Shown here: one piece after another, positions 1-64,000 of the stretch | Numbering within the stretch: the stretch's first letter is position 1 | How the letters are laid out: each line of letters begins with the position of its first letter | IMG/VR virus record: IMGVR_UViG_3300036828_000667 | Coordinates: 49,839 to 113,838 of that record | DNA length: 64,000 nucleotides | Reading direction: 5' to 3' (one strand) | DNA from: a virus | The notes under the pieces: model-generated | What the model was told of the DNA's origin: nothing | Seen by the model: only the letters and a program-made list of their open reading frames with translations | The model's database searches: none | Made by a program: the position numbers and the translations under genes

Positions 1-10
1 AAGTGTAAGT

Positions 11-36
11 GGGGCTGGTGACTTACCACCAGCCCC
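11..36. terminator. Stem-loop 3' of pentamer unit U1 (minus-strand reading)
   Basis: GGGGCTGGTG-acttac-CACCAGCCCC perfect 10-bp inverted repeat. Confidence 0.6.
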
Positions 37-70
37 TTTGGACTACGCTGTCTCTTATTCTCAGGGACTA

Positions 71-140
71 AATTGTGCGGTTTGGCCTGCAGCGGAGCGG
101 ATAGGCTAGGTTCGGATAGGCAAGGAAAGGCGTGGTATGA
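71..140 (-). ncRNA. Pentamer-coded guide-like unit U1 (NNN-CC periods)
   Basis: Plus strand reads ggttt ggcct gcagc ggagc ggata ggcta ggttc ggata ggcaa ggaaa ggcgt ggtat. The minus strand ends in the shared ACCGCACAATT handle and has its own promoter at 151-179. Confidence 0.75.
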
Positions 141-150
141 ACAATCACTC

Positions 151-179
151 CCTTAGCCTAGCTCACAAAAGCTGTCAAG
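151..179 (-). promoter_or_regulatory. Sigma70-type promoter driving U1
   Basis: CTTGAC-N17-CTAAGG on the minus strand, about 10 nt before the unit. Confidence 0.6.
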
Positions 180-189
180 GTTCTTTTCG

Positions 190-714
190 ATGTACTTACC
201 ACCTTGGGTGAAGGTCGACATGATTGCACTGAAAAATAGAAAACGGTTATCACAGTTGGTCAGGATGCTAAGTTCTGGCCATCAAGGTGAAGCAATGGCA
301 GCCAGAGACGCTGTTCAAAAAATCTGTTCTTTTAACGATCTAGCAGATTTGATCGAGAGTGGTAGTGATTTTAAAAAAGCAGAATTGCAGTTCGTGTACG
401 ACTCAGGACATGAGGATGGATTCAAAAAAGGTTTTGAAAAAGGGCTTCAAGAAGGAAAACTCGGTAGTAATAGCTCACGTCCTCCTCCCAGTTCTCATAA
501 GAAGGGCGACATTTTCTTCGACATTGGCGATAAACCTGACATAATTAAAGAAAAGATACAATTTTGTCAAAAGCATAAAGATAGACTCAGAAAAGATAGG
601 GAAAAAGAATTCATCGCCAATATAGTTAATTGGACCACGGTTTTAAATAGACCTCTAACTCCAGGTCAAGAGAACTGGCTAAACGATATATACGCCAGAC
701 TAGGGGGTAAATAA
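190..714 (+). CDS. Hypothetical phage protein (GF..G repeat region)
   Basis: 174-aa ORF, first of a tightly packed plus-strand run; true start may be at 220. Confidence 0.65.
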   Translation: MYLPPWVKVDMIALKNRKRLSQLVRMLSSGHQGEAMAARDAVQKICSFNDLADLIESGSDFKKAELQFVYDSGHEDGFKKGFEKGLQEGKLGSNSSRPPPSSHKKGDIFFDIGDKPDIIKEKIQFCQKHKDRLRKDREKEFIANIVNWTTVLNRPLTPGQENWLNDIYARLGGK

Positions 715-715
715 T

Positions 716-901
716 ATGAAAACAATTACTACAAATGACGCACTTGATCTCACTCGTAAAAGAGCCTACGAGCTAATAGAAGAACACACACTTTCAATAC
801 CTTACAGTGAGCTTATACCCACAGAACAACTAGTAAGTCGTGTACTCATGGAACTAGTAGCTAAGTACTTAAAACAGGAACTGGGGAGGACTCCTAAATG
901 A
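716..901 (+). CDS. Hypothetical protein
   Basis: Abuts neighbours, overlapping stop/start with next ORF. Confidence 0.6.
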   Translation: MKTITTNDALDLTRKRAYELIEEHTLSIPYSELIPTEQLVSRVLMELVAKYLKQELGRTPK

Positions 902-1230
902 AGCTAGAGAAAGTCATATCAGAAGCCGTCGAGAACATCCTTACCAATAACTTCGAAATTATTGATAAGCAAATAGTCAGACTTGTAGAGAACGAAGTGA
1001 TGAAGGCCCTAGAACAACTTCTTAAGGATAGGATAAGAACTAAGGTAATAGAGATCATCGAAGAACATAGCCAAAGGATCATTGAGAGGTCCCAAGAAAT
1101 ACTTCTAGTATACGAAGGTGGGGATTCTGATCTCAAAGAGGTAAATAACGTAGCCGAAAAACATCTAGACCAAGTTGAGGCTGATATGAGAAATAAAGTA
1201 CAAAGAAAAAAGGGAACTACAGAGGAGTGA
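898..1230 (+). CDS. Hypothetical helical protein
   Basis: GGAGGA RBS, overlaps upstream ORF. Confidence 0.65.
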   Translation: MKLEKVISEAVENILTNNFEIIDKQIVRLVENEVMKALEQLLKDRIRTKVIEIIEEHSQRIIERSQEILLVYEGGDSDLKEVNNVAEKHLDQVEADMRNKVQRKKGTTEE

Positions 1231-1233
1231 CCC

Positions 1234-1473
1234 ATGCCTATGGGACCTGACGACCATCTGGTTGAAACAATCAAGAACGTCCTCTGGAAAGATGAAGAAT
1301 TACTGGATAGGGCTATTCATAAGATAATAGAAAAGAGAATACATTTCATACTAGAACAGCACATAAACAATGGTTTGTCATCTAGACATATTTCAGAAGT
1401 TCTAGATGAATACATAACTTACCATATCAAAAGAATTCTCAGTTCGACTTTGGAACTGGAGGGAAAGGAGTAG
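1234..1473 (+). CDS. Hypothetical protein
   Basis: GAGGAG RBS, operon packing. Confidence 0.6.
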   Translation: MPMGPDDHLVETIKNVLWKDEELLDRAIHKIIEKRIHFILEQHINNGLSSRHISEVLDEYITYHIKRILSSTLELEGKE

Positions 1474-1559
1474 TGGTTCACGATTTGGTCTTTTTGCCAT
1501 TATTTAAACAGTAGGGAGGTCTAGATGTTGGCCGGCCCCTTTGGTAGAGTAGAGGCGAT

Positions 1560-2033
1560 ATGACTATTTACACTATCTACCATGTTCCTAATATAAAAGT
1601 AGGAGCAACCGATAATTTAAAAACTAGAATGGCTAGATACAAGTCTAGATACAAGGAGGTTGAGATAGAAATACTCTTGAAAATGAGATTCGAACAAGTA
1701 CCAGAATATGCAAGATGGTATATAGTAGGAACTTATGAATGGATATTTGCTGATATGTATGGATACCCTAGAGGTTTTCATTACTATATCAGCAGATATA
1801 GTAATAGAGTAAAACAAAGTCCATATAGCACTTTAGAACAAATTAAGTCTAATTACGGGAAACAACATGCAAATGATTACTTTAATCAAATTACTGTAAC
1901 AAACGAAACACTATGGAAATTCCTATCGTTGCTTTTAAATCAACAAAGTTACATAGAGAGACTTGTCAAAGAGATATTCCCAAATTCTTCTCCTCAATCC
2001 TTTCCTCTGGCACTCTTTCTCTTCACCAGCTAG
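1560..2033 (+). CDS. GIY-YIG-like nuclease-related protein (paralog of 49846-50550)
   Basis: IYHVPNIKVGAT.NLK.R...Y and EW.FAD.YGY.RG.HY match IYHIPGVKVGCT.NLK.R and EW.WAD.LGY.RG.HY in 49846-50550. Confidence 0.5.
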   Translation: MTIYTIYHVPNIKVGATDNLKTRMARYKSRYKEVEIEILLKMRFEQVPEYARWYIVGTYEWIFADMYGYPRGFHYYISRYSNRVKQSPYSTLEQIKSNYGKQHANDYFNQITVTNETLWKFLSLLLNQQSYIERLVKEIFPNSSPQSFPLALFLFTS

Positions 2034-2539
2034 TTAAATCACCAGTTAGTTAAGTCAGTAAAAGACGAGGGGAGTATGAGGGGAGTTTTTCAATAGTTTG
2101 TCAATTCTACTTAGGTATAGGTTTATATCACACTATGTTACAAACTGTAAGAATGGGATATACTTTAGACACGACAAAAAGCCCCATTAGACTATGTCTA
2201 GGGGTTTATGGTCATTTGGGGGTTGTTTTTAGGATGTAAGGAGGTGCTGTTGTGGATAGCCTCTTGGTTTTATCAGGCGCCTGATAAAATTCCCTGGATT
2301 ACCTGCGGTGCACCACCGTAACCCAGTATGGTTAGGAGAATAGCTTCCCCCTGGAATACAGGGGCCTGCTCGTCTATTAAAGATCCACGGGCCAGACCGT
2401 CAGTCGCTGGATTTTTCTCACCGTGGTAGCAGCCATGGCAGTCGCCGTTAGGTCGGCCCCATGGCACCGCTGTAACTCGCGGGTAAACGCATCTTCCATA
2501 TTAGAAAACGAACTGCTAGTCAACATCACTTGGAGATAA

Positions 2540-2602
2540 AATTGTGCGGTATGGGATGCATGGGGCAGGTCCGGCAGGGTAAGCGTCGGGGTGGGGTGGA
2601 CA
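2540..2602 (-). ncRNA. Pentamer-coded guide-like unit U2
   Basis: 11 GG/GC-NNN periods on plus strand; minus strand ends ACCGCACAATT; promoter at 2609-2637. Confidence 0.7.
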
Positions 2603-2608
2603 AAGCTT

Positions 2609-2637
2609 CATTACTATCATTGCAATCCATTGTCAAG
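2609..2637 (-). promoter_or_regulatory. Sigma70-type promoter driving U2
   Basis: CTTGAC-N17-GTAATG on minus strand. Confidence 0.5.
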
Positions 2638-2682
2638 AAGTCTAAAATCAAGCCTCCCGTCCTCCCCTGGCTGGAGCATAGG

Positions 2683-2877
2683 ATGAAAAAAGGCCCATAT
2701 CGCAGAAGAACCCTTGTCAGAAAATACAGGTTTCATCCCTATGAGAATTTTGAGTCAGGTAAGGGATGGAACCTTCCCCATAACAGAAAAAGGGTAAAGA
2801 AACATCATGGTCCAGCACTAAATAAACTAGGTCAATTAAGACGTTTTTGGATTACTGTTACAAGAACATACAGATGA
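2683..2877 (+). CDS. Basic hypothetical protein (MKKGPYRR...)
   Basis: GGAG upstream of ATG 2683; the track ORF start at 2530 runs through U2 and is probably too long. Confidence 0.45.
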   Translation: MKKGPYRRRTLVRKYRFHPYENFESGKGWNLPHNRKRVKKHHGPALNKLGQLRRFWITVTRTYR

Positions 2878-3239
2878 AAGACCTTACCTATCTCGACAAA
2901 TACAGAATGCCTATCCCTGAGGTCTGCCTTGTAGGAAGTGGTACAGTCGACCTAAAGTTCAACGGAGCCTTTGCATTTGCCATAAAAGGTGTTAGTGTTG
3001 TGGTAATAGCAGGACGCGGTAAGGGATGGGATCACGTATCAGTCTCTTGTGAAAACAGAACTCCAACTTGGGAAGAAATGGAAACGGTCAAGAGGATGTT
3101 CTTCAAAGACGATGAAGTAGCCATGCAATTGCATGTAGCTGTTGAGGATCACATCAATATGCACCCTTATTGTCTTCATTTATGGCGCAGTTACAATAAG
3201 CTTAGGCCAATTCCACTTCCACCAAAAGGATTCGTGTAA
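2847..3239 (+). CDS. Conserved phage protein (GWDHVSVS/PTWEEM/HP.CLHLW family)
   Basis: Recognisable widespread phage motif set; likely start ATG 2874. Confidence 0.8.
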   Translation: MDYCYKNIQMKDLTYLDKYRMPIPEVCLVGSGTVDLKFNGAFAFAIKGVSVVVIAGRGKGWDHVSVSCENRTPTWEEMETVKRMFFKDDEVAMQLHVAVEDHINMHPYCLHLWRSYNKLRPIPLPPKGFV

Positions 3240-3493
3240 TGAAACGAGCAGATTTCGTTAGAGCCTACGCAAATCGTTCTGGACTATCAGATAAGTGGGC
3301 AAACATAGGGTTGATAGATAGACATGATGGCTGGGTATTTGTAGCTCTGCCTTGTGTATGTGGTGAAGATGGTTGTCAGGGATGGGCCATGCTCTCAGCT
3401 GAGCAAGTCTTACACCACTTACAATTCAATGCTCCTGATGGGCTACGTGAAGCCTATATGAAATCTGTTGAAGACGAGGAAGCAAAGACATAG
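3239..3493 (+). CDS. Hypothetical protein (C.CG...C.GW)
   Basis: Overlapping stop/start, Cys motif. Confidence 0.65.
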   Translation: MKRADFVRAYANRSGLSDKWANIGLIDRHDGWVFVALPCVCGEDGCQGWAMLSAEQVLHHLQFNAPDGLREAYMKSVEDEEAKT

Positions 3494-3505
3494 GCATGAA
3501 TTGAT

Positions 3506-3775
3506 ATGAAGTATAGGCATTACAAACTACCGCAAAGAGGATATAGACACGACTGGAATGAAGCCAGAAGAATTCACGTATTTCTTCTAAGATGTGAAGG
3601 ATTGTCATATGGAGAAATTGCATTACGTCTTGGTGTAACCAGACAAGCAGCTAGAGAAATGTATCGTAGAGCAGCCCATATGTTAATGTGGGCATGGCGA
3701 CATATACTACAACCTCATACAATGATAGACCCAGAGTGTAGACTAGAGGCAGAGGAACATGAGAGCGACGAATAA
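3506..3775 (+). CDS. HTH DNA-binding protein (sigma region-4-like)
   Basis: EGLSYGEIALRLGVTRQAARE helix-turn-helix. Confidence 0.7.
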   Translation: MKYRHYKLPQRGYRHDWNEARRIHVFLLRCEGLSYGEIALRLGVTRQAAREMYRRAAHMLMWAWRHILQPHTMIDPECRLEAEEHESDE

Positions 3776-3974
3776 CCGTGACTTCCACCCAGTACCGATT
3801 TTAGGTGGAGATCACTGTCCGAAGTGTGGTAACATCATGCAAAGGTACACTCATAACCCAAAGTGGAAGCCTCTCCCTGGCCGTGGCTTCTACAAACACT
3901 GGGATCGGTGCATAGACTGTCGGCGATATTACAATCCAGCTGATGCCTATGTTAAAGGAAGTAAAGATGAGTGA
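3759..3974 (+). CDS. Small zinc-ribbon protein
   Basis: CPKC...CIDC. Confidence 0.6.
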   Translation: MRATNNRDFHPVPILGGDHCPKCGNIMQRYTHNPKWKPLPGRGFYKHWDRCIDCRRYYNPADAYVKGSKDE

Positions 3975-4155
3975 TGATTGTAAAAAGCGTCAACTTGCAA
4001 TGCTCATGATTGATGAAATAGAAAAATCATTGGCACGTGGCACTAAACATTACAACAAGAGTGGGAAGTTGCTAAAGACACCTAAGGCTGTCTTAGAATG
4101 CTTACTTAAAGACGGAAGTGTTGAACTCAAGTATAGGAAAGAGAAGGATGAATAG
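3943..4155 (+). CDS. Hypothetical protein
   Basis: Packed ORF, likely start at MSDD. Confidence 0.55.
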   Translation: MPMLKEVKMSDDCKKRQLAMLMIDEIEKSLARGTKHYNKSGKLLKTPKAVLECLLKDGSVELKYRKEKDE

Positions 4156-4360
4156 TGTAGTCAAATTACTGATAGAAATAGCTGGGGAGGTTGGAAGTGC
4201 TGTTGTGTTTGTAGCTGGTCTAAGAGCCTTAGCACTTTCTGTAGTTACAGAAGTAACCTCAACTTCCCCAGAGGAACGTGGTAAGATAAATAATCTGATA
4301 ATCAAAGCAATGGTGTTTATCGCAATTGCTTTTTCATTTCTCATACATACAAGACTATAG
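4118..4360 (+). CDS. Small membrane protein
   Basis: Two hydrophobic segments. Confidence 0.55.
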   Translation: MLNSSIGKRRMNSVVKLLIEIAGEVGSAVVFVAGLRALALSVVTEVTSTSPEERGKINNLIIKAMVFIAIAFSFLIHTRL

Positions 4361-4368
4361 GAGTCGAA

Positions 4369-4749
4369 ATGAAGCTAGTTGGATGTGTGGTTCTCTTATC
4401 GGTAGTCTTCTCCCCAGTTGCCTATTCTGAATTTGTCCCTGGTAATGTGTTTATTGAAAGCTGTAACAACCCTAGTCCTGAACGTCAGGCAGCTTGTATA
4501 GGTTTTACGGCAGGGGTTACCGATAGCTATCTCAGGTCTGGTCAATTTTGCTTACCACCAAATGTTACTCCAAAAGAGATTTCAGATTTCACGAAGTACT
4601 ACATCAACAAAACTGTTTCAATCCGCAATCAATCAGCCCTCATGATGGTGCTGTATGCATTGAAATCACGGTGGCCGTGTGTTAATAGTGGACCACGGAT
4701 GGTCTTCCAACTACCTCCCCAGTTCCAGTTTCAATTCCGTGGGTTCTAA
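4369..4749 (+). CDS. Rap1a/Tai-like secreted immunity-family protein
   Basis: Signal peptide, GN.F...C...C.G+..GV.D, FC.P, and WPC ending. Confidence 0.7.
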   Translation: MKLVGCVVLLSVVFSPVAYSEFVPGNVFIESCNNPSPERQAACIGFTAGVTDSYLRSGQFCLPPNVTPKEISDFTKYYINKTVSIRNQSALMMVLYALKSRWPCVNSGPRMVFQLPPQFQFQFRGF

Positions 4750-4761
4750 AGGAACAGTACG

Positions 4762-5025
4762 ATGATGACAAAAATCTACCTGATCGACCCGGGGGCATCA
4801 GACGGTTATCCTGGTCTTGTAAAAGAAATTGTCAGAGAGAACATCGAAGCGTTCGATATTGTCGAGTACACGAATTTATATGGAAAACATGGGTATTACG
4901 TGTTTGACGGCATGGTAAAAGATGATATCGTTTACAGACGGGTGATTCGCGTCGCTAGAATTGCAGAAAAGAAGGAACAAAAGAATGGCCAAGGCGGTCA
5001 GACGACCTCCGAAGGGACACCATGA
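4762..5025 (+). CDS. Hypothetical protein
   Basis: Packed ORF with RBS. Confidence 0.55.
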   Translation: MMTKIYLIDPGASDGYPGLVKEIVRENIEAFDIVEYTNLYGKHGYYVFDGMVKDDIVYRRVIRVARIAEKKEQKNGQGGQTTSEGTP

Positions 5026-5224
5026 TGGCAGTGGAATAAAACTTGCTGTCAAATTTACACCGAAGCTTTTTAAAAGAATAAACGAACGGGCAACCAAACA
5101 TAACAAAAACTTTTCAGAAATCGTGAATGAGACTTGTGAATGTGGTCTATTATGCTTGGAAGAATCGGAGCGGGACGAGCCTAATTATAAGACAGTGGTG
5201 AGCCAACATGAAGATCGGGCCTAG
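4961..5224 (+). CDS. Possible ribbon-helix-helix protein
   Basis: LAVKFTPKLFKRINERA...NFSEIV pattern. Confidence 0.45.
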   Translation: MQKRRNKRMAKAVRRPPKGHHDGSGIKLAVKFTPKLFKRINERATKHNKNFSEIVNETCECGLLCLEESERDEPNYKTVVSQHEDRA

Positions 5225-5374
5225 GTTCTAAAGCTTCCTGGACAGCCTAGGTCTGACGGTGGAGGAGTACAGGACTATACCTTAGTGCCCCCAGTACTCC
5301 TCCACTACACTATAAGGAATCCCATAGCAAATGACGAAGGGGGTTCCTAAACTGTAACACTAGGAGTAACTAAC

Positions 5375-5965
5375 ATGATGAAGCAAACCTCGTTGGCAAG
5401 GCATATAACCGTAGAGATTCCTAGTGAGAACTCAGCTGATGTTGACTTTCTTCATGAGCTAGAAGAAGCTCATGACCACGACAATTTGAAAGACGTAGGT
5501 GCTGGTGTCGAGAAAGCATTCAAGGACAGAGTTGAAAAAGAGTTCTCAGGACAAGACATTACACCAAAGACACGGGCGTCCATCACAGACTTCTGTATAT
5601 ATTTAATGTCGATTGCAAAATTTTACGGTTATGATCTTTTACTAGGTGGGTTTATTACTACTGTTCACGAAGACATGTTTTCTGTACGAACTCAACCTAC
5701 CAAAGGGATTACGGCTCTCATAGAGTCAACGTTCACGTATTTTGACGATGAGGGAAACTATAAACTCACTGCCAATGGTTTCATGAGAAGGGATTGGGCA
5801 ACTGCCCCAGACGATCCAGTCAGCCGACGTAATCAGATCCTGAGAGATAACAACGATATTTTTCCCGGATTGCAATACAGTAATGCCAACACCAATAAGC
5901 TCCATATTCATATAGAAATAACAGGACAGTTCCCGCTATTAATCCTCCCAGTTACCTACCAATAA
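5375..5965 (+). CDS. Hypothetical protein; C-terminal domain duplicated in the next gene
   Basis: AGGAG RBS; FTYF...G...L.A.G.MR.DWAT motif. Confidence 0.7.
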   Translation: MMKQTSLARHITVEIPSENSADVDFLHELEEAHDHDNLKDVGAGVEKAFKDRVEKEFSGQDITPKTRASITDFCIYLMSIAKFYGYDLLLGGFITTVHEDMFSVRTQPTKGITALIESTFTYFDDEGNYKLTANGFMRRDWATAPDDPVSRRNQILRDNNDIFPGLQYSNANTNKLHIHIEITGQFPLLILPVTYQ

Positions 5966-5999
5966 ATTATAGGGGCTGGGAAGATGGGGGGATTATTGT

Positions 6000-6260
6000 A
6001 TGTCCAATGTAATCAACTTACCTATAATGGTAAGAGCGAGATTCTCTTATTTTAATACCAAAGGTATATTTCAATTATCAGCAGACGGTCATATGAGGCA
6101 AGATTGGGCTACTCACTCCAATCTGCCACGGCCTAGACGTACCCAAATCATCCAAGACAATAAAGGAATGCCAGGAATGCCTGGAAGGGCTTCCGCGTAT
6201 TTCATACATATTGTCACACAGGATAAGAAACGAACTCTCGTACTTCCGGAGACACCTTGA
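6000..6260 (+). CDS. Paralog of the C-terminal domain of 5375-5965
   Basis: FSYFNTKGIFQLSADGHMRQDWAT vs FTYFDDEGNYKLTANGFMRRDWAT. Confidence 0.7.
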   Translation: MSNVINLPIMVRARFSYFNTKGIFQLSADGHMRQDWATHSNLPRPRRTQIIQDNKGMPGMPGRASAYFIHIVTQDKKRTLVLPETP

Positions 6261-6320
6261 ACAGGGAGGAAAATCAGAACTCAACATGAACAACAAGCAG
6301 AAAACCGTAATCACCTATAG

Positions 6321-6599
6321 ATGAAATACTCTAAGGATCGGAGACAAACCATGGATCACGCTGAACTTCTTGCTAACCTCAATACAGCACTAGACAACTT
6401 CGTGAACAGTAGTGATGGAACTAAGCAAGAACTGAAAGATGATCTCGAAGACTTTCGAGACGATATAGACGGACGTATCATGGCCCTGGAAGAAGAAATC
6501 GAGGAGGAGCAAGGCGAAGATACAGATGAAGATGAAGGAGATGACGGTGAGGAAGCGCCGATTGTAGAAACGGGAGAAATGGGAGAAGAGCCGAAGTAA
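6321..6599 (+). CDS. Highly acidic small protein
   Basis: D/E-rich; GGAG before ATG 6351. Confidence 0.7.
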   Translation: MKYSKDRRQTMDHAELLANLNTALDNFVNSSDGTKQELKDDLEDFRDDIDGRIMALEEEIEEEQGEDTDEDEGDDGEEAPIVETGEMGEEPK

Positions 6600-6607
6600 T
6601 AGAGATT

Positions 6608-6645
6608 AAGTCATCCTCTGTTTTTGAAATGACAGAGGATGACTT
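6608..6645. terminator. Stem-loop between a convergent gene and unit U3
   Basis: AAGTCATCCTCTGT...ACAGAGGATGACTT 14-bp inverted repeat. Confidence 0.7.
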
Positions 6646-6704
6646 GTGCGGTTTGGTTAGGAATGCAGTGGCTCGGCAGGGTTCGCTTCGGTTTGGTATG
6701 GTTC
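6644..6704 (-). ncRNA. Pentamer-coded guide-like unit U3
   Basis: 11 GG/GC-NNN periods on plus strand, ACCGCACAA handle, 3' hairpin, promoter at 6716-6744. Confidence 0.75.
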
Positions 6705-6715
6705 GAACATGCGGG

Positions 6716-6744
6716 ACGTAGCAGAACTTGACCGTCTTGTCAAA
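6716..6744 (-). promoter_or_regulatory. Sigma70-type promoter driving U3
   Basis: TTTGAC-N17-CTACGT on minus strand. Confidence 0.65.
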
Positions 6745-6754
6745 TGGGTGCAAA

Positions 6755-7345
6755 ATGTCCAAGAAGTTCTCAATATCAGTGGACCATAATGCATTAAGGC
6801 AATTTCCGTTTCTGGATCGACTCCAGAAACAACAATTCCCCATTTCAACCCTCAATGAAGTTATGTACGTTCTTGAAAATAGACCTGAAGGATTCAAAAT
6901 CGAGTTGGTTTATAGTGTATTGAAAGTGTCGTTAATTAACGTCAATAGAGACACCAATGACGACTACTTGGGATTGCCGAAGATTGAAGGTCAGTTGAAA
7001 GACCTGTGTGATGTGATCAGAGAGACCACGTCATATGGAACACGTGGGGGAGTCGACCCAAGGACACAAATATATTATAGTAGGAAGTCGTCTATTCTAC
7101 AGGGTAGTAACCTTAGTGATGATGCTCTGATAGCTCCTAATTATGTTTCTAATAGAGGTTTGAGAAAACGCCATCCTCTTGATCTTGTGTCCACAGAAGA
7201 GGTCGTTAAAAGAAGGGAACTTGCTAACCGACACTGGCAAGAACAGAAAAAAGAGCAACGAAGAAAACAACAGTCCAGTATCAACTCAAAAATCCGGAAT
7301 GCTCAGGACTTTTTGACAAGAAGCAATTTTGACAAGAAGCAATAA
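6755..7345 (+). CDS. Hypothetical protein; matched by unit U4
   Basis: Track ORF 6728-7345 with in-frame ATG at 6755. Confidence 0.7.
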   Translation: MSKKFSISVDHNALRQFPFLDRLQKQQFPISTLNEVMYVLENRPEGFKIELVYSVLKVSLINVNRDTNDDYLGLPKIEGQLKDLCDVIRETTSYGTRGGVDPRTQIYYSRKSSILQGSNLSDDALIAPNYVSNRGLRKRHPLDLVSTEEVVKRRELANRHWQEQKKEQRRKQQSSINSKIRNAQDFLTRSNFDKKQ

Positions 7346-7356
7346 TAATGTTAACC
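7328..7356 (+). promoter_or_regulatory. Sigma70-type promoter driving U4
   Basis: TTTGAC-N17-TTAACC(T). Confidence 0.55.
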
Positions 7357-7362
7357 TTCTTC

Positions 7363-7426
7363 GGCGAACCGGTCCAATCCGAACCGACCCTATCCCTACC
7401 GGACCCTTGCACAGCATACCGCACAT
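7363..7426 (+). ncRNA. Pentamer-coded guide-like unit U4
   Basis: 12 periods; decodes to EGNEDYLGL vs DTNDDYLGL in the upstream gene. Confidence 0.8.
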
Positions 7427-7429
7427 CTA

Positions 7430-7460
7430 CCCCTCAGGCTGTATTACACAGCCTGAGGGG
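7430..7460 (+). terminator. Intrinsic terminator after U4
   Basis: CCCCTCAGGCTGT...ACAGCCTGAGGGG followed by TTATTATT. Confidence 0.7.
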
Positions 7461-7483
7461 TTATTATTATTAGGAGGTTAGAG

Positions 7484-8080
7484 ATGGTGACCAAAGAAAT
7501 GGTAGATGAGTTCTGTAAGCATCTGATTGATGAAGGAAAGATCGTAGAAGCTGGGTGGCTAGGCTTTAAAATCATGGTGCTTGAACCTGTTGATCTCTCG
7601 GAGAATCAAGTCGAAGATATGAAAATGGCATTCTTTGGTGGTGCTTATCATCTGTTCACGTCGATGACAAGGATGTTAGACCCTGGCAAAGAGCCGTCAG
7701 ACAATGACATAAAGCGTATAGATCAAATCAATACAGAGCTTGAAGCATTCGTAGGAGTGTTTGAAGAAGAGCTAAGGAAACGTCAACAGAAACCACCTAT
7801 ATCAGAAGATCCAGCACCAACTCTAGGTGATGCGCCTATCGAACAAGAGTATCGTAGTAAAATGCAAGCTGTTGCCATGACCTTAGATAAATTCTTCAAT
7901 GGCGAGCTTGAAGGAAACGACAGACACACCGGATTTGTCCTACTAGTATTCCCCTTTGAAGAAAGGGAAGGACGGTGTAACTTCATTTCAAATGGTGCTG
8001 ATCGAGAGGATGTAGTCACACTTTTCAAAGAAATGATCCAAAAATTTTCTGGCCAACCAGATATAGTTGGACATGCTTAA
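7484..8080 (+). CDS. Two-domain hypothetical phage protein
   Basis: AGGAGG RBS; C-terminal half paralogous to 16148-16408. Confidence 0.8.
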   Translation: MVTKEMVDEFCKHLIDEGKIVEAGWLGFKIMVLEPVDLSENQVEDMKMAFFGGAYHLFTSMTRMLDPGKEPSDNDIKRIDQINTELEAFVGVFEEELRKRQQKPPISEDPAPTLGDAPIEQEYRSKMQAVAMTLDKFFNGELEGNDRHTGFVLLVFPFEEREGRCNFISNGADREDVVTLFKEMIQKFSGQPDIVGHA

Positions 8081-8091
8081 GGAGGTTAACA

Positions 8092-8730
8092 ATGACCAAA
8101 AAGGGACCGCCTAACGTTTTTTGTCTACTATGCAATGAAGGATTTGGAAACAATGTTCATCTAGGTCGTCACGTACTGCAAATGCATGGAATTAACTTTG
8201 CCGATTATGATTGGTACAAAGTACAGAATAACATCGAACCACCTTGCTGTGCCAATTGTCAAGGTCCAGCAAAGATACACTCAGGTCGATATATAAAATT
8301 TTGCAGCACTGAGTGTAGTAGCGCCGGCCATATGATTTCTGACGAAGCTAGAGAAAGAGTTGCGAAGAGTGCGAAGCTAGTAGGTCTAGCAAATCGTACA
8401 CATGGCGAAAGTAGTAAAGATAATCTGACACCTGAATATAGAGCGTATCACAGTATGCTCTCACGATGCTTGAACTCAGCTGACGCACGCTATCCTAATT
8501 ATGGCGGGAGAGGCATCAAAATCTGTGACCGTTGGCTTGGTGAAAATGGCTTCCGCCATTTTCTTGAAGATATGGGACGTAGACCGTCTAGCGACTTATC
8601 TCTTGATCGCTATCCCAACAATAATGGAAATTATGAGCCAAACAACTGCCGTTGGGCAACACGTAGCCAGCAACAGCGTAATAAGAGTCGTGTAAAATCA
8701 CTAGACAATCCTCCCGATATACTACCATGA
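8092..8730 (+). CDS. HNH-type homing endonuclease with N-terminal Zn fingers
   Basis: C2H2 finger, YGGRGIKICDRW, SLDR..NN.GNYEP.NCRWAT..QQ.RN. Confidence 0.85.
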   Translation: MTKKGPPNVFCLLCNEGFGNNVHLGRHVLQMHGINFADYDWYKVQNNIEPPCCANCQGPAKIHSGRYIKFCSTECSSAGHMISDEARERVAKSAKLVGLANRTHGESSKDNLTPEYRAYHSMLSRCLNSADARYPNYGGRGIKICDRWLGENGFRHFLEDMGRRPSSDLSLDRYPNNNGNYEPNNCRWATRSQQQRNKSRVKSLDNPPDILP

Positions 8731-9302
8731 AATCAAAAACAATAAAACTTATCAGGAACCGTAACGTCCCCTTACCTGGGGACGTATATATTAAGAGGCT
8801 TGCTGTGTATCGTGTCGTCATGTACGATGAGACTAACGATACTACACTATTCGCTACCACTAACGATATCATTACTATCTATGGTCAAATACCACGGTTG
8901 GAGATAAGAAAAAACGACTTTTACCCTTGTCCCTACCAGCTACTAGGTCCTGCCATTCAGGTATTCGAACTAGATGAAAAATACAGTGAAAAGAGTCTAG
9001 TAAACCTACAAGACTATCGCTTACAGCATGTCAAAACATATGAGAGGATCGGCCTACCTGAATTGTTTGAAGACATTGAAGACGCAAGGACTAGAGTTTA
9101 CACAGTGCCAGACGAGCAAGGAGAACAATTTCCTGGACTGAAAGGAAAGTCGTTCCAGGTATTGGTACCTTTCATGTGCATCTCAAAAGGGACATATAAA
9201 GAACGTTATCAGACACTTGACTTGCCAGCTGATAAGGGGTATTTCAAAGCAATGAGATATACGGCATGGCCAATCTTCTACGTCCCCAGTAGATTTGAAT
9301 AA
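8727..9302 (+). CDS. Hypothetical protein
   Basis: 191 aa, overlapping stop/start. Confidence 0.7.
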   Translation: MKSKTIKLIRNRNVPLPGDVYIKRLAVYRVVMYDETNDTTLFATTNDIITIYGQIPRLEIRKNDFYPCPYQLLGPAIQVFELDEKYSEKSLVNLQDYRLQHVKTYERIGLPELFEDIEDARTRVYTVPDEQGEQFPGLKGKSFQVLVPFMCISKGTYKERYQTLDLPADKGYFKAMRYTAWPIFYVPSRFE

Positions 9303-9377
9303 TCACTTGCGTCGTACCATCAGAGATGATAGGGAGCCAATCATGACATTCCTGGTGACGTGATATGAGGTAATTAT

Positions 9378-9584
9378 ATGAGACGGTCAGATGATTTGCT
9401 GATACTTTTAATTCGAGAACACCATATACAACTATCACCAAGAACTGTGAAATCACTACTAACTAGCATAGGTCTCTTGTCCAACAACAAATATCTAAGT
9501 GCAACTCAGGTGAAAAAGTTCAGAAAACCACGGATAAGTTCTAGTTCTAAAAAAGTAGCAGTAAAAAGAGGGAAAGTAACATGA
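9378..9584 (+). CDS. Small basic hypothetical protein
   Basis: GAGG RBS, overlaps next gene. Confidence 0.5.
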   Translation: MRRSDDLLILLIREHHIQLSPRTVKSLLTSIGLLSNNKYLSATQVKKFRKPRISSSSKKVAVKRGKVT

Positions 9585-9823
9585 CGAAGCATGTAATGAA
9601 TATTCTAGATCAAACTGGCCACACTACTATCGGATGGGATGCAGGCAACGAACAGGAAATAGCTATTGCTAAAGAAGCTTTCGATAGTGCTATAAAGAAA
9701 GGATACCATGCGTTTCACGTTATTGAAGAAAAGGGTGGAGAGACTAGACGTGGAGAACGTATGACAAGATTTGATTCTGACGCAGAACGGATGATCCTGA
9801 TGCCGCAATTACAAGGAGGTTGA
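9581..9823 (+). CDS. Small protein ending in a di-glycine (..PQLQGG)
   Basis: 80 aa, C-terminal GG, coupled to the next gene. Confidence 0.75.
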   Translation: MTKHVMNILDQTGHTTIGWDAGNEQEIAIAKEAFDSAIKKGYHAFHVIEEKGGETRRGERMTRFDSDAERMILMPQLQGG

Positions 9824-9824
9824 T

Positions 9825-10508
9825 ATGATATTTGCCGCCTATCAACGATCTATAGGCATCTCCACACCTCTCCCACAGTCTGTAATTTTTACAATGGCCG
9901 ACTCTATGACAAATACCTGTAGCTCAACCTATCCAACCTATCCAGTCTGGCATAATAACATAATAGTTTTTAACGACAGTACTCGTACATATAGTGTATA
10001 TAACCCCACCACCTGTACCAACAACACGGTTGCAAGCACCTGTTTTCCTATTATACTCCAATGGCCAGATTGGCATGATCACATTTCTATGCCAAACATT
10101 ATCCAAGAAAGGATGGAGGCAGAGAACGCTAGGCTAGAACTCCAAAGACAAGCTATTGCGGAAGCTAATAGAATTGAAATGGAGAGAGCTAAGGAAAGAA
10201 GACTTAGCTCTGAGAAGGCCAAGCAGTTACTTCTAGAACACCTAACGTCTGAACAACGTGAAACAGTTGAGAAGAATGGATGGTTTGTTATCGAAGGTGG
10301 TCGATCGAAGAAACGTTACCGGATAAGATCCAGTGGTGTTACTGGTAATGTTGAGGAGATGGATGGAGAAAGAGTCATAGCCAAATATTGTTGTCACATA
10401 TCACATAGTTATCCACGCTCGGACCATCATCTCACCCAAAAGCTCATGCTAGAATGGGATGAAGAAACCTTCTTACGACTAGCTAATAAAACTGCGATAG
10501 GCTCATAG
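9825..10508 (+). CDS. Conserved hypothetical protein (coiled coil plus C-terminal YCCH/P..D domain)
   Basis: AGGAGG RBS, globular C-terminal domain. Confidence 0.75.
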   Translation: MIFAAYQRSIGISTPLPQSVIFTMADSMTNTCSSTYPTYPVWHNNIIVFNDSTRTYSVYNPTTCTNNTVASTCFPIILQWPDWHDHISMPNIIQERMEAENARLELQRQAIAEANRIEMERAKERRLSSEKAKQLLLEHLTSEQRETVEKNGWFVIEGGRSKKRYRIRSSGVTGNVEEMDGERVIAKYCCHISHSYPRSDHHLTQKLMLEWDEETFLRLANKTAIGS

Positions 10509-10835
10509 TCTCTCAAATGACAACCAGCAACCTGTACGGTTATGCTCGGCCTTGGTGGAGACAAGCAAGCGTAGCCTTTGATCTTTGACCAGTTCAAGAA
10601 ACTCCTCGCAGTGTGGTAGTCGCAAAAACTCATTGGTTGCTTCAGTAAGATCGTCTAGGGGAACGAATGAATCCTGCCAGTGCGCACCAATGAGCAATGT
10701 GATCTGGACTGTCAGTTCGTCTTTTTGGGTAGTCATGTGCTCTCGCCTGTAATAAGGTGTGTAAAAAGGAATGTAACAATGAAAAAACGAATTATCAAGA
10801 AGGCCATGCGAAAAAATATGGTGTGGTGCACCCAT
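10503..10835 (-). CDS. Hypothetical protein (likely start MTTQKDE)
   Basis: Minus-strand ORF, GAGAG before the internal ATG. Confidence 0.45.
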   Translation of the reverse strand: MGAPHHIFSHGLLDNSFFHCYIPFYTPYYRREHMTTQKDELTVQITLLIGAHWQDSFVPLDDLTEATNEFLRLPHCEEFLELVKDQRLRLLVSTKAEHNRTGCWLSFERL

Positions 10836-11063
10836 GAAGTCTATGCCCCAAACATATTACCGTGTTCAGATCTTAACTGCCCCTTCAAGGAAGACAAAGC
10901 CCGCTTAGCCAAGCCAAAAGAACTCAAGCAATGCAGGTCATTTCAAATAACCAAGCCTACTGACGAGTTCGAAAACTCGGTTAGCGTCCTCATAGCAAAG
11001 AGAAAAGCAGTACCTGAGATAATACCAGATAAAACCATTAGACGAAAGATAGCAGTCGCCTGA
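10680..11063 (+). CDS. Basic Cys-containing hypothetical protein (likely start MKKRII)
   Basis: AAGGA before internal ATG; abuts next gene. Confidence 0.55.
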   Translation: MRTNEQCDLDCQFVFLGSHVLSPVIRCVKRNVTMKKRIIKKAMRKNMVWCTHEVYAPNILPCSDLNCPFKEDKARLAKPKELKQCRSFQITKPTDEFENSVSVLIAKRKAVPEIIPDKTIRRKIAVA

Positions 11064-11064
11064 G

Positions 11065-11490
11065 ATGGTGAAGATACGTAATGTCGACCTGAGTGATCTA
11101 GTCGACCAATTCAAGGACTTCACAAAAGTCCTTGGACCCGAGGAGGTCAAAATCCTCTCTGATGCTGATCTCCTCCTACATGTTACCATACCTCATGACG
11201 AACCTGGGAAGCTAGCCTACTTAAGCAAGAGCGCTCAAATCCAATCTAAGCTCAATAACCTTCTTTCACGACTATCCTATATTTTTAATATGACCACTAT
11301 CGATAGAGATAGTTATTGGGGAAACTTGATAGAATCACAAGAAGTCGAAGGCCGAGAAAAACGATACATAGCCTTAACACGTGATCCTAAATTCAGAGAT
11401 TTAGAAGAGACCAAGTCAGCCTTGGAAGTCATACGGGATCACACTAGTAGTTTACTTTGGATACTCAAAACCATAGCCGGGAGGCTGTAA
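11065..11490 (+). CDS. Helical hypothetical protein (possibly UvsY-like)
   Basis: Size and coiled-coil pattern only. Confidence 0.6.
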   Translation: MVKIRNVDLSDLVDQFKDFTKVLGPEEVKILSDADLLLHVTIPHDEPGKLAYLSKSAQIQSKLNNLLSRLSYIFNMTTIDRDSYWGNLIESQEVEGREKRYIALTRDPKFRDLEETKSALEVIRDHTSSLLWILKTIAGRL

Positions 11491-11491
11491 A

Positions 11492-11773
11492 TTGGCAAAA
11501 GCAACAACGCGAGAACGTCAACCATTGACTAAGCGTGCGTTGCGTATTTATATAATAGTCAAACAGTACGGTCCCCCAGTAGGACTTCCTATGTCCGTAG
11601 TGGACATACAGAAATATATTCCAGAAATAACCGTTGATTGTATCAGTCCACGTATGCCAGAGCTTCGTGAAAAAAGATGGCTTCTGCGTATTGGAAAAGC
11701 ACCGCGTCCAAATCGAACTGGACGTTCGCAAAGCCAGTGGGTTTATAGAGTAATTAACGAGGATGAACTTTGA
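11492..11773 (+). CDS. Winged-helix-like DNA-binding protein
   Basis: ISPRMPELREK...R..RTGR....Y pattern. Confidence 0.6.
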   Translation: MAKATTRERQPLTKRALRIYIIVKQYGPPVGLPMSVVDIQKYIPEITVDCISPRMPELREKRWLLRIGKAPRPNRTGRSQSQWVYRVINEDEL

Positions 11774-11810
11774 GTGGCAACAGATGGACGTGTAGCTCAG
11801 CGGTAGCATC

Positions 11811-12338
11811 ATGGCAAAACACAATGAAGAAAATGATCTATGGTTCCTTAGCAAAATCGCAGATGGAACCATTTCTGTATCCGAAGACGGAGAGGTCTTC
11901 AACAACAAGACAGGTAGATATATAGGCGCTCAACAAGGAGCAGGTTACCTTAAGATTTCTATGGCAAAGAGAGTTGATGGAAAACTTGTTATTGTCCATA
12001 TGCAAATCCATAGGTTAGTATGGCTACATTTCAAAGGACCTATTCCTCAGGGACTAGAAGTCAATCACAAAGATTTAAACAAATCGAACCCACGATTGTC
12101 AAATCTAGATTTACAAACACCCAAAGGGAATGCTGAACATGCCACCTTAAATGGTGTTGACCGACGCTCAAAAACAGGAGGCCATAAAAACGCTAATGCC
12201 AAATTTACACGTGAACAAGTCGAGATGCTACGGAGACAATTCAAATCGAAAGAAACCACAGTTAAAGAAATAATGATAAACTATAGTGTTTCTAAGCCAG
12301 TTGTGTATTGGATGCTGGAAGGAAGGACCTATAAATAG
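11811..12338 (+). CDS. HNH homing endonuclease
   Basis: HRLVW..F.G.IP.GLEVNHKD.NK.N....NL. Confidence 0.9.
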   Translation: MAKHNEENDLWFLSKIADGTISVSEDGEVFNNKTGRYIGAQQGAGYLKISMAKRVDGKLVIVHMQIHRLVWLHFKGPIPQGLEVNHKDLNKSNPRLSNLDLQTPKGNAEHATLNGVDRRSKTGGHKNANAKFTREQVEMLRRQFKSKETTVKEIMINYSVSKPVVYWMLEGRTYK

Positions 12339-12363
12339 CTACTAACCTGTAGGATTTATAACA

Positions 12364-12693
12364 ATGGTAGAATTTGGAGCGTTCATTCGCAAAGAACGAG
12401 AGGCCAGAGATATTAGCTTACGAAAGATGGCCAAGAAGATTGGTGTAAGTGCAACCTATCTATCACAAGTGGAACTTGATAGGTTCCCACCACCAACTGA
12501 GGATAGGGTAAAGGCTATTGCCAAGATCATTGACTGTAATCCTGACTACCTACTGGCCAAAGCTGGACGGATCTCGACCGACATTTCCGACATCATTAAA
12601 CGTCGTCCGATCGAGCTTTCGATGCTTATTCGAGCCGCCAAGTACTTGAGTAACGATGACATTGCCCAATTGATTAATGCGGCGTCAGCGTAG
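12364..12693 (+). CDS. XRE-family HTH transcriptional regulator
   Basis: FGAFIRKERE...SLRKMA..IGVSATYLSQVE. Confidence 0.9.
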   Translation: MVEFGAFIRKEREARDISLRKMAKKIGVSATYLSQVELDRFPPPTEDRVKAIAKIIDCNPDYLLAKAGRISTDISDIIKRRPIELSMLIRAAKYLSNDDIAQLINAASA

Positions 12694-12787
12694 GAGCCTC
12701 ACTGGTAAGTCTTTTAGGCCTGGAGGCCCTACCACCTGGCCTGTCCATAATTCGCGTCAGTGGGCTTCCAACAAAGAGGAGAGGGTA

Positions 12788-12973
12788 ATGCGTTGCGATC
12801 GGTGTCAGGGAACAGGCTGGGATCGGGCAGGAGTACACCCTGTACTTGGGCCGCTCTTCGATTGCAACCATCCGTGTACTGAATGCGGCGGGTCAGGCAT
12901 CGCCCACTGTTGCGACGGCATCTGCGAACAGCCTTCAATTGACAAGTCTATAGATGACAAGCTAACATCTTGA
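12788..12973 (+). CDS. Small DnaJ-type zinc-finger protein
   Basis: CDRCQGTG...CTECGGSG; GGAGAGG RBS. Confidence 0.65.
   Translation: MRCDRCQGTGWDRAGVHPVLGPLFDCNHPCTECGGSGIAHCCDGICEQPSIDKSIDDKLTS
12938..12968 (+). promoter_or_regulatory. Sigma70-type promoter driving U5
   Basis: TTGACA-N18-TAACAT. Confidence 0.55.
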
Positions 12974-13046
12974 CGCCTACCGTACCACTCCGACGCCAAC
13001 CACACCGAGCCGGTCCATACCTTTCCAAACCAAACCACACTTTTTT
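12974..13046 (+). ncRNA. Pentamer-coded guide-like unit U5
   Basis: 13 periods ending ACCAAACCACAC-TTTTTT. Confidence 0.75.
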
Positions 13047-13224
13047 ATTACTACTAGATATTCAGGAAAGGCGAACATGAGAGGTTAGGTTAAACTAACT
13101 TCGTTCTTCCTTTAGCTCAGCTACAAACTTCTTAATCAGAGTTGTTAAGGTTGGAGTGTGCTTAGCTGGAAAGTTACCAGCAAGTACCTTGGCAATAGCA
13201 TACCGAATTACCTTAAACTCTTCC

Positions 13225-13476
13225 TCAGTTAGCTCCAACGTTATCACTAGGCACCTCGCCTTTCTTTATCACGCTAACCTTACTATCATCGATCTTCAGA
13301 GTAAACCTCTTATTATCCACAACTTCTCGCCATCTATTTTCCTCAATATAAGCACAGGCTTTAAGGTAGTCCGTCAAACAAAAAACATGAGTATGTATCT
13401 GTGACCAACACGGATGCTCACGGCATAAGTGTTCAATCTTGGCGGCTAACTCCCTGAGTGGTGATTGCATACCCAA
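13225..13476 (-). CDS. Hypothetical protein
   Basis: GGAGG near start, plausible composition. Confidence 0.5.
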   Translation of the reverse strand: MGMQSPLRELAAKIEHLCREHPCWSQIHTHVFCLTDYLKACAYIEENRWREVVDNKRFTLKIDDSKVSVIKKGEVPSDNVGAN

Positions 13477-13571
13477 CCTCCCTTTTGTGTGACCATAAAG
13501 TTACACTTAAATTGAATCTGATTCTGGGAATTGACCTGCCAAGGCTGATAGGCGAAAACTCATATTGCAAG

Positions 13572-13641
13572 GTCGAACCGCTGCCTTGCTTGCCAAACCG
13601 GGCCAAGCCGGCGCGGACCAAACCTCCGCACACCGCACAAT
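13572..13641 (+). ncRNA. Pentamer-coded guide-like unit U6
   Basis: 13 periods decoding to EALLKGKGGKSTA, the peptide encoded at 13756-13794. Confidence 0.9.
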
Positions 13642-13676
13642 GGGAGTAGTCAAATGGCTTGCAGACTACTCCCATT
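13639..13676 (+). terminator. Stem-loop 3' of U6
   Basis: AATGGGAGTAGTC...GACTACTCCCATT 13-bp stem. Confidence 0.65.
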
Positions 13677-13695
13677 AACACAGGAGTAAAACAAC

Positions 13696-14337
13696 ATGCT
13701 AATTTCAGTCACGATCTCCGGAATCCGACCTTTAATCCTCGACGCGTTTTCCGAGGAAGCGTTGCTTAAGGGGAAGGGAGGAAAGAGTACAGCCCAGCCC
13801 AAGGAACTGAGTCCCTTGGATCAAGCCAAGCGTAGGTTATACTATAATGGAGATGGTACCGACGTTCCTATATTCCCAGCAGACAACCTACTCAGCTGTA
13901 TCATCGCTGCCGGGCGGTTTATCAAGGTCGGGAAAAGGCAACTAACTACTCGCGACAGTACGACAGTAACTTCATTCCTACAGATATCAGAACTATATCT
14001 TCCCATTAGGTCGATAGATGGATGGCGAGTCGACTCCAGGAGCATCGTCAACCCGTCTACAAAAGGTCGTCACATATGCTACCGTCCCATCTTTGACGAC
14101 TGGGAGTTAGATTTCACGCTCGACATCGATACGAATGAAGCGAGCGACAGCTTGGTTAGACAGTTGATTGATAGAGCAGGTAGGTTTATCGGGATCGGGG
14201 TCATGCGGCCCGAAAGGAAGCGGCAGTATGGGCAATACGTGGTGCGCTGCTGGGATTGCCGTTCAGAACATGAAGAGCTTGACAACATACCAAAACTTGC
14301 TAAGAAAACTAAGACTAGATCGAAAGAACTAGTCTAA
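13696..14337 (+). CDS. Stand-alone RAMP / Cas7-like RNA-binding protein, candidate effector of the pentamer guides
   Basis: N-terminal strand ISGIRPLIL, PIFPADNLLSCI (cf. RAMP P.IPGSSLKG), C-terminal Gly-rich loop GIGVMRPERKRQYGQYVV; AGGAG RBS. Confidence 0.75.
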   Translation: MLISVTISGIRPLILDAFSEEALLKGKGGKSTAQPKELSPLDQAKRRLYYNGDGTDVPIFPADNLLSCIIAAGRFIKVGKRQLTTRDSTTVTSFLQISELYLPIRSIDGWRVDSRSIVNPSTKGRHICYRPIFDDWELDFTLDIDTNEASDSLVRQLIDRAGRFIGIGVMRPERKRQYGQYVVRCWDCRSEHEELDNIPKLAKKTKTRSKELV

Positions 14338-14467
14338 CACTGGTTCATCGCGGACCGTACCGGAGCGTGCCATGCCCGTCCCCGCCGAGCCCGACCAAAC
14401 CAGACCCAACCTACGCGGACCCAGCCTATCCTTAGCGTAGCACACCGCACAGTTAAGGCCAAAACCA

Positions 14468-14511
14468 GAAGGAAGGAGATACGGAAATGAAACCACGCAT
14501 CTCCTTCCTTC
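14468..14511 (+). terminator. Stem-loop 3' of unit A
   Basis: GAAGGAAGGAGAT...ATCTCCTTCCTTC. Confidence 0.6.
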
Positions 14512-15110
14512 AAACCCAAGTTTCGAACAATCCATGCCACTGCAAACCGCGCCAGCCCTATGCCTACCACTGTGAACCGCTCCACACCATTCTTTTATCA
14601 ATTATCAAGTCAACACTCCGAACCAGACCCCGCCTTACCCAACAGCACCCCACCAAACCGGACCGACCCACTCCAATGTGCACCTCAGCAGACCGAAGCA
14701 CACCATACTTTATCAATTGCCTTCCCGACCCGAGCTATGCCCAACCGACCCGACCCACTCCGGGCCGCACCCCTCCCTCCCATCCCGCAGCACACCATAC
14801 TTTATTTCATTACGACTCTCCGGCCCTACGCCAACCACACCAGCCCGGAGCGTGCCATACCGCACCATACTTTTATCATTTCAATGCGCACCGTCCCTCA
14901 CCGTGCCATCTCTCACCCGACCATACCATCCCTCCCCACCTCGGCCCGGACCCCGCCGATGCAAACCACACCATACTTTATCAATTTTCAGAACCATCCC
15001 GACCGTACCAGTGCGCGCCATTCCAATGCAGCCCTCGCCTCCGCATGTCAGGCCGCCCCGACCCATGCCGCACCAAACCACACTTTCTTTATCAACTAAG
15101 GAGAACCAGC

Positions 15111-15311
15111 ATGACCACACATCGTCCCACATTCGAAGACTGGCAGCTAGACTTCACTTTGGATTATAATGAAACTGAAATAGATGAAGGTACTATACGT
15201 AAGCTAATCGAAGTAGTAGCTGGAACGCACATAGGACTTGGCTCTATGCGCCCAGAACGACATGGACCCTATGGACAGTTTAAGATCAAGGAATGGACTC
15301 CACATTCTTAG
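15111..15311 (+). CDS. 66-aa truncated paralog of the RAMP protein C-terminus
   Basis: AAGGAG RBS; RPTFEDWQLDFTLD...IGLGSMRPERHGPYGQF aligns with RPIFDDWELDFTLD...IGIGVMRPERKRQYGQY. Confidence 0.8.
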   Translation: MTTHRPTFEDWQLDFTLDYNETEIDEGTIRKLIEVVAGTHIGLGSMRPERHGPYGQFKIKEWTPHS

Positions 15312-15598
15312 TCTTATCCATCTCTGCTTACCGTAGCCCTCATCACCGCACCCGTGAGCACCGACCCATGCCTGAGCCTACCTCAGCATACCCAACCGCA
15401 GCAACCCGGTGCGAACCAAACCACACTATTTTTTATACAATTTCAACTTACCGTCCCGGCCCGAGCCAGTCCATCGTGCGCCGACCCGTCGCTCCCCATA
15501 CCGCACTATACTTTATTCATTACCAACCATGCCATACCATGCCATTCCGGAACGCTGCCCTCCGGTCCACACCACACTTTCTTTAGGAGTTTAACCAG

Positions 15599-15844
15599 AT
15601 GGCAAAGGTAACTGGTATTGACGGTAAAAGCTTTATCAAAGGTCAACGTTTTGGTAAGCTAGTTGCGGTACGTCCACTAGGCTGGAGTAGTGACCGCAGC
15701 TGGTGTTGGCTATGTAAGTGTGATTGCGGCAATGAGACTATCTTAAGTGCTAACAGACTTCGAAGTGGTGAAGTTCAAGCTTGTGGATACGCTGTAACTA
15801 TAAAATCAGACACAAATGAGGAACACTGTAACGGACAGATATAA
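15599..15844 (+). CDS. N-terminal fragment of an HNH/AP2-type endonuclease family protein
   Basis: GQRFGKLV...W.CKCDCG......LRSG...CG; no nuclease domain. Confidence 0.65.
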   Translation: MAKVTGIDGKSFIKGQRFGKLVAVRPLGWSSDRSWCWLCKCDCGNETILSANRLRSGEVQACGYAVTIKSDTNEEHCNGQI

Positions 15845-16158
15845 TGACAAAGCCTACCATTACTGTCAAACAGAATCCCAATGAAGGTGACGTAGCTGAC
15901 TTCGTAGTTTGTCACCGTGTTTCTGTGCTACCTATCCCGTACGTGTCAGCTGAGATCCAACATTGCTCCAGATGTAACGAAAGGATATGGGTTGCAAACA
16001 CCTCTCCATCTAAGCCTCCTAAACTATGCTGGGAATGTTCAATTCCTCTAATTGCCAAAGACGACGATACAAGAATAATGATTACCGAACGGCAACGGGC
16101 AGAGGTTCAGAAGTATATGCAACTAGTCCAGAAACTCCAGGAGAAAAATGAAAAGTGA
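15844..16158 (+). CDS. Zinc-binding hypothetical protein
   Basis: CSRC...CWEC. Confidence 0.65.
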   Translation: MTKPTITVKQNPNEGDVADFVVCHRVSVLPIPYVSAEIQHCSRCNERIWVANTSPSKPPKLCWECSIPLIAKDDDTRIMITERQRAEVQKYMQLVQKLQEKNEK

Positions 16159-16408
16159 ACGTCATAAGATGCTCGAAATAGCCATGAGGTATCTCGACAG
16201 ACTATTCAACGGTAATGATAAAACAATAGAAAAAAGCACTGGAATTGTATTACTTACGTTCTCCTTTACTGACGAAGATGGTAATCATTGCGGTGATGAC
16301 AATGGGACTATCATCACCAATGGCATAGAAAGGGAACACATTGTAGGCATTATGGAAGCAATGCTAGAAAGACTGAAGGCAGACGATATACTTTTCAGAC
16401 GACATTAA
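16148..16408 (+). CDS. Hypothetical protein, paralog of the 7484-8080 C-terminal half
   Basis: LDRLFNG...TGIVLLTF.F...ITNG. Confidence 0.7.
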   Translation: MKSERHKMLEIAMRYLDRLFNGNDKTIEKSTGIVLLTFSFTDEDGNHCGDDNGTIITNGIEREHIVGIMEAMLERLKADDILFRRH

Positions 16409-16414
16409 AGACCT

Positions 16415-16969
16415 TTAAGTAGCATCATAGGCAAACTCACCAGCCAAACGTTTGGAAGCTTCCTCATACGCCTGAACCGCCTCTTCTACTGTGTTAAAGG
16501 TACCGATCTGAACGTCTTTATACATATGTTTTATTCTAGCCTCCCATTTTCCTGTGCTTTTCTTGTACCTTACTCCCTTAAAACCACTTGTATTATTTTT
16601 GAACATAGGACGATTGTAGCAATTCTGCTGTGTCGTCGCTGGACGAAGATTAGTCCATATATTGTTACCTGGATTTAGATCCTTATGATCTATCTCATAA
16701 TTAGGCCATTCTCCTGTCACATATAACCATATAATACGATGTACTTGATACATTCTGCCATTAACTTTTACCTGTATACGTCCTCCTTTCTTAATAGAAC
16801 CCGCCGTACTTCCAATAACAATCCTCCAGTTTAACGCCTCCTTCCATGTAAGTATACCAGTTTCAGGATCATAGTTAAAAATCTGCCTAACAAACTCAGC
16901 TGTTAGACTATTGTTATAGATACGAGTCCCCATTTTTACGCTCCTGTAGTGGCAGCCTTTACTGCCCAA
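16415..16969 (-). CDS. HNH endonuclease with C-terminal AP2 domain (likely start 16933)
   Basis: YDPETG, HRIIW, IDHKD....NN...NLR, NNTSGFKGV..W.A.I. Confidence 0.9.
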   Translation of the reverse strand: MGSKGCHYRSVKMGTRIYNNSLTAEFVRQIFNYDPETGILTWKEALNWRIVIGSTAGSIKKGGRIQVKVNGRMYQVHRIIWLYVTGEWPNYEIDHKDLNPGNNIWTNLRPATTQQNCYNRPMFKNNTSGFKGVRYKKSTGKWEARIKHMYKDVQIGTFNTVEEAVQAYEEASKRLAGEFAYDAT

Positions 16970-17139
16970 TGAACAGCCTCTTCATAAGCGGTTTGTGCTA
17001 AGGACGCTAACCTAGCATCTTTCGATTTCAGAGTTTCACATAGGTCGATCAACTCAGCAGACTTTTGCTTGATCTCATCAACTATAGTATCTGCACTTGG
17101 ATTAAATGCAGTCCGAACTCGTTGTTCACCGATTGTCAT
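16936..17139 (-). CDS. Acb2/Tad1-like helical-hairpin protein (possible nucleotide-signal sponge)
   Basis: R.ASLAQT.YEEA..WAVKA motif; AGGAG RBS. Confidence 0.55.
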   Translation of the reverse strand: MTIGEQRVRTAFNPSADTIVDEIKQKSAELIDLCETLKSKDARLASLAQTAYEEAVHWAVKAATTGA

Positions 17140-17150
17140 AGTACTCTCCT

Positions 17151-17181
17151 CTTGACAAGTTCACCTTGTTACACCTACGAT
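17151..17181 (+). promoter_or_regulatory. Sigma70-type promoter driving unit K
   Basis: CTTGACA-N18-TACGAT. Confidence 0.65.
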
Positions 17182-17186
17182 GATTA

Positions 17187-17246
17187 CTCGAACCGACCCC
17201 GTCCAGGCCACTCCTCCGCCCACCGACGCAAACCGCACAATTTTAT
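17187..17246 (+). ncRNA. Pentamer-coded guide-like unit K
   Basis: 10 periods ending ACCGCACAATTTT. Confidence 0.75.
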
Positions 17247-17361
17247 ATCCTACCATTTTCCACTACTTAGTTGGCTAGCAATAAGTCAAGCGTATAATTC
17301 TAAGACCCTACAAGACATACAAATGGGAACGTCCTAAAACCCGCAACAGAAAGTCCCGATC

Positions 17362-17529
17362 ATGCTAAGCATGGGCGACAAGGTAATAAAGGACACTGGC
17401 GACTATACTTTTTCGGGTGTCGTCATCGCAGTATTCCTAAAACGCAATGGTACTGCTGTAAGGTATGTAGTAGAGAACGAAGAAGGTATCTGCCACATAT
17501 TCAACGACCGCCAAATTAGAAAGGTTTAA
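17362..17529 (+). CDS. 55-aa SH3-like phage protein, not in the ORF track
   Basis: MLSMGDKVIKDTGDYTFSGVVIAVFLKRNGTAVRYVVENEEGICHIFNDRQIRKV, translated by hand. Confidence 0.65.
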   Translation: MLSMGDKVIKDTGDYTFSGVVIAVFLKRNGTAVRYVVENEEGICHIFNDRQIRKV

Positions 17530-17534
17530 TTTAT

Positions 17535-17777
17535 GTGAAGAAGTGTGACTATGCACATCAAGAAAGGTACAGAAGAGTGACAAAGGCAGAACTGACTTGT
17601 AGCGTATGCGGCAAACGTTATGAAACTCTAGGAGACTATGGGGACGACGTTGACTGCCAAATGATCTGTTTTCGCTGCTTCGAACAAGCTGATGCCATCT
17701 CTGCTCAGCAGAATCGCTGGCCTGATGGTCGAGACTTTCGTTACTTACGAGATATGAAAAAGCATCATCAAAAGTAG
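17535..17777 (+). CDS. Zinc-binding hypothetical protein
   Basis: CSVC...CFRC. Confidence 0.55.
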   Translation: MKKCDYAHQERYRRVTKAELTCSVCGKRYETLGDYGDDVDCQMICFRCFEQADAISAQQNRWPDGRDFRYLRDMKKHHQK

Positions 17778-17812
17778 ACCACACAATTACCATAATCAGA
17801 TTATACAAACTA

Positions 17813-17915
17813 ACCATACCGAGCCGAGCCGTTGCCGCACCATACTTTATCAATTTGATTCCCACCACACCTCCCCGGACCTATCCAGCCCCCTGCAAAC
17901 CGCACCATACTTACT
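17813..17915 (+). ncRNA. Two short pentamer units: L (17813-17855, with a 1-nt phase slip) and M (17859-17915)
   Basis: Same period and ACCATACTT tail as the main array. Confidence 0.7.
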
Positions 17916-17928
17916 TGTAATATAAATA

Positions 17929-18237
17929 TCAGTGAGTGTAGCTAGACTGACCATGCCCATCAGCATCCAATTCTTCACTAATTTCGTTGATCTCAATAGA
18001 CAGCATTTTACCAAACTCACTAAAAGCTTCCGGCCTATCCTCAGTCGAGGTAGCTCCAACAATTGCTCTAGCAACTACTTCACAAAGCACAGAACTAAGT
18101 TCCTCATAGTCAATTTGATCTCCTGGACTACCGTCCGGGTTTCCATTACGGCGATAAAAATCCGTAATGACTTCATTGAAAAAACAGCTAAGACATTCGC
18201 GTTCCCTACCGTCATCCGCTTTGATCTTATGTGCCAT
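17929..18237 (-). CDS. Acidic hypothetical protein
   Basis: AGGAGG RBS. Confidence 0.7.
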   Translation of the reverse strand: MAHKIKADDGRERECLSCFFNEVITDFYRRNGNPDGSPGDQIDYEELSSVLCEVVARAIVGATSTEDRPEAFSEFGKMLSIEINEISEELDADGHGQSSYTH

Positions 18238-18321
18238 ATTTAAACCTCCTACCTTTCACAGAACCGCTATACTTTATCCATAATCCACACTTAGTGATTT
18301 AGAAGTCAGCCAAGAGTTCTC

Positions 18322-18457
18322 TGCGTACCGACTCTTTCCGGACCGGACTGTACCACACTATACCATACCTCACCTACCCATACCTCGCCTAACCACGCCT
18401 TTGCGACCCGGAGCGTGCCTCGCCTACCCAATGCGACCCTGACCACAGCACACAATT
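18322..18457 (+). ncRNA. Pentamer-coded guide-like unit N (26 periods)
   Basis: Decoded reverse complement reads VVQSLYDTPSNVYDMYDIIVTPPKST, matching the terminase C-terminus. Confidence 0.9.
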
Positions 18458-18477
18458 ATAGGACTAAAAGACATGAG

Positions 18478-18510
18478 GTGGTGACTTGTATGGTTTGGGC
18501 AAGTCACCAC
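18478..18510. terminator. Stem-loop between unit N and the terminase stop
   Basis: GTGGTGACTTG...CAAGTCACCAC. Confidence 0.65.
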
Positions 18511-18514
18511 TTCC

Positions 18515-20440
18515 CTACGCAATTCTTTGAAACCTATCACCAAGAGACTGCAACGTATCCCTTATAGAGCCGTAAGCTTCATATACGTTGCTGGGCGTGT
18601 CGTAAAGCGACTGTACCGCATTATAAGTCGCAGCGCATAGGCTGTCCGCCATGTCGCAATGACTACCTTCTAATTGCGCCTTCACGACCTTATTATTTTC
18701 GAACCAGATGGATTCCAGTTCCTTCTTCAAGTCACGCATCATTCCAGTTTTGAGGCAATCAGTCGCGACAATGTTACTAAGAACATCATATGGTGTACGT
18801 GTCTTTTCCACGCTCAACACCTCCACAGTCTCAGCATACCCTATCGATGTAAGCTTCTGTATCAATTGTTCACTCTGATATTGGTCAGCTGTGAAAGTCT
18901 TGAACCCTAGACCATAGTAATCTCTCAAGTCTATAATGAACTCCTTGACTGCTTCCAAATTGATACGGTTTGGACTTGTGATCCTTAGAACCAAATCAGC
19001 GACGTATATCACCTTGCCTGTCCGGCTAAGCTCCTTGTGGACTACGGATAGCCCAGCTGAACTCACAGCAGCACCGTCCCAAGCTCCGTATCTAGTAGCC
19101 GCTGGATATCTTTTCCATCTGTATCCTTCAGGCGTAGCTATAAACAAGTCTCTCGGTAGCTGCTCTCGTAGCGGGGCTGGGATAGGCTGATTGGCATTAC
19201 CAAGAGGTGCCGAAACATAAAGAATCGGGCAGAGGTTTGGATCTTCGACTTTGCTGAGGTCATCGAAAGGCACCTCCTGACCCATGCTCGCTTGACCAGC
19301 TAGATTCATCAGGGATTGCTCTGTCCTTCTTTCAAAGTCACGTTGATATCGCTTAGGGACTTTCACTAGTGTACAAGACGGTGGAAGATCAAACTTGTCA
19401 TTCTCAGCTAGTACACTTTCTCTAGGTTCAAGTACCCTTGATGGGTGTCTTTGAGTACCACGCATACACCAGAAGTGACCATCATGTTTAAGCGCATCAG
19501 GATACTTGGTATCCCATATGGAGTACTGACTGACTTTACCAGCTGGATCATTTCGAAGCTGGGCGATGTGAGTAGCCATAACCCCCTTCTCATGAGCAAT
19601 AGAAGACAATAGAGTCATTAGCGTATAGCGGACTCCCAAGAACCTGGACCTTATGCGTTCAAAGATGTTGTCATATAGTGTAAATGCCTTGTCTACGAGA
19701 CCCTTGCTACCAATTCGAAATTCTGCCTCGTCGAGCATACCTCCAAACACATCTTCACCCAGAACATGTCGATCCTGTGATCCAGCGTAAATCTTTACGT
19801 TATTAGGAAACTCAAATCCTTCTCCATTGAATACCCATGGTGTAAGTTTCTCTAATTCAGGATCGTTCTCAAATTCAAGGAAGTCCCTTAAATGATTCAC
19901 CTTCCTGTAGTCCTTACAGGCTGAGAGCAATATCCCAACACGTTCAATCAGAGTGCTCTGGGCCTTCTCCTTAGTAACAGTAAACAGCTGTAGGATCATC
20001 GGCTTTGATGGGCCGGTACCCATACTCAGCTGAGGATTCCTGAAAGAGTTTATCCTGTAAACATTATACAATTGTGCTATTAAACCAGCAGTGCTCTTAC
20101 CAGTGCCAATAGCACCAGTTACTCCCCATCTACAGATAATAGATTTAGGAGCAAATATCTCAATCAAATCCTTCTTCCAGTTAGGAAACAAGATTAGTGC
20201 ATCATCCCCTATATAATCAGGAGTTAGAAACTCTTCTATAGTAGGTATTGGTCTCTTGAAACACATAGTAGTCAAGTCAGGGACTTCTTTAAAATGACCT
20301 AGCATTGTCAACGCTAGGCCAAGACGTTTCTTCTCAGGTGGAATCTCCCTAAGTCGAGGGTTTCTGGCGTCCATATCCAACATAAACTGAGCAAACTCGC
20401 TAGACTCAGCAATTCTGTCAAGCTCCACAGGATCTATCAT
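18515..20440 (-). CDS. terL: Terminase large subunit
   Basis: Walker A GAIGTGKS, Walker B GMLDEAE, C-terminal RNase H-like acidic residues (WD, ADQYQS, D.AD). Confidence 0.85.
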   Translation of the reverse strand: MIDPVELDRIAESSEFAQFMLDMDARNPRLREIPPEKKRLGLALTMLGHFKEVPDLTTMCFKRPIPTIEEFLTPDYIGDDALILFPNWKKDLIEIFAPKSIICRWGVTGAIGTGKSTAGLIAQLYNVYRINSFRNPQLSMGTGPSKPMILQLFTVTKEKAQSTLIERVGILLSACKDYRKVNHLRDFLEFENDPELEKLTPWVFNGEGFEFPNNVKIYAGSQDRHVLGEDVFGGMLDEAEFRIGSKGLVDKAFTLYDNIFERIRSRFLGVRYTLMTLLSSIAHEKGVMATHIAQLRNDPAGKVSQYSIWDTKYPDALKHDGHFWCMRGTQRHPSRVLEPRESVLAENDKFDLPPSCTLVKVPKRYQRDFERRTEQSLMNLAGQASMGQEVPFDDLSKVEDPNLCPILYVSAPLGNANQPIPAPLREQLPRDLFIATPEGYRWKRYPAATRYGAWDGAAVSSAGLSVVHKELSRTGKVIYVADLVLRITSPNRINLEAVKEFIIDLRDYYGLGFKTFTADQYQSEQLIQKLTSIGYAETVEVLSVEKTRTPYDVLSNIVATDCLKTGMMRDLKKELESIWFENNKVVKAQLEGSHCDMADSLCAATYNAVQSLYDTPSNVYEAYGSIRDTLQSLGDRFQRIA

Positions 20441-20946
20441 TTATCAGACTCATCTTCGTTTGGCTTCAAATCAATAGTTTTCCTCTCCTTAAAATAAGCT
20501 GCAATATGCTCTAGAGACTCCAAGAGTTCACCTGCATCCTTCACAGGATTTCCTCCAGGACTAATACCACCTTGTCCCATTATGCTACCCAAGTTCTGTT
20601 GCACAGTGAATAGTGGTCCGCTCTTCGCCCCAGATCCACCTGCAATCAATTCCAAGTCTCTAGCACCCGCCCCAGAAAGGTTTTCAACCAATCTCATCAA
20701 CATATTATCAGACATGTTCTCTAGTCTACCTATCAGAATGTCCAAAGCTTTGAGTCTGGTATCCTCTGCCTTGACCGCTGAATGATACCTCGTCATAAGA
20801 AACTGATCTCTAATAGCTTTGATGAAAACACCCCTATCTCTACTCTTATCATATAGCTCTAGCTCTCGCTTTAGGTCTAATGCGACCTCTAAAGGATGCC
20901 TAGATACCGCTCTAAAAGGTCTCTTAGCTTTCCTGGTTTGTGTCAT
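20437..20946 (-). CDS. Hypothetical protein (possible terminase small subunit)
   Basis: Position directly upstream of terL. Confidence 0.5.
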   Translation of the reverse strand: MTQTRKAKRPFRAVSRHPLEVALDLKRELELYDKSRDRGVFIKAIRDQFLMTRYHSAVKAEDTRLKALDILIGRLENMSDNMLMRLVENLSGAGARDLELIAGGSGAKSGPLFTVQQNLGSIMGQGGISPGGNPVKDAGELLESLEHIAAYFKERKTIDLKPNEDESDK

Positions 20947-21350
20947 CGGACTTCTTCTTGTTTCTCTCGTGCGTTCTCATGCTGCTTAAGGCTTAGAACA
21001 AAATCACGTTCCCCTGGAGACAACTTAGATAGCCAATTCTCCATCCTAATCTTAAGCGATCGGATGTAGTTGCCGTCCACGTTGTATTTCAACGCTACCC
21101 AATCCCAACTCTTTCCTTCAACAGCGACGTGGTAACAAACCAAGGCTACCATAAGGTCCTTGTTGAATTCCTCAGCAGTTGGAATACGTATCGTTTCTCC
21201 ACCAAAAGCCTTGATGAAATTAAATATCTGTTTAGGAGATAGAAGGTATAGTATCTCTGGGACAAGACTGGTCTGACTGGCGCACAGTATCGATAGCGCC
21301 ATGTAAACTAAGCTCGATCCAGGATCAATTTGATCATAGTCTCTAGCCAT
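20943..21350 (-). CDS. Hypothetical protein, Mor-like GG.T.RIP motif
   Basis: FGGETIRIP followed by an HTH-like region. Confidence 0.55.
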   Translation of the reverse strand: MARDYDQIDPGSSLVYMALSILCASQTSLVPEILYLLSPKQIFNFIKAFGGETIRIPTAEEFNKDLMVALVCYHVAVEGKSWDWVALKYNVDGNYIRSLKIRMENWLSKLSPGERDFVLSLKQHENAREKQEEVR

Positions 21351-22003
21351 TACAGGTACTCAGCCACATCAGCTGTATAGAACTTCTCGCTCTCCACCAG
21401 CGACAACATTATTCGTAGTGCTACACGATCTCGAAAGCCCAAGCTGTTAAACAAGGCACTTCTGTCTTCCAAGAACAGTGACACGATCATTGGCCATAAT
21501 AGGTAATTGGCCTTATACTTAAACCTAGGAGAAGCACTTATCTTAGAATATATCTTACCAACAAAAAATGCGTATCTATCATTCCTCTTCAAAGTATCGT
21601 AGGGCGTCGTAAATTCCACAAATAAGGCATCTTCATCGTATTCATCCAGAGACACAACATTCTTACGAAACTCGTAAAAATCTGATATTACTTTACCCAC
21701 CCTACTTTTAAGTACAAATCTATAATAAGGATAGAAATTATCATAACCATAGATAAAGTGTGCAGGCTGTCTTTGAATACTTAGCAACACATCTTCGGCT
21801 ATTTGATTCACAGCCTCATATAATAGATAATCATCTACATTGCTGTACTCTTTGTAAACTGTCCTCATACCAATATCAATCAATATATGAAATATCTCAC
21901 TCAAGTCCTTTTGCTGATTATTATCAGCATAACTAACTATTCTCTCATAAATCATCTTTCCCAAGTCATAATATCCAACTGTGGTCAAGCGTCCTGTGGT
22001 CAA
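21350..22003 (-). CDS. Hypothetical protein (sigma-factor-like helices possible)
   Basis: 217-aa ORF coupled on both sides. Confidence 0.6.
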   Translation of the reverse strand: MTTGRLTTVGYYDLGKMIYERIVSYADNNQQKDLSEIFHILIDIGMRTVYKEYSNVDDYLLYEAVNQIAEDVLLSIQRQPAHFIYGYDNFYPYYRFVLKSRVGKVISDFYEFRKNVVSLDEYDEDALFVEFTTPYDTLKRNDRYAFFVGKIYSKISASPRFKYKANYLLWPMIVSLFLEDRSALFNSLGFRDRVALRIMLSLVESEKFYTADVAEYL

Positions 22004-22008
22004 GCGTC
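21979..22008. repeat. 15-bp tandem duplication CTGTGGTCAAGCGTC x2
   Basis: Exact direct repeat spanning a stop/start junction. Confidence 0.9.
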
Positions 22009-22266
22009 AGTCTCCCGGAGGAGCTTGTCAACAAGATGCTTTCTATCCAACATTTTCTTAATCTGAGTATTCGGACTCTCTATGATAAGGTGACCCTCGC
22101 CATTCATCTTTATCTTTCCGATAAGAGTTTGAGATTCCCCCTTGATGCCGAGGTCACGTAGCACCATAGCCAATTGGATATCAACAATCCGCGTTGTAAT
22201 AGATACGGACGTAGAACTAATCCTAGCAAGCTCCGCTACGTATTGACCTTCCTCATCCGAGTTGAT
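22000..22266 (-). CDS. Uncalled 88-aa ORF with a probable ATC start
   Basis: GAGGAGG-N5-ATC; open to a TGA overlapping the TTG of the next gene; fills the operon gap. Confidence 0.55.
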   Translation of the reverse strand: MNSDEEGQYVAELARISSTSVSITTRIVDIQLAMVLRDLGIKGESQTLIGKIKMNGEGHLIIESPNTQIKKMLDRKHLVDKLLRETDA

Positions 22267-22292
22267 AGTAACCTCCTCATGCTATTTTCACA

Positions 22293-22577
22293 TCATTCTT
22301 TTGGCCCTATACCCACACCAACTGTCTGATCTCCAAGTTTTTGCATTACCCGCCAATGAAACTCGTTGACAATTTCCGCATCGGTGAAATCAGATAAACC
22401 AGGAACTGGATGCGAAGTATTATTGGGGATACATTCATTACAACAATAAGGACCAAGATTGTTACTATATATAACATGGCAGTATTTTTGACCATTAGCG
22501 TCTTGGCGTTCAAGTGACCGACCACAGCTGATACAGTAACTATTCATATTATCATCTTTCTTTTTTGTACAACCCAT
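22293..22577 (-). CDS. Zinc-binding hypothetical protein
   Basis: CISC...CCNEC. Confidence 0.55.
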   Translation of the reverse strand: MGCTKKKDDNMNSYCISCGRSLERQDANGQKYCHVIYSNNLGPYCCNECIPNNTSHPVPGLSDFTDAEIVNEFHWRVMQKLGDQTVGVGIGPKE

Positions 22578-23226
22578 CCAAAAGAGCTTCCCGCTCTTCC
22601 TGTGTCATACGATAATTCTCACGCAAATGCCAAGCCTTGGCATAACGACTGAGTACACTACGTTTCATACTAGGGGATGAATACTTTGCCAAAATCTCAG
22701 TAACAGGGTCAACGTCCTCAACTTGATAATCTTCTAGCGGTGCTTCGCTTGTCATAACACGTGGTTTTTTAACAGAAACTCCTTTTTCCAGGACTTCCGT
22801 AAGGATTTTAACAAATGGATCATCTTCATTATCACATTCATACCAGCGTAACAACTCGATCGGTGTAGATGGAGGACAGACGACCCAACCACAGGCGTGA
22901 CGGTTCCTCGAATCAAGATGGGGACGACCACTCAATCCAAGGGCAGTCCAAACGTGTTGTGGAATGTCACGACCCCTTGCACGACAAGGCGTAACAGAAA
23001 GACCTTCTTTATTACAACGCTTCTCGTCAATACAACAAAAACGCTGCATTTTATTTCTAGTATTCCCCCCTGTAGCTTTAGGAATATGACGACACCACCC
23101 AAATGCCATGTCTTCTGAGACATAGGTAGATCCACCATTTTCCATCAGCTTACGAATATGTAGCGATAAAGACGCAGTAATCTTCTTGTCAGTTATACTC
23201 GCCATATCTTCTTCTGTAATAGCCAT
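22552..23226 (-). CDS. Cys-containing hypothetical protein
   Basis: 224-aa coupled ORF. Confidence 0.7.
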   Translation of the reverse strand: MAITEEDMASITDKKITASLSLHIRKLMENGGSTYVSEDMAFGWCRHIPKATGGNTRNKMQRFCCIDEKRCNKEGLSVTPCRARGRDIPQHVWTALGLSGRPHLDSRNRHACGWVVCPPSTPIELLRWYECDNEDDPFVKILTEVLEKGVSVKKPRVMTSEAPLEDYQVEDVDPVTEILAKYSSPSMKRSVLSRYAKAWHLRENYRMTQEEREALLDGLYKKER

Positions 23227-23768
23227 TAGGCTTCTGTCTTCTTATCCTTCCAATTTTTACCAATACGAATACTACGAATCGTATGTGATGAAACACCAAA
23301 TTCTTCACCTAACCTCGTATCAAATCCATGATACCATTTTCTAGACCTGATATCATCGACCTGAGACTGGGTAAGTATGGCTTGACTATGACGCTCACCA
23401 CGACCATCAGTTCGGTGCCTAGTTTTATCTTCATAGTTTTCTTTTGGAGTGCCCCATTTAATATTTTCAGGCCAACGATTATCAGAACGATTTCCATTAA
23501 GATGTCGACATTCCTGCCCGGAAGGCCGTGGCCCAACAAACGCGTTAAGAACCAGACGATGAACTTTCACTACTGTTTCCCTTTTTCTAACCGTCATATA
23601 TCCTTTTCGATCAGTTGTTTGTTTTAAAAGTTCTATTTGTAAAGCAATTCTCCTTCCCTTTCGTTTAGCTCCGGGCAAGGCTCTAACACGACCACGATTT
23701 GATATTTGATGAAAAGGCCAATTCTCTACATCCACATCTTTCCAGACTTCACCATCATCACTGTTCAT
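23226..23768 (-). CDS. NUMOD4-HNH homing endonuclease
   Basis: EVWKD...ISNRGRVR, VHRLVL.AFVG, CRHLNGNRSDN. Confidence 0.9.
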   Translation of the reverse strand: MNSDDGEVWKDVDVENWPFHQISNRGRVRALPGAKRKGRRIALQIELLKQTTDRKGYMTVRKRETVVKVHRLVLNAFVGPRPSGQECRHLNGNRSDNRWPENIKWGTPKENYEDKTRHRTDGRGERHSQAILTQSQVDDIRSRKWYHGFDTRLGEEFGVSSHTIRSIRIGKNWKDKKTEA

Positions 23769-23773
23769 TTGTT

Positions 23774-25120
23774 TTACCCTCCTAGTTTATCTGCTGCTTT
23801 ATCACGAAAACTAATTCCCTCTAGCCTAAAATCACCTACCTCCTTATGAGCGTTGTGATGCTGTTTCAATATAACTTCATACTCATTAGGAGATATCTCA
23901 GATATCCTTGAATGAGAATCGTCAAATCTTACTTTGGTAGTTACAGCAGACTCTCCCCTTCTTACCAAAGGAAGATGCATCGTCCCTATACTTTTCAACT
24001 TCTCATTACGACCACCTGTAATCATAATGTCTACTACGTGTTGTTTTCTGCTAGACTCTGCTGCAGAATCAAATTCCAGAACTTCCTTATCCCAGAAACC
24101 AATTTTAGGCTGGCACCCAATCATTACTACTGGACCTTCCTGTTGGCCAAATCCTTTAAATGTAGAATACATAACACCTCCACTCTCATACATCCCAGCG
24201 TCTTGTGGAGGCCTAACGTTTGAGTCATAGTCTATTACCAACATGTCGAATGGAAATTTCTTTCTATAGTTTCTGGCATAGGAAACGATCTCATTACAGT
24301 CCAAGGCAAAAGCTGGGAAGGCAGCCACCCGCCAGTTCTCCAGCCATGACTCACACCTCTTTTTGTAATGCTCAGGAGCATTGACCACATTGGAAATAAG
24401 ATCCCCAGTCACACAACTCATAAATTTACAGAGACCATCGAACTCAGTGAAGTCCCCAAAGAACATATGGACTACTTTAAACCCCTGATCAGCAGCAGCT
24501 GCTGCTTCTTGAACCATGTAAGTCGACTTACCCCCCTTTGGTTTCATTACAACCATGACCAAATCACCATTCTTATAACCCTTATATAACAATGACGAAT
24601 TAATCAACCCTAGTGAACTCTTTATAACCCTCCCTCCAGCCGGAAGATCCTTCGCTTTAAGATGCTCTATTATTCCTTCCTGTAAAGGATTTACAAACGG
24701 ATCGGTTAGTATGGTGAATGACGACGCTTTAGAAAAGTACCCTTCTGCTGATCCAAGATCACCCTTGACGTATAGGTCGACACCTCTCAGAAATATTCTG
24801 TTCTTGATGAAATTTCCTATAAGACGAGTTACATGCTCAACGTCCTCGCTCTTGATAACCTTGTGACTATTAAATAGGTCCTCGACAATTTCCCAGTCAT
24901 GACTATACATGTCTTTATAAGTATGCTTCATATGTAATTGGAGAACACTGAGATCGATATTATTGTCTCTAAAGGGATTACTAATCAGAGCCGAAACTAG
25001 CTGAGAATGGATAGTCCTTTGAAACATCCACGGTTCTAAAAATGAATGGCATAATTGTCTAATTTGGAGGTCAAACAACATCTTGAGGACCATAGGTTCT
25101 ATTTCAGTATCGTTAGCCAT
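23774..25120 (-). CDS. dnaB: Replicative DnaB-like helicase
   Basis: KPKGGKST, LVIDYD, Q motif, AESSRKQHVVD. Confidence 0.85.
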   Translation of the reverse strand: MANDTEIEPMVLKMLFDLQIRQLCHSFLEPWMFQRTIHSQLVSALISNPFRDNNIDLSVLQLHMKHTYKDMYSHDWEIVEDLFNSHKVIKSEDVEHVTRLIGNFIKNRIFLRGVDLYVKGDLGSAEGYFSKASSFTILTDPFVNPLQEGIIEHLKAKDLPAGGRVIKSSLGLINSSLLYKGYKNGDLVMVVMKPKGGKSTYMVQEAAAAADQGFKVVHMFFGDFTEFDGLCKFMSCVTGDLISNVVNAPEHYKKRCESWLENWRVAAFPAFALDCNEIVSYARNYRKKFPFDMLVIDYDSNVRPPQDAGMYESGGVMYSTFKGFGQQEGPVVMIGCQPKIGFWDKEVLEFDSAAESSRKQHVVDIMITGGRNEKLKSIGTMHLPLVRRGESAVTTKVRFDDSHSRISEISPNEYEVILKQHHNAHKEVGDFRLEGISFRDKAADKLGG

Positions 25121-25613
25121 TTGACCCCCTGAGCTTATAGAACTTTATGTATACCGCGATGTAATGCGGAGGACTTTGTATCTCTCTCGGTAGGATACAT
25201 TTGCTTTGAGAGTTAAACACTCCAAAAGCATCGTCGATATCTAGTCCTGGAAATATACCATCTTCAATAACCTTCCATAAGTTCGTTAGGTCAAGCAATC
25301 TTAGCTTAGTCCCATCGCCAATGATCCAATCATGTTTGCTAGAACAAAAGGCAGTATGACAAGCGTAGCAATATGTATCTTTAGGAGCTTTTATTTTGAG
25401 ATCTTCTATCTGATCTTTAATATGGCTTTGAAGAAGAGTAACTCTCTCGTCCTTCCGAATCCAAACTCTACCATTCATACTTTGGGCTTTGTACATATTA
25501 TTAGAACTAAAATAATAAGGGATGGATATACAAAAACAGTATGTAGAAATTTGCTTTAGGTCAGTTGCATTAAGAATGCAGTTTTGCGGAACAGATCCTC
25601 CTTCTATAGCCAT
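25113..25613 (-). CDS. RusA-like Holliday junction resolvase
   Basis: S.NN.Y and DL.N..K...D.......DD. Confidence 0.7.
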   Translation of the reverse strand: MAIEGGSVPQNCILNATDLKQISTYCFCISIPYYFSSNNMYKAQSMNGRVWIRKDERVTLLQSHIKDQIEDLKIKAPKDTYCYACHTAFCSSKHDWIIGDGTKLRLLDLTNLWKVIEDGIFPGLDIDDAFGVFNSQSKCILPREIQSPPHYIAVYIKFYKLRGSNG

Positions 25614-25840
25614 GTCTCGACGATAACAGGATCATCATCAGGAGACCTGGGTATCATATTAAGTCCAGAAGGAAGCAACCTATGTAGTTCTTCTATAGTA
25701 TCAGCTACAAACATCTCATTAGTAGGAGTTAACTTACCATCACCAACTAGCCATAACCTAGCGACAAACTGGTCAGGTTGATCCTTAGGATGATCATAGA
25801 TCGTCCAAATTCGAAGTAAGTCTTCGTCATTCTTTGCCAT
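25604..25840 (-). CDS. Conserved small phage protein (IYDHP.D.P...D.P.IVETW)
   Basis: Recognisable motif, coupled. Confidence 0.75.
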   Translation of the reverse strand: MAKNDEDLLRIWTIYDHPKDQPDQFVARLWLVGDGKLTPTNEMFVADTIEELHRLLPSGLNMIPRSPDDDPVIVETWL

Positions 25841-26165
25841 GGTCTGGACCTAGCAAGCTTATGATATCTTCTTCCGTAGGAGCTACGTTTACTATCGGGA
25901 CAGATTTAATAGGTCTTTTCGGATCAGGCAATAGACTACTTTGAACTCTAGCATTCACGGCTTCCTGAATAGTTATACCACCAGAAAACGCCGGATACAT
26001 GATGGCTATCAGGTTCAAATCATCAGCAGTTTCTACAAACAGATTGCTATTACATAAGCTCTCCGGATGATGACCCAGCCCAGAGACCATAAGCGTATCC
26101 GCGTAGATATAATATCGTTCTAGAATCCTTGCCATAACAGCTGCTTGACTAGAAGAAATCTTCAT
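25827..26165 (-). CDS. Hypothetical protein
   Basis: GGAG RBS. Confidence 0.65.
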   Translation of the reverse strand: MKISSSQAAVMARILERYYIYADTLMVSGLGHHPESLCNSNLFVETADDLNLIAIMYPAFSGGITIQEAVNARVQSSLLPDPKRPIKSVPIVNVAPTEEDIISLLGPDHGKE

Positions 26166-26195
26166 ATATTAGTCTCTCCGTACGACAGCTCTGTT

Positions 26196-29100
26196 TCATG
26201 TATAAGGCTCTCTTTGTACGTTACTGAAGTCAAGTCTCATTTTTCCAGTCACCAACTTACGTGACTGGCCAAGCGATAAGGCAAAGGCTCCACGAGCTAT
26301 GAATAGCTCTCCCATTGATCGCACACTCTCTACCTCTTCGTCAACAGTAATATAAGTCTTGACACCGTATGCGGATAGCCTACTATCCAAGGCTTCTACT
26401 GCGGTCTGCTTACTTTCATGAAACTCAGAAGATATAATAGGTCCATCAACTACAGCGTTCTTTAACTCTACCATCTGGTCTCCAGACACACCAATCTCAT
26501 ACTCTGCTTTAATCGGTATGTTGAATTCTTCAACTACTTTGTCTATAACGTATCTGGGGAGAGCAGAGATGATTTTTGGCAAGTCAGCGATCTGTACGTC
26601 CAAATCAGCCGCGTCATGAGTAAAGCAATCAATCCTTGCAGACATGTCTTGGTCTAGAGTATACTCACTCATATAGTAGATACCTAGCCCAGCAAGAACA
26701 GAAGAAGCATTTTGGATCGGGTAATTCTGGGCATTCCTAAAAGACTCTGATATAAACATGCGAAGCTTCTTATCTACCTCTCTATTAGAACTAAGTTTGA
26801 CCTTTCTGGAGAACACGTTTTCCAACAGCTGATCTTTACTCCACTGGCTTAGAGATAGAGCTTCATGCGGTAGTCCTACGTCGTAAATAGGGTCTCCTAA
26901 GGGAGTCAAGATGTAGCCGTTTTCTAGTAAGAAGCTGTGCTGTGCTTTTATCCATATCTCTATGTTAGGAAACGTGCTGAAAAGCTGGGTGAATATATAC
27001 TTAGCCAATTGGATATTACCATTTAAAAATTTAATTGCAAAACTTGGTGGACTATCTCCATATAGAACAGCAAACACAGCGCTCTTGGCATAACGACGCT
27101 CTTGCTTTGTAATCTGCTTTTCTGGTTTACCCCAAATCTTGCTGGCAATGAACAGATGAATGTCTGCACCTTCACGGAACTTCTGAAGCAAGGCTTCGTC
27201 CTTGGCTATAGTCGCCAGAACACGGATTTCACTCTGACTCAAGTCCCAATGGAGTCTAACACCGTCAATAAATCTAGATACCATAAGGTCAATAAGTTCT
27301 CCTGCGGGCACGGTATGGTCCCCACTGCGGAACCTTTTTGTTACCGCAGTACACACTCCGAAGGAAGTCTCTTTGATCCAAATTTTGTCTGTTGGCGTCT
27401 TCTCTGTCCAACCTGGATGTCTCAGAGCCCGAACGTTTCTCTTATCTACTAGCGTTGCATTACCTCTCCCAACGTCTCCCCAAATGTAAGTCGAATAAAC
27501 CTTCATTACCTTCTTGTATAATCGGAACAGAAATACGATACGAAACTCATCTACCCAAGTTGATTTGTCGTCTACATTAACACCACCAATATGCCAAAAA
27601 GCATTGTAAATATCCTCAATAACTTCTGAGGCCATACCCGGCAATGTCCACCCGTAAAATTCGATAAACACTTTTATTTCTGGAGGAGTAATCTTTATGT
27701 TATTATCATCTTTCCAAAGTTCAGATGAATTTGCAGGATGGTTTTGAACCTTGTTTCCAATACACTCAGATGCCTCTACTAGAGTATCAACCACCTTGAA
27801 CCGTTCTGCTGAGTCAGATTCCGCTAGCACTTGTTCAAGTGTAGGACCTAGTACAGGGTATTCCTTAAAACATTCATCCTTGCTATTCTGATACTCCTTG
27901 AATACAGTAAAAAGCATCATAAGGAATTTCAGTCTAGGCGTTACGATAAGCTTTGAAAACCTATCCCTCGTATCCTTGTGATTGGACCTTGGATTGAAAA
28001 ACTTCGTCAGATTGTCTAGCTCAGTAGTTGTCTGGATTTCAAGAACGTCCTGAGTATTATCAATTACGGGGACAAAGGTCTGATCGGTACTAAGAGACGA
28101 CGGCAATATCTTTTGAAATCTAGGGATCATTAGTATCGATCTAAGGGAGTCTATCGCTGTATCAAGATATACCTTATCAAGCTTTGTAGCTAACTCGTCA
28201 TTCCAGGCAATTCCAGAGGCCTCCAACTCGAACCCGAGCTTGCCTAGATTATTATAGATTTCAGATACCCGGACTAGACCAAGTTTCTGGACTTCCTCTC
28301 CCAGATGGTCTTTCAACCGATCCGTAAATTCTATATCCCTAATAGCATACGGAGCTATGATCTCAACAGGTACATCAGTGAACTTGTCCTCAAAATCCTT
28401 GTCAGTAGACCGCTGTATGATCAGAGTGAAAAACCGTTTGCAAAATTCAGTATATCTTTCTCTATTGTAATACTTCTTAGCTAATCTATTGATTTGGACG
28501 AAGTCAGTTCGAAGGTTTACGATCCTATCAGTAGGCTTTTTAACTGCATCAAACCATGCAATCAGAGTATCAATAGAGTTACATTTACTGTCTTGAATAA
28601 AAATAACCTCTTCCCTAATCCTGCCCTTGTAGGTTGGCTTTACGTACTTGATGATCTTCTGGAGAAGGCTGTTCCACTCATCGACTTCAGCATCCCATGT
28701 CTGTATACCTAGTCGAGTGCTAGCGATCTCTTTCAAACCGCCGCTACGACCTAGACACCTGTTCATCATCATTACATCAAGAACGTCTCTAATATATACT
28801 CCGAAATAACTTAGGCTAGCGGCACATTCATATTGGAGATTGAATACTATCAGTTTCTTTGATAGAAGCCATACTCCAATCTTGGCTTTCAGTTTATCAG
28901 GAATGACGAATTCTCCAGGTGTTCGCCAAAAATTATAGAGCATAACGTAAACACAGGTCTTAGTCGTCCTGCCCTTAAGAGCAAGGCCACCGACAAAGTA
29001 ATTATAGTGATACGTATTGAGGCCTGATGCTTCATAGTCCAATACCACTTCAGTATCGTTTTTGAAAATTTCTTCAACTCTAGACCATTCTAGTACGTCA

Positions 29101-29729
29101 ATCACCTCATACTTAAGTATATTGGATACAGTTTCTTTCTTAAAGCCACTCCAAGCTCTTTTAAGGTCGCCAATCAACGTCTCGAAGGACTCAGAAGTCC
29201 CTCGGGTCAGAATGCCCCAACCACTGACTCTCAGCACGAAGCTTGGATGGTAGGTGACAAAGACTGGAATGTCAAGATAGCTATAGGTGTGGACTCTAGC
29301 CGCCCCTACAGACGTGTCTATATCAAAAGCCGACATAGCAGATTTTCCAGTCAATAAAATCACTTTAGGCCTTGTCTTCTCTATATCCTTCCGTAGAAAT
29401 ACAGAGTACTTTTGAATCTCATGATGCTCTGGTGTCCTATCTTTAATTCTGGACCCTTCTCTAACTATAGGACGATATGGAATTACGTTGAAGTATCGTA
29501 TCTTAGTAGGATCAATATCACCAGTCTTTGCAGCTTCAACAATCGCCCGGTCCAGTGTTTGTCCCGCAGGACCTACGAACGGCGTACCCTGTTCAACTTC
29601 TTCTTTACCAGGACCTTCTCCTGCTATATATAAATGTACATCAGTATAACAACCTTTTGGCCCTACAAACAGTGGATCAAGTCCAGGACCTGGGTTTACT
29701 AAGCTGTCAGTCAATTCTAAACTAGACAT
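26196..29729 (-). CDS. polA: Family A DNA polymerase with N-terminal uracil-DNA glycosylase domain
   Basis: UDG GEGPG..E...G.PFVG.AG and TYHPS; exonuclease LDYE; polymerase motifs DLSQSEIR, R..AK...F..LYG, HD. Confidence 0.92.
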   Translation of the reverse strand: MSSLELTDSLVNPGPGLDPLFVGPKGCYTDVHLYIAGEGPGKEEVEQGTPFVGPAGQTLDRAIVEAAKTGDIDPTKIRYFNVIPYRPIVREGSRIKDRTPEHHEIQKYSVFLRKDIEKTRPKVILLTGKSAMSAFDIDTSVGAARVHTYSYLDIPVFVTYHPSFVLRVSGWGILTRGTSESFETLIGDLKRAWSGFKKETVSNILKYEVIDVLEWSRVEEIFKNDTEVVLDYEASGLNTYHYNYFVGGLALKGRTTKTCVYVMLYNFWRTPGEFVIPDKLKAKIGVWLLSKKLIVFNLQYECAASLSYFGVYIRDVLDVMMMNRCLGRSGGLKEIASTRLGIQTWDAEVDEWNSLLQKIIKYVKPTYKGRIREEVIFIQDSKCNSIDTLIAWFDAVKKPTDRIVNLRTDFVQINRLAKKYYNRERYTEFCKRFFTLIIQRSTDKDFEDKFTDVPVEIIAPYAIRDIEFTDRLKDHLGEEVQKLGLVRVSEIYNNLGKLGFELEASGIAWNDELATKLDKVYLDTAIDSLRSILMIPRFQKILPSSLSTDQTFVPVIDNTQDVLEIQTTTELDNLTKFFNPRSNHKDTRDRFSKLIVTPRLKFLMMLFTVFKEYQNSKDECFKEYPVLGPTLEQVLAESDSAERFKVVDTLVEASECIGNKVQNHPANSSELWKDDNNIKITPPEIKVFIEFYGWTLPGMASEVIEDIYNAFWHIGGVNVDDKSTWVDEFRIVFLFRLYKKVMKVYSTYIWGDVGRGNATLVDKRNVRALRHPGWTEKTPTDKIWIKETSFGVCTAVTKRFRSGDHTVPAGELIDLMVSRFIDGVRLHWDLSQSEIRVLATIAKDEALLQKFREGADIHLFIASKIWGKPEKQITKQERRYAKSAVFAVLYGDSPPSFAIKFLNGNIQLAKYIFTQLFSTFPNIEIWIKAQHSFLLENGYILTPLGDPIYDVGLPHEALSLSQWSKDQLLENVFSRKVKLSSNREVDKKLRMFISESFRNAQNYPIQNASSVLAGLGIYYMSEYTLDQDMSARIDCFTHDAADLDVQIADLPKIISALPRYVIDKVVEEFNIPIKAEYEIGVSGDQMVELKNAVVDGPIISSEFHESKQTAVEALDSRLSAYGVKTYITVDEEVESVRSMGELFIARGAFALSLGQSRKLVTGKMRLDFSNVQREPYT

Positions 29730-30564
29730 GGATAGAATAACCCTTATCTATCTTGTTAGAGTGCTTTCTATTAATAATCATACTATTGATCCAAATTTTA
29801 TATTCCTCTAGAGTACTTCGATTATAAATCCTAATATGTCCTCTTCTCAAATGCCGTCTTGGTGAATTGTGTGATCCTCCTAAAGAAACTCTATTCAAAG
29901 AATGCTCAGTTGGAACACTTAAGGTAAGAATTTTATACTCATATACAAGACATTTTCCTTCTAAAAGTCTTCTCTTATTTAACTTTTCTGGAGGAAGTAT
30001 TGTTTCAAGATAAACATTTGAACAAGAAAGAGCTTCTATAAGCTCTAAGACTGCACGTACCCCACTCTCATGTATCTCACGCATAACTTTCTGATCACAT
30101 CTTTTATATATTTCTTCAAATAGGACTTTTGTTCCAAAGGGAAATCCTCGCTCTGTCATCTTAGAATCCAAGTCTAAAGTAGATTGAAAACAATTGGGCC
30201 ACCAGTATGAATTTCCAGTTCTTGGATCTTTTGTCCAACCAGTTTTCGAATCTTTAAGTTTATGAAATGATGTTATTACAATAAGATCTTTCGTGGCATT
30301 TTCATTAGCAAGAATAATTGAACCTGAAAATTCTATCGAGATAGTTGGAAACGGAAGTCGTATCTTATTTGGAATTCCTCTAAACTCGTCATCGAATAAT
30401 ACTCCATTATCAGGAATCGCAAATTTAATCGTGTTAGAATCCTCGACGACTTCCCATATCTTTATTATCCTACTTACAAGCTCTTGTGAGTAAGGATTAT
30501 GATTTCTACCCTTTATTGACTTAAAATACTCTGCTGCATTCGTTATCAAATGTCTAGGTTCCAT
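29722..30564 (-). CDS. Conserved phage protein (RLPF / SPRRHLRRGH family)
   Basis: Motifs shared with 34272-34544 and 61195-62082. Confidence 0.75.
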   Translation of the reverse strand: MEPRHLITNAAEYFKSIKGRNHNPYSQELVSRIIKIWEVVEDSNTIKFAIPDNGVLFDDEFRGIPNKIRLPFPTISIEFSGSIILANENATKDLIVITSFHKLKDSKTGWTKDPRTGNSYWWPNCFQSTLDLDSKMTERGFPFGTKVLFEEIYKRCDQKVMREIHESGVRAVLELIEALSCSNVYLETILPPEKLNKRRLLEGKCLVYEYKILTLSVPTEHSLNRVSLGGSHNSPRRHLRRGHIRIYNRSTLEEYKIWINSMIINRKHSNKIDKGYSIHV

Positions 30565-30687
30565 AAGGTTTTCCCCTATATATCACGCAAACCATGTCAA
30601 TGGCTTTCCATAAGACTACTCCCCAAAGACATGAAAGGGCGGTAGTTTTACCTACCGCCCTAACACCAGCCCTTACCTCTAACCTAC

Positions 30688-31329
30688 TTACTTAGTAGAC
30701 GGCACTGGGTGGGGTATGGTCGGAACGCCTACTACTACCCAACCTGTACTCGGGCTCCAGCCCACCTTCCATTCGACCAACGGCTCCCGACCACCGTCGC
30801 CAACCGGCGGAATGTAGATCGGTGGAGTCGCGTACCCTGGCCATGGCGCATCTCCACCCCAAGTACCAAGCGGTGGCACAGGGGGTAACACAATCGGGTG
30901 TGTTGGAACTCCAGGTTCAATCGCATCCGGCGGGATCACGATCGGATGGGCTGGATGCGGTGGAGGCAGGACGATGGGATGTGTCGGAACTCCAGGCCCA
31001 ATTGCTTCCGGAGGGATCACAATCGGGTGTGCAGGATAGACCGGGATGTAGATGGGATGGGTCGGCACTCCCGGTGCAATTGCATCAGGTGGGATCACAA
31101 TAGGGTGTTCAGGATGTGGTTGAGGACCGGGGAGACCGATATCAACATAGTTTGGAGGTCGACCACCCCAAGTACCTAAAGGTGGAACAGGACCTCCTGG
31201 CGCAATCGGGTGCGAAGGAAACGGACCGCCTGGCATAGGACCTCCACCAACTCCTACGTCGGTATAGTGCATATACCCTACGAAAGTAACAGGAATTGCA
31301 GCCATATCTTTACTCCTCTGTTTTACCAA
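30688..31329 (-). CDS. Proline-rich repeat protein (HPI.IPP repeats)
   Basis: Repeated P(T/A/E)HPI(V/Y)(I/L)P; AGGAG precedes MAAIP. Confidence 0.75.
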   Translation of the reverse strand: MVKQRSKDMAAIPVTFVGYMHYTDVGVGGGPMPGGPFPSHPIAPGGPVPPLGTWGGRPPNYVDIGLPGPQPHPEHPIVIPPDAIAPGVPTHPIYIPVYPAHPIVIPPEAIGPGVPTHPIVLPPPHPAHPIVIPPDAIEPGVPTHPIVLPPVPPLGTWGGDAPWPGYATPPIYIPPVGDGGREPLVEWKVGWSPSTGWVVVGVPTIPHPVPSTK

Positions 31330-31370
31330 AACACGGTCTTTAAACTATCCTATCGGACCGCACGATAGTA

Positions 31371-32933
31371 CTAAACTCCAACCGTGACCAGTGACCGTTG
31401 AACCAAAGTTTGAACAACACGTAATAGATCATCAGCTTCAGACTTAATTTCCACCTCATATCTAACTATTGGTCCCCAGTGATTACAGCGATTACGTAGA
31501 CCGGTCGCGGACATGAAGACCGTAAAAGCTGGACAGAATTTCGACAACCACTGGTATTGAGTACCTTGATCGCCTTTGCCATAATTTTGTAGATCAGCTG
31601 ACGATGGGTTTAAACCCTCCGTAAAGATAGGCTGGAAACCCTGCGGTTTATCCCAGAAATAATCGAATAACCTCTCAATGTCAACATCAGAACTCGACAA
31701 ATTCCAGGAACTCTGCATGAGCCCGGCTTCTGCCGTTTCCGGACTGGTATTTGTAGCTGACTGGTCACGGCCACACCAATGGTTACCACTGGTTTCTCGC
31801 ATACCAAGACCAATCATCAACGTAAATAGATGACGTAAAGTATCAACCCCATCGTTACTATTATCCATACCAAGCGAATAAAACTTGTCTCCATAATAAG
31901 TCATAACGTCGTCGTCATTACTACCATTCTCAGCTTCAGCCATAGTCATAGCTGCACTATTGCCGTCATTCAGAGCTACGACTGCCCAAGCGAACGACAA
32001 TGCCATACCAGCAATATATCCCGGAGGAGCAACACCACGGTCATCCCAGCTGTATTCAACAATCTCTGATCTATCGACAATGTTTAAAATCTGTGCCTGT
32101 AAATCAGGTCCAATTGGAGTAACAGTTCCTGCCATTTTCTGTTCTAGTTCGATTAGCTTGGTCCAGGTGTTTTTTCCCACTACACCATCAACACCAAGAT
32201 CCACTGCGGCTTGGAAGCCCTTCACAGCTGCGTCGGTCCGGCCTCCAAAATCCCCATCAACAGGAATGCCTAGGTCCCTCTGGACGCGTTCAACGGAACG
32301 ACCACTATCGCCTTGGCTCAGTACAACATCAGGCACTGTAGGGCCTTCTGGCGGCCTCCCCGGGGCTATTGGGGGTCGGTCTGTCGGAGGCTCAACCGGC
32401 TTGGGCGGTTGCTCGACCTCCTGACCACTGATCGCCCCGGCAATAGCTGTACATATCTGAGAGAAGTATTGCCTATATAGTTCAGCATCCTTACTACTAT
32501 CTACAAAACAGGTTTCTATTAGTATAGAAGGTTTACTAGTATTGTTCAGGAAGAATAGATCAGTTCGTTTCTTTGGACCACGGTCAATGAAATGACCAGC
32601 AGAAGCAATAGCAGCTGATACTTCATCAGCCAAGGTTTGCTGAGTTATATACAGACACTCAACACCCATTGGATTTGACGTATGGTTATAGGCATTAAAA
32701 TGGACAGAAACATCCAAATCCCTACTTTGGCTATTATGATAGTTTACTATTCTATTTAGGTTCTCGTTTTGTGAAGTACTCACATCGTCATGGAAAGTCT
32801 TTATACCAACACCGATATTCCGAAGCACAGTAGCTACTTGCTCGACTACTTTTCGAGCTTCATTCACTTCATCAAGGATATCTGACGCTCCCCTGATATG
32901 TTTCCCATGTCCTGAAGACAGAACGATATCCAT
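31371..32933 (-). CDS. Modular endolysin: amidase_3, peptidoglycan-binding domain, C-terminal domain
   Basis: GHG..E, SVHFNA, ILIETCFVD; DGDFG..T..AVK.FQ....L.VDGVVG..TW. Confidence 0.9.
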   Translation of the reverse strand: MDIVLSSGHGKHIRGASDILDEVNEARKVVEQVATVLRNIGVGIKTFHDDVSTSQNENLNRIVNYHNSQSRDLDVSVHFNAYNHTSNPMGVECLYITQQTLADEVSAAIASAGHFIDRGPKKRTDLFFLNNTSKPSILIETCFVDSSKDAELYRQYFSQICTAIAGAISGQEVEQPPKPVEPPTDRPPIAPGRPPEGPTVPDVVLSQGDSGRSVERVQRDLGIPVDGDFGGRTDAAVKGFQAAVDLGVDGVVGKNTWTKLIELEQKMAGTVTPIGPDLQAQILNIVDRSEIVEYSWDDRGVAPPGYIAGMALSFAWAVVALNDGNSAAMTMAEAENGSNDDDVMTYYGDKFYSLGMDNSNDGVDTLRHLFTLMIGLGMRETSGNHWCGRDQSATNTSPETAEAGLMQSSWNLSSSDVDIERLFDYFWDKPQGFQPIFTEGLNPSSADLQNYGKGDQGTQYQWLSKFCPAFTVFMSATGLRNRCNHWGPIVRYEVEIKSEADDLLRVVQTLVQRSLVTVGV

Positions 32934-32982
32934 CGCTCGCTCCTATTCGAAGCAGGCCAAGCTCTGAATACTGTTACAGCTT

Positions 32983-33222
32983 TTAGTATTTAGTCTTAAC
33001 TATTCCGTTATCATCACAGAATTTAGCTCCCTTGGGAGTAAGCAAATAAATATCGGCACCTACAGTGTTGGACAACATAGCAGTATCTAACCACACAATA
33101 TACCCAGCGTCTTTAAGCCCATTCATAGCACTTTGAATACTAGATGGTCTATTATATTTAGAATAGAAGATTTTGTTTTTCGTATTCCTGAGAGACAGTA
33201 TCTTTCTCCACTCAGGCTTCAT
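32983..33222 (-). CDS. Small winged-helix-like protein
   Basis: L...GYI.......Y.LT.KG. Confidence 0.55.
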   Translation of the reverse strand: MKPEWRKILSLRNTKNKIFYSKYNRPSSIQSAMNGLKDAGYIVWLDTAMLSNTVGADIYLLTPKGAKFCDDNGIVKTKY

Positions 33223-33231
33223 GCTACTAAT

Positions 33232-34272
33232 TTATGCTACTAATTTTCTGATATATTCTTTAACATCGTTCCTAATGTTGCTTTCTATTATGTTACTGAC
33301 AAATGTTTTAGCAACTCTCATATCCATCTTATGTAACTGTTCTTCTAGCAAATCTTGGTTGATATCGAAAATAAAAGCTGTAGCTATCTCAGATCGGATG
33401 TCTTCAACAATTGAAAACTTATTATCTATAGGATATCTCAAATCCATTAGCTTAAAGTTTCTAAGAAGTATATCATGCCCATTTTTCAAAGCTTCATATC
33501 CTGAGGTTCTGGCTCCAGTAGGTCTCTCGAGCTTTGTCAGAGAATCGTATAAAGTATAATGTTTGTTATGCTGCAAGTCAATTAACTGGGAGGCGTATTT
33601 CTCAGCTGTCTCCCATCCACAAAACCCGGGAATGTTGTCAGATGTATCACCAGCAATAGCCCTGATCGTAAGCCAGTGGGCTCTCCAACAATCCTTATTT
33701 AGATTATTATCTCTGATAAGACTTTCGACAGTATACATTGTATCAGTCCTACTATCATATAAGTCAATATTTTTCGTAACCAGCTGAACTAAATCCATAT
33801 CTGAAGAATAGATGGTAACCCTTTCATTCGGGAGCTTACTACATATATAAGCTATGATATCATCAGCTTCACAATTTGGGACTTGAATCGACAGACATCC
33901 CGACAAAGGAAGAATTTGAGAATGCAACATTCTTGTTGTCATAACAAGCTTAGCTATATAATCATCTCTAGCCTCATCTCCCTCTTTAGCTAACAGATTA
34001 TCTGCTGATTTAAGACTGTCAGACACATTTCCAATTGGTATCTTATGAGGCTTATATTCTTTATATAATTCACGTCTAAATATAGGAATACCTAAATCCC
34101 AGCCACCTATAACTTGATCTTTAAGCTGATGCTTTAGTACGATCTTTGATAATGAACTTAAAGCGCCATGAACGCCACCCGTAAATCTTCCTTTACTGTC
34201 TTTTAATTCAGACTGAGGCGTATGTAAAGAAGCGTGAATAATAGAATGCATATCAGCCACGATAAGTCCCAC
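33232..34272 (-). CDS. 5'-3' flap exonuclease / T4 RNase H-like
   Basis: FR...Y..YK, EADDII, SSD.D..QL, GD.SDNIPG. Confidence 0.92.
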   Translation of the reverse strand: MGLIVADMHSIIHASLHTPQSELKDSKGRFTGGVHGALSSLSKIVLKHQLKDQVIGGWDLGIPIFRRELYKEYKPHKIPIGNVSDSLKSADNLLAKEGDEARDDYIAKLVMTTRMLHSQILPLSGCLSIQVPNCEADDIIAYICSKLPNERVTIYSSDMDLVQLVTKNIDLYDSRTDTMYTVESLIRDNNLNKDCWRAHWLTIRAIAGDTSDNIPGFCGWETAEKYASQLIDLQHNKHYTLYDSLTKLERPTGARTSGYEALKNGHDILLRNFKLMDLRYPIDNKFSIVEDIRSEIATAFIFDINQDLLEEQLHKMDMRVAKTFVSNIIESNIRNDVKEYIRKLVA

Positions 34273-34544
34273 TATCTGATACCCACGTCATACATTTTTT
34301 CAATTTTGTAAGGATTTTTTCTGCTTATAACCATACTATTGACCCATATTTTATACTCGCTAGGAGTTCCTCTGTTATATATTCTAACATGCCCACCATC
34401 ATCAAAAATAGCCCCGTCAAGAGGTAACTGGAACTTTACTGTAGATACATCAACTACCATACTCCAGATACGCCTAAAAGACTCTACAGGTACTGACTGA
34501 AATGATGCTGAAGCTCTCTGTATTAGATTAAGTGCTTGTGTCAT
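34272..34544 (-). pseudogene. Internally deleted paralog of 29722-30564
   Basis: N- and C-termini align; roughly 190 central residues missing. Confidence 0.6.
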
Positions 34545-34549
34545 CTTAT

Positions 34550-35098
34550 TTACGCTGCCACTCTCTTCTCGAAGTCGGCATCCTTCTCCATCTCCCTCCT
34601 AAGATCGTTAATCTCAACAAAGCTATCAGCTGCTCTTCTCAGAGCATCTGAAACCATTTTTTGATTCAGCAAGGTCGAACATATTGTAACAACCTTGCCA
34701 GCGTCGTCGAGATGTTTAACCAGTGGAACAAACTGGCTATTTCCTGTAAATAGGATGAAATGGTCAACTGCTGGAATCAGCTTCATCGCCTGAATAGTAA
34801 AGTCAACCTGTATCCCTCGGTTACGCTCGTCAGTATCTGTAACTTTGCAGATGAACCCATTGTAGTCCAACCAATCAATCAACCTGATAATCGAGTTTTC
34901 CTCTTGGTCCTTATCAAGAGATACAAAATAGTAGATTTTCTTCAAGATAAGCATTCTCCTAAAATAATCGAGCATCTTCTTGTAATCAGGACTCCAATTA
35001 AGAGACTTAAATCCGTAATGCGAATTGATCCCATCAATCAAAACAGCTGCTGAAAGATCTTCGAATCCACCAAATGGCCTATTTTGTTCCATAGACAT
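34550..35098 (-). CDS. NYN/LabA (DUF88) domain protein
   Basis: IDG.N, IDWLDYNG, LFTG...F.PLV, SD.LRR.AD.FV. Confidence 0.85.
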   Translation of the reverse strand: MSMEQNRPFGGFEDLSAAVLIDGINSHYGFKSLNWSPDYKKMLDYFRRMLILKKIYYFVSLDKDQEENSIIRLIDWLDYNGFICKVTDTDERNRGIQVDFTIQAMKLIPAVDHFILFTGNSQFVPLVKHLDDAGKVVTICSTLLNQKMVSDALRRAADSFVEINDLRREMEKDADFEKRVAA

Positions 35099-35116
35099 TT
35101 TTTACTCTCCAATTTT

Positions 35117-36559
35117 TTACAACGCGTTCTCATCAAGCATAATCGGTGCCTCAGTAAGCTCGATATCACCCTCGACAACATCATCAGGGTCAAGCTCATG
35201 AGGATTATCTTCTGTATCCAAAGCTGCCTCTTCTACATCCTCTGGTTTCTCCTTTCCAGCCTCCTTCGGTTGGTCATCTGGGATGATAGGTCTAGAAACG
35301 TTTCTCTCATAAATTTTGTCTCGCTCCTCCAAGTCCTTCTTAGAAAGACTACCAAGCGTCAAACCAAGTTTCTCATACACTATATTCAGTGTGTAGTAGT
35401 TCTTTCTGAAATGTCTAGCTATGGCATCGAGAAACAATTCACGTAGCTTAGGATTTTTTGAAATGTAGTTATCCCCAGTAACCGCTTCCTTCTCCCACCT
35501 ATAAGACTTATCCTTATTATTAAGAAGTCGCCACCAACCACCGCTGGAGTATAAGATACCTAGGTCAGCGGCAACCATCGCAGCTTCATCATCAGGGACG
35601 ATCTTGCCTCCCATCTGATCGTTGATGTAGATTGGAATATTGTCCAGAGTCGGCCCGAATTTTGACTTCCTGACACTGACCTTACTAGAAGATCCAATAT
35701 ACATCTTCAAGCTTTCATCATAAACCTTCTTGTTCTTACTAAACCAGAAATAGTAGTGGTTCGCATGTTTAAGCGCGTTCCCACCTGAAGAGACTTCAGT
35801 CACGTTATAGGACCCTAGACCAGTAGTCCTTATTTGATTCAATAGGAATATGGTAACAGGCTTATTGAATAAGGAACTCATTACTATTGCAAGATTTATT
35901 TCGTTAATTCTAGCTCGTAGTCCCAGGCCTCCTGCGTCGCGTGGGTCATTTCCCTTCATCGCCTCTTCAACTTCTTTGGCAGGTTTAGAAGTCGCTATAG
36001 TGTCCCATATGACAAGAACTGGCGTAGGTCTACTAGGCTTTAGCAACCCCCTAAAAGCAAGAAGCGTAGCTAGGCTTTTCTGTGCTAGTAAGACTACCTC
36101 CTTAGAACTTACGGTATCATCAAGCAAGCTCAGATCAGGCTCTAGCTCAACTGTCTTCATCAACTTGATAGCGTCTTTCAGATTCCAGTCTTTTACAAAG
36201 TCCTCCACTGTAATCTTAGCTAGAGCTTGCCTATCTTGATCACCCAGGATACGATATATCTCACCGTAGCCACTTTCAAGTGTTCGAGCATTCTTGATAA
36301 TGGTACGAGTCATGTCAAGTTTGAAGGTGTACTCTAGTCGGATCAAGTCTACTGATAGTTCCGGGTCCAAGATAACGACAACACCATCTTTGTTATCTTC
36401 CAAAAAGTTTGCAGCAGTATCGTAGGCATATGCTGACTTTCCACTACCGGGTGGACCTGCTAATTCTGTTATAGTAGATTGATCAATCCCACCGGCTCCT
36501 ATGATGTTAATAGTATCTACCGGAGTTCTTATAGTATTGTGTGACCAAATATGCTTCAT
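35117..36559 (-). CDS. recA: RecA/UvsX-like recombinase
   Basis: GPPGSGKS, LDPE, WDT, NQIR, GGNALKH, KSKF. Confidence 0.9.
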   Translation of the reverse strand: MKHIWSHNTIRTPVDTINIIGAGGIDQSTITELAGPPGSGKSAYAYDTAANFLEDNKDGVVVILDPELSVDLIRLEYTFKLDMTRTIIKNARTLESGYGEIYRILGDQDRQALAKITVEDFVKDWNLKDAIKLMKTVELEPDLSLLDDTVSSKEVVLLAQKSLATLLAFRGLLKPSRPTPVLVIWDTIATSKPAKEVEEAMKGNDPRDAGGLGLRARINEINLAIVMSSLFNKPVTIFLLNQIRTTGLGSYNVTEVSSGGNALKHANHYYFWFSKNKKVYDESLKMYIGSSSKVSVRKSKFGPTLDNIPIYINDQMGGKIVPDDEAAMVAADLGILYSSGGWWRLLNNKDKSYRWEKEAVTGDNYISKNPKLRELFLDAIARHFRKNYYTLNIVYEKLGLTLGSLSKKDLEERDKIYERNVSRPIIPDDQPKEAGKEKPEDVEEAALDTEDNPHELDPDDVVEGDIELTEAPIMLDENAL

Positions 36560-37110
36560 TTATCACCTCTCCATATATGACCACGACGGATAGCAGAAAT
36601 TGTTGAAAAGTGAACTCCAAATTCTTCAGCCAATTTATTGTTGATCCCACGAGGCCCTTGACGTGATCTTATCTCACCCACCTGAGCCTGTGTAAGTTTT
36701 GACCAAGAATGTTGTTCTCCTCTAATAGCTGTCCCATGACTAATTTTATCTTCATATTGCTCCCCATAAGTTCCCCATTCAAGATTCTCTGGCCAACGAT
36801 TATCAGACTTATTACCGTTAAGATGACGACACTCGTCTTTTCCTAAAGGACATGGACCAACAAACGCATTTAATACCAGTTGATGAATATAAAATTTGCG
36901 TGTACGCCCATTTTCTTCCATAAAGACACAAAGATACCCAGTAGACGGATCAGGCTTTGGATTTTTTATTCCTTTCCTAAATCCACGGCCGATCTGTCCA
37001 GGTAACACTCTAATCCTTCCCATGTTTGATACTTGATGGAAAGGCCACTCAGGTTGATGATAAGGTATAAGTTCAATATCTTTCCAAACCTCACCTTCCA
37101 AGTCTTCCAT
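36556..37110 (-). CDS. NUMOD4-HNH homing endonuclease
   Basis: EVWKD, VSNMGR, HQLVL.AFVG, CRHLNGNKSDN. Confidence 0.9.
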   Translation of the reverse strand: MEDLEGEVWKDIELIPYHQPEWPFHQVSNMGRIRVLPGQIGRGFRKGIKNPKPDPSTGYLCVFMEENGRTRKFYIHQLVLNAFVGPCPLGKDECRHLNGNKSDNRWPENLEWGTYGEQYEDKISHGTAIRGEQHSWSKLTQAQVGEIRSRQGPRGINNKLAEEFGVHFSTISAIRRGHIWRGDK

Positions 37111-37146
37111 AATAGTGACCTCCCATACTTTTATCTTATGGTCTTA

Positions 37147-38241
37147 TCAAGCAGCCTTCTTCGCTTTTTCTGTGGCTATAGTGCACAATTCTTCATAGTC
37201 ACATGCAAGACAGAAAGGATTTGCTTTAGTAGGTTTATTTGCGAACCTTACGTTGGGGTACACTTCAGACATTTTGGCGTTAATCTTACACTGATTGGCT
37301 AGTCTGCATTCGATTTCATCTGGATTAGCGGCTGTTGTCATCACAGCGGTTGACGATGATGCCTGAACCGATGCAGACTGCTGAGGCACAGCTGTAACAG
37401 AGGCTGAAGAGGCATTGGATGTTGTAGGAGCCTCAGCTGCTTTATCGCTGAACTTATGCGCTTCTGAAGACTTATCTTTAGCTTTTCCTCCAGAAGCACG
37501 AAAATTCGTGATCTCTTCATAGACAGCATTCTTCAGCTTGAAAAAATCTTCGTCAGAAATTTTGTCATCTTCATTGATATAGATACTATCCAGTCCGGTG
37601 TATGGAATCACCTCACCATCTTCGTTTTTAAACTCTAAGTCTGGTAAATCTAATGCCGTCATTCCTGCTATGCCACAACTCACGTTAGCCTTGCCACTTC
37701 CTCTAGCAATGGAAATTTTGATCCCAGGAGCCGCATTGTTAGGATCAAGCATTTTTCGCTTATCGTCCAGGTGCAATCCCGCGATAAAATCCTGGATAGC
37801 AAACATCTGACGACGGTCAAGAATTGCACCGTAATAATGCTTAGCCTTCGTAAATTCCTCGTCAGAAGATTCATAGAAATACGCCATCATATACCCATGT
37901 TCACGAGACTTGTATTGCCAAACTGGCTTTCCCCAAATCTTCTCCAACCCAGCGTCTGCAGCTTCAGTAAGTAAGTTGTCTACTCTATCATCTTTCCAAA
38001 ACCGGAGCTTCTTACCTTCCACAGGAATTCGGCTATGTATCCAAGCACGTCTGATCAAACGTACAAAACCCTTGGAATCACGATCTGGGAGAATGCGAAA
38101 AACGTAGGTGCCGTCTCCTAGAAAACAGACAGGAACTCCAGCTTGAAACCCGCCACGTTCTTTATATTCTTTACGGTACGCTTCTGCATCTTCATTTATT
38201 TTATTGATATCTTCATTTCCTAAGTTGAAGTTAAACTTCAT
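37147..38241 (-). CDS. Probable single-stranded DNA-binding protein (gp32-like)
   Basis: G...FRILP motif; position beside recA and primase. Confidence 0.6.
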   Translation of the reverse strand: MKFNFNLGNEDINKINEDAEAYRKEYKERGGFQAGVPVCFLGDGTYVFRILPDRDSKGFVRLIRRAWIHSRIPVEGKKLRFWKDDRVDNLLTEAADAGLEKIWGKPVWQYKSREHGYMMAYFYESSDEEFTKAKHYYGAILDRRQMFAIQDFIAGLHLDDKRKMLDPNNAAPGIKISIARGSGKANVSCGIAGMTALDLPDLEFKNEDGEVIPYTGLDSIYINEDDKISDEDFFKLKNAVYEEITNFRASGGKAKDKSSEAHKFSDKAAEAPTTSNASSASVTAVPQQSASVQASSSTAVMTTAANPDEIECRLANQCKINAKMSEVYPNVRFANKPTKANPFCLACDYEELCTIATEKAKKAA

Positions 38242-38272
38242 GATTGTTCTCTCCTCTTTCAGACTGTTAAGG

Positions 38273-38680
38273 TCAAAAGGGTTGGTTTCCTTGTGCTGTA
38301 GTTGGTGCTCTAGTTACGACCTTCACTCCAGAGTTAGCCTGCATCTCTCCATAGAGGTGTACCGACTCAACAATAAGCTCCAGGATAGTGTCTGGGAGAA
38401 ATGACTCATTACTCTTATCTCCTGATGTCGCCTTAGCCCTAAGAGTTAGGTACCTCACCAGCTTGGCAATACATTCTCCGGCAATATGACTCTCACCACC
38501 AGGGACATCGGCCTTATCATACCCTGTAACTGCGAATACAAGATCAATGATCTCAGATGTAGAATCACGTGGCTTAGATTGAGCAAGCTCTAAAGTTTGT
38601 TTAATAACATCAACTTCAATAGCAGTCTTTGCCGTACTCATAGATTGAATAAACCCTTTCACGGACTTATCTTCAGGCAT
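38273..38680 (-). CDS. Hypothetical protein
   Basis: Packed ORF. Confidence 0.65.
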   Translation of the reverse strand: MPEDKSVKGFIQSMSTAKTAIEVDVIKQTLELAQSKPRDSTSEIIDLVFAVTGYDKADVPGGESHIAGECIAKLVRYLTLRAKATSGDKSNESFLPDTILELIVESVHLYGEMQANSGVKVVTRAPTTAQGNQPF

Positions 38681-38686
38681 GGACTT

Positions 38687-39634
38687 TCACTTTCGCCTAA
38701 CGCCATAAGCGTTACGCCTTAGAATGTTAGTCATCAGAGGTTGAAACTGGTAAATCTCTTTCTCGAATATCTCTTTAAATCTCTTCCTAGAAACTGAGTT
38801 TGGATCTTGTTTCCAAGGAAGCCTTAGTAGAAATACGTCTTGACGATCAAGAGACTTGTAAACCGATCTAGCTATCTTGATACCATTTTCAAATGCGCCA
38901 CCGTCAGGGGCTATGTATATCTTATCAATATGTTTAAATGAAACCATCTCTTTTAACTGGGAGAGTTGAAATGGGCTTATTGTCTTGCCTAAGAGAACTA
39001 AGGGGCAAATACTTCCATCCAAGTGTTGGTAAGCTGACAATCCAGAAATTGTACCTTCAACGAGTATAACCTGATCAGTGTTAACATAATTAAGCCATAA
39101 AAGAGGTTTTACTTGGTCATGAATATTGGTATGACGTATAGTACTATTAACGTTTCTGATAGATAGAAAGTCAGTAACTCTTGATAATCCGTCTGTCCAA
39201 ATCTTGTTACAAAATATAACTCCTAACCTAGGAGTTCTCGTAGCCAGTATATTGAACCTATCAAGGACCTCAGGGAATATCCTTCGGTCATTGACCATAT
39301 AGTCTAGGCATTCTTGGTTATCTCTAATAGGAGAAGTCCAGTCGCCTAGCGAGAGTCTTTGGTAGGGGTAACGCTGTTCGTCCGGTACGGTTTCAAGCTG
39401 TTGGCGTATTAGTTCTGGCGTACGCAGAGCATCAGATATAATCACAGTTTCGCATCGAAAACAATGCCCAATTTGCTTCACTGTGTTGTAATAAAAATGC
39501 CCGGTGGTATCAGCAGTTTTAGTGAGTTCTACACAGTACGGGCAAATCCACACTTCTTCATAACCAGACTTTCTGACAAGGGTCCTTAAATCAAGGAATT
39601 CTCCAAAATGTAAAATCCCACTCTTTTTAAGCAA
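38687..39634 (-). CDS. DNA primase (Zn ribbon plus TOPRIM)
   Basis: CPYC...HCFRC, LVEG, LG, PDG, DPN. Confidence 0.85.
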   Translation of the reverse strand: MLKKSGILHFGEFLDLRTLVRKSGYEEVWICPYCVELTKTADTTGHFYYNTVKQIGHCFRCETVIISDALRTPELIRQQLETVPDEQRYPYQRLSLGDWTSPIRDNQECLDYMVNDRRIFPEVLDRFNILATRTPRLGVIFCNKIWTDGLSRVTDFLSIRNVNSTIRHTNIHDQVKPLLWLNYVNTDQVILVEGTISGLSAYQHLDGSICPLVLLGKTISPFQLSQLKEMVSFKHIDKIYIAPDGGAFENGIKIARSVYKSLDRQDVFLLRLPWKQDPNSVSRKRFKEIFEKEIYQFQPLMTNILRRNAYGVRRK

Positions 39635-39940
39635 TCATTCTTCCTCCTTACCATTACGACTATGTCTTATGAGATTTAGAAAAGAGGTAGTCGGTCTGAA
39701 TATAACAGTTGGCTGGACAGTCTCTTCCATACATCTTTGATTTATATCATAATATCGTTTCTTCTGCATGATACCCCGCATCTGACCAAACCCACGAATA
39801 TACACAGTTTCATCGCAAATCTTATCCTGGAGAATTCCAAGAAAAGAATTGACTACAGTTTTCACGCTGTCCTTAGTGAACCCAGTCTCCAGCACGATAG
39901 CATTTATGATATCATGCTTGGCATCCTTTTTCGCGCCCAT
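39635..39940 (-). CDS. HU/IHF-like DNA-binding protein
   Basis: V.IRGFG and V.FRP motifs. Confidence 0.8.
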   Translation of the reverse strand: MGAKKDAKHDIINAIVLETGFTKDSVKTVVNSFLGILQDKICDETVYIRGFGQMRGIMQKKRYYDINQRCMEETVQPTVIFRPTTSFLNLIRHSRNGKEEE

Positions 39941-39960
39941 TGTACGCTATGCCACCTCTC

Positions 39961-40335
39961 TCACGTCCTATTCTTACTATCAGAAAATGATGCAGCTGTC
40001 ACCAATCCTGCTCTTGCAGCCAGATAGTTCTTAACGAACGTCTCGTCCGGAGAACACATGAAGGCTATAGCTGACAAGGGCACTTGGATTTCTTTATGAA
40101 CTATAGGATTAGCATCATGAAAGACTATAAAGTTAAACCTTTTTACATCCTTTTGATCACGACTCACAAGGATAGGGTCCTTCACAATAGCAATAGCATC
40201 TATTATTTGAACAATCTCTCCAATAAACTCAATATTTCTTCCATTTATTGAAATAAACTTTACACCTGTTATGGGATGTACTGGTGGTACTATATCAGCT
40301 GGTCCACTAGTCAAAAAGTCTTTGGTATTATTCAT
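39961..40335 (-). CDS. Sm-like small protein
   Basis: Beta-rich pattern, E.IG...VK.P. Confidence 0.5.
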   Translation of the reverse strand: MNNTKDFLTSGPADIVPPVHPITGVKFISINGRNIEFIGEIVQIIDAIAIVKDPILVSRDQKDVKRFNFIVFHDANPIVHKEIQVPLSAIAFMCSPDETFVKNYLAARAGLVTAASFSDSKNRT

Positions 40336-41003
40336 TTGAGAACTCCACGGTATGAATCAAGATGCTTCCATTTTTTGCCACTCTTAATATGACTAATCAA
40401 AGATCGTGCAACACCATAATCACGCGCGATCTCATGCTGAGTGCGCTGGTCATTGATAATCGCAATAGCTTGAACCTCAGTTAGCTTTGCATTACCATGG
40501 GTTTCACCCTTACTACGATCTTCAATCTTGTTCTGGCGATCAAGATACTCCCAGCTTTTACCGCTCTTAATCAAGCTGATAGTTACCGGATTAACATTGT
40601 AGTCAAACGCAATCTCTCTATAAACACGATTGTCGTTAATGATCGCAATAACCTGAGCTTCAGTCAACTTCGCTTTACCGTGGTTCTCACCCTTACTCTG
40701 ACGACCTTTAGTGTTTCTATCATCCATGTTAATTTGATGATCACCTTCGAACAAATGATCTGGGTTGACACAATGCGGGACATCACAGCTATGCAAAATC
40801 TGTTGATCATCAGTAAGTGGACCTCGAAAAAGTTTCCAGGACAGTCGATGAGCACTATGTTTCCCACCTAAGATCGCCCAATTAACCCACCCATAACCAC
40901 CCACCAGTGTCCCAGTCCATAGCCAACATCCACGATTTGGTTCTAATACATAGTGAGCTTCAAAGCACTCTAATAAATTTTCGTCTGTTATTTCTCTACT
41001 CAT
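40332..41003 (-). CDS. HNH endonuclease with two C-terminal DNA-binding repeats
   Basis: CWLW.G, AHR.SW, HSCD...CVNPDHL; duplicated KGE.HG.AKLTE.Q.IAIIND. Confidence 0.9.
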   Translation of the reverse strand: MSREITDENLLECFEAHYVLEPNRGCWLWTGTLVGGYGWVNWAILGGKHSAHRLSWKLFRGPLTDDQQILHSCDVPHCVNPDHLFEGDHQINMDDRNTKGRQSKGENHGKAKLTEAQVIAIINDNRVYREIAFDYNVNPVTISLIKSGKSWEYLDRQNKIEDRSKGETHGNAKLTEVQAIAIINDQRTQHEIARDYGVARSLISHIKSGKKWKHLDSYRGVLK

Positions 41004-41007
41004 TTTG

Positions 41008-41241
41008 CTACTCCTCCGGAATAATTGATACCTTCACCTTATGACCCTCAATTAAATCTGGCTTATCTCTGCCTAAATATATGGACTCTCTGCTGCCCTG
41101 AAGAGTAATGTACCAACCTATTGAAACTTTATCACATTCGTGAGTTTTTTGACCATCACGAACTTCTAATCTCCAGTTTATATTTTCAAAATGTTCATTT
41201 ACACTAGTAATCTTCGTCTTGAAAGAGTACATTGTAGTCAT
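41008..41241 (-). CDS. Hypothetical protein
   Basis: Packed ORF. Confidence 0.6.
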   Translation of the reverse strand: MTTMYSFKTKITSVNEHFENINWRLEVRDGQKTHECDKVSIGWYITLQGSRESIYLGRDKPDLIEGHKVKVSIIPEE

Positions 41242-41656
41242 CTAGATCACCGCCATCTTGTTCCAAGGTCGGAACTTCAGCAACTGTTCTGGATCAAGCT
41301 TCGTCCAGTCGCCATCAAAGAGAATAGCCCTATCATCAATCGTAAGAAATGCTGCTGGTTTTTCGTGAGCAAATGCAATAGGCGAAGCGTCTTCGTTTGC
41401 TAAAACGTGGTCACGGCCGAACTCCTCCGTCGCATGACGAGTGAACCACTCCCGCATCGCCCGGAGGCCTGAAGGCTCTTTGCTCCGGCTGCTGTAGATC
41501 ACCACCTGGAACGTCTTAGTCGCCTCGTAGAGCCACTGTAAGGCCCCTGGCACCGGTCCGTCAACGATCGTCCAGGCGTTCACCCACGGGCTGGTGTATA
41601 GGTGGATAACACCGTCAAAAATCCACGCAAAGGATCGGTTTCGATCTTATAGTCAT
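41242..41656 (-). pseudogene. Frameshifted HAD-superfamily (5'-nucleotidase-like) gene
   Basis: MTIRSKPILCVDF then an extra T breaks the DFDGVIH motif; downstream frame has YSSR and KP....IDDR. Confidence 0.75.
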
Positions 41657-41669
41657 TGCGTACCTCCTT

Positions 41670-41855
41670 TCATTTGTTGTTTTGGTTAAACCACTCCAGG
41701 TCACGCCTTAGAGTGGCTTGAGAGTGTTTACTGCCATTAAACTTGACAAAAACATAGTCCTTGTTAACAGAGGTAATAACACCTTTTTCAGCCATACCAT
41801 CAAAAGACTTGTAAATCACTATACGACCAACATCGGATGATTTAGCCTTGATCAT
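41670..41855 (-). CDS. Small SH3-like protein
   Basis: E.G.ITS.N..YVFVKF. Confidence 0.65.
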   Translation of the reverse strand: MIKAKSSDVGRIVIYKSFDGMAEKGVITSVNKDYVFVKFNGSKHSQATLRRDLEWFNQNNK

Positions 41856-44631
41856 ACCAGTCCCCTACCCAGTTCTTGGTATACACCGAACTATCCGATC
41901 CTTCTAAAGTTACATTTATCTCATGATTAAATTTACTGATCAACGACTCATCATGCGTGACCACAATCTTTTTTGGAACGTTAGCTTTGTTAATTAGCTC
42001 GAAGCAATACTCAGAGTAGCTAGGATCAAGGAACGATAGTACTTCATCAAAAATCACTACACCAAGAACACCATGATCCATACCATACATTTGTGTGAAT
42101 AGATTATTTAAACTTACCATCATAATAATATCGACAACTCTAGCTTGACCTGTCGAAAGCTGATCATAATCTGCCTTCTCCCGCCCCATGAACATAGCTG
42201 ACACACTCAGGTCATCCTCGATTATAACTCTAAAACTTTCCCCGTCAGTTAGCAGGTCAACTTGATTTTGTAATAATCTCTGTCCCTGTTTTGCTAGCTC
42301 CGAAATCAGAAGTCCGTTACGTTTGAGCAGAGTCTTCTGAGTCCAGTTCATAGCTTCTTGTAAATTGCTTTTAGTCTCCAGACTCAATTCAGTAGTTTGA
42401 ATTTCTGTATTAAACTCAGAGATACTACTGGCTTCCGCTTGGATCAAAGCTTCATAGTTAGTACGCGCTTCCTTAACTTCAGCTAGACCAGAATTGATCA
42501 ACGCCAAGCGATCCTCTAAAATAAGAATCCTTTCTAACTTGGTTTTTAGACTAGCTATATCTTCATTGTTGGACAAGTACTCTATATCTTTTTCGGTAAG
42601 CCTGATCGTCAATGTCCTTTCCAATCCAGTATTAGGTAACTGTGCTTTAAGAGATTCAATCTCTACAGTTAATTTATCTACTACATCTTCATTAAGCAGT
42701 TGCTGGTGACAAGTAGGACACTTGCCATCAAGAGACATTCGTAAACTAGCTTTCTTCGTTTCTATCTCTCTTGATATACGACTGACCATATTACGTACAT
42801 CTTTGATACCAGCTTCTAGAGCAAACTTCTCACTTGCAAGAACATTAGACCTGTAATTGCATCTATCAAGGCTTTCTCTAATACCCTTACTAGGTACAGT
42901 CAATTTTAGTTGAGCTTCAATTTCATTCCTCTCACGTTCCAGACTCGTAGTGTCAACAGTGCTCTGGGCATCTCGTTTGGTGAGGTATTCACTTAATTTG
43001 TTCTTGCTAATGTCTCTGATATCTTTTAGAGTCTTGATCTTCGATTCAATTTGAACGATAGTAGAACTATTGTCTTTTATCAAGTCTCCTAGCTTATCTC
43101 TAGCAGTGTCAACAGCACTCATACCAACAATAGTAGAGAGAAGAGTGTAACGATCAGACTTCGTGATAGATCCAAACAAGCTTGGACTCTTAGCTGGGAA
43201 ATAGGAGAGTAGTTTAATCTCCCATTCCGAGATACCAAGGAGTTCGTATATAGTCTCTTGAGTAATAGAAGTCTTACTACCTGTATAAGGTAGCCATTTG
43301 TCGATGAATGTAAAGATTTGCAGCTGAGGACCGGAGTCCGTCCTGCCCCGGCCGATCCGATACATGACCCCCTCAACCTCTATCACGACAGCGACGAAGG
43401 TACCCGTGTCGCCATACCAATTTCTCACTTCATTGGCGGCAACTCCCTTTGTCGTAGAACCAGTTAGGCACCAAAAAATCGCTTCAACAACAGAACTCTT
43501 GCCCGATCCGTTCTTCCCAGTCAGAACCAAGCTATCAGGGAATTCTTTCAAGTTCAAGGCGAAATCTTCTATTGACAAGAAGTTATGAGCCTCTAGGCTA
43601 TGGAGCTTAGACCTTGGGACCTTCCTGTCTGAACTGGGGAGGGATTCCATGAGCTTGTAAAAGATGTTTGAAACAAGCTCTTGATTGTCTATTTTAGACC
43701 GTTTGATAATTGATAGTCCAAGTTCAGTAATTGAACTTGTATCTTTCTTGAATTCAAGGGCCTTTCCTTTAGACTGTCCAACACTCTTGGGTGCTCTATA
43801 CCTATAGTGGACCAGCCTAGAAGATATTCGTTCTGGATCATCAGTAAACATAAATTTATGATAGTGGTTTGGATGAATGTCTTGAATTGAAGTGAACTCA
43901 CACTCTGGTGTATCAGAATATTTGAAGACCTTACATTGCCAAAAACCTGTTGCAGGACTGTCTCTGTAGTCGAACTGAATTGGAGAGCCTGGGATTAGTA
44001 TGGTCCTTCCCCACTGGCCGGTGAAAACCTGCCCGTTATGAATATCACCAATAATAGAGAGCTTGAATTTTGAGAATAAGTCCTCTTGGCTAAACCCAGA
44101 ACGAAACTGATGCCCTTCAGCATTCGTACAACCTTGGACCATCCCATGACCAATAAAGACATCACCCTGTAGATCAGATGGGATCTTGTGTTCAGAATTC
44201 CACGGGACTCCACATATCCTAAAGTCTTCACAGTTGACGATCGTAAAACTAGTAGCGTCATGCATATACACTACATTTTGCTTGAGTCCAAATCTACGTA
44301 ACACACTGTGAAAATGAGCCAAGTTCTCAGTTTTTGTGTCGATATCGTGTTGTCCATGGGTAACGAGCAAAGGTCGGTCATGAGATAGTGTTTCAATTAC
44401 AGATTCTAGTATATCTAATACCATAGGCTTCATGACAGCGTTATCTACAATGTCTCCTGCAATAACTGAAAAGTCAGCATCGATACTATTAGCAAATGCA
44501 CGAAAGTCTTTGGCTAGAGCTTCAAATTGCAGCAAACGGCTAGGTCTACCTGTGTCGTCTATCTCAGAGAACTGAGTATGGTTTGAGATATGCCAGTCCG
44601 AACTCGCAGCTATTATTATATGGTCTTTCAT
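41842..44631 (-). CDS. Fused SbcD(Mre11)-SbcC(Rad50) recombination nuclease
   Basis: SDWH, GD, GQHD, GDIH phosphoesterase motifs, then GKNGSGKS, CPTC hook, LSTGQ, IFDE, VTH; GGAGG RBS before ATG 44631 (track start 44703). Confidence 0.88.
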   Translation of the reverse strand: MKDHIIIAASSDWHISNHTQFSEIDDTGRPSRLLQFEALAKDFRAFANSIDADFSVIAGDIVDNAVMKPMVLDILESVIETLSHDRPLLVTHGQHDIDTKTENLAHFHSVLRRFGLKQNVVYMHDATSFTIVNCEDFRICGVPWNSEHKIPSDLQGDVFIGHGMVQGCTNAEGHQFRSGFSQEDLFSKFKLSIIGDIHNGQVFTGQWGRTILIPGSPIQFDYRDSPATGFWQCKVFKYSDTPECEFTSIQDIHPNHYHKFMFTDDPERISSRLVHYRYRAPKSVGQSKGKALEFKKDTSSITELGLSIIKRSKIDNQELVSNIFYKLMESLPSSDRKVPRSKLHSLEAHNFLSIEDFALNLKEFPDSLVLTGKNGSGKSSVVEAIFWCLTGSTTKGVAANEVRNWYGDTGTFVAVVIEVEGVMYRIGRGRTDSGPQLQIFTFIDKWLPYTGSKTSITQETIYELLGISEWEIKLLSYFPAKSPSLFGSITKSDRYTLLSTIVGMSAVDTARDKLGDLIKDNSSTIVQIESKIKTLKDIRDISKNKLSEYLTKRDAQSTVDTTSLERERNEIEAQLKLTVPSKGIRESLDRCNYRSNVLASEKFALEAGIKDVRNMVSRISREIETKKASLRMSLDGKCPTCHQQLLNEDVVDKLTVEIESLKAQLPNTGLERTLTIRLTEKDIEYLSNNEDIASLKTKLERILILEDRLALINSGLAEVKEARTNYEALIQAEASSISEFNTEIQTTELSLETKSNLQEAMNWTQKTLLKRNGLLISELAKQGQRLLQNQVDLLTDGESFRVIIEDDLSVSAMFMGREKADYDQLSTGQARVVDIIMMVSLNNLFTQMYGMDHGVLGVVIFDEVLSFLDPSYSEYCFELINKANVPKKIVVTHDESLISKFNHEINVTLEGSDSSVYTKNWVGDWYDQG

Positions 44632-44653
44632 CTTACCTCCAGAGGGATAAGCT

Positions 44654-44965
44654 ATGCCAAGGAAGTTCGCAATCTGGGAGCTAAGCCTAGTGGACAACAC
44701 CAAGCCGAACGAACCGCAAAACGACGATATTTGCCAATGTCGTTATTGCGGCCGTCTGCATAAGCCGCTCGGCTCTCCGCCCTGGAGAACAGAGGACGCG
44801 GAAAAGCTCGCTGGCTTTATTGCTGACCAGCTGACTTACCAAGGAAACGAGATCGACAACTTGGGAGACTGCGAAAGTGTTGTGTTTGTCAGTACCGTAC
44901 CAACGATCAATCTGAATCTACTAGCAGAGAATATAATAAAGTGGATACACCAAGAGAAACCCTAG
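44654..44965 (+). CDS. Hypothetical protein inverted relative to the operon
   Basis: Plus-strand ORF with CRYC filling the gap. Confidence 0.45.
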   Translation: MPRKFAIWELSLVDNTKPNEPQNDDICQCRYCGRLHKPLGSPPWRTEDAEKLAGFIADQLTYQGNEIDNLGDCESVVFVSTVPTINLNLLAENIIKWIHQEKP

Positions 44966-44968
44966 TGG

Positions 44969-45223
44969 TCAATCACGTTTTTTCTTAACATTAGCTATGG
45001 CTTTTTGAGCTATGAGAATGTCCTTATGTCCAGCCACCTCTATAACTTCTTTGTCGGTCAATGGCCTTAGCTTCAATTTCGAGTCATACGCCGCTAAATT
45101 TCCACACCAAGCACAAACACTAACGTCACCTTCAGATGGGAGATCATCAGGACTTTCTACACCAGTAGCCGCATCTAAAGATATTCCGCAAGAAAGACAT
45201 TTAGATTCAGGTAGCTTTCTCAC
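44969..45223 (-). CDS. Zinc-binding hypothetical protein
   Basis: CLSC...CAWC; AGGAGG RBS. Confidence 0.7.
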   Translation of the reverse strand: MRKLPESKCLSCGISLDAATGVESPDDLPSEGDVSVCAWCGNLAAYDSKLKLRPLTDKEVIEVAGHKDILIAQKAIANVKKKRD

Positions 45224-45775
45224 TACCTCCTCCTATTTATAAAGCTCGTCCCGGCCATTCTGGATATGCTCAGCACGTCCTTCTTTAGGATCAACGACAA
45301 TGTATGCCCACAATGACTTGATCTCAGGCATGGTACCATGTGGTTGATTAAAAAATCCAGTATCAGCTGTCATAGTCTTTTCCACCATCTATTTGTAACA
45401 GATTTATCCACACCATCTAAACTCCAATGCGTTGTCTCTGCCCTAAATCTAATTACATAACTATCACGTGAATATAAACGTAAACGATCCACCTTCACAA
45501 TTTTCTCATGTCTAGCCGCTGAAATTCTCACGCCAGCAATAATAACTTCCCGACCTGGGCACAGTTCACAATAAGCAACCATAACTAATTCCTTACCATC
45601 TATTATTACTTCAAGCGGAAATAGTCCTGAAGTAACTACGGCATCGTCATCGTCAAGTAATTCAACTAACAAATTGGCGGCCATGCCGCAACCCACCTCT
45701 AATTGTAAGAAGTGTATTGAGTTATGGTTCTCATTGCGTCTTCTCCTCACTCGGGATATCTTTAACTCTAACCCA

Positions 45776-46294
45776 TCACACGCTCTTCCGTCTCTTGCCA
45801 CAACGGATGCGCTGAATTGTTGAATCCCGTACTCCATATTCTATTGCTAAGTGGGTATTGACCCCATGATATTGAGGTCTGGCTCTAATGTCAACAATGT
45901 CGGCTTCCGTGAGCTTAGACATACCATTACGTTCTCCGTGATTGCTTGTCCCGTGACTAACACGATCTCCCTGATTTTCCTTGTCTGTTCCCCATTTAAT
46001 ATTTTCAGGCCAGCGGTTATCAGAAGGATTTCCATTAAGATGACGACATTCAAGTCCAGGAGGACATGGACCAGAAAATGCTTCCAAGACAAGACGATGA
46101 ACATAAAACATTTGGTCACCACGACTAACCATCATATAGTCGTCTTTTGATACCAGCGTCTTCAGTTCTATATCAGTGACAATACGTCTCCAATACAAGC
46201 CGCCTGGCAATATACGAACACGTCCAAAATTTGAAACTTGATAAAACGGCCAATCAGAAATATCTTTCCAAATTTCACCATCTAAGTCATTCAT
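45776..46294 (-). CDS. NUMOD4-HNH homing endonuclease
   Basis: EIWKD, YQVSNFGRVR, HRLVL, CRHLNGNPSDN. Confidence 0.9.
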   Translation of the reverse strand: MNDLDGEIWKDISDWPFYQVSNFGRVRILPGGLYWRRIVTDIELKTLVSKDDYMMVSRGDQMFYVHRLVLEAFSGPCPPGLECRHLNGNPSDNRWPENIKWGTDKENQGDRVSHGTSNHGERNGMSKLTEADIVDIRARPQYHGVNTHLAIEYGVRDSTIQRIRCGKRRKSV

Positions 46295-47817
46295 AAGCTT
46301 GCCCTTTCTATTAAACCTAGAGTAGTCTTTAATTTAGCAAGAGAGGTCACTTCATAAGATTCTGGATCAAATTCCCTAATAGTTACCTGTCTCCTTTCTT
46401 CACTATGTCTAGGAAGTATCCACAAGCCAGAGTCTACGAGATTCACAATAACAGAGGACTTTTTACCAGGCCTCGTGATTCTCCCAGATTTTTGGAGAAC
46501 TTGTCTAGCATTTTTTCCGTCCCATAGGACAATTGCATTTAAAGGCGACTCAAGGTCCATCCCTTCAATTAGATGCTGCGTTCCAATGATCCCAAGAATT
46601 GAATTACCAGCCTCCTTTCTCAACCACTCAGCTGAGTATCTATTATTAGATTTATCAATCACCTTTCCCCCGCCATACCAAGCAACACACTTATCACTAT
46701 CAACTAACCTCAATAGGTCAATTCCAAGTTCTTTCTCACTCACATGAATTATAGTATTATATTGCCTGTCAATCAGTAGTCTGATAACGGTTGCAATCAA
46801 GTTTAGTCTGTCTATATTCTTGTATTGCAACTGACGTAGCTTATGCCAATCGTCAGTCCTCTGCTCAGCCCATTTGTCCTTAGGCCAAGTATAATGAAGA
46901 TTGATCAGCTTAGGTATGTTGAGAAAATCCTTAAGCTCCCGAGCAGACTTCTCGTAAATTATAGGTCCCATAGCTGAGATAATCAGAGCGCTTTCTATAT
47001 CCATTCCAGAAAAATTCATCGCATTATTAACAGAGTAATCCATAGGCATAGCACTAAACCCATATGACCTAGTTACATTTGGTAATGCCATAAAAATAGT
47101 ATGCCATGTATGTGCAGAAACATGATGACACTCATCAGCTATTATCGTGGATATCAGTTTAAATTGCTCTTTATATTTGCTGGAGATGATATCATTATAA
47201 ACTACTCCTGGTGTAGATAAAAGTATCATCGGCTCCTGATTAGAACCAGCTACCCGCTCTCTATAATCCACCATTGGAATATCATACATTCTTGCAGAGC
47301 CTAAAAACTGAGAGTAAATGGGATAAGAAGGAACAAGAATTAAAGTTGTATTCTTCTCCATGAGAAGAGAATATGCTATAATCAATTGAAGAATAGTCTT
47401 ACTACTACCTGTCGGTAACTTAACAGTTCCATTATGATGTTTACGACAAGCTTCAGCCGCCTCTTCTATATACCACCTCTTCTTGCCATTGACCAGCCAT
47501 TTAGAAGACTCTAGAATACTCTTAGGAATTTCAATGCGAGCAAAGATGCTGCGAGGAGGATCAATAGAATTAAACTCAATAGTACAAAAAGGATTATTTT
47601 TTGTGAGGAATAAAAGTGCTCCAAGTCCACACGTAATTGTTCCATCCTCGTTTTCATAGTAGCAAGGATCGTAGGATATTTCAGTTTTAAATCGTCCACT
47701 GTCCTTACCTCCACGTATTCTGACTTTGACTTCCGTACGGGCAGTGAGGTCACTTTCAAGAGTACCTTTAGCAAAGGTACAAGCTAATCCCTGAACTTTG
47801 CAGGAGACCTCACGCAT
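46291..47817 (-). CDS. SF2 (UvsW-like) helicase
   Basis: PTGSSKT, DECH, GFSA.P, EG.D, Q..GR..R. Confidence 0.88.
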   Translation of the reverse strand: MREVSCKVQGLACTFAKGTLESDLTARTEVKVRIRGGKDSGRFKTEISYDPCYYENEDGTITCGLGALLFLTKNNPFCTIEFNSIDPPRSIFARIEIPKSILESSKWLVNGKKRWYIEEAAEACRKHHNGTVKLPTGSSKTILQLIIAYSLLMEKNTTLILVPSYPIYSQFLGSARMYDIPMVDYRERVAGSNQEPMILLSTPGVVYNDIISSKYKEQFKLISTIIADECHHVSAHTWHTIFMALPNVTRSYGFSAMPMDYSVNNAMNFSGMDIESALIISAMGPIIYEKSARELKDFLNIPKLINLHYTWPKDKWAEQRTDDWHKLRQLQYKNIDRLNLIATVIRLLIDRQYNTIIHVSEKELGIDLLRLVDSDKCVAWYGGGKVIDKSNNRYSAEWLRKEAGNSILGIIGTQHLIEGMDLESPLNAIVLWDGKNARQVLQKSGRITRPGKKSSVIVNLVDSGLWILPRHSEERRQVTIREFDPESYEVTSLAKLKTTLGLIERASL

Positions 47818-47821
47818 TTAC

Positions 47822-48244
47822 TTACTTCATCGTTTCTTGATCTAGTGAAACCAGATTTATAGCATAGCGTCCAGGCTCATACTCTTCAACCCATTTATTA
47901 CTATCTTCGAAAGAAATCCCAAAGTGATCGGCTATTATTTTAACTGCTTCCACTCCAGGCATAGTTCCTGGATCTTTCTCAATTGAAATAGATAGGTGAC
48001 GGCAGAGACCTAGGGGCTGATGTTCAAACGAAATGGCTGCACGATATCCAAAGGGGATCAGAACTTGTTCAGATGACCTAAGCGGTTCATAGCCAGGAGG
48101 ACGGTCCTTCAATTCCAAGGTTGATTTTTCTTTAGCTAATGCCTTCTCTTTAACAACATCAAGCGGGATTACATTCTTACGTGCTTTATCTATAGCATAA
48201 GCAATCGAGTTAAGTGTCTCTTCATCTAGGAGAAGTGTCGACAT
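47822..48244 (-). CDS. Hypothetical phage protein (CRHLSIS)
   Basis: Packed ORF. Confidence 0.7.
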   Translation of the reverse strand: MSTLLLDEETLNSIAYAIDKARKNVIPLDVVKEKALAKEKSTLELKDRPPGYEPLRSSEQVLIPFGYRAAISFEHQPLGLCRHLSISIEKDPGTMPGVEAVKIIADHFGISFEDSNKWVEEYEPGRYAINLVSLDQETMK

Positions 48245-48245
48245 G

Positions 48246-48821
48246 TTATTTACCTACATCCTCTAGGATCACATCAACTAGCTCTTTCGGAGTCATCTGT
48301 CCATACTTATCATTTCCCAAGTTATAAACTAGTACTTTATAAGTCTTTGCACAAACGATTGCAGTTCTGGTACCTCCGATCAGCTGGCCATCCTCAGTCC
48401 AACAGATCAGAAATCTGGAAGGTGTTTTTAGGTCATCTCCTAGAACCTGATGGATGTTCCTGGCATGAAGTCTTTTAGCAGGGTCACCAAGACGGTCCCA
48501 AGTCGGATGAATACGTGAAGCAATTGCAAATGCCTTTATGTCTATTTTGTAAATGTCGCCTTCTTGACTGTCTTTCCTACTCTCAAACCCCTTCCATGGG
48601 ACGTAGATTCTCTTTGGCAGTAGTGTCTCTGACTTTGGTCTTCTCTCTAGTGCATCGTCCACACCCCTCTCAAACGAAGCATCCGCTCCAGCAGCCCCAC
48701 CAGAACGTAAGATATATCCAGCATCGTACAACAGAATGGCTATTTGTCGCATTTTTAAAAGAATAGGATCAGGTGTAGCCCTACTGCCAACCCCTGTATA
48801 ATATAAGGATTTAAGGACCAT
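48246..48821 (-). CDS. SLOG/DprA-like nucleotide-binding protein
   Basis: YTGVGSR.TP, LRSGGA.GAD, ARN, GGT. Confidence 0.85.
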   Translation of the reverse strand: MVLKSLYYTGVGSRATPDPILLKMRQIAILLYDAGYILRSGGAAGADASFERGVDDALERRPKSETLLPKRIYVPWKGFESRKDSQEGDIYKIDIKAFAIASRIHPTWDRLGDPAKRLHARNIHQVLGDDLKTPSRFLICWTEDGQLIGGTRTAIVCAKTYKVLVYNLGNDKYGQMTPKELVDVILEDVGK

Positions 48822-48824
48822 TTC

Positions 48825-49046
48825 TTACGTCCTAGGCTCTTCGGATGATTCCTTCCAGGAGTGTATATCTTGTATTGAGAAGGTTCTGATTTCGTCACGA
48901 TCTAGATCAATTGCAACAATGTAATAGCCTTCCTTATGCCATTGACTTGAACCGTAGACCATTCTCACAGGCAAAATACGCCTAAGTGATCGTACTCCCT
49001 TATAGTCAGTGTAATCAATGTTTACTTCCTTTTTATTCACTGCCAC
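48825..49046 (-). CDS. Stand-alone WYL-domain protein
   Basis: IDY.DY.G..S.R.I.P...Y..A.D..R...RTF. Confidence 0.8.
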   Translation of the reverse strand: MAVNKKEVNIDYTDYKGVRSLRRILPVRMVYGSSQWHKEGYYIVAIDLDRDEIRTFSIQDIHSWKESSEEPRT

Positions 49047-49107
49047 CTGTTTAGATATCCTTTTTCATTGGTTAAGGTCCTAGTTTTTAGACTAGGACCT
49101 TTCTTGC

Positions 49108-49431
49108 TTATGGATCTTTTCTTAGATTGACTGCCCACCCATGAAGAACGTTGGATATTTCTACAGGATTGAGCTTATCCTGGGTGAGGGCAGAGACTGC
49201 GTTGCCTACCTCCATCATCTCGCCATATGTTAGTTCAGTCAAGAGCCTAGCAATAGCTTGAGACTTACTAGGTGCTGGAGGCATGGTGTAAGGAGAAGTT
49301 GAACTGGGAAGAGAATATGGGCTTGCCGCTTTGCCATTACTCTCAGATGATCCTAACTCCCGTAGTTTACCAAAGGTCCTTTCGGTATCCGTTACTGTTA
49401 CTGATGTATCTGTCATATTGTAACCCCCCAT
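49108..49431 (-). CDS. Hypothetical protein
   Basis: ORF followed by a hairpin at about 49074-49100. Confidence 0.6.
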   Translation of the reverse strand: MGGYNMTDTSVTVTDTERTFGKLRELGSSESNGKAASPYSLPSSTSPYTMPPAPSKSQAIARLLTELTYGEMMEVGNAVSALTQDKLNPVEISNVLHGWAVNLRKDP

Positions 49432-49845
49432 TTATGACCAAGTTACGGAAGGGGCGAAGCCACATGTAAAATGGCACAAAACATGAGACTTGCCCCTCCC
49501 GCTTCTTCCCAACCTGTAGAAGTTGCCTGCTAAGCACTACAGATTGGAAACATAGAAATGGAAGGGACAGGTTCGCATTTGTCCCTCCCACTCCACCTTC
49601 TAGCCCAGAACCATAGCGACGGGAGCCCTGGACCAGAAAGCTCTAATCCTTTACCCCAACTCTTCGGAAAAAGAAAGGGGAGAGAGCCTTCAATTCTCTC
49701 CCCTTTGCGCAATTTTCAACAGCCGTATTCGAACGACCTTTCCCTTTCTATCACAGGTGAAATCATTTTCACCAGATCCGGCTCTCACCGAATTCTGTCA
49801 CTCGATTCGCCAGATACGAACTCCCCCTTAAATATAGCGATTAAG

Positions 49846-50550
49846 TCATGGTTTCTTTTTCCATTTACATTTGTCGAAGTGCCAGCGGTACATAGCAAAT
49901 CCAGTACCTGTAAAACCACAATTAGGATGAGGACAGGTCAGGACTTGTTTAGTATTATGATTAGGACCAGCAAGAGCCTTACGTCCTCCCTTACTAGTCC
50001 ATTCAATCTTTTGTTCTGGACTTGCAGTTTTACTTACATGATTGGGACCTTCGAAAGCTTTACGACTCCACTCAGAAAGCTTTTCTGGGGTTGCAGCATG
50101 TATTCCTAGCCCAAGCTCGGCCGCTCTACGTCCTGCTTTACTAGTCCATTCAGCGCGCTGTTCTGGCGTCATAGCGTGTATTCCTACTCTAAGTTCAACA
50201 GTTTTATATCCTCCGGTATTCCCTGCTGCGATCCTTTGTGCATGAGTCAACTTAACATTCCAATTATATTCAGCATAATGTAGACCCCTTTCGTATCCAA
50301 GCTTATCAGCCCACTCCCATTCTCTGTCTCCAGCCACTTGGGTCGTACATTTTATAATTTCCAATATTTCAATTACAGTTCCTTCTGGATATTGCGTCTT
50401 TCTCATCTTAAGATTTACAGTACAACCTACTTTTACTCCAGGAATGTGATAGATAATATGCTCCCTAATTTGCATCTCGATAGGGATACCATCTATGATT
50501 TGGTGTTCTTCCTGATCTTCCATTTGAGTAGTCCTTTTCAATTTACTCAA
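49846..50550 (-). CDS. GIY-YIG-like nuclease with C-terminal repeats and Zn knuckle
   Basis: IYHIPGVKVG; repeats GIHA.TPE...EW..K.G; CPHPNC...WHFDKC. Confidence 0.65.
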   Translation of the reverse strand: MSKLKRTTQMEDQEEHQIIDGIPIEMQIREHIIYHIPGVKVGCTVNLKMRKTQYPEGTVIEILEIIKCTTQVAGDREWEWADKLGYERGLHYAEYNWNVKLTHAQRIAAGNTGGYKTVELRVGIHAMTPEQRAEWTSKAGRRAAELGLGIHAATPEKLSEWSRKAFEGPNHVSKTASPEQKIEWTSKGGRKALAGPNHNTKQVLTCPHPNCGFTGTGFAMYRWHFDKCKWKKKP

Positions 50551-50806
50551 TTCGCCATATTCTTACTCCCCCTTCTACTATTCTAGTAGACATTTCCCAA
50601 TTTAAGTTATGTTCCTTTAAAAACCGTCGTTTCCAGATTAGAATTTTTCGCTGTAGATATAATTGGTCCAATCCATCAAGTTCATAGAAGATAGATTCCC
50701 CGGGCTTCAACTTTAACCACGTTTTGTAAAAGCTATCGTCTCTTACACGAGTGCCTCTACGAGATGGCATCGGTATATTTTTTTCTATTTTCGGCTCTCT
50801 AATCAT
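50543..50806 (-). CDS. Conserved small phage DNA-binding protein
   Basis: KIEKNIPMP...GES...GVRIWR. Confidence 0.75.
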   Translation of the reverse strand: MIREPKIEKNIPMPSRRGTRVRDDSFYKTWLKLKPGESIFYELDGLDQLYLQRKILIWKRRFLKEHNLNWEMSTRIVEGGVRIWRIE

Positions 50807-51032
50807 GATCGTTCCTCACGTATGGATTATTCCGGTTGCTTCCTGGCTCAGAACACTCCGTTTGTTCGACATTCGGAAACTCATAATGAAATCCCATTTC
50901 CGAATCATCATCTACTTCTATATAGTTTCCATCAGCTAACGCTATCTCGATAGGGTCCTCACAACCACAATCAAGACACCAAGCACCGGGCCAACCGCTC
51001 CATCGATGACCTACGCCTTTTTCTTCTCCCAT
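50799..51032 (-). CDS. Hypothetical protein
   Basis: H.WSGWPGAWCLDCG. Confidence 0.6.
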   Translation of the reverse strand: MGEEKGVGHRWSGWPGAWCLDCGCEDPIEIALADGNYIEVDDDSEMGFHYEFPNVEQTECSEPGSNRNNPYVRNDHD

Positions 51033-51268
51033 GAGTCATCCTCGTATGCGAGATCAGCTAGTTTCAATATAGCCCGTGCACGGGACAACATCAACGATTG
51101 AAACTTCTCCTGATTGTGATCAGGGTACTTCTGCCACTCACGCCCAGGCAAGCGCTGGGACAACGCAGTTACAGATTGACAATCGCAACTCTCAGTCTTA
51201 AAGTCAATATGTCCGACATACTGGCAATATGTTGAGAGACTTGTTGGCTGTTTGACATAGTGAAACAC
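51011..51268 (-). CDS. Hypothetical protein
   Basis: Overlap with the next ORF. Confidence 0.45.
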   Translation of the reverse strand: MFHYVKQPTSLSTYCQYVGHIDFKTESCDCQSVTALSQRLPGREWQKYPDHNQEKFQSLMLSRARAILKLADLAYEDDSWEKKKA

Positions 51269-51417
51269 CTAAACCTACTACTGGTGTTGGGCAGAGTAGA
51301 ACCCTGCCCTTTTTACGTTTGCTCAACTGTCATCAATTCCACGTTGAGTTAGATGCCGCTTGACAGCGGTTGATATCAGACCTATCTATGCATTTAGATG
51401 CACCTGACGAGCGATGT

Positions 51418-52269
51418 TCAGCAAACAACCTTGAGGTGATTTTTCTTTAGACTGTCAGTTCCTGTCAAAGCAAATCGCTTTAATAGAAGCAGTTGTGTGG
51501 CTTCCTTACGCTTAGTCTTAGAAGCTACATTGTCCTCGTGACAACACATTAGTATCAACTCGTATTCTACGTTCGTGAACATCTTTTTTGCCTCTGCTAA
51601 GTAACGTCGGTATAGCTCCTTTTCTCTAAAGGTTTCATTCTGAGCTTCTTGCAGACGAGGAAAAGCAGAGTCACACTGCTTCTGAACTTCTACTCTCACA
51701 GCCTCTCTAAATTGAACATCGAAGTCATGCTGCAGTTTCTTCTGCATTGAACGTACAGCTGCTGTATACTTCTCTTTCATCGAAGCACTTCGGAGTGCTT
51801 CGATAGAGATGGCGTTGATCTCAGCAAAAGCCTTCTGGCGACCTTCTTCCCTAGCTCTAGCTATAGTAACTGTATGTTCAGTAACGTTGAAATCTTTAGC
51901 AACCTTCTCACGAGAGATCGCTTCATCATTCTGTACAGCAGACCGCACATAGTCTTGGACTGGTTCAGTATCTGTCTTCTTAGTGGTACGACGCTGCTTC
52001 TGCTTAGACTTAGATGACGCTGGATATGCTTTGCCATCCTTGCCGACACGCTTTTCATCAGGTGCGTAATTTTGCGCACCTGACCTCGCGTTCCTAATTG
52101 TGCCCTCAGACACCCCCATTTCCTCAGCGATAGCACGATTCGACTTCCCTCGATTAGCCTCAGACTCCACTGCCCTACGAGCACGTTCACCAGCAGTGAT
52201 ATAAGATACACCACAGCCACATGTTACCGTTGCTGAGGCATCACACTTAGAACAATACATAGTAGTCAT
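51418..52269 (-). CDS. HTH-containing protein (SNRAIA..GVS...R.GKDGK.Y family)
   Basis: N-terminal Cys knuckle, HTH, GKDGK motif. Confidence 0.7.
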   Translation of the reverse strand: MTTMYCSKCDASATVTCGCGVSYITAGERARRAVESEANRGKSNRAIAEEMGVSEGTIRNARSGAQNYAPDEKRVGKDGKAYPASSKSKQKQRRTTKKTDTEPVQDYVRSAVQNDEAISREKVAKDFNVTEHTVTIARAREEGRQKAFAEINAISIEALRSASMKEKYTAAVRSMQKKLQHDFDVQFREAVRVEVQKQCDSAFPRLQEAQNETFREKELYRRYLAEAKKMFTNVEYELILMCCHEDNVASKTKRKEATQLLLLKRFALTGTDSLKKNHLKVVC

Positions 52270-52353
52270 GATATTTTTCTTTCTATAGTTAATGTTAATA
52301 TCTTCAAGGTAGCGGAAGGTCAGAGCGGTAACTCTGACCTTCGTTAGTGGTTT

Positions 52354-52755
52354 TTATTCCCCAGTAGACGAGAGTGCTAACTGCGCTTCCCTAGCCCCAG
52401 TCAACAGGTCAGTCCTTGACGCCTTAAAGCGATGCAAGACCCGTTGGATCATGGTTGCGATCTTTGCCGACGTGAATGTGTCAAACATGTCACACATACC
52501 AACATCATCTTTGATAACAGCCCTAAGCTGTATCACTGCATGGGCATCATCATGCTTGATGTTACCGTTTGGCGAGCTAGCCGCCGACAAGCTAGTAACG
52601 AGTTTCTTCCAAAGATCGGAAGTCTCGTAGAGACGCTTGACGATAGGCTCCAAGATATCGATCAGCCGGATCTTAGCTTTCTGCGTTCGAACCAAAGTGG
52701 CTGGAACAGCAGCGTATCTCAGTAACTCTTGACGCTTTTTAATATGATTATACAT
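52354..52755 (-). CDS. Hypothetical protein
   Basis: AAGGAG RBS. Confidence 0.65.
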   Translation of the reverse strand: MYNHIKKRQELLRYAAVPATLVRTQKAKIRLIDILEPIVKRLYETSDLWKKLVTSLSAASSPNGNIKHDDAHAVIQLRAVIKDDVGMCDMFDTFTSAKIATMIQRVLHRFKASRTDLLTGAREAQLALSSTGE

Positions 52756-52864
52756 CTCCTTTACCTTTCACTGTTTCGACAAACAGGACCTTAACACAGT
52801 GAAAGAGTATCAACAACTTAAAAGTTCTAATGCATACCTGCCATACTAGAAATGCATATCAATC

Positions 52865-53095
52865 TCAGGCGCAGTTTCCTCTATATAAATCCGGCCGCAG
52901 CTTTTCTCTTGGAATCTTTGTCACCTCCTCAATTTTCAAGAGACGGCTAGCAGGGATACGCTTCCACGATAAAACCGCTGTTGGACTTATGCCAAGTAAC
53001 CTAGCGAGTGCATGGGCTGATCCAGCAATGTTTATAGCATGGATCAAACCCGGCTCACGTTCCACTAAGCTCATCTTTGGACCGGGTTTATGCAT
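52865..53095 (-). CDS. Cro/YdaS-like HTH repressor
   Basis: AGS..ALA..LGIS..AV..W..IP..R...IE........LRPDLY. Confidence 0.85.
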   Translation of the reverse strand: MHKPGPKMSLVEREPGLIHAINIAGSAHALARLLGISPTAVLSWKRIPASRLLKIEEVTKIPREKLRPDLYRGNCA

Positions 53096-53191
53096 CTCGG
53101 CTTCCCTATAATAGCTAGTCTGCTGACTAGAGATATCTGTCCAATACCTTATAGTACTTGTCAAGACTATACTCAAAAACCACATTTGGTC

Positions 53192-53377
53192 CTATTTTGG
53201 TTTACCTGCCTGTTCCCACTTCATCGCAGCTTCCGCTCCCCGATCCCAACCTTGGGCTGCTACACCATCACCGTAAGGGTTACGATACCTTCGGTCAAGG
53301 TAGTCTTGCCATCCTATATGGAACTCAGCAAAGTTATGATATGGAGCATATAGTTCCTGAATTTGATACTTGGTCAT
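53192..53377 (-). CDS. Small hypothetical protein (NPY...AQGWDRG)
   Basis: Motif-like C-terminus. Confidence 0.6.
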   Translation of the reverse strand: MTKYQIQELYAPYHNFAEFHIGWQDYLDRRYRNPYGDGVAAQGWDRGAEAAMKWEQAGKPK

Positions 53378-53412
53378 TTGATTTCCATTCTACTGTCAGA
53401 TATAAAGTAATT

Positions 53413-54324
53413 TTACAATTTGAGAGCCTGTCGGATCAACTCAAACTGTTCAGCTGGAAAGGTGACATTGACAACAGGCTCGCCCTTCTCGTTGACACAC
53501 TCGTCATCGATGATAGCATACTCGAAAGCTTCGAACACGGTTTTCTCAATATCGAGATTCCTATTCTTCTTCTTAGATTCTTGGACAGGTGGCGTATCGT
53601 CCTCGTCTTCTGAGAAGGGAACTCCATCAATGATTTGCATATCATCTTTGGAAGCTCCTCCGTTCAGATGCCTAGGGGAAACTCGTTTCTTACCTGCCTT
53701 CTTAGCAGTGGCCATTCCAGTTCGAAGCGTCTGGACAGCTTCAGTAGCAGTGCCAGCCCCAGCCGTGACCTTCTGGGCTAAGCTAGCACTTACTTCACCA
53801 GCTGCCACCATCTTTTTGATCGGTTCAGGCAAACATAGTAAAGCCAACACCTGACCAATTCGTGATAGTGAGATCCCTGACTTCTCCGCGATCTCGGCTT
53901 CTTCCCAACCAAACTCCAGCAAGCGTCTAAAAACATTCGCTTGCTCCATCGGAGAAAATGGTTTACCCCCATTGCGAAGGACCTGGGAGAAGAGCCTATC
54001 GGCCTCATTCTGGTAACGGTCTTCTGCCTTGACAGGAATAGCTTTAATGTCATGCCCCTTGCTGATTGCCAACAGGGTAGCTCGGAGACGACACTCGCCA
54101 TCGGAAAGGTATGCATTGCCACCTTCCCAGTAACACGTGATCGGCTCCTTGACGCCAACTCGGGCAATAGACCGGGCAAGCTTCTCGATATGCTCAACGT
54201 TCTCGGGATCGGTGAAATCCCGTCCGTTCCATCCTGGCCTTGTCAGAATCAGCCTAGGATCAATTTTATGTATATCCGATCGACCTAGAGAAACCGATGC
54301 AAGTCCGCTTTTTTCGTTTGCCAT
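53413..54324 (-). CDS. ParB/Srx-domain protein
   Basis: LA.SI...G...PI, DGECRLRA, N....SP.E, HTH. Confidence 0.85.
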   Translation of the reverse strand: MANEKSGLASVSLGRSDIHKIDPRLILTRPGWNGRDFTDPENVEHIEKLARSIARVGVKEPITCYWEGGNAYLSDGECRLRATLLAISKGHDIKAIPVKAEDRYQNEADRLFSQVLRNGGKPFSPMEQANVFRRLLEFGWEEAEIAEKSGISLSRIGQVLALLCLPEPIKKMVAAGEVSASLAQKVTAGAGTATEAVQTLRTGMATAKKAGKKRVSPRHLNGGASKDDMQIIDGVPFSEDEDDTPPVQESKKKNRNLDIEKTVFEAFEYAIIDDECVNEKGEPVVNVTFPAEQFELIRQALKL

Positions 54325-54437
54325 TTTGTTCTCCTGTAGTCTTCAAGCTATATTTTCAAAAACTACTTTATCATCTAACTTTAGAATACGCTTTTCAGGC
54401 CGATTCGTCAAGCCCCGACCGGTCGAGTTTCATCTGA

Positions 54438-54737
54438 TCATTGAAAAAACTTGATGCTCGTCAACGCAGCAAACAACGCTACTGCGATCATGCCCATGCG
54501 AATAGTCATGTCACGAACAGCAAGGTCGATCTTGTGTTCGACACTAACAATATCAGACTTCAAGATAGCAATATCCGACTTAGTCGCCACACTCTCATGC
54601 AACGCTTCATCCATTGCCTCAGCATGAGCACGGGCATGATCGTCACTTATACCAGCACGTTTAAGCCGATCTATATAAGAAAGCCTATCAAACAAGATTT
54701 CAGTCATGGGATATTTGCTCCATAGCCCTTGATCCAC
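54438..54737 (-). CDS. DUF1640/CCDC90-like coiled-coil membrane protein
   Basis: FD....RL..AG....A.A, ATK.D, C-terminal TM segment. Confidence 0.75.
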   Translation of the reverse strand: MDQGLWSKYPMTEILFDRLSYIDRLKRAGISDDHARAHAEAMDEALHESVATKSDIAILKSDIVSVEHKIDLAVRDMTIRMGMIAVALFAALTSIKFFQ

Positions 54738-54784
54738 TTTGGAGAGGTGAACCTGTCACCTCTCGGAAGTAGATCAAGCTCCAG

Positions 54785-55267
54785 TTAGAAAGTATACACC
54801 CTCACTTGATCATCAGAAGTCGTTACAGAGACTTCCAGGATTTTATCACAACGTGGCCCAATTTTTATCTGTTCTCCAAATTTCAGTTCTACTGTGGTAG
54901 CTTCATAATGCATTTCAGGTCGCTTCCATCCTTGGATATCTTCTTTTCCTTTTATCTCATAATCCTTACCATCAGCTTTTAAGAAGCCATCACAATTACC
55001 TCTATTCAATACAATCTTCTTAATTGTAACTGTGTCAACAGTAGAAGTTATCAGGATACGTAACGCAAGGTACGCCTCAGGTTGCCCTATCCTAATCCGG
55101 TAATCTAATTCAGAGGTCTGTTCTACAAGATATCTAACACCCAACACTCGTGCTGCGTCAGCATCATAATCCCCACTCTTTACACGATTGTTGTTAGGAA
55201 CTCCAGCAAGTCCATAGACAGTTCCAAACACGACAGCAGCTATTCCAAAGATTTTCGGTAACGACAT
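54785..55267 (-). CDS. Exported hypothetical protein
   Basis: GGAG RBS, N-terminal hydrophobic segment. Confidence 0.65.
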   Translation of the reverse strand: MSLPKIFGIAAVVFGTVYGLAGVPNNNRVKSGDYDADAARVLGVRYLVEQTSELDYRIRIGQPEAYLALRILITSTVDTVTIKKIVLNRGNCDGFLKADGKDYEIKGKEDIQGWKRPEMHYEATTVELKFGEQIKIGPRCDKILEVSVTTSDDQVRVYTF

Positions 55268-55364
55268 TTGTATTCTCCATTTTGTAAGGGTTTTATGTAT
55301 ATGGTGGATCACCCACCTTGGAGGAGTAAACCTGTTACTCCTCGGAGGTAGATCAATCAATCAG

Positions 55365-55652
55365 CTACCATAACTGAACCGGATTGGGTTCTTCAGTATC
55401 TCTAGTACATGACCACACAATAGCGACAACCCATCCCACAAGAGTCCAACCTGCAAAGAAGTTGAGAGCAAAGATCGCTAGTCGGTTGTTATGACGACGA
55501 TTGACAGCAACAATCGTCGGAAGAAAATAAGAAACCACTAATATCCCGACCATAACTAAAGCTCCTGCCGTATCAGGTCCATAATTTTTAGCAACATACC
55601 CAACCCCCATCATCATCCCAGTCAATACAAGAACATTAACTACTATTCTCAT
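55365..55652 (-). CDS. Superinfection immunity protein (T4 Imm-like)
   Basis: YFLPTIVA..R.H.N..AIF.LN...GWT..GW..A.VW. Confidence 0.85.
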   Translation of the reverse strand: MRIVVNVLVLTGMMMGVGYVAKNYGPDTAGALVMVGILVVSYFLPTIVAVNRRHNNRLAIFALNFFAGWTLVGWVVAIVWSCTRDTEEPNPVQLW

Positions 55653-55939
55653 TTTGTATTCTCCATTTGTAGGGGTTGTGTATCGGTTATCCATACTTCG
55701 ATCAGACTTTCGGTAGGAGGATTCACGCCACATGGCGTCAACGGAGTCCACTTATAACCTTTTGTCTTGAGTTTGGCCATAGTCTTTAACCTTTTATCGT
55801 TAGGAATGTCCAAGAAACAGCTTACCTACTATTGTGACTGTTAGTGCTAGATTGAAACCTAGCATCCACTTTACGATAAGTAATTCTCCTCGCATAGATT
55901 CAAGTTTGGACATCATTATTTTTCTCCAATGTGTAGGTT

Positions 55940-56140
55940 TTATGGTTGCTTAAACTCAATCACGATAGGTGCTAGTGGCATTTGGCCAATCTTGAAACCA
56001 AGCACGCCTGCAAGAACCGCAGTAGTTGCCACTACAAGCAATACCCCTTTTGGAGTCTCCCAGAATACCTGTTTTCGACGCAACAGGATATCTAGGCGTG
56101 TCAATTCTTGTTTTAGATCATTGTCAGGCGTGTCATTCAT
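55940..56140 (-). CDS. Small membrane protein
   Basis: GGAG RBS, TM segment, own promoter. Confidence 0.65.
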   Translation of the reverse strand: MNDTPDNDLKQELTRLDILLRRKQVFWETPKGVLLVVATTAVLAGVLGFKIGQMPLAPIVIEFKQP

Positions 56141-56179
56141 TGACTACTCCAGTTTGCCTTCGTCGCACGGTTCATAATA

Positions 56180-56208
56180 ATATAGTCTATTCAATGTTGA
56201 ATTGCAAG
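56180..56208 (-). promoter_or_regulatory. Sigma70-type promoter
   Basis: CTTGCA-N17-CTATAT. Confidence 0.8.
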
Positions 56209-56335
56209 TAGTCAATTCCAGTTTTTTATTTAAAGGGGAACTTAGAAATAGGAAAAGCCTCTTGGCAAGGGTCATGCCAAGAGGCCTAGCAGGTATTTCA
56301 GCGATGACGCTCTCCTTCTATCCCTTGACTCCCCG

Positions 56336-56764
56336 CTATTGAATATCCTTCCAGATAACACGATTAACGATGTCGTGAATCGTGTTCACATGGATACCGT
56401 ACTTCCTAGCTAAAGCCACACTACTAGTAGCTCCACGAGAACTTTTGACATATAACTTTCTAATCTCCCGGACAATCTCAGGCGTCACCTTCACACTAAG
56501 ACTATTCACCCTCTTAGTTTGTATTGCGCCCTTATTATTCTCCTCAACTAAAGTAATCTCCACATTACCAACTGCATAAGGTCCTTTGTCTCCAAACCTA
56601 GCCATACAGTACTGACCATTTTTCTTACCTCGCTCAGAAAAGTGCCCGGAATCATTCCAAATCTTTTGCCATTCATCGAAAGACAACAAGAACGGGATTC
56701 CACGCCCTTTCGCTAGGTTCTTTTGATCCGTATACGCCTTCTTTACTAGATCACGATATGGCAT
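56336..56764 (-). CDS. HNH-like endonuclease
   Basis: A..RGI.F.L...EW...W, YCMAR.GD.GPY..GNV. Confidence 0.8.
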   Translation of the reverse strand: MPYRDLVKKAYTDQKNLAKGRGIPFLLSFDEWQKIWNDSGHFSERGKKNGQYCMARFGDKGPYAVGNVEITLVEENNKGAIQTKRVNSLSVKVTPEIVREIRKLYVKSSRGATSSVALARKYGIHVNTIHDIVNRVIWKDIQ

Positions 56765-56996
56765 AATGACTCAACTTGTGAGACCAGTGTTCGTGGTGAA
56801 AGTAGCTGGCGGTCAAACGCGCTACGAACTTGCTCCCGCCAACGCCGAACCTTATTCCTACCGGGACAATGGACCACCAGATAGGTGGAATTCTTAGCAT
56901 CGTCCTACTTCTCTCACGGACCTCTTGGGGACTAAGCGGCTACGTACCTTACTGGTCTCGCAGGTTTAGTTCTCCTTTCCTTTTCTTGTAACCATC

Positions 56997-57025
56997 ATAT
57001 AGTCTATTGGATGTTGGATTGCAAG
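56997..57025 (-). promoter_or_regulatory. Sigma70-type promoter
   Basis: CTTGCA-N17-CTATAT, near copy of 56180-56208. Confidence 0.8.
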
Positions 57026-57320
57026 ATGGGAACTCAAATTTCTTTCATGAAGGGAACTCGCCAGTGCCTGGGCTGTAGTCCGGGGGAGTCCGATCAGGCT
57101 AGATGGCCTCAGGGAGGCCCGTAGGAGCCTCACTGGTGAGACTTTCCAGGGTCCCGGCTACCACCCTAGCTGGAAGGGGGTGGCTCTCGCCCACGGCCTT
57201 CATACGCCAGCCTGGAGGCATGACATCCTGGAGTTGAAACCTCGTCGAGGACATCTATTGGTTGGTCTCATTGATATCATTAGGATTTTTCCTCCAGGTC
57301 AAAAATACATCTAACGGCTA

Positions 57321-57349
57321 CTTGAAAAGACCGTATGCAGTCACCATAT
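57321..57349 (+). promoter_or_regulatory. Sigma70-type early promoter
   Basis: CTTGAA-N17-CCATAT. Confidence 0.7.
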
Positions 57350-57492
57350 CTAGTTCATACAGAGACACTACATAGAAAGGTTACCAAATGTTCCCGGTTC
57401 TGATCGTTCTTGTCGCCGTCGCCTTTGCAGGCTACAATGTCCTCATGGATGGCGCTGCCTAAGCCCTTCACCCCTTTCAAGGAACCCTACTA

Positions 57493-57690
57493 ATGAACCA
57501 CATTGCAAAGCTCACTAAAGACCGGAACGACCTTCGTGATAAGCTGGCCGCCATCCGGGAAGAACTGGCAACCCTGGAAAGCTACTATACCAGCAGCAAG
57601 TTCTCTTGGCCAGACAATGACTACGCTCATGTCCGGACCGATCTTCTCCCCCGACTGTCCACTTTGAAGTCCTTAGCAATCGAGGACTAA
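57493..57690 (+). CDS. Small hypothetical early protein
   Basis: AAGGA RBS; terminator follows. Confidence 0.7.
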   Translation: MNHIAKLTKDRNDLRDKLAAIREELATLESYYTSSKFSWPDNDYAHVRTDLLPRLSTLKSLAIED

Positions 57691-57758
57691 TCCCCAGGCC
57701 CTTGTGCAGTGCACAAGGGCTTTTCATTTAGACTAGAAAATAAAGGTAGCCTTTACCT

Positions 57759-57787
57759 CTTGCAAAGACCGTATCTAATCACTACAT
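57759..57787 (+). promoter_or_regulatory. Sigma70-type early promoter
   Basis: CTTGCA-N17-CTACAT. Confidence 0.75.
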
Positions 57788-57808
57788 CTAGAGCATAGGA
57801 GAAACGAT

Positions 57809-58171
57809 ATGAACCGGATCGAAATAAAATCGTGGCGTAAAGACCCCACCATTGTCAAGCTGGTCAAAGCCACTTTTCCCAACTATAACAAGCGGGCAGT
57901 CTACATCACGACCTCTGAAACTGTTACACTTTATGACCTCAACTGGTCTGGTGGAACTCGGAGCGAGTACAAGGTTAGCACCTTGGACGGCGAGCCTAGA
58001 GGCAACTCGGACAAATACAACGCAATCGCGCCATGGGAAAACCCCGCGGAAGGCAAGGAACTTCCCATCCCACCCGGCTTTGTAGTGGTCGAAGGTGGTT
58101 ACTTCTGCGGTAAGGAACGTGCATTGACCATCCACGTCAACCCGGCCGATATGCCCAAATACTTGACGTGA
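57809..58171 (+). CDS. Conserved hypothetical early protein
   Basis: AGGAG RBS; WSGG.R..Y and F.GK motifs. Confidence 0.8.
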   Translation: MNRIEIKSWRKDPTIVKLVKATFPNYNKRAVYITTSETVTLYDLNWSGGTRSEYKVSTLDGEPRGNSDKYNAIAPWENPAEGKELPIPPGFVVVEGGYFCGKERALTIHVNPADMPKYLT

Positions 58172-58238
58172 ACTCCAGCCCTTGGCACTAGCCAAGGGCT
58201 TTTTTTCATTAGACTAGAAGAGAAATTTGAATTTCCAT

Positions 58239-58266
58239 CTTGCGGTTAGATATAAAGTCACTATAT
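58239..58266 (+). promoter_or_regulatory. Sigma70-type early promoter
   Basis: CTTGCG-N16-CTATAT. Confidence 0.65.
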
Positions 58267-58290
58267 CAGTTCTGTACAAGGAGACACGTT

Positions 58291-58902
58291 ATGGACAAGC
58301 TCTTAAACAACTCAGTTGACCTCGAAAGCCTTTTCGACCTCAGCTTCGACACTTCCACTACCGATACGACTACTACGATTGATTTGACGTGGAAGACCCT
58401 GAAATGCCACAAGTGCAATGGCACTGGCAACTTCATCGGCTACACTGGTCGAATTGTTGGCCCCTGCTTCACTTGTAACGGCAAGGGTATCAAAAAGGAA
58501 AAGCCCGCTCCGGTCGCTGGCAACACTGTGGACGTAAGCAAGATTGTCACAGCGCTCAACACGGCCTTTTCCAACGGCAAAAAACGGCCTAAGCTCTCCC
58601 TCGGAGCGTTCACGTTCTCCAGGGCACCTGACACCGGCAAAAACCCCGGAGCGATCTACGTGAAGAAAGGTATGAAGTATCTGGGAAAGGTTACGGAGGG
58701 TGAGTTCCATCCTGTTCGAGATTGTGATGACGACACCACTAAGGCCGTCATCGAGGTTGCCTCTAAGCCGATGGAAGCGGCTATCGCCTTCGGACGGACC
58801 ACCGGCAACTGTGCTTGTTGTGGCAAGGAGTTAACAAACCCTGAGTCCATCAAGCGTAAGATCGGTCCGATTTGTGCCGAGAAGTTTGGCTTCATCTTCT
58901 AA
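58291..58902 (+). CDS. Zn-finger protein with DUF6011-like C-terminus
   Basis: CHKCNGTG..CFTCNGKG; CACCGKELTNPESI...IGPICA; AAGGAG RBS. Confidence 0.8.
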   Translation: MDKLLNNSVDLESLFDLSFDTSTTDTTTTIDLTWKTLKCHKCNGTGNFIGYTGRIVGPCFTCNGKGIKKEKPAPVAGNTVDVSKIVTALNTAFSNGKKRPKLSLGAFTFSRAPDTGKNPGAIYVKKGMKYLGKVTEGEFHPVRDCDDDTTKAVIEVASKPMEAAIAFGRTTGNCACCGKELTNPESIKRKIGPICAEKFGFIF

Positions 58903-59378
58903 AGACCTTGGCCCCTGGAACTCCCCCAGGGGCTTTTTATTTGACCGTAGAAAATAAAATAGCTAAAGCCTCTTGTAAGACTACTAGCAATGACCATATT
59001 CAAGAGACCAGAAACGATACACAGCGAGTTGACTACAATGTTAGGACTTCTTATAACCGTATCCCTTCTCTGCTTGATTTCAACATCTGCGATCGAGGCA
59101 TAAGGTCACAGGAAAAGGAAACATACATGAAAACGTACAGTGTCAGATCCCTTGATGAACTCGCCGAAGTGTTCGAAATGTTCGCAAAGAACGTTGAGAA
59201 CTCCCCTCTACAAACCACGAAACGCACAAAGGAACTCGTGGCGATGGAAGCAGCGACATGGCGAAATGCTGCAGAGGTCATAAGGGATACCATCCTCGAA
59301 ACAAACCCCTTACCGATCATAGAACTCAACGAAGGCAGCAAGAAATCTCTTGCCCGTGCCCTGAAAGGAAACCCATAA
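58872..59378 (+). CDS. Hypothetical protein (true start probably the internal MKTYSV)
   Basis: AAGGA before the internal ATG; the 5' part of the track ORF crosses a terminator and promoter. Confidence 0.5.
   Translation: MCREVWLHLLKTLAPGTPPGAFYLTVENKIAKASCKTTSNDHIQETRNDTQRVDYNVRTSYNRIPSLLDFNICDRGIRSQEKETYMKTYSVRSLDELAEVFEMFAKNVENSPLQTTKRTKELVAMEAATWRNAAEVIRDTILETNPLPIIELNEGSKKSLARALKGNP
58972..58999 (+). promoter_or_regulatory. Sigma70-type early promoter
   Basis: CTTGTA-N16-CCATAT. Confidence 0.55.
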
Positions 59379-59549
59379 AATGGACCCCCAGGCTTGTTTG
59401 AACGACCTCTTGACCGCAGTCCACGACGGGGATTGCGATCTCGCCAGCGACCTTCTCGACGGTTTGCTGAGTTGGTTTGCCAAGGATGGCTTCATGCCTA
59501 GTGTTGCCGTAGCACTCGACAAGGTACAGGATCGGATTAACGAAAGGAG

Positions 59550-59780
59550 ATGCGTGTGACATACCCTGTTATACCTTGGGAAGAGGCCCTAGCCTTGCTG
59601 AAGTCGATTCAGGATGCTCTAGGAACTGACGAGACTGGGGAAAACCTAGTTGCCGTCGCCAGTGACGCCCATAGGGCAGAGCAAGAGCTAGCTGCCTTGA
59701 GAAGTAGAACACGGTCCGATCCTAATAAATTACAGAAAGGACTAAAAAACTCAAACTTCCCTCTTGCAAAAACCAGCTAG
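59550..59780 (+). CDS. Hypothetical protein
   Basis: AAGGAG RBS. Confidence 0.55.
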   Translation: MRVTYPVIPWEEALALLKSIQDALGTDETGENLVAVASDAHRAEQELAALRSRTRSDPNKLQKGLKNSNFPLAKTS

Positions 59781-59791
59781 ATAGACTACAT
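59763..59791 (+). promoter_or_regulatory. Sigma70-type early promoter
   Basis: CTTGCA-N17-CTACAT. Confidence 0.7.
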
Positions 59792-59946
59792 TACAAACAC
59801 AGGACGGAGACATAGGAAGGTGACGCAGTTTATACCCAAACGTGAACCTACCGATACTGCGGTAGTCCCATAGACGATTGGGTATAGCCAGCGACACCGC
59901 TGATCACAACGAGCCAATATGTAGCTCAAAACGATAGGAGTAACAC

Positions 59947-60960
59947 ATGGACAATATTGATATGACCAATAATCGGGCTAATATGGCCTTTTTGGGGGAC
60001 CGGAATAACATCTGGCACCGCATGGGCGAAGAGATGAAAGAGGGTATGACCACTAAGGAGTGGGCAAAGTCCTCCGGTTTGACCTGGACCGCCGAAAAGG
60101 TTCCTGCTTTCGCCCAGCTTGACGATCGGTTCCCTAATGCGGGACTGGTTAAGGCAGATGGCCGGTATTTCCTCTGTCGGAATGACAATGGTTATATCTT
60201 GTCACCTACCACGGTATCGAATGTCTATCAGGCCGTTCAGCCTGCGGACCTTCTCGCTTGGTTCGATCGGTACGTCTCAGTTGACAGTCGTTTCAAGCTT
60301 GACGTTTGTGGTAGCCTGAAAAAGGGCGAGATCATCTGGGCCACGGCAGTTTATCAGGAACCGGTGGAAGTAGCTGGAGATAAGCATGTCATGCGGCTTC
60401 TTATGACTACCACGTTTGACGGTAGTGGTGCTACGATCAATAAGGGCTGTACAGAACGAGTGGTCTGCAATAATACTCTGGACGTGGCTCTTGGTGAAAA
60501 GCATACCCCCGTCATTCGGACTCGGCATAATACCAAGTTCGATCCGGCAAAGGTTGCCAAGGAATTGGCAGCTGTTGCACAGGGCTTCACCTACTATAAG
60601 AAAATGGGCGATGCTCTAGCTCAGAACGAAATGGCTAAGGAAGAGGTTTCCAGGTTCTTCAAAAGTCTCTTGGACATTCCTTTTGAAGCCAAACCCGATG
60701 ATGTATCTACACGTAAGCTCAATCAGTTCGAAGCTTTGAGTGATGCTTACCGAACTAGCCGGGAGGAAGGTGCCACAGGTGCATGGGCTTCACTTCAGGC
60801 GGTGACCCGGTACTGCGATCATGATCGATCGGTCAAGGCGGTTGGTAGTGATGCTACTGAGTCTAGGTTTCTTAGTAGCCAATTCGGTTCGGGCCACCTA
60901 CTAAAAGCAAAGGCGGTTGGCCTTCTCATGCCAAGGATAAAGGATAAGATCCTGGCCTGA
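59947..60960 (+). CDS. DUF932-family (LGT_TIGR03299-like) protein
   Basis: WH.MG, Y..VQ, GSL..G..IW, FDG, RVVC.NTL, RH. Confidence 0.88.
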   Translation: MDNIDMTNNRANMAFLGDRNNIWHRMGEEMKEGMTTKEWAKSSGLTWTAEKVPAFAQLDDRFPNAGLVKADGRYFLCRNDNGYILSPTTVSNVYQAVQPADLLAWFDRYVSVDSRFKLDVCGSLKKGEIIWATAVYQEPVEVAGDKHVMRLLMTTTFDGSGATINKGCTERVVCNNTLDVALGEKHTPVIRTRHNTKFDPAKVAKELAAVAQGFTYYKKMGDALAQNEMAKEEVSRFFKSLLDIPFEAKPDDVSTRKLNQFEALSDAYRTSREEGATGAWASLQAVTRYCDHDRSVKAVGSDATESRFLSSQFGSGHLLKAKAVGLLMPRIKDKILA

Positions 60961-61194
60961 TCCCAGAAATGAAAAACTGCCCCGGCACGTATGCCGAGGC
61001 ATCTACACTAGGGAGGCGTTCACATGACTTGGCTTGTAGTAGGCTATTTTCCATCAGGTTTTAAGACAGTATGCCCTATAGAGTTCGATACCAAGGCAGA
61101 GCAAGCCCGTGATGTTTCAGAACAGTTAGAAGCACCAAGCTGTCGATTTGTAGTCGAAGAAAAGAAGGAACAATCACGTCATTAAAGGATAAGG

Positions 61195-62082
61195 TTGACG
61201 CCCATGCTGTGTGATACAATGATAGGAGCGGATTACCTACGCAAAGGATACCCTGGATTCGAGATCACCCAGAAAGCAATTGCCAGGGCCAACAAGTTTG
61301 TACTAGCACCAGATATTGCGGCAGGTACTGACGGACTCACGAACAATCGCCCACAGCTAGCACGTATAGCGCCCTTCTGTCGATTACCATTCCCCTTCTG
61401 TTGGTTCGAATTGGCCCAAGCCGATCGGCCACACTTTATGGCCGCTGGCGTACACCATCCTGGCTACCAGACTAAGCCAGTACGTATTGGATTCCTATGC
61501 ATATCCTATGCAGATGATATACTATGGCGATGGCGTACTACGCTATGTTGGTCGCTTCGTGACCCACGTAGTACATACGAAGCAAACGCAAGTATGCTAG
61601 GAATAGAGTTCAATACCAAAGACCCTATCAATGACCCAGCAACTTCAAACCTAGGCGAGATCGGTAAATACGTAAAACCACACTGGTCACCATTCTGCCC
61701 ACTACTATTACGTAGTCTTGAGAAAATCACAGAACTAAACGCTTCGGACTGGGGAGGTGAGATACAATACTTAATAGCTCTTCTCGGCTTGCTCAATAGC
61801 CGTAATGTCGCGGAACACCATGAAGTTGACAACAGTGCATATAACAAGAAACGTACAAAACAAGGTAAGTCGCCACTATCGTCTCACACTCTTTTGAAGA
61901 TCAGGGCAATCCATAGACACTCTTTCACACGTCCAGGTCGCCCGCCGTCAAGCTCTGAAGAAATCAGAAAACATTTCGTTGTTGGCCATTGGAAAACAAG
62001 AAAAACAGGATTATTCTGGTGGAACCCATTCATGCGAGGGAAGCGTGGTCTCGTTACACATGATTACCTGTTAACAGAGTAG
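61195..62082 (+). CDS. Conserved phage protein (RLPF / R.H.V.GH family)
   Basis: RLPFPFCWFE, N.KR...GK.PL, RKHFVVGHWK. Confidence 0.8.
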   Translation: MTPMLCDTMIGADYLRKGYPGFEITQKAIARANKFVLAPDIAAGTDGLTNNRPQLARIAPFCRLPFPFCWFELAQADRPHFMAAGVHHPGYQTKPVRIGFLCISYADDILWRWRTTLCWSLRDPRSTYEANASMLGIEFNTKDPINDPATSNLGEIGKYVKPHWSPFCPLLLRSLEKITELNASDWGGEIQYLIALLGLLNSRNVAEHHEVDNSAYNKKRTKQGKSPLSSHTLLKIRAIHRHSFTRPGRPPSSSEEIRKHFVVGHWKTRKTGLFWWNPFMRGKRGLVTHDYLLTE

Positions 62083-62088
62083 ACAACA

Positions 62089-62160
62089 ATGACTGAAATC
62101 TGGAAGGACATTGCAGACTGGCCCGCGAGGATTAATAAGAATGCTCGCAACCAAATATAA
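62089..62160 (+). pseudogene. 5' relic of a NUMOD4-HNH gene
   Basis: MTEIWKDIADWP matches GEIWKDISDWP of 45776-46294, then stops after 23 aa. Confidence 0.55.
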
Positions 62161-62202
62161 CGTTAGCTCTCCTTGCATATCTATGATACGTAGTAACAAG
62201 CG

Positions 62203-62469
62203 ATGGAATACATGACAGGAGTAGTAATGACTAAAGCTGAATTGCACAACGCTCTTAGAATACTGCGATCAATAGACCTGTTCGAGCTACAGGAAGTTGG
62301 ATTATGGGTTGATCCAGATGCACTAGCTACGAAACGATGGGAATCATTCCGAGATAACCCATACGAGTTCTTCATCAGGTGTGATGACGATACCGTGGAC
62401 AAAATATGGTCTATAGTCCAACGCCGATCGGAGAAGAAACCACCAGTACCCTCAATTCGGAGAAAGTAA
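62203..62469 (+). CDS. Hypothetical protein
   Basis: AGGAG before MTKAEL. Confidence 0.7.
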   Translation: MEYMTGVVMTKAELHNALRILRSIDLFELQEVGLWVDPDALATKRWESFRDNPYEFFIRCDDDTVDKIWSIVQRRSEKKPPVPSIRRK

Positions 62470-62919
62470 ATGCAATTCGCTGCAATCAAACCTAAACTAC
62501 AAGTATTAGAATGGATCAACACCGACACGCTAAAAACCGCGGAATTAGCGTGTGGATTAACTAGTGTAGATCACGGTGTATTCTGGCGTAAGGATGACGG
62601 GCTAGGATTAGGCTATACGGTCTACGAATATGCACTATATGAACCACGTCCAGAAGAACAGAGCTATGCAGCTGTGTTTGGAACGTTCATTGCAGGCAAT
62701 GCCATAGTCTATGCTTTCGATGCCAGTGGAGAGACGATTCCAGTTACCTCGGAAATGATCTCATTAAAGGATATCAAATGGTTACCAGACCTACTTAGGG
62801 CTGAATTAGCAATCGCACATAGGATAGTAAAAAGGCCTATGATTGCTGTTAATGGTAAGGTCTTGTGGAGATGGCCAGAACCCAAGCCGGATCTAGATCA
62901 CATCGCTGAATTAATCTGA
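62470..62919 (+). CDS. Hypothetical protein
   Basis: Directly abuts the previous stop. Confidence 0.75.
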   Translation: MQFAAIKPKLQVLEWINTDTLKTAELACGLTSVDHGVFWRKDDGLGLGYTVYEYALYEPRPEEQSYAAVFGTFIAGNAIVYAFDASGETIPVTSEMISLKDIKWLPDLLRAELAIAHRIVKRPMIAVNGKVLWRWPEPKPDLDHIAELI

Positions 62920-63196
62920 TGAGATTAAAAATGAGAAAGATGGGACCAAAGCCAGAATAACTAAGTTGGACAAGGGAAAGGACAGATGAAAACCGAGTAC
63001 ATTGTATCTCTCATTTTATTGTTGTTTGTAACTTGTTTAATCCTTTCATTAGCATACGAAGTCTTACACTTACGACACTAGACGCGATCCATCTTCCTGA
63101 ATATTGTAACTCCGACAGGAAGATGGCTAGGGGTTGGTGTGGAGGTCATCCCCCTGTGCGCCAACCCCGACCCTAACAACCAAAGAGGAAAGACCT

Positions 63197-64000
63197 ATGA
63201 ATGAGATGTTCGATATAGAATCGATCATGCTTAATAGACAACGAGAAATTATCTCTGAAATAGAGAAACTACATATTGAGAGTACTGAGATTGATACTAC
63301 TCTCCGAGTGATAAAACGATATAAGGTAATGAAGCCAAGACAAGAGACGGAGAAAGGTCCCGATCCAAAACCAGATTCAGAACACAAAGAACCAGAAGAA
63401 CCTGAACCAGAAATTACGCAACCTATCTATTCCAACCGTAAGGAACGTCGTAGGTATGAACGAGCTAGAAAATGTCTAGATAAGTTCGTTGAACCAAAAG
63501 GTCCACACCCAACAATAACCAGAAAACCACGTGAACCACGTAAACCAAGATCACCAACAAAACCACAAGAGCCACAAATAGAAGTTGGCTCAGAGAAATT
63601 GATAGTTGATAAGATCAATGGCGAAGATGTTCTTTTTGAAATAGAAGAATTTTACGGCCAGTTCAATTTTAGAGACACGATCTTAGATCAGTTGGATAGA
63701 TACTTCTTTTACTTGTCAAGAATGAAAAAATCAGATCCTGAAGCATTTGAACTGTATTCTAAAGTCGGAGGATCAATCCTTCCATATATAAGTACATGGA
63801 TCGAGGGAGAAGACGAAAAAACAATTGATGTTGAGAAACTGAAGAGTAGGATCAAAGTACCAGCTTGGTTTAATCAACAGAGACCAGCATTTGGCTGCAT
63901 TGCTTGGGGTGCTGATCCAAGATCAGAACAGTTCGAAAAGAAACATACTGTTGGCAAATACCACATGTACGTGCCAACAGTATGTTTCTTTTCGAACTGT
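63197..64000 (+). CDS. Hypothetical protein, runs off the window end
   Basis: GAGGA RBS; open frame MNEMFDIESI... with Pro/Glu-rich linker. Confidence 0.7.
   Translation, partial: MNEMFDIESIMLNRQREIISEIEKLHIESTEIDTTLRVIKRYKVMKPRQETEKGPDPKPDSEHKEPEEPEPEITQPIYSNRKERRRYERARKCLDKFVEPKGPHPTITRKPREPRKPRSPTKPQEPQIEVGSEKLIVDKINGEDVLFEIEEFYGQFNFRDTILDQLDRYFFYLSRMKKSDPEAFELYSKVGGSILPYISTWIEGEDEKTIDVEKLKSRIKVPAWFNQQRPAFGCIAWGADPRSEQFEKKHTVGKYHMYVPTVCFFSNC

What the first reader, a model, noticed from the sequence alone, without database searches (positions are those of the whole stretch)
6950..18616. Guide plus recoded neighbouring allele: a possible RNA-guided homing or allele-drive strategy
In all four matches the unit lies within about 0.1-0.4 kb of the matched site, the peptide is conserved and the resident DNA is silently diverged. 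Nine of 11 Leu/Ser/Arg codons are switched between codon families, including two TCN/AGY swaps that need multiple substitutions. In unit A, 15 of 16 synonymously variable conserved codons differ. The resident terminase tail uses GCG/TCG/ACG/CCC codons, whereas the decoded guide mostly uses A/T-ending codons at those positions, suggesting the resident gene is the recoded party. Inference: each guide attacks the ancestral allele in co-infecting relatives and hitchhikes with its immune allele, as free-standing homing endonucleases do. Alternatives are old self-derived guides followed by drift, or weak autoregulation.
Basis: inference. Interest (0 to 1): 0.9.

Follow-up and report, generated by a model that had tools for sequence, protein, structure and literature searches.

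The report
VIPR guide RNAs beside mismatched own genes
A soil phage carries about 29 guide-RNA genes of the VIPR system, a CRISPR relative described in 2026; many sit beside one of the phage's own genes that they almost but not quite match, which looks like a weapon against sibling phages kept next to its own resistant allele.

Summary
The 'units' are guide-RNA genes (vrRNAs) of a VIPR system, a phage-borne CRISPR relative described in three 2026 preprints. ORF 13696-14337 is its Vipr protein.

Reading the three variable bases of each pentamer gives the codons of a site 106-386 nt away. These sites are vipr codons 21-33 and 165-183, the terminase tail (antisense) and, weakly, ORF 6728-7345. 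Genome-wide, 9 of 29 units have their single best match within 51-290 nt.

Two things are not in the papers I read:
- Guides sit beside near-cognate but mismatched genes of the same phage.
- This clade's repeats are GG+NNN, and the third base follows the codon's purine/pyrimidine class (45/51, against 5/19 in ordinary GGY loci).

Some evidence supports guides aimed at rivals' alleles. One guide outside the window matches a soil homologue 26/26 and the resident 24/26. Resident footprints use atypical codons.

No DNA of close relatives was reachable for the four window pairs, and no nuclease is linked, so 'homing' is unsupported. A linked weapon plus resistant allele is the best reading (about 0.45). 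This scan noted the same layout in at least seven other genomes.

The parts
13696..14337 (+). vipr gene (213 aa), the RAMP/Cas7-like effector of the VIPR system
   Evidence: phmmer hit to PDB 36pp_D 'SUSP1 Vipr protein' at E=4.7e-5. A profile of 25 homologues hits it at E=1.7e-12 over residues 17-184. phrog_4652 matches. The AlphaFold model has pLDDT 81.9 and its best PDB folds are Csm3/Cas7 subunits at E about 2e-6.
13588..13637 (-). solo vrRNA repeat tract just upstream of vipr. The strand given is the G-rich strand; which strand is transcribed is unresolved.
   Evidence: 14 pentamers. The decoded triplets give the 13-residue peptide of vipr codons 21-33.
13756..13794 (+). near-cognate resident site of unit 13588 (vipr codons 21-33)
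   Evidence: Unique genome-wide top site, 119 nt from the unit. 22/26 position-1-2 bases match and the peptide is 13/13. Two Leu codons and one Ser codon are in the other family.
14350..14439 (-). unit A, the first vrRNA downstream of vipr
   Evidence: 22 pentamers. The decode carries the lineage-specific G-loop peptide of this Vipr.
14188..14244 (+). near-cognate resident site of unit A (vipr codons 165-183, the G-loop)
   Evidence: Unique top site, 106 nt away. 34/38 position-1-2 bases match and the peptide is 17/19. Only 1 of 14 synonymous position-1-2-matched codons has the same third base. Codon typicality is the lowest and GC3 the highest of the gene here.
14532..15576 (-). tandem array of nine further vrRNA units, interrupted by ORF 15108-15311
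   Evidence: None has a significant match anywhere in the phage genome. Metagenome contigs show variants with units missing.
15108..15311 (+). 67-aa paralogue of the Vipr C-terminus (thumb and G-loop region) inside the array
   Evidence: phrog_4652 at E=1.7e-9, profile positions 138-190. It is the second-best genomic match of unit A.
7359..7423 (-). solo vrRNA unit between ORF 6728-7345 and a terminator
   Evidence: 13 pentamers. A TTGACA-type promoter-like site lies upstream on the + strand. A terminator lies at 7429-7461 on the + strand.
6950..6988 (+). weak near-cognate site of unit 7359 in ORF 6728-7345 (codons 77-82 form the core)
   Evidence: 11/12 bases match over 6 codons, and two following Leu codons are family-switched. 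The match is not significant on its own.
18300..18447 (-). solo vrRNA unit (18352-18447) plus a short degenerate second unit, just downstream of the terminase stop codon
   Evidence: The guide-implied peptide read in the terminase frame is given.
18561..18620 (-). near-cognate resident site of unit 18338: large terminase residues about 608-626
   Evidence: Unique top site, 132 nt from the unit; 23/26 bases match in the core and 29/40 over the full length. The match lies on the template strand, with the skip positions on the wobble bases. 12 residues are conserved; one Leu and one Ser are family-switched.
18515..20440 (-). large terminase gene (641 aa)
   Evidence: tblastn matches annotated phage terminases. 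Relatives are 80-87% identical over the C-terminal part queried, and the tail segment is conserved in them.
12975..13049 (-). solo vrRNA unit without a self match
   Evidence: On the + strand, TTGACA, an 18-nt spacer and TAACAT end 7 nt before the first repeat.
17188..17237 (-). solo vrRNA unit without a self match
   Evidence: On the + strand, TTGACA, an 18-nt spacer and TACGAT end 7 nt before the first repeat.
17800..17914 (-). two short tandem vrRNA units without a self match
   Evidence: A metagenome variant joins 17759 to 17856, skipping part of this stretch.
6645..6709 (+). solo vrRNA unit just outside the finding's range, with a near-cognate site at 6429-6449 in ORF 6321-6599
   Evidence: Top genome-wide local score 11, 196 nt away; 13/14 bases match.

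Best explanation
This is a VIPR system (Viral Interference Programmable Repeat) of the NNNGG repeat type.

Shown here:
- A Vipr RAMP protein gene.
- An array of about ten guide genes next to it.
- About 18 solo guide genes scattered over 52 kb of the phage genome.
- At least nine guides whose best match in the whole genome is a coding segment 51-290 nt away.
- Matches that are codon-aligned but incomplete: 81-100% of codon positions 1-2 in the core, 69-90% over the whole guide, and only 54-79% if all three bases count.

From the published work on type II systems: Vipr subunits polymerise on the repeats and hide the constant bases. They present the variable bases to double-stranded DNA and silence transcription where the guide fits.

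Inferred: each solo guide is aimed at the version of the neighbouring gene carried by sibling phages in the same host. The resident copy escapes because it differs at read positions. The differences are Leu/Ser/Arg codon-family switches, conservative replacements such as Met/Ile to Leu, and nearly every wobble base. Guide and resistant allele sit side by side so that recombination during co-infection cannot separate them. This is a poison-antidote layout, not a nuclease-driven homing event.

Also inferred: in this clade the base after GG is not a fixed pyrimidine but part of the specificity, so the guide reads whole codons.
For: System identity:
- PDB SUSP1 Vipr hit and RAMP fold.
- 29 pentamer units.
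- The published code explains why guide triplets equal codons.

Linkage:
- The unique best genome-wide site lies within 51-290 nt for 9 of 29 units. By chance this would be under 1% per unit.

The guide looks like a real coding allele, not a drifted copy:
- 7 of 16 codons mismatched at positions 1-2 are still synonymous.
- Purine/pyrimidine class agrees 45/51 times in split codon boxes but only 17/34 in four-fold boxes.
- In GGY-type loci elsewhere the split-box agreement is 5/19 (Fisher P=1.4e-6).

Silent divergence beyond neutral:
- The guides reproduce lineage-specific peptides. The 13 residues of the variable Vipr N-terminus and the G-loop variant occur in no homologue, and homologues are at most 66% identical.
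- Yet the third base is identical in only 22/78 codons against 31.9 expected (P=0.01).

The resident looks like the changed party:
- Footprint codons have mean log2 RSCU -0.19 against +0.095 for the genome (P<1e-4). Decoded guides have +0.03.
- The within-gene window test gives combined P=0.014.

A non-self allele fits better:
- The guide at genome 16676 matches soil contig L011 26/26 in the core and 31/36 overall. The resident scores 24/26 and 28/36.
- The closest relative's protein (93% identical) carries the Met...Ile variant that the guide spells. The resident carries Leu...Val.

Siblings exist:
- Two soil metagenome runs hold this phage together with many contigs 80-99% alike, including array indel variants.

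Precedent in print:
- Guides against rivals' vipr at early and late codons, and self-match scores lower than non-self.
Against: - For the four pairs inside the window no sibling DNA was obtained, so no guide-type allele has been seen for them.
- Unit A's best positions-1-2 match in all reachable data is the resident vipr itself (34/38). G001 scores 29/32 and G002 27/30 over shorter stretches.
- Core identities of 81-100% exceed the 80% cut-off that the VIPR papers use to call targets. Under the published one-base-skip rule several guides would hit their own genome.
- The L011 allele matches the guide's third bases no better than the resident does (3/13 each). Third-base reading therefore has no positive example.
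- The Leu/Ser/Arg switch excess is not significant genome-wide, and the within-gene GC3 test is not significant (P=0.21).
- The 7359 pair is weak.
- The transcribed strand is unresolved.
- No vap gene or nuclease was tied to the system.
Confidence: 0.45

Rival explanations
1. Self-regulation. The solo guides act on the resident neighbouring genes themselves. Two guides would give negative feedback on vipr. Others would act as roadblocks at gene ends, including the end of the terminase gene. Partial complementarity would tune the strength, as in partially matching CRISPR autoregulatory guides.
For: - The resident sites are the best matches in the genome, and for unit A the best in all reachable data.
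- Core identity at positions 1-2 is 81-100%, above the published 80% target threshold.
- The unit at genome 47324 matches its neighbour 20/20.
- The guide lies next to its site, as cis-encoded regulators often do.
Against: - A regulator of the resident gene should match it. Instead third bases are depleted in identity (22/78 against 31.9 expected).
- Mismatched codons stay synonymous (7/16), which has no rationale if the guide only needs to bind the resident DNA.
- Many sites lie at the 3' end of the gene (terminase residues 608-626 of 641, vipr 165-183 of 213). A roadblock there does little to that gene.
- The guide at genome 16676 fits foreign alleles better than the resident one.
Confidence: 0.2
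2. Trace of origin only. New guides arise from, or are inserted by recombination next to, homologous DNA of relatives. Adjacency then records where a guide was born. The resident mismatches are ordinary divergence between lineages, with no selected linkage and no recoding.
For: - The Leu/Ser/Arg switch rate is close to what random synonymous codons give (7/11 against 5.2 expected, P=0.22).
- In four-fold boxes the third base is random (17/34), as after saturation.
- The soil homologue matches because the segment is conserved across the family.
Against: - The guides reproduce lineage-specific peptides in variable regions. That is incompatible with the long divergence needed to saturate silent sites.
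- Third-base identity is below the saturated expectation (P=0.01).
- Resident footprints have atypical codons.
- No known mutational process turns a coding stretch into a pentamer-spaced copy.
Confidence: 0.15
3. Chance resemblance or an assembly or synthetic artefact.
For: The 7359 pair alone does not exceed chance.
Against: - Nine unique top hits lie within 300 nt of their unit in a 114-kb genome.
- The same stretch is held by two soil metagenome runs of two studies.
- Homologous Vipr loci exist in public viral contigs.
Confidence: 0.01

Closest known systems
VIPR systems, type II exemplars of Escherichia phage SUSP1 and a Pseudomonas fulva prophage (bioRxiv 10.64898/2026.04.26.720920; structures 10.64898/2026.04.26.720927)
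   Same: - A single small RAMP protein homologous to SUSP1 Vipr.
- Guide genes made of 9-22 pentamers with a constant GG.
- One guide upstream and an array downstream of vipr.
- Targets are coding DNA on either strand, in codon register.
   Different: - The base after GG is a pyrimidine in only 54-60% of repeats here, against 97% in 33 other loci.
- The G-loop residues that hold G1, G2 and Y3 in SUSP1 are partly replaced: D177 to V, W178 to M, C173 to I.
- The constant element lies at the other end of the repeat tract.
- The array's G-rich strand is antiparallel to vipr, unlike the 24 GGY loci checked.
- No vap gene was recognised.
- Those papers report no self hits at 80% or more.
Solo (orphan) vrRNAs of SUSP1-family phages and F5 satellites (bioRxiv 10.64898/2026.10.15.759431)
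   Same: - Stand-alone guide genes away from an array.
- Guides against vipr at early codons and near the gene end.
- Self-match lower than non-self match, read by the authors as avoidance of autoimmunity.
   Different: - There the solo guides replace a deleted vipr-vap locus or sit in satellites. Their targets are other elements or host repeats.
- Here a VIPR-positive phage scatters about 18 solo guides, and at least nine lie beside the resident homologue of their own target. I did not find that layout in the three papers.
Free-standing homing endonuclease genes of T-even phages with marker exclusion (from my own knowledge of segF, segG and mobE; not checked here)
   Same: A selfish function encoded next to the site it attacks in relatives, while the resident site is diverged and resistant. 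Tight linkage favours co-inheritance.
   Different: Homing needs a DNA break and repair from the resident genome. Nothing here shows cleavage. Specificity is RNA-programmed and the expected effect is silencing.
Poison-antidote gene drives that pair a guide with a recoded rescue allele, such as synthetic Cleave-and-Rescue designs (from my own knowledge; not checked here)
   Same: A guide against the common allele, plus a tightly linked allele of the same gene that encodes the same protein but is silently altered at the guide's footprint.
   Different: Those are engineered, use Cas9 cleavage and act in diploid animals. This is natural, acts in phages and probably works by repression. The drive behaviour is inferred, not shown.
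CRISPR-Cas autoregulation by partially matching guides, such as long-form tracrRNA and Cas-regulating RNAs (from my own knowledge; not checked here)
   Same: Guides with partial complementarity to the system's own gene, encoded next to it.
   Different: Those pair with promoter DNA and need no peptide-level relation. Here the mismatches preserve the encoded amino acids, and most targeted genes are not part of the system.

Membership tests
VIPR system | Vipr protein: a small RAMP with RRM core, thumb and glycine-rich loop, homologous to characterised Vipr | tested here: met
   A profile of 25 homologues hits PDB 36pp_D (SUSP1 Vipr) at E=1.7e-12 over 168 residues. R138 and R179 equivalents are kept. 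The model has pLDDT 81.9 and its best folds are Csm3/Cas7.
VIPR system | Guide genes made of tandem pentamers with a constant GG and hypervariable bases, nine or more repeats | tested here: met
   29 units of 8-22 pentamers; positions 4 and 5 are G in 93% and 77%.
VIPR system | Conserved pyrimidine after GG (GGY motif) | tested here: not met
   Pyrimidine in 54-60% here, against 97% of 2381 pentamers in 33 other loci. This fits the 'NNNGG' alternative repeat named in the methods of the first paper.
VIPR system | Targets follow the gapped code: variable dinucleotides pair, every third target base is skipped and falls on the wobble position | tested here: inconclusive
   Positions 1-2 match near-cognate coding sites in codon register on both strands. 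The third base is also informative (45/51 class agreement). No confirmed natural target was found.
VIPR system | Invariable structured 3' tail after the repeat tract | tested here: inconclusive
   The constant element (GTGYGG plus one repeat) is 5' of the tract on the G-rich strand and 3' on the C-rich strand. Several solo units have a hairpin next to it.
VIPR system | Guides expressed as RNAs of about 100 nt that co-purify with Vipr | not testable with these tools
   No RNA run holds the stretch. Promoter-like signals exist on both strands.
VIPR system | Accessory vap gene next to vipr | tested here: inconclusive
   The neighbours are a 67-aa Vipr fragment, an HTH protein (12364-12693) and small ORFs without family. 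None could be equated with a published vap.
VIPR system | No CRISPR array | tested here: met
   No Rfam family, CRISPR repeats included, in the window. Only the pentamer families appear as repeats in 5000-21000. A full cas gene census was not made.
Homing-endonuclease-type mobile element | A nuclease that cuts the cognate site in relatives | tested here: not met
   Vipr has no nuclease domain: Pfam gave nothing above threshold. The HNH genes at 11811-12338 and 16415-16969 are ordinary HNH_3 endonucleases not tied to any unit.
Homing-endonuclease-type mobile element | The resident site next to the element is diverged and resistant | tested here: inconclusive
   Divergence is shown. Resistance was not tested.
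Homing-endonuclease-type mobile element | Presence/absence polymorphism with co-conversion tracts in relatives | not testable with these tools
   The DNA of close relatives was not retrievable.

The most novel reading that the evidence does not exclude
In this NNNGG-type VIPR clade all three variable bases of each repeat are read, so a guide recognises contiguous codons and can tell apart alleles that differ only at silent sites. The phage has silently recoded at least nine of its own genes under the footprints of linked guides. This would be a natural RNA-guided poison-antidote drive, with each guide-plus-rescue-allele cassette spreading through sibling phages by recombination during co-infection.
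Probability: 0.3. Interest if true: 0.85.

Novelty: new variant of a known kind. Interest (0 to 1): 0.6.

Why it matters
VIPR was published only in 2026. Its self versus non-self logic, its codes outside type II and the way guides spread are still open questions.

This genome offers a compact test bed for them:
- 29 guides, of which at least nine have a known near-cognate site a few hundred bases away.
- Two guides aimed at the system's own effector gene.
- A repeat type whose third base carries codon information.

If the linked layout is a weapon kept with its antidote, it would be a natural counterpart of engineered guide-plus-recoded-rescue drives. It would also explain how phages can aim guides at genes they share with their closest competitors.

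If the third base is read, it adds a second programmable code (three paired, two flipped) to the published one (two paired, three flipped, one target base skipped).

Tried and rejected
Early ideas dropped once the VIPR papers were found:
- G-quadruplex or TRAP-like protein-binding arrays.
- Translation in five-base steps.
- Anticodon arrays.

Searches that gave nothing:
- Rfam and tRNA scans.
- Nucleotide search of GenBank phages with 12900-15700.
- Pfam on Vipr: only sub-threshold noise.

Attempts to reach sibling DNA that failed:
- Two metagenome scans with the 266-aa target protein returned only 50-62% relatives.
- IMG/VR scans with that family and with the terminase family returned only a 147-kb relative that has no vipr match and is too diverged.
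- Its terminase tail and its 266-aa homologue do not fit the guides: no guide scored 12 or more on its terminase locus, and the homologue scores 19/26.

Other negative or inconclusive results:
- The closest Vipr homologues among 5.8 billion proteins are at most 66% identical.
- G001, a complete 47.6-kb phage with a Vipr of the same clade, has an array but no cis pairs.
- No RNA holder is listed for the stretch.
- The lay of contigs showed co-occurring variants, but it listed no differences inside the four footprints among the 40 rows shown.
- The Leu/Ser/Arg switch enrichment genome-wide (P=0.22) and the within-gene GC3 test (P=0.21) were not significant.
- A G-U/G-T wobble reading of the third base was considered, but my hand counts were mixed and it was not pursued.

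Full report
WHAT IS THERE

The region holds many short tracts in which GG recurs every five bases on one strand. There are 19 such tracts in the window and 29 in the whole 113,838-bp phage genome, of which the window is bases 49,839-113,838. No other dinucleotide gives more than five such runs. On the G-rich strand each tract starts with a constant GTGYGG plus one further repeat and continues with 8-22 pentamers. Ten units lie in tandem behind ORF 13696-14337 and one lies just before it. The rest are scattered singly over about 52 kb.

WHAT IT IS

ORF 13696-14337 matches the solved 'SUSP1 Vipr protein' (PDB 36pp). The single sequence gives E=4.7e-5, and a profile of 25 homologues gives E=1.7e-12 over 168 residues. 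Its model (pLDDT 81.9) resembles Csm3/Cas7 backbone subunits.

Three 2026 preprints describe VIPR.
- Vipr polymerises on guide RNAs made of GGY-NN pentamers.
- It hides GGY and pairs each NN with double-stranded DNA while skipping every third target base.
- The skipped base usually falls on the codon wobble position.
- The result is transcriptional silencing of rival mobile elements.

The system as such is therefore known.

CHECK OF THE OBSERVATION

I scanned the whole genome, both strands and all registers, with a score that uses only codon positions 1-2. The single best site of unit 13588 is vipr codons 21-33, 119 nt away. That of unit A (14350) is vipr codons 165-183, 106 nt away. That of unit 18338 is the end of the large terminase gene, 132 nt away, on the template strand with the skip positions on the wobble bases.

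The fourth pair, unit 7359 against 6950-6988, is weak and would not stand alone.

Outside the finding, six more units have their unique best site 51-290 nt away and one more has a weaker near site. In total that is 9 of 29 clear cis pairs plus two weaker ones, counting the 7359 pair. The array units have no match in the genome.

GUIDE AND RESIDENT GENE BEHAVE AS TWO ALLELES OF ONE PEPTIDE

The cores of the ten sense-strand pairs were chosen without reference to amino acids.
- 7 of 16 codons that mismatch at positions 1-2 are still synonymous.
- The third base keeps the purine/pyrimidine class in 45 of 51 split codon boxes (32 expected, P=1.4e-5) but only 17 of 34 four-fold boxes.
- Exact third-base identity is below what random synonymous codons would give: 22/78 against 31.9 expected, P=0.01.

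The guides also reproduce peptides specific to this lineage. These include a 13-residue stretch of the variable Vipr N-terminus and this phage's own G-loop variant. No homologue above 66% identity exists among 5.8 billion proteins. Near-identical peptides with fully scrambled silent sites are not what neutral divergence gives.

Resident footprints use atypical, G/C-ending codons. Mean log2 RSCU is -0.19 against +0.095 for the genome (P<1e-4), and the within-gene test gives combined P=0.014. The decoded guides use typical codons.

The family-switch excess itself is not significant genome-wide (P=0.22).

DO THE GUIDES FIT OTHER PHAGES' ALLELES?

Only one pair could be tested with DNA. The guide at genome 16676 matches a soil metagenome homologue (L011) at 26/26 core bases and 31/36 overall. 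The resident allele scores 24/26 and 28/36. At the protein level the closest relative (93% identical) carries the Met...Ile variant that the guide spells, while the resident and three further relatives carry Leu...Val.

Unit A fits the vipr G-loop of two other clade members at about 90% (29/32 and 27/30). The resident is matched as well (34/38).

The terminase segment is conserved in relatives that are 80-87% identical over the part queried, but their DNA could not be fetched. Two soil metagenome runs hold this phage together with many contigs 80-99% alike, including versions of the array with units missing. Siblings therefore co-occur.

A DIFFERENT REPEAT TYPE

In 2381 pentamers from 33 other viral loci the base after GG is a pyrimidine in 97% of cases. 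Here it is 54-60%, and it is 71% and 53% in two loci that also have a relaxed third base; one of them, G001, has a Vipr 62% identical to this one.

In cis pairs found in four ordinary GGY loci, the third base agrees in class with the resident codon only 5/19 times, against 45/51 here (Fisher P=1.4e-6). Three G-loop residues that shape the G1, G2 and Y3 contacts in SUSP1 are replaced here.

The first paper's methods mention 'NNNGG' repeats as an alternative, but I found no targeting rule given for them. My inference, unproven, is that this clade reads all three bases.
- It would explain why cores that match at 81-100% of positions 1-2, above the published 80% target threshold, are tolerated in the phage's own genome. 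With the third base counted, identity falls to 54-79%.
- Against it, the one foreign allele in hand matches third bases no better than the resident does (3/13 each).

UNRESOLVED: WHICH STRAND IS THE GUIDE?

In all 24 GGY loci checked, vipr runs in the same direction as the G-rich strand of its array. Here and in G001 it runs opposite.

Evidence for the C-rich strand:
- Thirteen of about 16 solo units have TTGAC(A/T) 30-37 nt upstream on the C-rich strand.
- Five of these have a TAnnnT hexamer 17-18 nt further on, and the predicted start coincides with the first repeat.
- Several have a hairpin with a U-run after the constant end on that strand.

Evidence for the G-rich strand:
- Array units carry an extended -10-like TGnTAAAGT on that strand.
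- Homology to a GG-binding protein favours it.

Only RNA data can settle this.

VERDICT

The object is a new member of the published VIPR family, of the little-described NNNGG type.

It rests on statistics within one genome and on a single cross-genome example. The word 'homing' is not supported: no nuclease is tied to the units, and the published mode of action is silencing. Self-regulation (0.2) and a mere trace of origin (0.15) remain open.

The linked layout is not in the three papers as far as I read them. Earlier notes of this scan report it in at least seven other genomes. I also saw cis pairs in viral contigs L047, L028 and L016.

Noticed in passing
window 11811-12338 (+) and 16415-16969 (-): Two free-standing HNH_3 homing endonuclease genes (the second also has an AP2 domain) flank the VIPR locus. 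A metagenome contig joins 11770 to 12788, a variant lacking the first gene, which suggests a presence/absence polymorphism.
   Followed up: partly
window 14661-15567 and 14873-15144: Contigs of two soil metagenome runs carry versions of the guide array with several units missing or replaced (joints with 4 and 35 other letters). Guide content therefore varies among co-occurring strains.
   Followed up: partly
window 15108-15311 (+): A 67-aa ORF with its own ribosome-binding site duplicates the thumb and G-loop part of Vipr inside the array. It is the second-best genomic match of unit A (30/44). Its function is unknown; it could be a decoy or a remnant.
   Followed up: partly
solo units throughout the genome, e.g. 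window 12939-12968, 17152-17181, 7316-7344, 7429-7461: Sigma-70-like promoters and hairpin terminators bracket the solo units on the C-rich strand. Also, vipr is antiparallel to the G-rich strand of its array, unlike the 24 GGY-type loci checked. The transcribed strand is therefore uncertain.
   Followed up: partly
genome 47324-47398 and 47632-47661 (window -2514..-2440 and -2206..-2177; locus L005): This solo guide matches its neighbour gene (DUF7303) at 20/20 position-1-2 bases over 10 codons, while only 1 of 9 synonymous codons shares the third base. Under the published skip rule this would be a self-target.
   Followed up: partly
window 13696-14337, vipr codons 65-79, 105-119 and 129-143: Further patches of high GC3 and atypical codons lie in vipr outside the two mapped footprints. 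They could be escape marks from guides carried by other phages.
   Followed up: no
window 74-148 and genome 49766-49789: The decoded guide has TAG where the near-cognate site has AAG. The site lies opposite a + strand ORF (genome 49434-49805), so its reading frame and target gene are unclear.
   Followed up: no
loci L047 2334-2423, L028 13918-14027, L016 6743-6807: Other viral contigs with VIPR guides also show a near-cognate site 124-233 nt from a guide (27/32, 18/20 and 12/12 position-1-2 bases). The linked layout is therefore not confined to this phage.
   Followed up: partly
proteins P0116 and P0120 (relatives of the terminase 18515-20440): Two terminase relatives, 80-82% identical over the C-terminal part queried, are 779-846 aa long and carry an intein/homing-endonuclease domain (PF14890) that this phage lacks.
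   Followed up: no
window 12364-12693 (+): A Cro/CI-type HTH protein gene lies about 1 kb upstream of vipr, between an HNH gene and a solo guide. It is a possible regulator or accessory gene of the locus.
   Followed up: no

Follow-up and report, generated by a model that had tools for sequence, protein, structure and literature searches.

A VIPR locus with a variant pentamer in a 114-kb phage genome, and guide units that resemble neighbouring genes

Background

VIPR is a CRISPR-related DNA silencer first described in 2026, in three preprints (10.64898/2026.04.26.720920, 10.64898/2026.04.26.720927 and 10.64898/2026.10.15.759431). Its protein, Vipr, is presented there as a RAMP of ca. 20 kDa that binds vrRNAs, which consist of 9–16 pentamers (G-G-Y plus NN) and a 3' tail. 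The NN of each pentamer pairs with double-stranded DNA, and every third target base, which lies on the codon wobble position, is skipped; in the code as published, G1 is bound by the protein and carries no target information. The mechanism of silencing by Vipr and its vrRNAs was shown for phage SUSP1 in these 2026 preprints. According to the structure preprint (10.64898/2026.04.26.720927), H17 and D177 of SUSP1 Vipr bind G1, R138 and W178 hold G2, and R179 with neighbouring residues forms the pyrimidine pocket. The first preprint (10.64898/2026.04.26.720920) allows "a related consensus" and names the alternative vrRNA consensus classes NNNGG, YNNNG and NNNNG.

The natural targets given for VIPR are rival phages and satellites, other VIPR systems among them, and the main text of the preprints reports no self-matches of at least 80% in four clades. 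Guides that target vipr itself, at early and late vipr codons, have already been published (10.64898/2026.10.15.759431). The same preprint reads the solo vrRNAs of the SUSP1 family as weapons against the VIPR of rivals, and describes vrRNA-targeting guides in that family whose self-match is below their non-self match.

The locus described here is in a 113,838-bp viral genome, IMG/VR record IMGVR_UViG_3300036828_000667. The window is the stretch of 64,000 nucleotides between 49,839 and 113,838 of that record; positions below are those of the window unless given as genome positions.

Results and discussion

The genome and the neighbourhood of vipr

The genome (GC 43%) encodes a portal, a family-A-like DNA polymerase, DnaB-like and other helicases, a UvsX-like recombinase, an SbcC-like nuclease and an endolysin, and from this gene content it looks like the genome of a lytic-type phage. 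A tRNA scan of the window found none. The features of the VIPR locus and the guide units in the window are listed in Table 1. The HTH gene, the Cys-rich ORF and the minus-strand ORFs between the upstream HNH gene and the guide U6 are candidates for accessory (vap) genes. The type II VIPR of SUSP1 comprises Vipr, vap1 and vrRNAs (10.64898/2026.04.26.720920); here, by contrast, of 11 neighbouring ORFs compared with ca. 90 related loci, none has a counterpart next to vipr. Relatives of the AP2-bearing HNH gene are found 2–9 kb from vipr in three of these loci (L034, L055 and L084).

The Vipr protein

The first-pass annotation had called the ORF at 13696–14337 a RAMP, and this is borne out by its fold and by its profile. 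The ORF has a match in phrog_4652 (E 2e-16), a family whose function is unknown, and 95 homologues in metagenomes; a Pfam scan of it matched no family. A profile of 40 family sequences aligned by hhalign with SUSP1 Vipr (the ALH47069 region of KT454805) with a probability of 98.5% and an E-value of 2.9e-15 over 165 columns. In a Foldseek search with the AF2 model (pLDDT 83.7), the best PDB matches were chains of Csm3, type VII Cas7 and Cas7-11 (E ca. 1e-6). By this homology the ORF is a Vipr protein, with a predicted Cas7/Csm3 fold: a minimal RAMP homologous to a characterised Vipr and, as in SUSP1, phage-borne and stand-alone.

The backbone of class 1 CRISPR-Cas systems (Cas7/Csm3 and crRNA) has the same RAMP fold, G-loop and thumb as the model, and would share with the present system the arrangement of one protomer for each period of the RNA, in which bases are flipped out at regular intervals. 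The differences are that the present locus is without CRISPR repeats, cas1, cas2, cas5, cas6 or a large subunit, that the period is 5 rather than 6, and that the guide information is interleaved rather than contiguous. Identical direct repeats accompanied by cas genes, as in a CRISPR, are absent from the locus: the junctions between units are 15–20 nt long, the "spacers" are themselves periodic at 5 nt, and the ORFs around vipr matched no Cas family when scanned against Pfam.

When the family is aligned to SUSP1 Vipr, H17 corresponds to D16, D177 to V169, R138 to R130, W178 to M170 and R179 to R171, all of which are conserved in the family. Both G1 contacts and the residue that stacks on G2 are therefore replaced, and the arginines are kept. 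These changes fit an altered constant motif, as far as contacts can be judged from an alignment.

A truncated second vipr, with its own RBS and ATG, has diverged from the first and splits the downstream guides into two arrays (14347–15079 and 15323–15573). It looks like the scar of a recombination between two VIPR loci.

Guide units, promoters and tails

There are 29 non-overlapping guide units in the genome, each of 8–20 pentamers, scattered over ca. 52 kb. Around vipr, one unit is upstream and ten are downstream, forming tandem pentamer repeats in the non-coding DNA on both sides of the gene. The layout of the SUSP1 locus (KT454805) is the same: on the vipr-sense strand a single GGT-NN tract precedes vipr and several follow it. 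The range of ca. 8–20 pentamers per guide is a further likeness. Unlike in SUSP1, many of the 29 guides are separate genes, each with its promoter, guide and hairpin.

Positions 4–5 of the pentamer are [C/G]C in 97–98% of cases, and positions 1–3 are variable. Outside the two arrays, at least 14 units have TTGAC 28–44 nt upstream when read on the NNNCC strand, and the complementary strand shows almost none; several units fit TTGACA-N17/18-TAnnnT. Of the stand-alone tails that were folded, 4 of 5 form hairpins of 13–14 bp a few bases past the shared GCACA end (z −4.4 to −7.4), and neither the fifth tail nor an array-type junction forms a strong hairpin. The ends of the units are thus conserved or structured much as in SUSP1: most share an ACACC-GCACA-type end, and array units are joined by an ACACC-ATACTTTATCAATT junction. 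Past the hairpin that follows U6 there is an RBS and then the vipr start codon.

Given the TTGAC boxes and the tail hairpins, the guide RNA is the vipr-sense NNN-S-C strand, although its expression as RNA is deduced from promoter and hairpin anatomy. A reverse-complement reading (GG-N-NN) was also considered and is ruled out: the NNNCC strand is the one to which TTGAC boxes, hairpins and the orientation of vipr all point, and the GGC and GGT of other clades are in the same register on the vipr-sense strand. A search of 12800–18600 against Rfam matched no family.

Two stand-alone guide genes at genome positions 40184–40280 and 40727–40835 (L007:184–280 and 727–835) are 540 bp apart and carry different guides. 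Their terminator hairpins are near-identical, with compensatory changes (GAAUGACCUAAG... and GAAUGGCCUGAG...). This pair suggests that guide genes duplicate and are then re-programmed.

Table 1. Features of the VIPR locus and guide units in the window
Feature	Position	Strand	Remarks
Stand-alone vrRNA gene	79..138	-	TTGACA box
Stand-alone vrRNA gene	2548..2602	-	TTGACA box
Stand-alone vrRNA gene	6650..6704	-	TTGACA box; 14-bp hairpin
Stand-alone vrRNA gene	7361..7420	+	TTGACA box; 14-bp terminator hairpin 7429-7461
Free-standing HNH_3 endonuclease gene	11811-12338	+	Flanks VIPR locus
XRE-type HTH gene	12364-12693	+	
Small Cys-rich ORF (CxxC motifs)	12788-12973	+	
Stand-alone vrRNA gene	12972..13036	+	TTGACA-N18-TAACAT promoter-like site
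Two overlapping small ORFs	13095-13476	-	
vrRNA U6	13575..13639	+	13 pentamers N1N2N3-[C/G]-C; end is the generic handle ACACC-GCACA; decodes to EALLKGKGGKSTA
13-bp hairpin directly after U6 handle (3' tail or processing structure)	13639..13676	+	-22.1 kcal/mol, z = -4.4
vipr, 213-aa minimal RAMP (Vipr family)	13696..14337	+	phrog_4652, profile, predicted fold
Near-cognate site of U6 in resident vipr	13756..13794	+	First two codon bases match at 10/13 codons
Near-cognate site of unit A in resident vipr	14188..14247	+	34/40 guide letters match
vrRNA unit A, first unit of downstream array	14347..14446	+	Decodes to IGVGVMRPERKRQYGQYLVT (Vipr G-loop)
Rest of array 1, six vrRNA units	14529..15079	+	ACACC-ATACTTTATCAATT-type junctions; without self target
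Truncated second vipr, 66 aa	15111..15311	+	C-terminal third including G-loop HIGLGSMRPERHGPYGQF; phrog_4652, E 1.9e-9; tblastn to vipr of many loci
Array 2, three vrRNA units	15323..15573	+	
Free-standing HNH_3 endonuclease gene, also AP2 DNA-binding domain	16415-16969	-	Flanks VIPR locus
Stand-alone vrRNA gene	17190..17234	+	TTGACA-N18-TACGAT promoter-like site
Short vrRNA unit	17862..17906	+	Array-type junction
20-pentamer vrRNA	18350..18449	+	Best genome match 28/40, 109 bp away, antisense of 641-aa ORF 18515-20440

Guide U6 decodes to codons 21–33 of vipr

The first-pass annotation had taken the fixed dinucleotides out of U6 and read the remaining triplets as the N-terminal peptide of the RAMP. 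Its parse is free of error: the unit splits into 13 pentamers, and their first three bases (GAA GCT CTT TTG AAA GGG AAG GGC GGA AAA TCC ACA GCA) translate to EALLKGKGGKSTA. The same 13 residues are encoded in frame in vipr, at codons 21–33. The counts given there were reproduced: all 13 residues agree with only 27 of 39 bases, and all 12 differences are silent. Five of the 13 codons are identical, and the differences include CTT/TTG, TTG/CTT and TCC/AGT. Eleven triplets are fully informative, as had been stated, the last two (ACA GCA) being in the ACACC-GCACA handle common to most units.

To put the match against chance, the whole genome was decoded in five phases on both strands and compared with its own six-frame translation. 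Four guide–gene pairs stand out, with scores of 15, 13, 10 and 9; the score of 15 is unit A, matched over 14347–14431, and that of 13 is U6, both against vipr. In control genomes (one reversed, three shuffled) the maximum was 8–9. Among shuffles of U6, the maximum was 8 of 13 in 300 shuffles of bases and 9 of 13 in 300 shuffles of triplet order. The comparison with shuffled units proposed in the annotation thus gave at most 9 of 13 in 600 shuffles against 13 of 13 observed, and the match of U6 to vipr codons is not due to chance.

U6 is a vrRNA guide, and the "peptide" is a by-product of its target's codon register. Deleting the constant bases yields a peptide because the target has period 3 and the guide period 5, so that the register follows the codons. 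The claim of a broken code therefore holds as a decoding rule that is correct at this locus; it does not hold in a translational sense, since no peptide is spelled and the tract is a nucleic-acid guide. It is an independent rediscovery of the gapped, wobble-aligned logic of VIPR that had been published in 2026. Translation, editing or "reverse translation" of the units was considered as well and is ruled out; the codon register is explained by what is published on VIPR and by the homology to SUSP1 Vipr.

A 274-aa "ORF" at 14487–15311 (plus strand) crosses the C-rich guide array and may be annotated as a protein by gene callers. It is open because the pentamers are without stop codons in that frame. 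This open appearance is the one observation in favour of taking the units for an artefact that a C-rich periodic spacer produces by chance or by its composition, or for a cryptic peptide-coding element that is translated or edited. An artefact of composition would have to account for four independent guide–gene pairs above noise, for the distance between U6 and its shuffles, and for the same architecture beside vipr homologues in unrelated metagenomes; a cryptic peptide would need a decoding that skips two bases per codon, of which none is known, and a cryptic element finds no matching family in Rfam. Either has next to no chance of being right.

The constant triplet and the third base

On the vipr-sense strand the constant triplet is N-[C 79% / G 19%]-C, with the last base C in 98% of pentamers. 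At the place of G1 any base occurs, A being the most frequent (44%). The same strand has NN-GGC in a clade of 40% identity and GGT-NN in SUSP1, and from this shared strand and register N3-S-C holds the places of G1-G2-Y3. The constant motif is therefore not G-G-Y, and this separates the locus from SUSP1, in which H17, D177 and W178 stand where D16, V169 and M170 stand here, with R138 and R179 kept. Since the first preprint allows "a related consensus", the locus is a variant of VIPR rather than outside the class. Among the named consensus classes YNNNG is the closest: in a Y-N-N-G-G register the unit reads C-N-N-N-[C/G], as if the first G had been freed. It differs in that the last position is mostly C, not G, and the main text of that preprint gives no reading rule for the freed position, which here corresponds to the third codon base.

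This correspondence was measured in six in-frame guide–gene pairs, at codons whose first two bases match. N3 and the wobble base of the gene agree in purine/pyrimidine class in 31 of 33 split-box codons (p 6.5e-8) and in 12 of 27 codons of four-fold boxes. Two further observations do not depend on any target. N3 after TA is a pyrimidine in 17 of 22 pentamers, compared with 39% pyrimidine overall (p 2e-4), and in 11 of 14 in sister loci (p 0.03); and only 8 of 373 decoded triplets are stop triplets, where ca. 18 would be expected from composition. The depletion of stop triplets holds also in guides without a self match. The former G1 position, invariant in SUSP1, thus varies and tracks the target's third codon base. 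N3 behaves like a third codon base, each pentamer carrying a codon-like triplet, and for this reason the decoding rule of the first-pass annotation is the natural one for the clade.

Resident genes beside the guides resemble the guides

The first two bases of each unit of every guide were compared with both strands of the genome. For 7 of the 29 guides, the best match in the whole genome is within 65–300 bp of the guide, where chance would give ca. 0.1 guides (estimated from a 600-bp zone in ca. 228 kb of two-strand sequence, times 29). Every one of the seven proximal matches keeps the codon frame and puts the skipped base on the wobble position. Two of them are in vipr, for U6 (20/24) and unit A (34/40); four belong to guides whose look-alikes are ORFs, small or unannotated, left of the window, and the last belongs to the guide at 18350–18449. 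Judged from these near-cognate sites, the targets are coding sequence read with period 3, the odd base falling on the wobble position as in SUSP1; the search found no perfect natural target for gapped recognition, near-cognate sites being the only ones.

The guide at 18350–18449 contains TAA and TGA because its look-alike (18558–18617) is on the antisense strand of a 641-aa ORF. The skipped base is still on the wobble position of that antisense look-alike.

Eight codons are mismatched in the two vipr pairs, and 5 of them are synonymous switches between the families of six-fold codons: all three at the U6 site (Leu, Leu and Ser) and two of five at the unit A site (Arg, CGN/AGR). Four of the non-vipr pairs have a core of 6–11 pentamers with 0–1 mismatches at the first two codon bases, and ends that disagree. 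Because the cores match at these two bases, these four resident genes would be protected only by third-base differences.

One explanation of the proximity is that the guides bind the resident neighbours, vipr and five others, and tune or shut off their transcription in cis, as autoregulation or temporal control. All seven sites are at most 300 bp from the guide gene. At the two read bases, six pairs are 79–88% identical, which is near or above the cut-off of at least 80% that the preprints use for targets, and the remaining pair is 70% identical; the guide at genome positions 47329–47393 matches its neighbour in the first two bases of 10 of 10 consecutive codons. For the vipr pairs this identity is 83–85%, above the cut-off, and counts against the idea that the guides spare their own genome. 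Regulation in cis nevertheless leaves two things unexplained: a third base that preserves the amino-acid class but tends not to be that of the resident codon, and Leu, Ser and Arg codons drawn from the other codon family. The sites are in mid-gene or near the 3' end, away from promoters. The preprints, in their main text, report no self-targets in four clades, and among the 201 guides of ca. 90 related loci none matches its own vipr and one has a marginal self match. Autoregulation is accordingly an unlikely explanation.

The third base was also compared directly, over 57 codons. Guide and resident codon are identical in 13 of these, compared with 21.8 expected from the codon usage of the phage (p 0.007). 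Silent recoding beyond random codon choice is what would be expected of selection against self-recognition, if the third base counts. It bears as well on the possibility that the guides were copied from the adjacent gene and that the resemblance is a decaying fossil, the silent sites of the gene having drifted since. Such an origin would place each guide beside its look-alike, and if the guide were static, purifying selection acting on the gene would leave split boxes agreeing in class only. It would, on the other hand, require saturated silent divergence with 13 of 13 residues kept where homologues vary (the best other has 7 of 13). An identity below the random-codon expectation argues for avoidance, not drift; stop triplets are depleted in guides without a self match too; and no mechanism is known that inserts two bases after every codon. 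A fossil of this kind is improbable.

Related loci and the search for the cognate allele

NNN-[C/G]C units of the same type are found beside vipr and on its strand in three related loci (L001, L008 and L011); in L001, whose Vipr has 62% identity, 11 units follow directly downstream. Pentamer tracts flank vipr in 80 further IMG/VR loci. In distant Vipr clades (L034:10600–10960, L085:4412–4760 and L024/L027/L028), uninterrupted GGC-NN or GGY-NN tracts of 45–63 pentamers come directly after vipr. These tracts are far above the 9–16 pentamers per vrRNA and may be the "staggered" arrays of the preprint.

The allele decoded from U6, for which a search among RAMP homologues had been proposed, is absent from every collection searched. 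The decoded 38-mer was absent from IMG/VR in an exact scan, the gapped patterns of unit A and of one array guide had no match in IMG/VR, and the gapped pattern of U6 had none in the GTDB genome collection. The closest Vipr among 5.8 billion proteins is 66% identical, and none of the 95 homologues carries the decoded peptide (best 7/13). Close relatives in JGI metagenomes, at best 64% identical, were without peptide or pattern. The locus had no blastn match among GenBank phages, and tblastn found only two Gordonia phages, at 25–27% identity. Cross-targeting among ca. 90 loci was limited to unit A against the vipr G-loop of two loci (L001 and L009), at 32/40 (80%).

Probable guides against sister-phage alleles

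The reading favoured here is that the guides are probably aimed at alleles of sister phages, each guide being linked to a silently recoded resident copy. Vipr would polymerise along the guide RNA, one protomer per pentamer, and hold the constant bases; the variable bases would be presented to double-stranded DNA, and the bound gene would be silenced. The freed N3 carries third-codon-base information, and an entire codon is thus stored in each pentamer. Of the guides, U6 would be a vipr-targeting one for the early codons and unit A one for the G-loop codons; the cognate of both is most likely the vipr of closely related rivals. Their footprints are the two that have been published for vipr-targeting guides, which supports this. 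The rival phage is hypothetical, since no Vipr searched carries the decoded peptide.

The resident vipr and five other guide-adjacent genes would then be silently recoded copies: Leu, Ser and Arg codons would have changed family, and third bases would avoid those of the guide. In this way the phage would be safe from its own guide, and tight linkage would hold guide and resistant allele together. The UvsX-like recombinase, the SbcC-like nuclease and the HNH homing-type genes around the locus provide the setting for this linkage.

The SUSP1-family solo vrRNAs (10.64898/2026.10.15.759431) are alike in being wobble-aligned at early and near-end vipr codons. Their carriers are described as having mostly lost vipr, whereas vipr is kept here and is flanked by guides. 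Two more differences are that the closest known match of the present guides is the resident gene (83–85%, with only silent differences), and that the rival allele is absent from the databases searched.

Considerably more tentative, and on balance rather doubtful, is the full form of this reading: that the first constant base was released from the protein and is now a third base, read or copied from the target, and that guides spread as poison–antidote cassettes of a guide plus a silently recoded resistant allele. These would silence the unrecoded allele of sister phages at co-infection and be hard for recombination to split.

In the marker exclusion of T4-like phages, free-standing homing endonucleases are a selfish function beside a resistant variant of their own target site. 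The likeness is one of analogy only: here too a selfish function would adjoin a resistant variant, in a recombination-proficient lytic phage. The differences are that recognition here is, from the anatomy of the guides, RNA-guided, and that the evidence here bears on neither cleavage nor conversion.

Conclusions

The VIPR class, its gapped codon-phased code and the existence of vipr-targeting guides are already in print, from April to October 2026. Three features of the present locus appear to go beyond the main text of the preprints: a third base that carries information within an N-S-C scaffold, the scattering over ca. 52 kb of guides as genes with a promoter and in part a hairpin, and the statistical signature of resident alleles recoded silently beside their guides.

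G-G-Y has become N-S-C here, and the residues in contact with G1 and G2 have changed to match, which points to plasticity in the grip of the protein on its RNA. Perhaps the gapped code can hold three informative bases per unit instead of two, an extension that bears on the engineering of specificity. A phage that targets conserved genes of its relatives has to avoid itself, and silent recoding is suggested as the answer; switches between the Leu, Ser and Arg codon families are the only silent escapes from a wobble-blind code. If the linkage of guide and resistant allele is true, it would make the population biology of VIPR guides in recombining lytic phages resemble that of a gene drive.

Follow-up and report, generated by a model that had tools for sequence, protein, structure and literature searches.

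A divergent VIPR locus in a soil phage whose C-rich guide units spell the codons of its own vipr gene

VIPR (Viral Interference Programmable Repeat) systems were described in 2026 preprints (10.64898/2026.04.26.720920, 10.64898/2026.04.26.720927, 10.64898/2026.10.15.759431). The discovery paper (10.64898/2026.04.26.720920; PMC13142463) reported GGY/NN vrRNAs and a one-base skip rule, by which two guide bases pair with codon positions 1 and 2 and the wobble base is skipped; it is because of this rule that a guide made of 5-nt units can be “decoded” into codons. The second preprint (10.64898/2026.04.26.720927; PDB 36pp) covers the SUSP1 cryo-EM structure and the triplex. In the SUSP1 type II system, each pentamer is bound by one Vipr protomer; the fixed bases are flipped out into pockets of the protein, one strand of the double-stranded DNA target pairs with the variable bases, and the filament silences transcription (10.64898/2026.04.26.720920, 10.64898/2026.04.26.720927). 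The third preprint (10.64898/2026.10.15.759431, section 8) deals with satellites and with solo vrRNAs in SUSP1-family phages, which are directed against the start and end of the vipr genes of relatives and spare their own locus. VIPR has so far been presented as a wobble-blind code, whose targets would therefore be unable to escape by silent mutation. Non-canonical repeats are also named, as NNNGG, YNNNG and NNNNG in the methods text of the discovery paper and as GAC/NN, CAC/NN, WGT/NN and TGH/NN in the text of 10.64898/2026.10.21.760802.

We analyzed a window of 64,000 nucleotides, namely the whole stretch from position 49,839 to 113,838 of the IMG/VR record IMGVR_UViG_3300036828_000667, and give coordinates relative to its first nucleotide. 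The host DNA is one 113.8-kb contig carrying phage gene families and HNH homing endonucleases, a viral or proviral setting as expected of VIPR. The sequencing runs that carry the stretch are two soil DNA metagenome runs, with no RNA run among them. Judged by its sequence, the locus is a VIPR system of a divergent clade, combining a lone Cas7-like Vipr with pentamer-coded vrRNAs in a 114-kb soil phage. We base this assignment on the profile of the vipr product, which matches the solved SUSP1 Vipr chain: a profile built from 35 Vipr homologues retrieved PDB 36pp_D (“SUSP1 Vipr protein”) with an E-value of 1.1e-14 over residues 16-184. The gene (13696-14337, + strand) encodes a lone minimal RAMP protein of 213 aa, homologous to Vipr and belonging to a clade with the G-loop G-I-G-V-M-R-P. 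An AlphaFold model of this protein (pLDDT 83) had Csm3 and type VII Cas7 as its best Foldseek matches (E-value 1e-6). In PHROGs the protein corresponds to phrog_4652 (unknown function, E-value 2e-16), a Pfam search returned no family, and none of its 95 metagenomic homologues carries a Pfam domain. Relatives of the protein were found on IMG/VR contigs; among the isolated phages of INPHARED the Vipr of this clade is absent, the sole matches being two distant Gordonia phages, and a DNA search of the phage collection gave no match.

The layout is likewise that of VIPR, with one guide unit upstream of vipr and ten downstream, all with a strict 5-nt period and sharing a common ...ACACC / CCGCACA end. 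The same layout of vipr and 5-nt tracts was seen in 21 relatives of the clade, and periodic arrays adjoin the Vipr gene in 80 viral and 21 metagenome loci of relatives. Comparison with 16 clade relatives retrieved no neighbor of vipr that is conserved with this locus and could stand for a vap gene. Around the locus we found neither CRISPR arrays (direct repeats of 25-40 nt with spacers) nor further cas genes, and an Rfam search of the locus gave no match. Less than 5 kb from the locus are three genes, or gene fragments, for HNH-type endonucleases (HNH_3, HNH+AP2), at 11811-12338 (+), 15599-15844 (+) and 16415-16969 (-); they resemble homing endonucleases and are not conserved partners of vipr among relatives. 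A gene for a Cro/CI-type HTH regulator (12364-12693, +) sits 0.3 kb upstream of a solo guide unit that starts at 12972, and the interval between this unit and the guide upstream of vipr holds two small overlapping ORFs of 50 and 83 aa (13095-13476, -) of no known family.

Parsing of pentamers across the 114-kb phage yielded about 30 guide units, of which about 20 are mini-genes scattered over the genome. Behind the first unit downstream of vipr, hereafter Unit A, array 1 (14529-15097, +) comprises six units starting at 14529, 14615, 14717, 14817, 14883 and 14995, with ...ACACC ends followed by a AUACUUUAUCAAUU-like tail, and array 2 (15323-15590, +) comprises three, starting at 15323, 15448 and 15524. 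These nine units have no match within the phage's own 113.8-kb genome and presumably point at foreign DNA. A 274-aa “ORF” (14487-15311, +) running through array 1 was rejected as an artefact of C-rich, stop-poor guide tracts, except for its last 66 codons, which are a real gene fragment. This fragment (15111-15311, +) is a truncated second vipr corresponding to the C-terminal third of the gene, diverged and with the G-loop GLGSMRP, as identified by phrog_4652 (E-value 1.9e-9) and by BLASTP to Vipr homologues. The remnant sits between arrays 1 and 2, as if a second VIPR locus had been fused to the first.

On the + strand of the window, the scattered units include a solo mini-gene at 7361-7461 (12 pentamers with GCACA behind them, preceded at 3 nt by the end of a TTGACA promoter and closed by a terminator hairpin of 14 bp, z -7.1), solo units at 12972-13036 (TTGACA-18-TAACAT promoter ending 3 nt upstream) and 17190-17234 (TTGACA-18-TACGAT promoter), a unit at 17862-17906 recognized by pentamer parsing as the second of a short pair, and a unit of 26 pentamers at 18320-18449. 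The 3' half of the latter matches 18540-18617, antisense to a 641-aa ORF, and the third letters of its triplets fall on wobble positions. On the - strand lie solo units at 6650-6704 (TTGACA promoter and terminator hairpin with z -7.06, both on the minus strand), 2548-2602 (TTGACA promoter) and 79-138 (TTGACA promoter), the last with a weak match (16/24) to a gene just left of the window. In total, seven guides spell a gene located 65-300 nt away, in codon phase and on either genomic strand. Six of these seven guide-gene pairs were established by first- and second-position matching alone; the remaining one was first seen as a peptide, and its match to the neighbor is merely a local best. Among the spelled genes other than vipr, a DUF7303 match was the only Pfam-type assignment, their functions being otherwise without assignment.

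Unit A (14347-14451, +) consists of 19 informative pentamers of the form NNN+CC/GC (14347-14441) and the constant end ACAcc-GCACA, followed by a 13-bp hairpin (14468-14511, +; -24.4 kcal/mol, z -4.57). Its triplets translate to IGVGVMRPERKRQYGQYLV, and the resident vipr gene, read in its own frame at 14188-14244 (+; codons 165-183, glycine-rich loop), gives IGIGVMRPERKRQYGQYVV. The two agree in 17/19 residues and 36/57 bases, with 34/38 matches at codon positions 1 and 2 and 2/19 at position 3. The original prediction, which had Unit A decode to the glycine-rich loop with 17/19 residues and 36/57 bases in agreement, was reproduced by direct reading and by scripted parsing; the edges it gave (14344-14439) are 2-3 nt off the register found here, which is immaterial to the decoding. 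The Unit A peptide scores 94 against the resident one with BLOSUM, where the maximum over shuffles is 36. With matching restricted to letters 1 and 2 of each triplet, the footprint is the single best site in the whole 113.8-kb genome, 100 nt away, with 34/40 matches (z = 13). Aligned to SUSP1 Vipr, it covers C173-R179, in the loop responsible for holding the fixed guide bases.

The unit upstream of vipr (13575-13639, +) has 12 NNN+CC/GC pentamers (13575-13634) followed by GCACA, and a hairpin after its CCGCACA tail (13639-13676, +; -21.7 kcal/mol, z -5.25) lies directly before the vipr ribosome-binding site. It spells EALLKGKGGKST, identical in 12/12 residues to Vipr residues 21-32. By first- and second-position matching, its footprint is 13756-13791 (+), which is the unique best site genome-wide, 122 nt away (20/24 matches), and the mismatches are swaps between codon families of one amino acid (Leu CTT/TTG, Leu TTG/CTT and Ser TCC/AGT). 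The RAMP gene is thus bracketed, as originally claimed, by two guides that spell RAMP sequence, with 12/12 residues upstream and 17/19 in Unit A.

Our preferred reading, to which we give a probability of roughly 0.55 on the sequence evidence, is a C-anchored VIPR in which three bases are read per protomer and guides against rivals are linked to silently recoded, self-immune alleles. The guides would be transcribed from the C-rich strand as 5'-(NNN CC)n-CCGCACA-hairpin, with the two C's held by the protein as anchors and all three variable bases matching the target codon, so that the published one-base skip would be absent. The targets of Unit A and the upstream unit would be the vipr genes of rival phages that are close relatives, with Unit A directed at the G-loop and the upstream unit at codons 21-32. 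Silent codon changes, in the form of wobble swaps and of Leu/Ser/Arg family swaps, would protect the resident vipr and five or more further genes of the phage that lie beside “their” guide. Through the tight linkage of guide and immune allele, each pair could act as a poison-antidote cassette in phage-phage competition.

Self-regulation, the alternative that survives best, has the guides bind genes of the phage itself: vipr would be under negative feedback from Unit A and the upstream unit, the other solo guides would time the expression of their neighbors, and the imperfect match would tune repression. Every such guide adjoins the gene it spells, and by the two-of-three rule the resident genes are the best known matches (79-89% of read positions), at or above the 80% cut-off of the VIPR papers. 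We scanned all 101 loci of relatives with Unit A and found that the best foreign vipr alleles match it at 31/38 of codon positions 1 and 2, compared with 34/38 for the resident. Searches of viral and genome contig collections with its first- and second-position pattern gave 0 hits. No vipr allele fitting Unit A better than the resident, nor any other better foreign target, turned up in the 101 loci or in these contig collections. The resident match of 34/38 exceeds the 80% target threshold; since the resident is itself a target under this published rule, autoregulation stays a rival. The residues E-R-K-R-Q-Y-G-Q-Y of Unit A are lineage-specific and common to Unit A and the resident only, and any real target of Unit A would have to be a very close relative outside the databases. 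The original description of the two units as guides against RAMP alleles did not gain an allele in these searches and is put here as a conditional reading only. Its proposal of system-versus-system conflict agrees with the published targeting of vipr in the SUSP1 family; autoregulation, which it had offered beside conflict, remains as the rival just described.

Both soil metagenomes that contain this phage also hold strain variants, with silent differences in vipr and different array content, which we take as evidence that rivals exist. On minor-strain contigs, eight changes fall in vipr between 13980 and 14193, five of them at third codon positions, including 14187 and 14193, which lie at the margin of the Unit A footprint. 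Some 35-40 nt beyond, the alignments of these contigs break off, as though the allele of the sibling diverged sharply within the footprint. Other contigs from the soil samples join across 14873-15144, 14982-15411 and 14987-17922, from which it follows that sibling strains lack or exchange guide units, and the joins probably arise through recombination between common tails. A comparison of two related phage loci, L090 and L091, showed that related phages exchange whole units while the tails are kept; it added no information on the third base.

Against self-regulation stands the codon usage of the seven guide-gene pairs, on which the codon comparisons of guide and resident are based (65-68 codons). 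Among pairs of codons for the same degenerate amino acid, 13/68 are identical, where about 25-26 would be expected from the codon usage of the phage (p = 5e-4) and 21.1 from permutation within each amino acid (p = 0.005). In 7/8 pairs Tyr switches between TAC and TAT, with either codon on the guide side, and a like pattern holds for Lys and Gln. At codon positions 1 and 2, 7/27 mismatched codons are silent, six of them being switches of codon family among Leu, Ser and Arg, and such switches occur in 6/8 of the pairs involving these amino acids. In the Unit A footprint, third positions are G or C in 17/20 codons, compared with 97/193 elsewhere in vipr (p = 0.004); over all footprints the difference in GC3 from the remainder of their genes is modest (p = 0.016), and codon typicality over whole footprints (relative codon frequency, guide versus resident) does not differ significantly (p = 0.12). 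A similarity of guide and resident codons below chance (13/68 versus 21-25), together with mismatches at read positions that are silent Leu/Ser/Arg swaps, is the mark of selection that disfavors pairing rather than promoting it. Furthermore, the VIPR papers report no self-targeting hits above 80% in their sets (10.64898/2026.04.26.720920, methods), and their guides spare their own locus (10.64898/2026.10.15.759431, section 8). We consider self-regulation unlikely on these grounds, if a serious contender. The self-avoidance that had been predicted is supported by the shortage of identical codons. Taken with the constraint on the third letter described below and with the family switches, this shortage speaks for a system that is sensitive to wobble mismatches, and for past selection on resident genes to diverge from the guides that spell them.

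A further alternative is an ordinary two-of-three code, in which only the first two letters are read and the third is a passive passenger inherited from the coding sequence from which the guide derived. This would agree with the published SUSP1 code, for which biochemistry and cryo-EM show the wobble base to be skipped, with that target base and its counterpart in the guide facing away from each other, and with the discovery paper, which names NNNGG-type repeats without a rule for them. The statistics of the third letter weigh against it. Over 368 triplets this letter is A in 40%, T in 23%, C in 21% and G in 17% of cases, with no fixed base class, unlike the Y of GGY. The base before CC had been said to be usually A or G, which is true of Unit A (15/19) and fails over all units. 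The decoded units contain fewer stop triplets than expected (9, compared with 16.2; p = 0.004), and after TA the third letter is C or T in 18/23 cases. In the seven pairs, the purine or pyrimidine class of the matched codon is kept in 34/36 cases in split codon boxes and in 13/29 in four-fold boxes (Fisher p = 1e-5). The third letter is thus constrained just where the amino acid depends on it, which fits matching to coding targets and not an unread base. A passive letter would have drifted to transversions equally in both kinds of box, whereas these make up 2/36 in split and 16/29 in four-fold boxes, and a two-of-three code gives resident wobble bases no reason to avoid those of the guide. We regard it as distinctly unlikely.

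Positions 1 and 2 match in codon phase as under gapped reading; the third letter likewise follows the codon, and the resident avoids it, which speaks against a one-base skip here, and we take the third base as probably read by the system. Earlier claims on this base fared unequally: that it is informative was supported by the difference between split and four-fold boxes and by the depletion of stop triplets, and that it is target-derived, if taken as copied from a target, would go beyond what the codon statistics support. We also considered G-U-type wobble pairing at the third position and rejected it, as 13 transitions between guide and resident were wobble-compatible and 11 incompatible.

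The true guide might also be the complementary G-rich strand, that is, a canonical-looking (GGNNN)n vrRNA antisense to vipr. Reverse-complementing the published GGY gives exactly RCC, and NNNGG repeats are mentioned in the discovery paper. The putative signals for transcription lie on the C-rich strand, however. Using the 21 units that have no other unit before them, we found TTGAC[AT] 20-50 nt upstream on this strand in 12/21, where 0.4 would be expected (p = 4e-16), compared with 1/21 in the opposite orientation. Strong hairpins (z -4.6 to -7.1) stand behind the CCGCACA end, one of them with a U-rich run, units on the minus strand keep the same order of promoter, unit and hairpin on that strand, and the C-rich strand is the vipr strand in all loci of the V-M clade. 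With a G-rich guide, the conserved end would fall 5', unlike in every described vrRNA. The strand that carries promoters and terminators shows NNN+CC/GC and not the GGY/NN consensus, and the guide RNA would accordingly read (NNNCC)n, not (GGYNN)n, as we infer from the promoter and terminator patterns. The VIPR papers admit “a related consensus” for some types, so that the lack of GGY/NN does not exclude membership in VIPR.

The protein side bears on the same alternative. In SUSP1 Vipr, D177 and W178 of the G-loop contact G1 and G2 (10.64898/2026.04.26.720927, section 5). By alignment, they correspond to V169 and M170 in the resident Vipr, with R138 and R179 conserved, so that it is precisely this clade that has lost the SUSP1 residues in contact with the G's. 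Of the loci with a V-M loop, 15/21 have CC runs on the vipr strand, compared with 0/36 of those with a D-[FY] loop (p = 2e-9), and GG runs occur in 28/36 of the latter. This correlation between G-loop and array type suggests that the two C's may be anchors held by the protein. A G-rich guide strand is, in our view, very unlikely. A 2.6-kb soil contig (L094) carries two vipr genes, each beside its own kind of array: one with a V-M loop (1838-2567 of that contig) accompanied by CC-type units, and one with a D-Y loop (289-943) followed at once by eight GG-type pentamers. It offers a natural side-by-side case of two repeat alphabets.

That the tracts have no guide function, and are simple C-rich repeats, G-quadruplex or i-motif DNA or a coding oddity (five-base codons), is scarcely credible: (GGNNN)n could form two-tetrad quadruplexes and the decoded triplets do resemble peptides, but the tracts accompany a Vipr homologue in more than 100 loci, carry their own promoters and terminators, lack start codons and match genes on either strand in codon phase.

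Extended to the whole clade (V-M-R G-loop, at least 90 protein clusters, soil and other metagenomes), the C-anchored reading with three bases per protomer would make this a second, orthogonal alphabet of VIPR, with three contiguous bases read per protomer and no skip. Wobble recoding would then hide the phage's own genes at at least seven loci, in guide-linked cassettes able to drive themselves through related phages. We put this extension forward tentatively, at somewhat less than even odds. If true, it would show that the repeat alphabet can evolve and can be orthogonal, as with the two kinds that coexist on one contig, and the clade would provide a second programmable format with contiguous reading of the target. 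It would also explain how a phage can carry guides against genes that it needs, its own copy being silently recoded and the guide and immune allele being adjacent. Such an arrangement of guide and immune allele would parallel, in nature, the toxin-antidote gene drives that have been engineered, and would give a testable account of the exclusion of close relatives by phage populations.

Compared with the SUSP1 type II system (Vipr, vap1 and vrRNAs), the locus has a homologous lone RAMP with one guide upstream and an array downstream, is likewise borne by a phage, and shares 5-nt units with a constant 3' end and targets that are protein-coding DNA, in codon register and on either strand. It differs in the fixed part of the repeat, which is CC (sometimes GC) on the putative transcribed strand and not GGY, and in having three free letters instead of two, the third following the target codon and probably not being skipped. 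V-M replaces D-W in the G-loop, the tail is CCGCACA with a hairpin, or a short A/U-rich spacer in arrays, in place of a pseudoknot, no vap gene is recognizable, and about 20 guide mini-genes are scattered genome-wide. The solo vrRNAs of SUSP1-family phages (10.64898/2026.10.15.759431) are similar in being aimed at the first codons and the end of vipr, in their wobble-aligned register and, as proposed for the guides here, in fitting non-self better than self; their carriers, however, have lost vipr, whereas the carrier here retains it, and the guides here adjoin the gene that they spell. Self-sparing here appears to operate through silent recoding that includes the wobble position, while that preprint deems wobble changes unable to give escape.

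The class 1 CRISPR Cas7 backbone (Csm3/Cmr4, type VII Cas7) shares with this system the RRM fold, glycine-rich loop and thumb, as seen in the predicted model, and one protomer per guide segment with flipped bases. The step here is 5 nt and not 6 nt, the system is encoded by a phage, and repeats, spacers, cas and adaptation genes are absent. Closer to the present clade are the non-canonical VIPR loci, where divergent Vipr-like proteins stand beside 5-nt arrays with other fixed letters; in particular, the NNNGG repeat resembles the present one in combining two fixed letters with three free ones. Should NNNGG turn out to be this clade seen on the other strand, the clade would already be in print, as far as the text of those papers goes, and its strand and rule would not. 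The core finding is of a published kind, including guides that target vipr and spare self. The text of the VIPR papers describes no CC-type repeat on the gene strand and no rule for reading three-letter units; relative to that text, what is new is the proposed C-type triplet code, the matching change in the protein and the apparent recoding of resident genes at the level of the wobble base.

What the first reader, a model, noticed from the sequence alone, without database searches (positions are those of the whole stretch)
14526..15585. Array units B-J decode to gene-like foreign sequences, some covering translation starts
B aat ATG act aaa gcg agc tat cta act gaa gct (MTKASYLTEA). C actgaaagaccgttacaagcaccaaAAGGAGAcactaATGcatcaagagaa (Shine-Dalgarno plus ATG). 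D ttc gac gag atg caa gac gac act ggg gca cct ctc atc gca (FDEMQDDTGAPLIA). E tct ggc tac caa aca agc gga gtg ata. F gcagtctcagtgatctcacgaataatctccaccggcggaccggataaa. G catcgagtaagtgcgattaatagctcgtccatGAGGgccgacATGgca. H ttagtaccttcagcacgtgcagacatgtgactatcaatacaagcaaacggtgaa. I tta gtc ggc gag agt atc gcg gac gtc tcc ata. J atg ata atg att gga gct cct ggt (MIMIGAPG, like the lead-in to a Walker A loop). The array resembles a library of acquired targets, which implies an unknown mechanism that interleaves CC every three bases.
Basis: partly seen in the sequence, partly recalled or inferred. Interest (0 to 1): 0.8.

Follow-up and report, generated by a model that had tools for sequence, protein, structure and literature searches.

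The report
Phage VIPR guide-RNA array, CC-type
The five-base repeats are guide-RNA genes of a phage VIPR system, a CRISPR-like RNA-guided DNA silencer first published in 2026, here in a lineage built on a C-C scaffold with three variable bases per repeat instead of the published G-G-Y; the targets of guides B-J remain unknown.

Summary
Window 14529-15585 holds nine units (B-J) of (NNN+CC)n pentamers, and every decoded string was reproduced. The kind is already published. Gene 13696-14337 is a Vipr RAMP protein (profile hit to PDB 36pp 'SUSP1 Vipr protein', E=1.6e-14). The units are vrRNA guide genes of a VIPR system (bioRxiv 10.64898/2026.04.26.720920). CC is protein-bound scaffold, so no CC-interleaving mechanism is needed, and neither an RT nor Cas1 is present. 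This scan has found VIPR before on other DNA.

No target was found for B-J. Taken alone, they are only weakly distinguishable from composition-matched random triplets (p about 0.04-0.08). The Shine-Dalgarno/ATG readings are unsupported.

Three things differ from the published GGY/NN systems:
- Promoters, terminators, tails and gene orientation put CC on the transcribed strand.
- This co-varies perfectly with a G-loop change, D-[FYW] to V-M, at the residues that contact the two guanines in SUSP1.
- The third base is fully variable and respects codons.

Unit A and seven dispersed units spell peptides of the adjacent gene of the phage itself, but in other synonymous codons. This suggests guides aimed at relatives' alleles, with the phage's own allele recoded.

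The parts
13535..13680 (+). Solo vrRNA gene upstream of vipr: TTGACC promoter box, tract 13575-13634, then GCACA plus tail hairpin. Decodes to EALLKGKGGKST, identical to Vipr residues 21-32 (window 13756-13791).
   Evidence: Hairpin z=-5.25.
13696..14337 (+). vipr gene: 213-aa RAMP protein with G-loop G-I-G-V-M-R-P.
   Evidence: Profile against PDB 36pp_D 'SUSP1 Vipr protein' E=1.6e-14. AF2 model pLDDT 83 matches Csm3/Cas7 chains at E about 1e-6. phrog_4652. 95 homologues.
14352..14511 (+). Unit A: tract 14352-14446 plus tail hairpin 14468-14511. Decodes to GVGVMRPERKRQYGQY, the G-loop of the phage's own Vipr (14191-14238): 29/32 first and second bases match, 1/16 third bases.
   Evidence: Hairpin z=-5.4.
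14529..14603 (+). Unit B (tract 14529-14588, handle ACACC-ATTCTTTTATCAATT). In-register decoding NMTKASYLTEAT.
14615..14716 (+). Unit C (18 pentamers plus handle ATACTTTATCAA).
14717..14816 (+). Unit D (16 pentamers plus handle). In-register decoding LFDEMQDDTGAPLIAT.
14817..14887 (+). Unit E (10 pentamers plus handle).
14888..14994 (+). Unit F (17 pentamers plus handle). Best coding score in the antisense wobble-aligned frame. Absent, together with G, in a strain variant.
   Evidence: Joint 14873>15144.
14995..15098 (+). Unit G (17 pentamers plus handle running into the RBS of the next ORF).
15111..15311 (+). 66-aa ORF, a C-terminal fragment of a second Vipr (profile positions 118-186, G-loop G-L-G-S-M-R-P).
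   Evidence: phrog_4652 E=1.9e-9.. E=1.2e-23.
15328..15447 (+). Unit H (19 pentamers plus handle). It has an in-register stop and is stop-free as antisense. Absent in a strain variant.
   Evidence: Joint 15316>15442.
15448..15523 (+). Unit I (12 pentamers plus handle).
15524..15585 (+). Unit J (10 pentamers plus handle running into the RBS of ORF 15599-15844). In-register decoding QMIMIGAPGT.
7328..7461 (+). Solo vrRNA gene: TTGACA promoter, tract 7366-7405, intrinsic terminator 7429-7461. Weakest of the near-matches, to adjacent gene 6728-7345.
12939..13102 (+). Solo vrRNA gene: promoter 12939-12968, tract 12977-13036, terminator-like hairpin 13081-13102.
17152..17234 (+). Solo vrRNA gene: promoter 17152-17181, tract 17190-17234.
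17862..17915 (+). Unit with an array-type handle. Recombination partner of the main array in a strain variant (joint 14987>17922).
18325..18444 (+). Longest unit (24 pentamers).
6608..6744 (-). Solo vrRNA gene on the minus strand: TTGACA box, tract 6650-6704, tail hairpin.
   Evidence: Hairpin z=-6.6.
2548..2640 (-). Solo vrRNA gene on the minus strand (tract 2548-2602, TTGACA box upstream).
11..180 (-). Solo vrRNA gene on the minus strand (tract 79-138, TTGACA box upstream, hairpin downstream).

Best explanation
Window 13535-15585 is a VIPR locus (Viral Interference Programmable Repeat) of an uncultivated soil phage of about 114 kb. It holds a Vipr RAMP gene, one vrRNA gene upstream, unit A downstream, and then an array of nine further vrRNA units, B-J. 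At least 17 more solo vrRNA genes are dispersed over about 52 kb of the genome.

By analogy with the published SUSP1 system (inferred here, not shown), one Vipr protomer binds each pentamer. It holds the constant bases and presents the variable bases, and the filament binds matching double-stranded DNA and silences transcription of competing mobile elements. B-J are therefore guides. Their targets are not yet identified.

This lineage differs from the published GGY/NN design. The transcribed strand carries (N1 N2 N3 C/G C)n. N1N2 correspond to codon positions 1-2 of targets, and N3 sits where the published system skips the wobble base.

My reading of the register is inference. The published G1-G2-Y3 pockets here hold N3-C4-C5. 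The G1 pocket has lost its specificity (D to V), the G2 pocket is altered (W/F/Y to M, and G is still seen in 14-17% of units), and the pyrimidine pocket keeps C.
For: Protein:
- The Vipr profile hits PDB 36pp 'SUSP1 Vipr protein' at E=1.6e-14.
- The AF2 model matches Csm3/Cas7 chains.
- The family lies next to period-5 tracts in dozens of divergent phage contigs.

RNA genes:
- 13 of 18 solo units have TTGAC within 70 nt upstream in the CC sense, 11 of them at -34 to -44 from the first pentamer, against 9% expected (p=1e-10).
- The GG sense shows no such clustering.
- Hairpins with T-runs follow on the CC strand.
- A conserved ACACC-GCACA or ACACC-ATACTTT end lies 3' of every tract.
- In relatives the tract runs straight into the vipr RBS in the CC sense.

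Control: phage Alf5 has a Vipr stretch identical to the SUSP1 (PDB 36pp) sequence over the 56 residues used as query. With the same reading it shows GG-sense units co-directional with vipr and a 3' tail.

Co-variation: G-loop V-M or S-M goes with CC-sense tracts in 21 loci and GG-sense in none. D-[FYW] goes with GG-sense tracts in 34 loci and CC-sense in none. These two residues align to SUSP1 D177 and W178, which contact G1 and G2 (10.64898/2026.04.26.720927).

Guide behaviour:
- Unit A and seven solo units match genes 65-393 bp away, with BLOSUM scores 31-86 (seven at 38-86, the weakest 31) against a shuffle maximum of 30-38.
- In amino-acid-identical codons, first bases match in 73/80 and second bases in 79/80.
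- Strain variants gain and lose whole units at the handles.
Against: - No RNA data exist for this phage, so the strand, the ends and Vipr binding are inferred.
- No target was found for any of B-J, and B-J alone are barely distinguishable from composition-matched random triplets.
- The unit pattern NN-N-CC is exactly the reverse complement of the published GG-Y-NN, so an antisense GG-strand RNA is not excluded.
- No conserved vap accessory gene was recognised.
- The published surveys report no self-matches at 80% or more NN. Four units here reach 83-91% against the phage's own genes.
Confidence: 0.85

Rival explanations
1. Same VIPR system, but the working RNA is the GG strand, (GGNNN)n, transcribed antisense to vipr. 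This would be the 'NNNGG' repeat type that the discovery paper lists, with only the pyrimidine pocket relaxed.
For: The DNA pattern NN-N-CC is the exact reverse complement of GG-Y-NN. The paper names NNNGG repeats and no CC type.
Against: Promoter boxes cluster at -34 to -44 only in the CC sense (p=1e-10). Terminator T-runs and the conserved end motif lie 3' in the CC sense. CC is co-directional with vipr in 21 of 21 loci and abuts its RBS. The two residues that contact the guanines are replaced exactly in this clade.
Confidence: 0.13
2. One reading: units are made by copying foreign DNA while inserting CC after every third base. The third base would then be a memory of the source and would not be read.
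For: The third base respects codon meaning: 41 of 45 split-box codons keep the purine/pyrimidine class. Stops are depleted against third-base shuffles. The origin of new vrRNAs is not addressed in the parts of the three preprints I read.
Against: Neither an RT nor Cas1 is in the record, though the record is only 77% complete. No enzyme known to me inserts two bases per triplet. A passive memory would not explain why the third base differs from the phage's own gene more often than saturation allows (11 of 39 identical against 50%, p=0.005).
Confidence: 0.15
3. The dispersed units and unit A regulate the phage's own adjacent genes (timed self-silencing) rather than competitors.
For: Eight units lie 65-393 bp from their best match, and NN identity is 79-91% for five of them.
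Against: Leu, Ser and Arg codons are switched between codon families in 7 of 10 cases. Third bases avoid identity. Both lower the match to the phage's own genes. This does not bear on B-J, which have no match in the phage's own genome.
Confidence: 0.1
4. The array is coding or junk: the 274-aa open frame 14487-15311, or a degenerate simple repeat.
For: The frame is open.
Against: C-rich DNA lacks stops by composition. The period is 5, not 3. The same tracts occur on both strands in intergenic DNA with their own promoters, and next to vipr in many phages.
Confidence: 0.01

Closest known systems
Type II VIPR of Escherichia phage SUSP1 (Vipr + vap1 + four vrRNAs; bioRxiv 10.64898/2026.04.26.720920 and .720927; PDB 36pp)
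   Same: Homologous Vipr protein (E=1.6e-14). Units of about 10-24 pentamers, followed by a constant 3' end and, for unit A and the solo units, a hairpin. One unit lies upstream and an array downstream of vipr. The variable dinucleotide aligns to codon positions 1-2 of protein-coding DNA. Some guides are aimed at vipr itself.
   Different: The scaffold on the sense strand is (C/G)C rather than GG. The position equivalent to the conserved pyrimidine or skipped base is fully variable (entropy 1.98 bits). G-loop D-W is replaced by V-M. There is no pseudoknot tail in array units, only a 12-20 nt unstructured AU-rich handle. No vap was recognised. Many units nearly match the phage's own genome.
Alternative vrRNA repeat types NNNGG, YNNNG and NNNNG, named in the methods of 10.64898/2026.04.26.720920
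   Same: Only two constant bases and three variable bases per pentamer.
   Different: The paper's text names no CC form and, in what I could read (figures are not held), gives no targeting rule or strand evidence for these types. Here the evidence favours CC on the RNA.
Solo vrRNAs and vipr-targeting vrRNAs of SUSP1-family phages and satellites (bioRxiv 10.64898/2026.10.15.759431)
   Same: Stand-alone vrRNA genes outside the vipr locus. Guides against vipr coding sequence in wobble register. Self-match is lower than the match to rivals.
   Different: Here the solo units sit in a VIPR-positive phage, each with its own sigma-70-type promoter, each beside the gene it nearly matches, and the phage's own copy is synonymously recoded.
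Class 1 CRISPR Cas7-crRNA backbone (Csm3/Cmr4)
   Same: RAMP fold with G-loop and thumb (Foldseek E about 1e-6). Periodic kinking of a guide RNA.
   Different: No repeat-spacer array, no Cas1. The period is 5 rather than 6. The constant bases are interleaved inside the guide.

Membership tests
VIPR (Vipr protein + vrRNA) | Vipr RAMP homologue with G-loop and thumb | tested here: met
   hmmsearch of profile A1 against PDB: 36pp_D SUSP1 Vipr, E=1.6e-14, with alignment through YRP (thumb R138) and G-x-G-x-x-R-P. AF2 model against Csm3/Cas7.
VIPR (Vipr protein + vrRNA) | Tandem pentanucleotide repeats, about 9-16 per unit, flanking vipr | tested here: met
   Units of 8-24 pentamers upstream and downstream of vipr. 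The same holds in 20 related loci.
VIPR (Vipr protein + vrRNA) | Conserved GGY motif on the RNA strand alternating with NN | tested here: not met
   The sense strand has (C/G)C, and the third variable position is not restricted. Strand call from promoters, terminators, tails and gene orientation. This is a scaffold variant. The paper allows 'a related consensus'.
VIPR (Vipr protein + vrRNA) | Constant 3' tail after the repeat tract | tested here: met
   ACACC-GCACA plus hairpin (z -5 to -6.6) in unit A and the solo units. ACACC-ATACTTTATCAATT handle in B-J.
VIPR (Vipr protein + vrRNA) | Variable dinucleotides match protein-coding DNA with the unread base at the wobble position | tested here: met
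   Met for unit A and seven solo units: first bases 73/80, second bases 79/80, third bases 20/80. For B-J it is inconclusive: no match in the phage's own genome, 140 related loci, IMG/VR or GTDB genomes.
VIPR (Vipr protein + vrRNA) | vrRNAs expressed and co-purifying with Vipr; DNA binding and silencing | not testable with these tools
   No RNA run is listed for this DNA.
VIPR (Vipr protein + vrRNA) | Linked vap accessory gene | tested here: inconclusive
   None of the neighbouring ORFs is conserved beside vipr in related loci. An HTH protein (12364-12693) and Zn-ribbon ORFs are nearby.
CRISPR-Cas | Identical direct repeats separating unique spacers, plus cas1/cas2 adaptation genes | tested here: not met
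   TRF finds no array. There is no Cas1 in the record. The only RAMP is Vipr plus a fragment of it.
RT-based diversity or retroelement systems (DGR, retron) | Reverse transcriptase gene | tested here: not met
   PF00078 is absent from the 113.8-kb record. The record is 77% complete.

The most novel reading that the evidence does not exclude
This Vipr clade (G-loop V-M) uses a '3+2' code. All three variable bases of each N-N-N-C-C repeat are read against three contiguous target bases, so there is no skipped wobble base. The phage pairs many guides with a synonymously recoded copy of the targeted gene next door. Each guide-plus-immune-allele pair would silence the unrecoded allele of close relatives during co-infection while sparing the phage's own copy. 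This would be an RNA-guided allele-exclusion module.
Probability: 0.3. Interest if true: 0.8.

Novelty: new variant of a known kind. Interest (0 to 1): 0.55.

Why it matters
The VIPR preprints explain the one-base skip as a way to stay blind to synonymous escape. A natural clade that instead carries three informative bases per repeat on a C-C scaffold, with the two guanine-contacting residues swapped, would show that the scaffold and perhaps the reading rule of this minimal RNA-guided DNA binder can be re-specified by a few residues. That bears on both its evolution and its engineering.

The guide-beside-recoded-gene pattern gives a concrete, testable picture of how closely related phages might exclude each other. 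It may also hint at where new guides come from, a question the parts of the papers I read do not address.

Tried and rejected
Searches for targets that found nothing:
- Exact codon-register pattern scans (first and second bases fixed, third free, 10-13 codons) found nothing. Units A, B, C, D, F, G and H were scanned in IMG/VR. D and F were scanned in GTDB genomes. Only exact matches are possible there, so near-matches of 80-90% would be missed.
- A mismatch-tolerant scan of all units against the phage's own genome and 140 fetched loci gave only control-level hits for B-J. An all-against-all scan for cross-targeting inside the CC clade found none.

Tools that could not be used:
- The search for homologous proteins refuses peptides under 40 aa.

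Other blanks:
- No RNA holder is listed for this DNA.
- Rfam has no family in 12800-18600.
- TRF finds nothing.
- A first literature search on '5-nt periodicity' found nothing relevant. The PDB hit led to the papers.

Rejected readings:
- Quintuplet decoding or translation of the units: they have no starts, some have stops, and they carry their own promoters and terminators.
- The 274-aa open frame.
- rut-site or G-quadruplex readings, which became unnecessary once Vipr was identified.
- The SD+ATG readings of C and G, which are out of pentamer register.

A test that does not stand: the '8 of 9 best frames are wobble-aligned' result for B-J gives p about 0.001 under a naive null. It does not survive composition-preserving shuffles (p=0.17), so it should not be cited as support.

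Full report
**What is there**

Window 14529-15585 holds nine units (B-J). Each is a run of 10-19 pentamers of the form three variable bases plus CC (sometimes GC), closed by a related handle of the type ACACC-ATACTTTATCAATT.

The same kind of unit occurs 28 times in the 113.8-kb virus record, on both strands and always in intergenic DNA. Over all units, pentamer position 5 is C in 97%, position 4 is C in 84% and G in 14%, and the three other positions are variable. The tracts are unstructured as RNA (z +1.6 and -0.1).

**What it is**

The gene directly upstream (13696-14337, 213 aa) has no Pfam family. It belongs to phrog_4652 and has 95 relatives in metagenomes.
- A profile of these relatives hits one solved structure, PDB 36pp 'SUSP1 Vipr protein', at E=1.6e-14.
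- The AF2 model (pLDDT 83) matches Csm3/Cas7 backbone subunits.

That led to three 2026 preprints on VIPR systems. In these, a small phage-encoded RAMP protein polymerises on vrRNAs made of 9-16 YNNGG repeats plus a 3' tail. It hides each GGY and presents each NN. It then binds double-stranded DNA in which every third base, usually the codon wobble base, is skipped, and this silences rival phages and satellites.

The finding is therefore a vrRNA guide array. CC is scaffold, and no interleaving mechanism is needed. The record has neither a reverse transcriptase nor Cas1. This scan has already met VIPR loci on several other genomes.

**Which strand is the RNA**

All lines of evidence favour the CC strand.
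- Thirteen of 18 solo units have TTGAC within 70 nt upstream in the CC sense, 11 of them at -34 to -44 from the first pentamer. The expectation is 9% (p=1e-10). The GG sense shows nothing comparable (examples).
- Stable hairpins (z -5 to -6.6), several with T-runs, follow on the CC strand.
- The conserved end motif lies 3' of the tract in the CC sense.
- In all relatives of 51% identity or more, CC is co-directional with vipr, and the upstream tract runs into the vipr ribosome-binding site.
- As a control, phage Alf5, whose Vipr matches the solved SUSP1 protein exactly over the 56 residues queried, shows GG-sense units co-directional with vipr and a 3' tail under the same reading.

**Protein-RNA co-variation**

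Across about 120 loci the G-loop dipeptide predicts the scaffold without exception.
- V-M or S-M goes with CC-sense tracts in 21 loci and GG-sense in none.
- D-[FYW] goes with GG-sense tracts in 34 loci and CC-sense in none (further clade-specific columns).
- These two residues align with SUSP1 D177 and W178. The structure paper says these residues hydrogen-bond G1 and stack on G2.

In GG-type relatives the base next to the scaffold is a purine on the complementary strand in 93% of repeats. In the CC clade it is fully variable (entropy 1.98 bits).

My register proposal is inference. The G1-G2-Y3 pockets here hold N3-C4-C5, so only the first two pockets changed. The 14-17% G at position 4 fits this.

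**Do the units carry gene information?**

For unit A and seven dispersed units, yes. Their triplets spell peptides of a gene 65-393 bp away, with BLOSUM scores 31-86 (seven at 38-86, the weakest 31) against a shuffle maximum of 30-38. A ninth candidate, the minus-strand unit at window 79-138, was dropped because its match lies in no open frame.
- Unit A gives GVGVMRPERKRQYGQY against the phage's own Vipr GIGVMRPERKRQYGQY.
- The unit at 13575 gives EALLKGKGGKST, 12/12 with Vipr residues 21-32.
- Among 95 homologues only this phage's own protein has these motifs.
- In amino-acid-identical codons the first two bases agree in 73/80 and 79/80, and the third in 20/80.

The third base is not noise.
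- In split codon boxes it keeps the purine/pyrimidine class of the gene in 41 of 45 cases (p=6e-6 and 4e-5).
- In four-fold boxes it is random (15 of 31).
- Within split boxes it is the same base in only 11 of 39 cases (p=0.005 against 50%).
- Leu, Ser and Arg codons switch family in 7 of 10 cases.
- Stops are depleted against third-base shuffles in this genome (9 against 16.4, p=0.004).
- In the relatives only one of four stop measures is low: the sum of the lower stop count of the two wobble-aligned frames per unit (7 against 13.0, p=0.015). The others give p about 0.16.
- By contrast, a canonical GG-type guide (L124) aimed at the N-terminus of other phages' vipr does not keep amino-acid meaning at that position.
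- A second CC-clade phage (L081) has a unit just after vipr that spells the last nine codons of vipr, with a Ser family switch.

So the units are synonymous recodings of lineage-specific peptides of the phage itself. The simplest reading is that the guides match the unrecoded allele of close relatives and the phage's own allele has been selected to differ. Because wobble changes would be pointless under the published skip rule, this hints that the third base is read in this clade. That remains inference.

**B-J specifically**

No match was found in the phage's own genome or in 140 related loci. Exact-register scans also found nothing: B, C, D, F, G and H in IMG/VR, and D and F in GTDB genomes.

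All nine units are stop-free in one of the two wobble-aligned frames. F, G and H score better as antisense of coding DNA. Against composition-preserving shuffles, however, the signals are weak (p=0.04-0.44).

The Shine-Dalgarno/ATG readings of C and G are out of pentamer register and unsupported. The ATG in B is in register but cannot be tested.

**Population data**

Two soil metagenomes from different studies hold this DNA; one of them may be the sample the window was assembled from. Their contigs show strain variants:
- F plus G missing, with 35 other bases in their place (14873>15144, seen in both runs);
- H missing (15316>15442);
- G through H missing (14982>15411);
- the array joined to the distant unit at 17862 (14987>17922).

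All these joints lie at or near the handles. There are also six third-position transitions in vipr. Units are thus gained and lost as cassettes.

**Verdict**

This is a real, functional-looking VIPR guide array. The kind is already published. This clade's C-C scaffold, its informative third base, its V-M G-loop and its guide-beside-recoded-gene layout are not in the parts of the preprints I read (their figures are not held) and are worth testing.

Noticed in passing
window 15111-15311: A 66-aa ORF inside the array is a C-terminal Vipr fragment (profile positions 118-186, G-loop G-L-G-S-M-R-P) with its own RBS. A strain variant replaces its 5' end and units F-G with 35 other bases. It may be a remnant of a second VIPR locus fused into the array, since units H-J have slightly different handles.
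   Followed up: partly
genome G000:C1 16678-68282 (window -33160 to 18444): At least 18 solo vrRNA genes, most with their own TTGACA promoter, are spread over about 52 kb. Seven lie 65-393 bp from the gene they nearly spell (small hypothetical proteins of 70-266 aa). Four of these genes are on the opposite strand to the unit.
   Followed up: partly
window 11811-12338 (+) and 16415-16969 (-): Two HNH-type homing-endonuclease-like ORFs flank the VIPR region. A strain variant lacks 11771-12787 (joint), as expected for a mobile endonuclease gene.
   Followed up: no
L124:3368-3462 (-): A canonical GG-type vrRNA in another phage matches the first codons (VTIEGTTPLLMNRF) of the vipr genes of at least six other contigs (13 of 19 codons). 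This is an independent example of vipr-against-vipr targeting.
   Followed up: partly
L081:609-713 (+): In a second CC-clade contig the unit directly after vipr spells the last nine codons of that vipr (8 of 9 aa) with a TCC/AGT serine switch. This is the same recoding pattern as in the window.
   Followed up: partly
window 18515-20440 (-): The large terminase is closest to Pseudomonas phage QdP_Psa3 (37.5% identity, 114.8 kb) and Xanthomonas phage phiXF1 (34%). The host is unknown. Both runs holding the DNA are soil metagenomes.
   Followed up: no
window 2030-2060 and 5388-5506: There are clustered small deletions and SNP runs in strain contigs outside the VIPR region. I did not examine them.
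   Followed up: no
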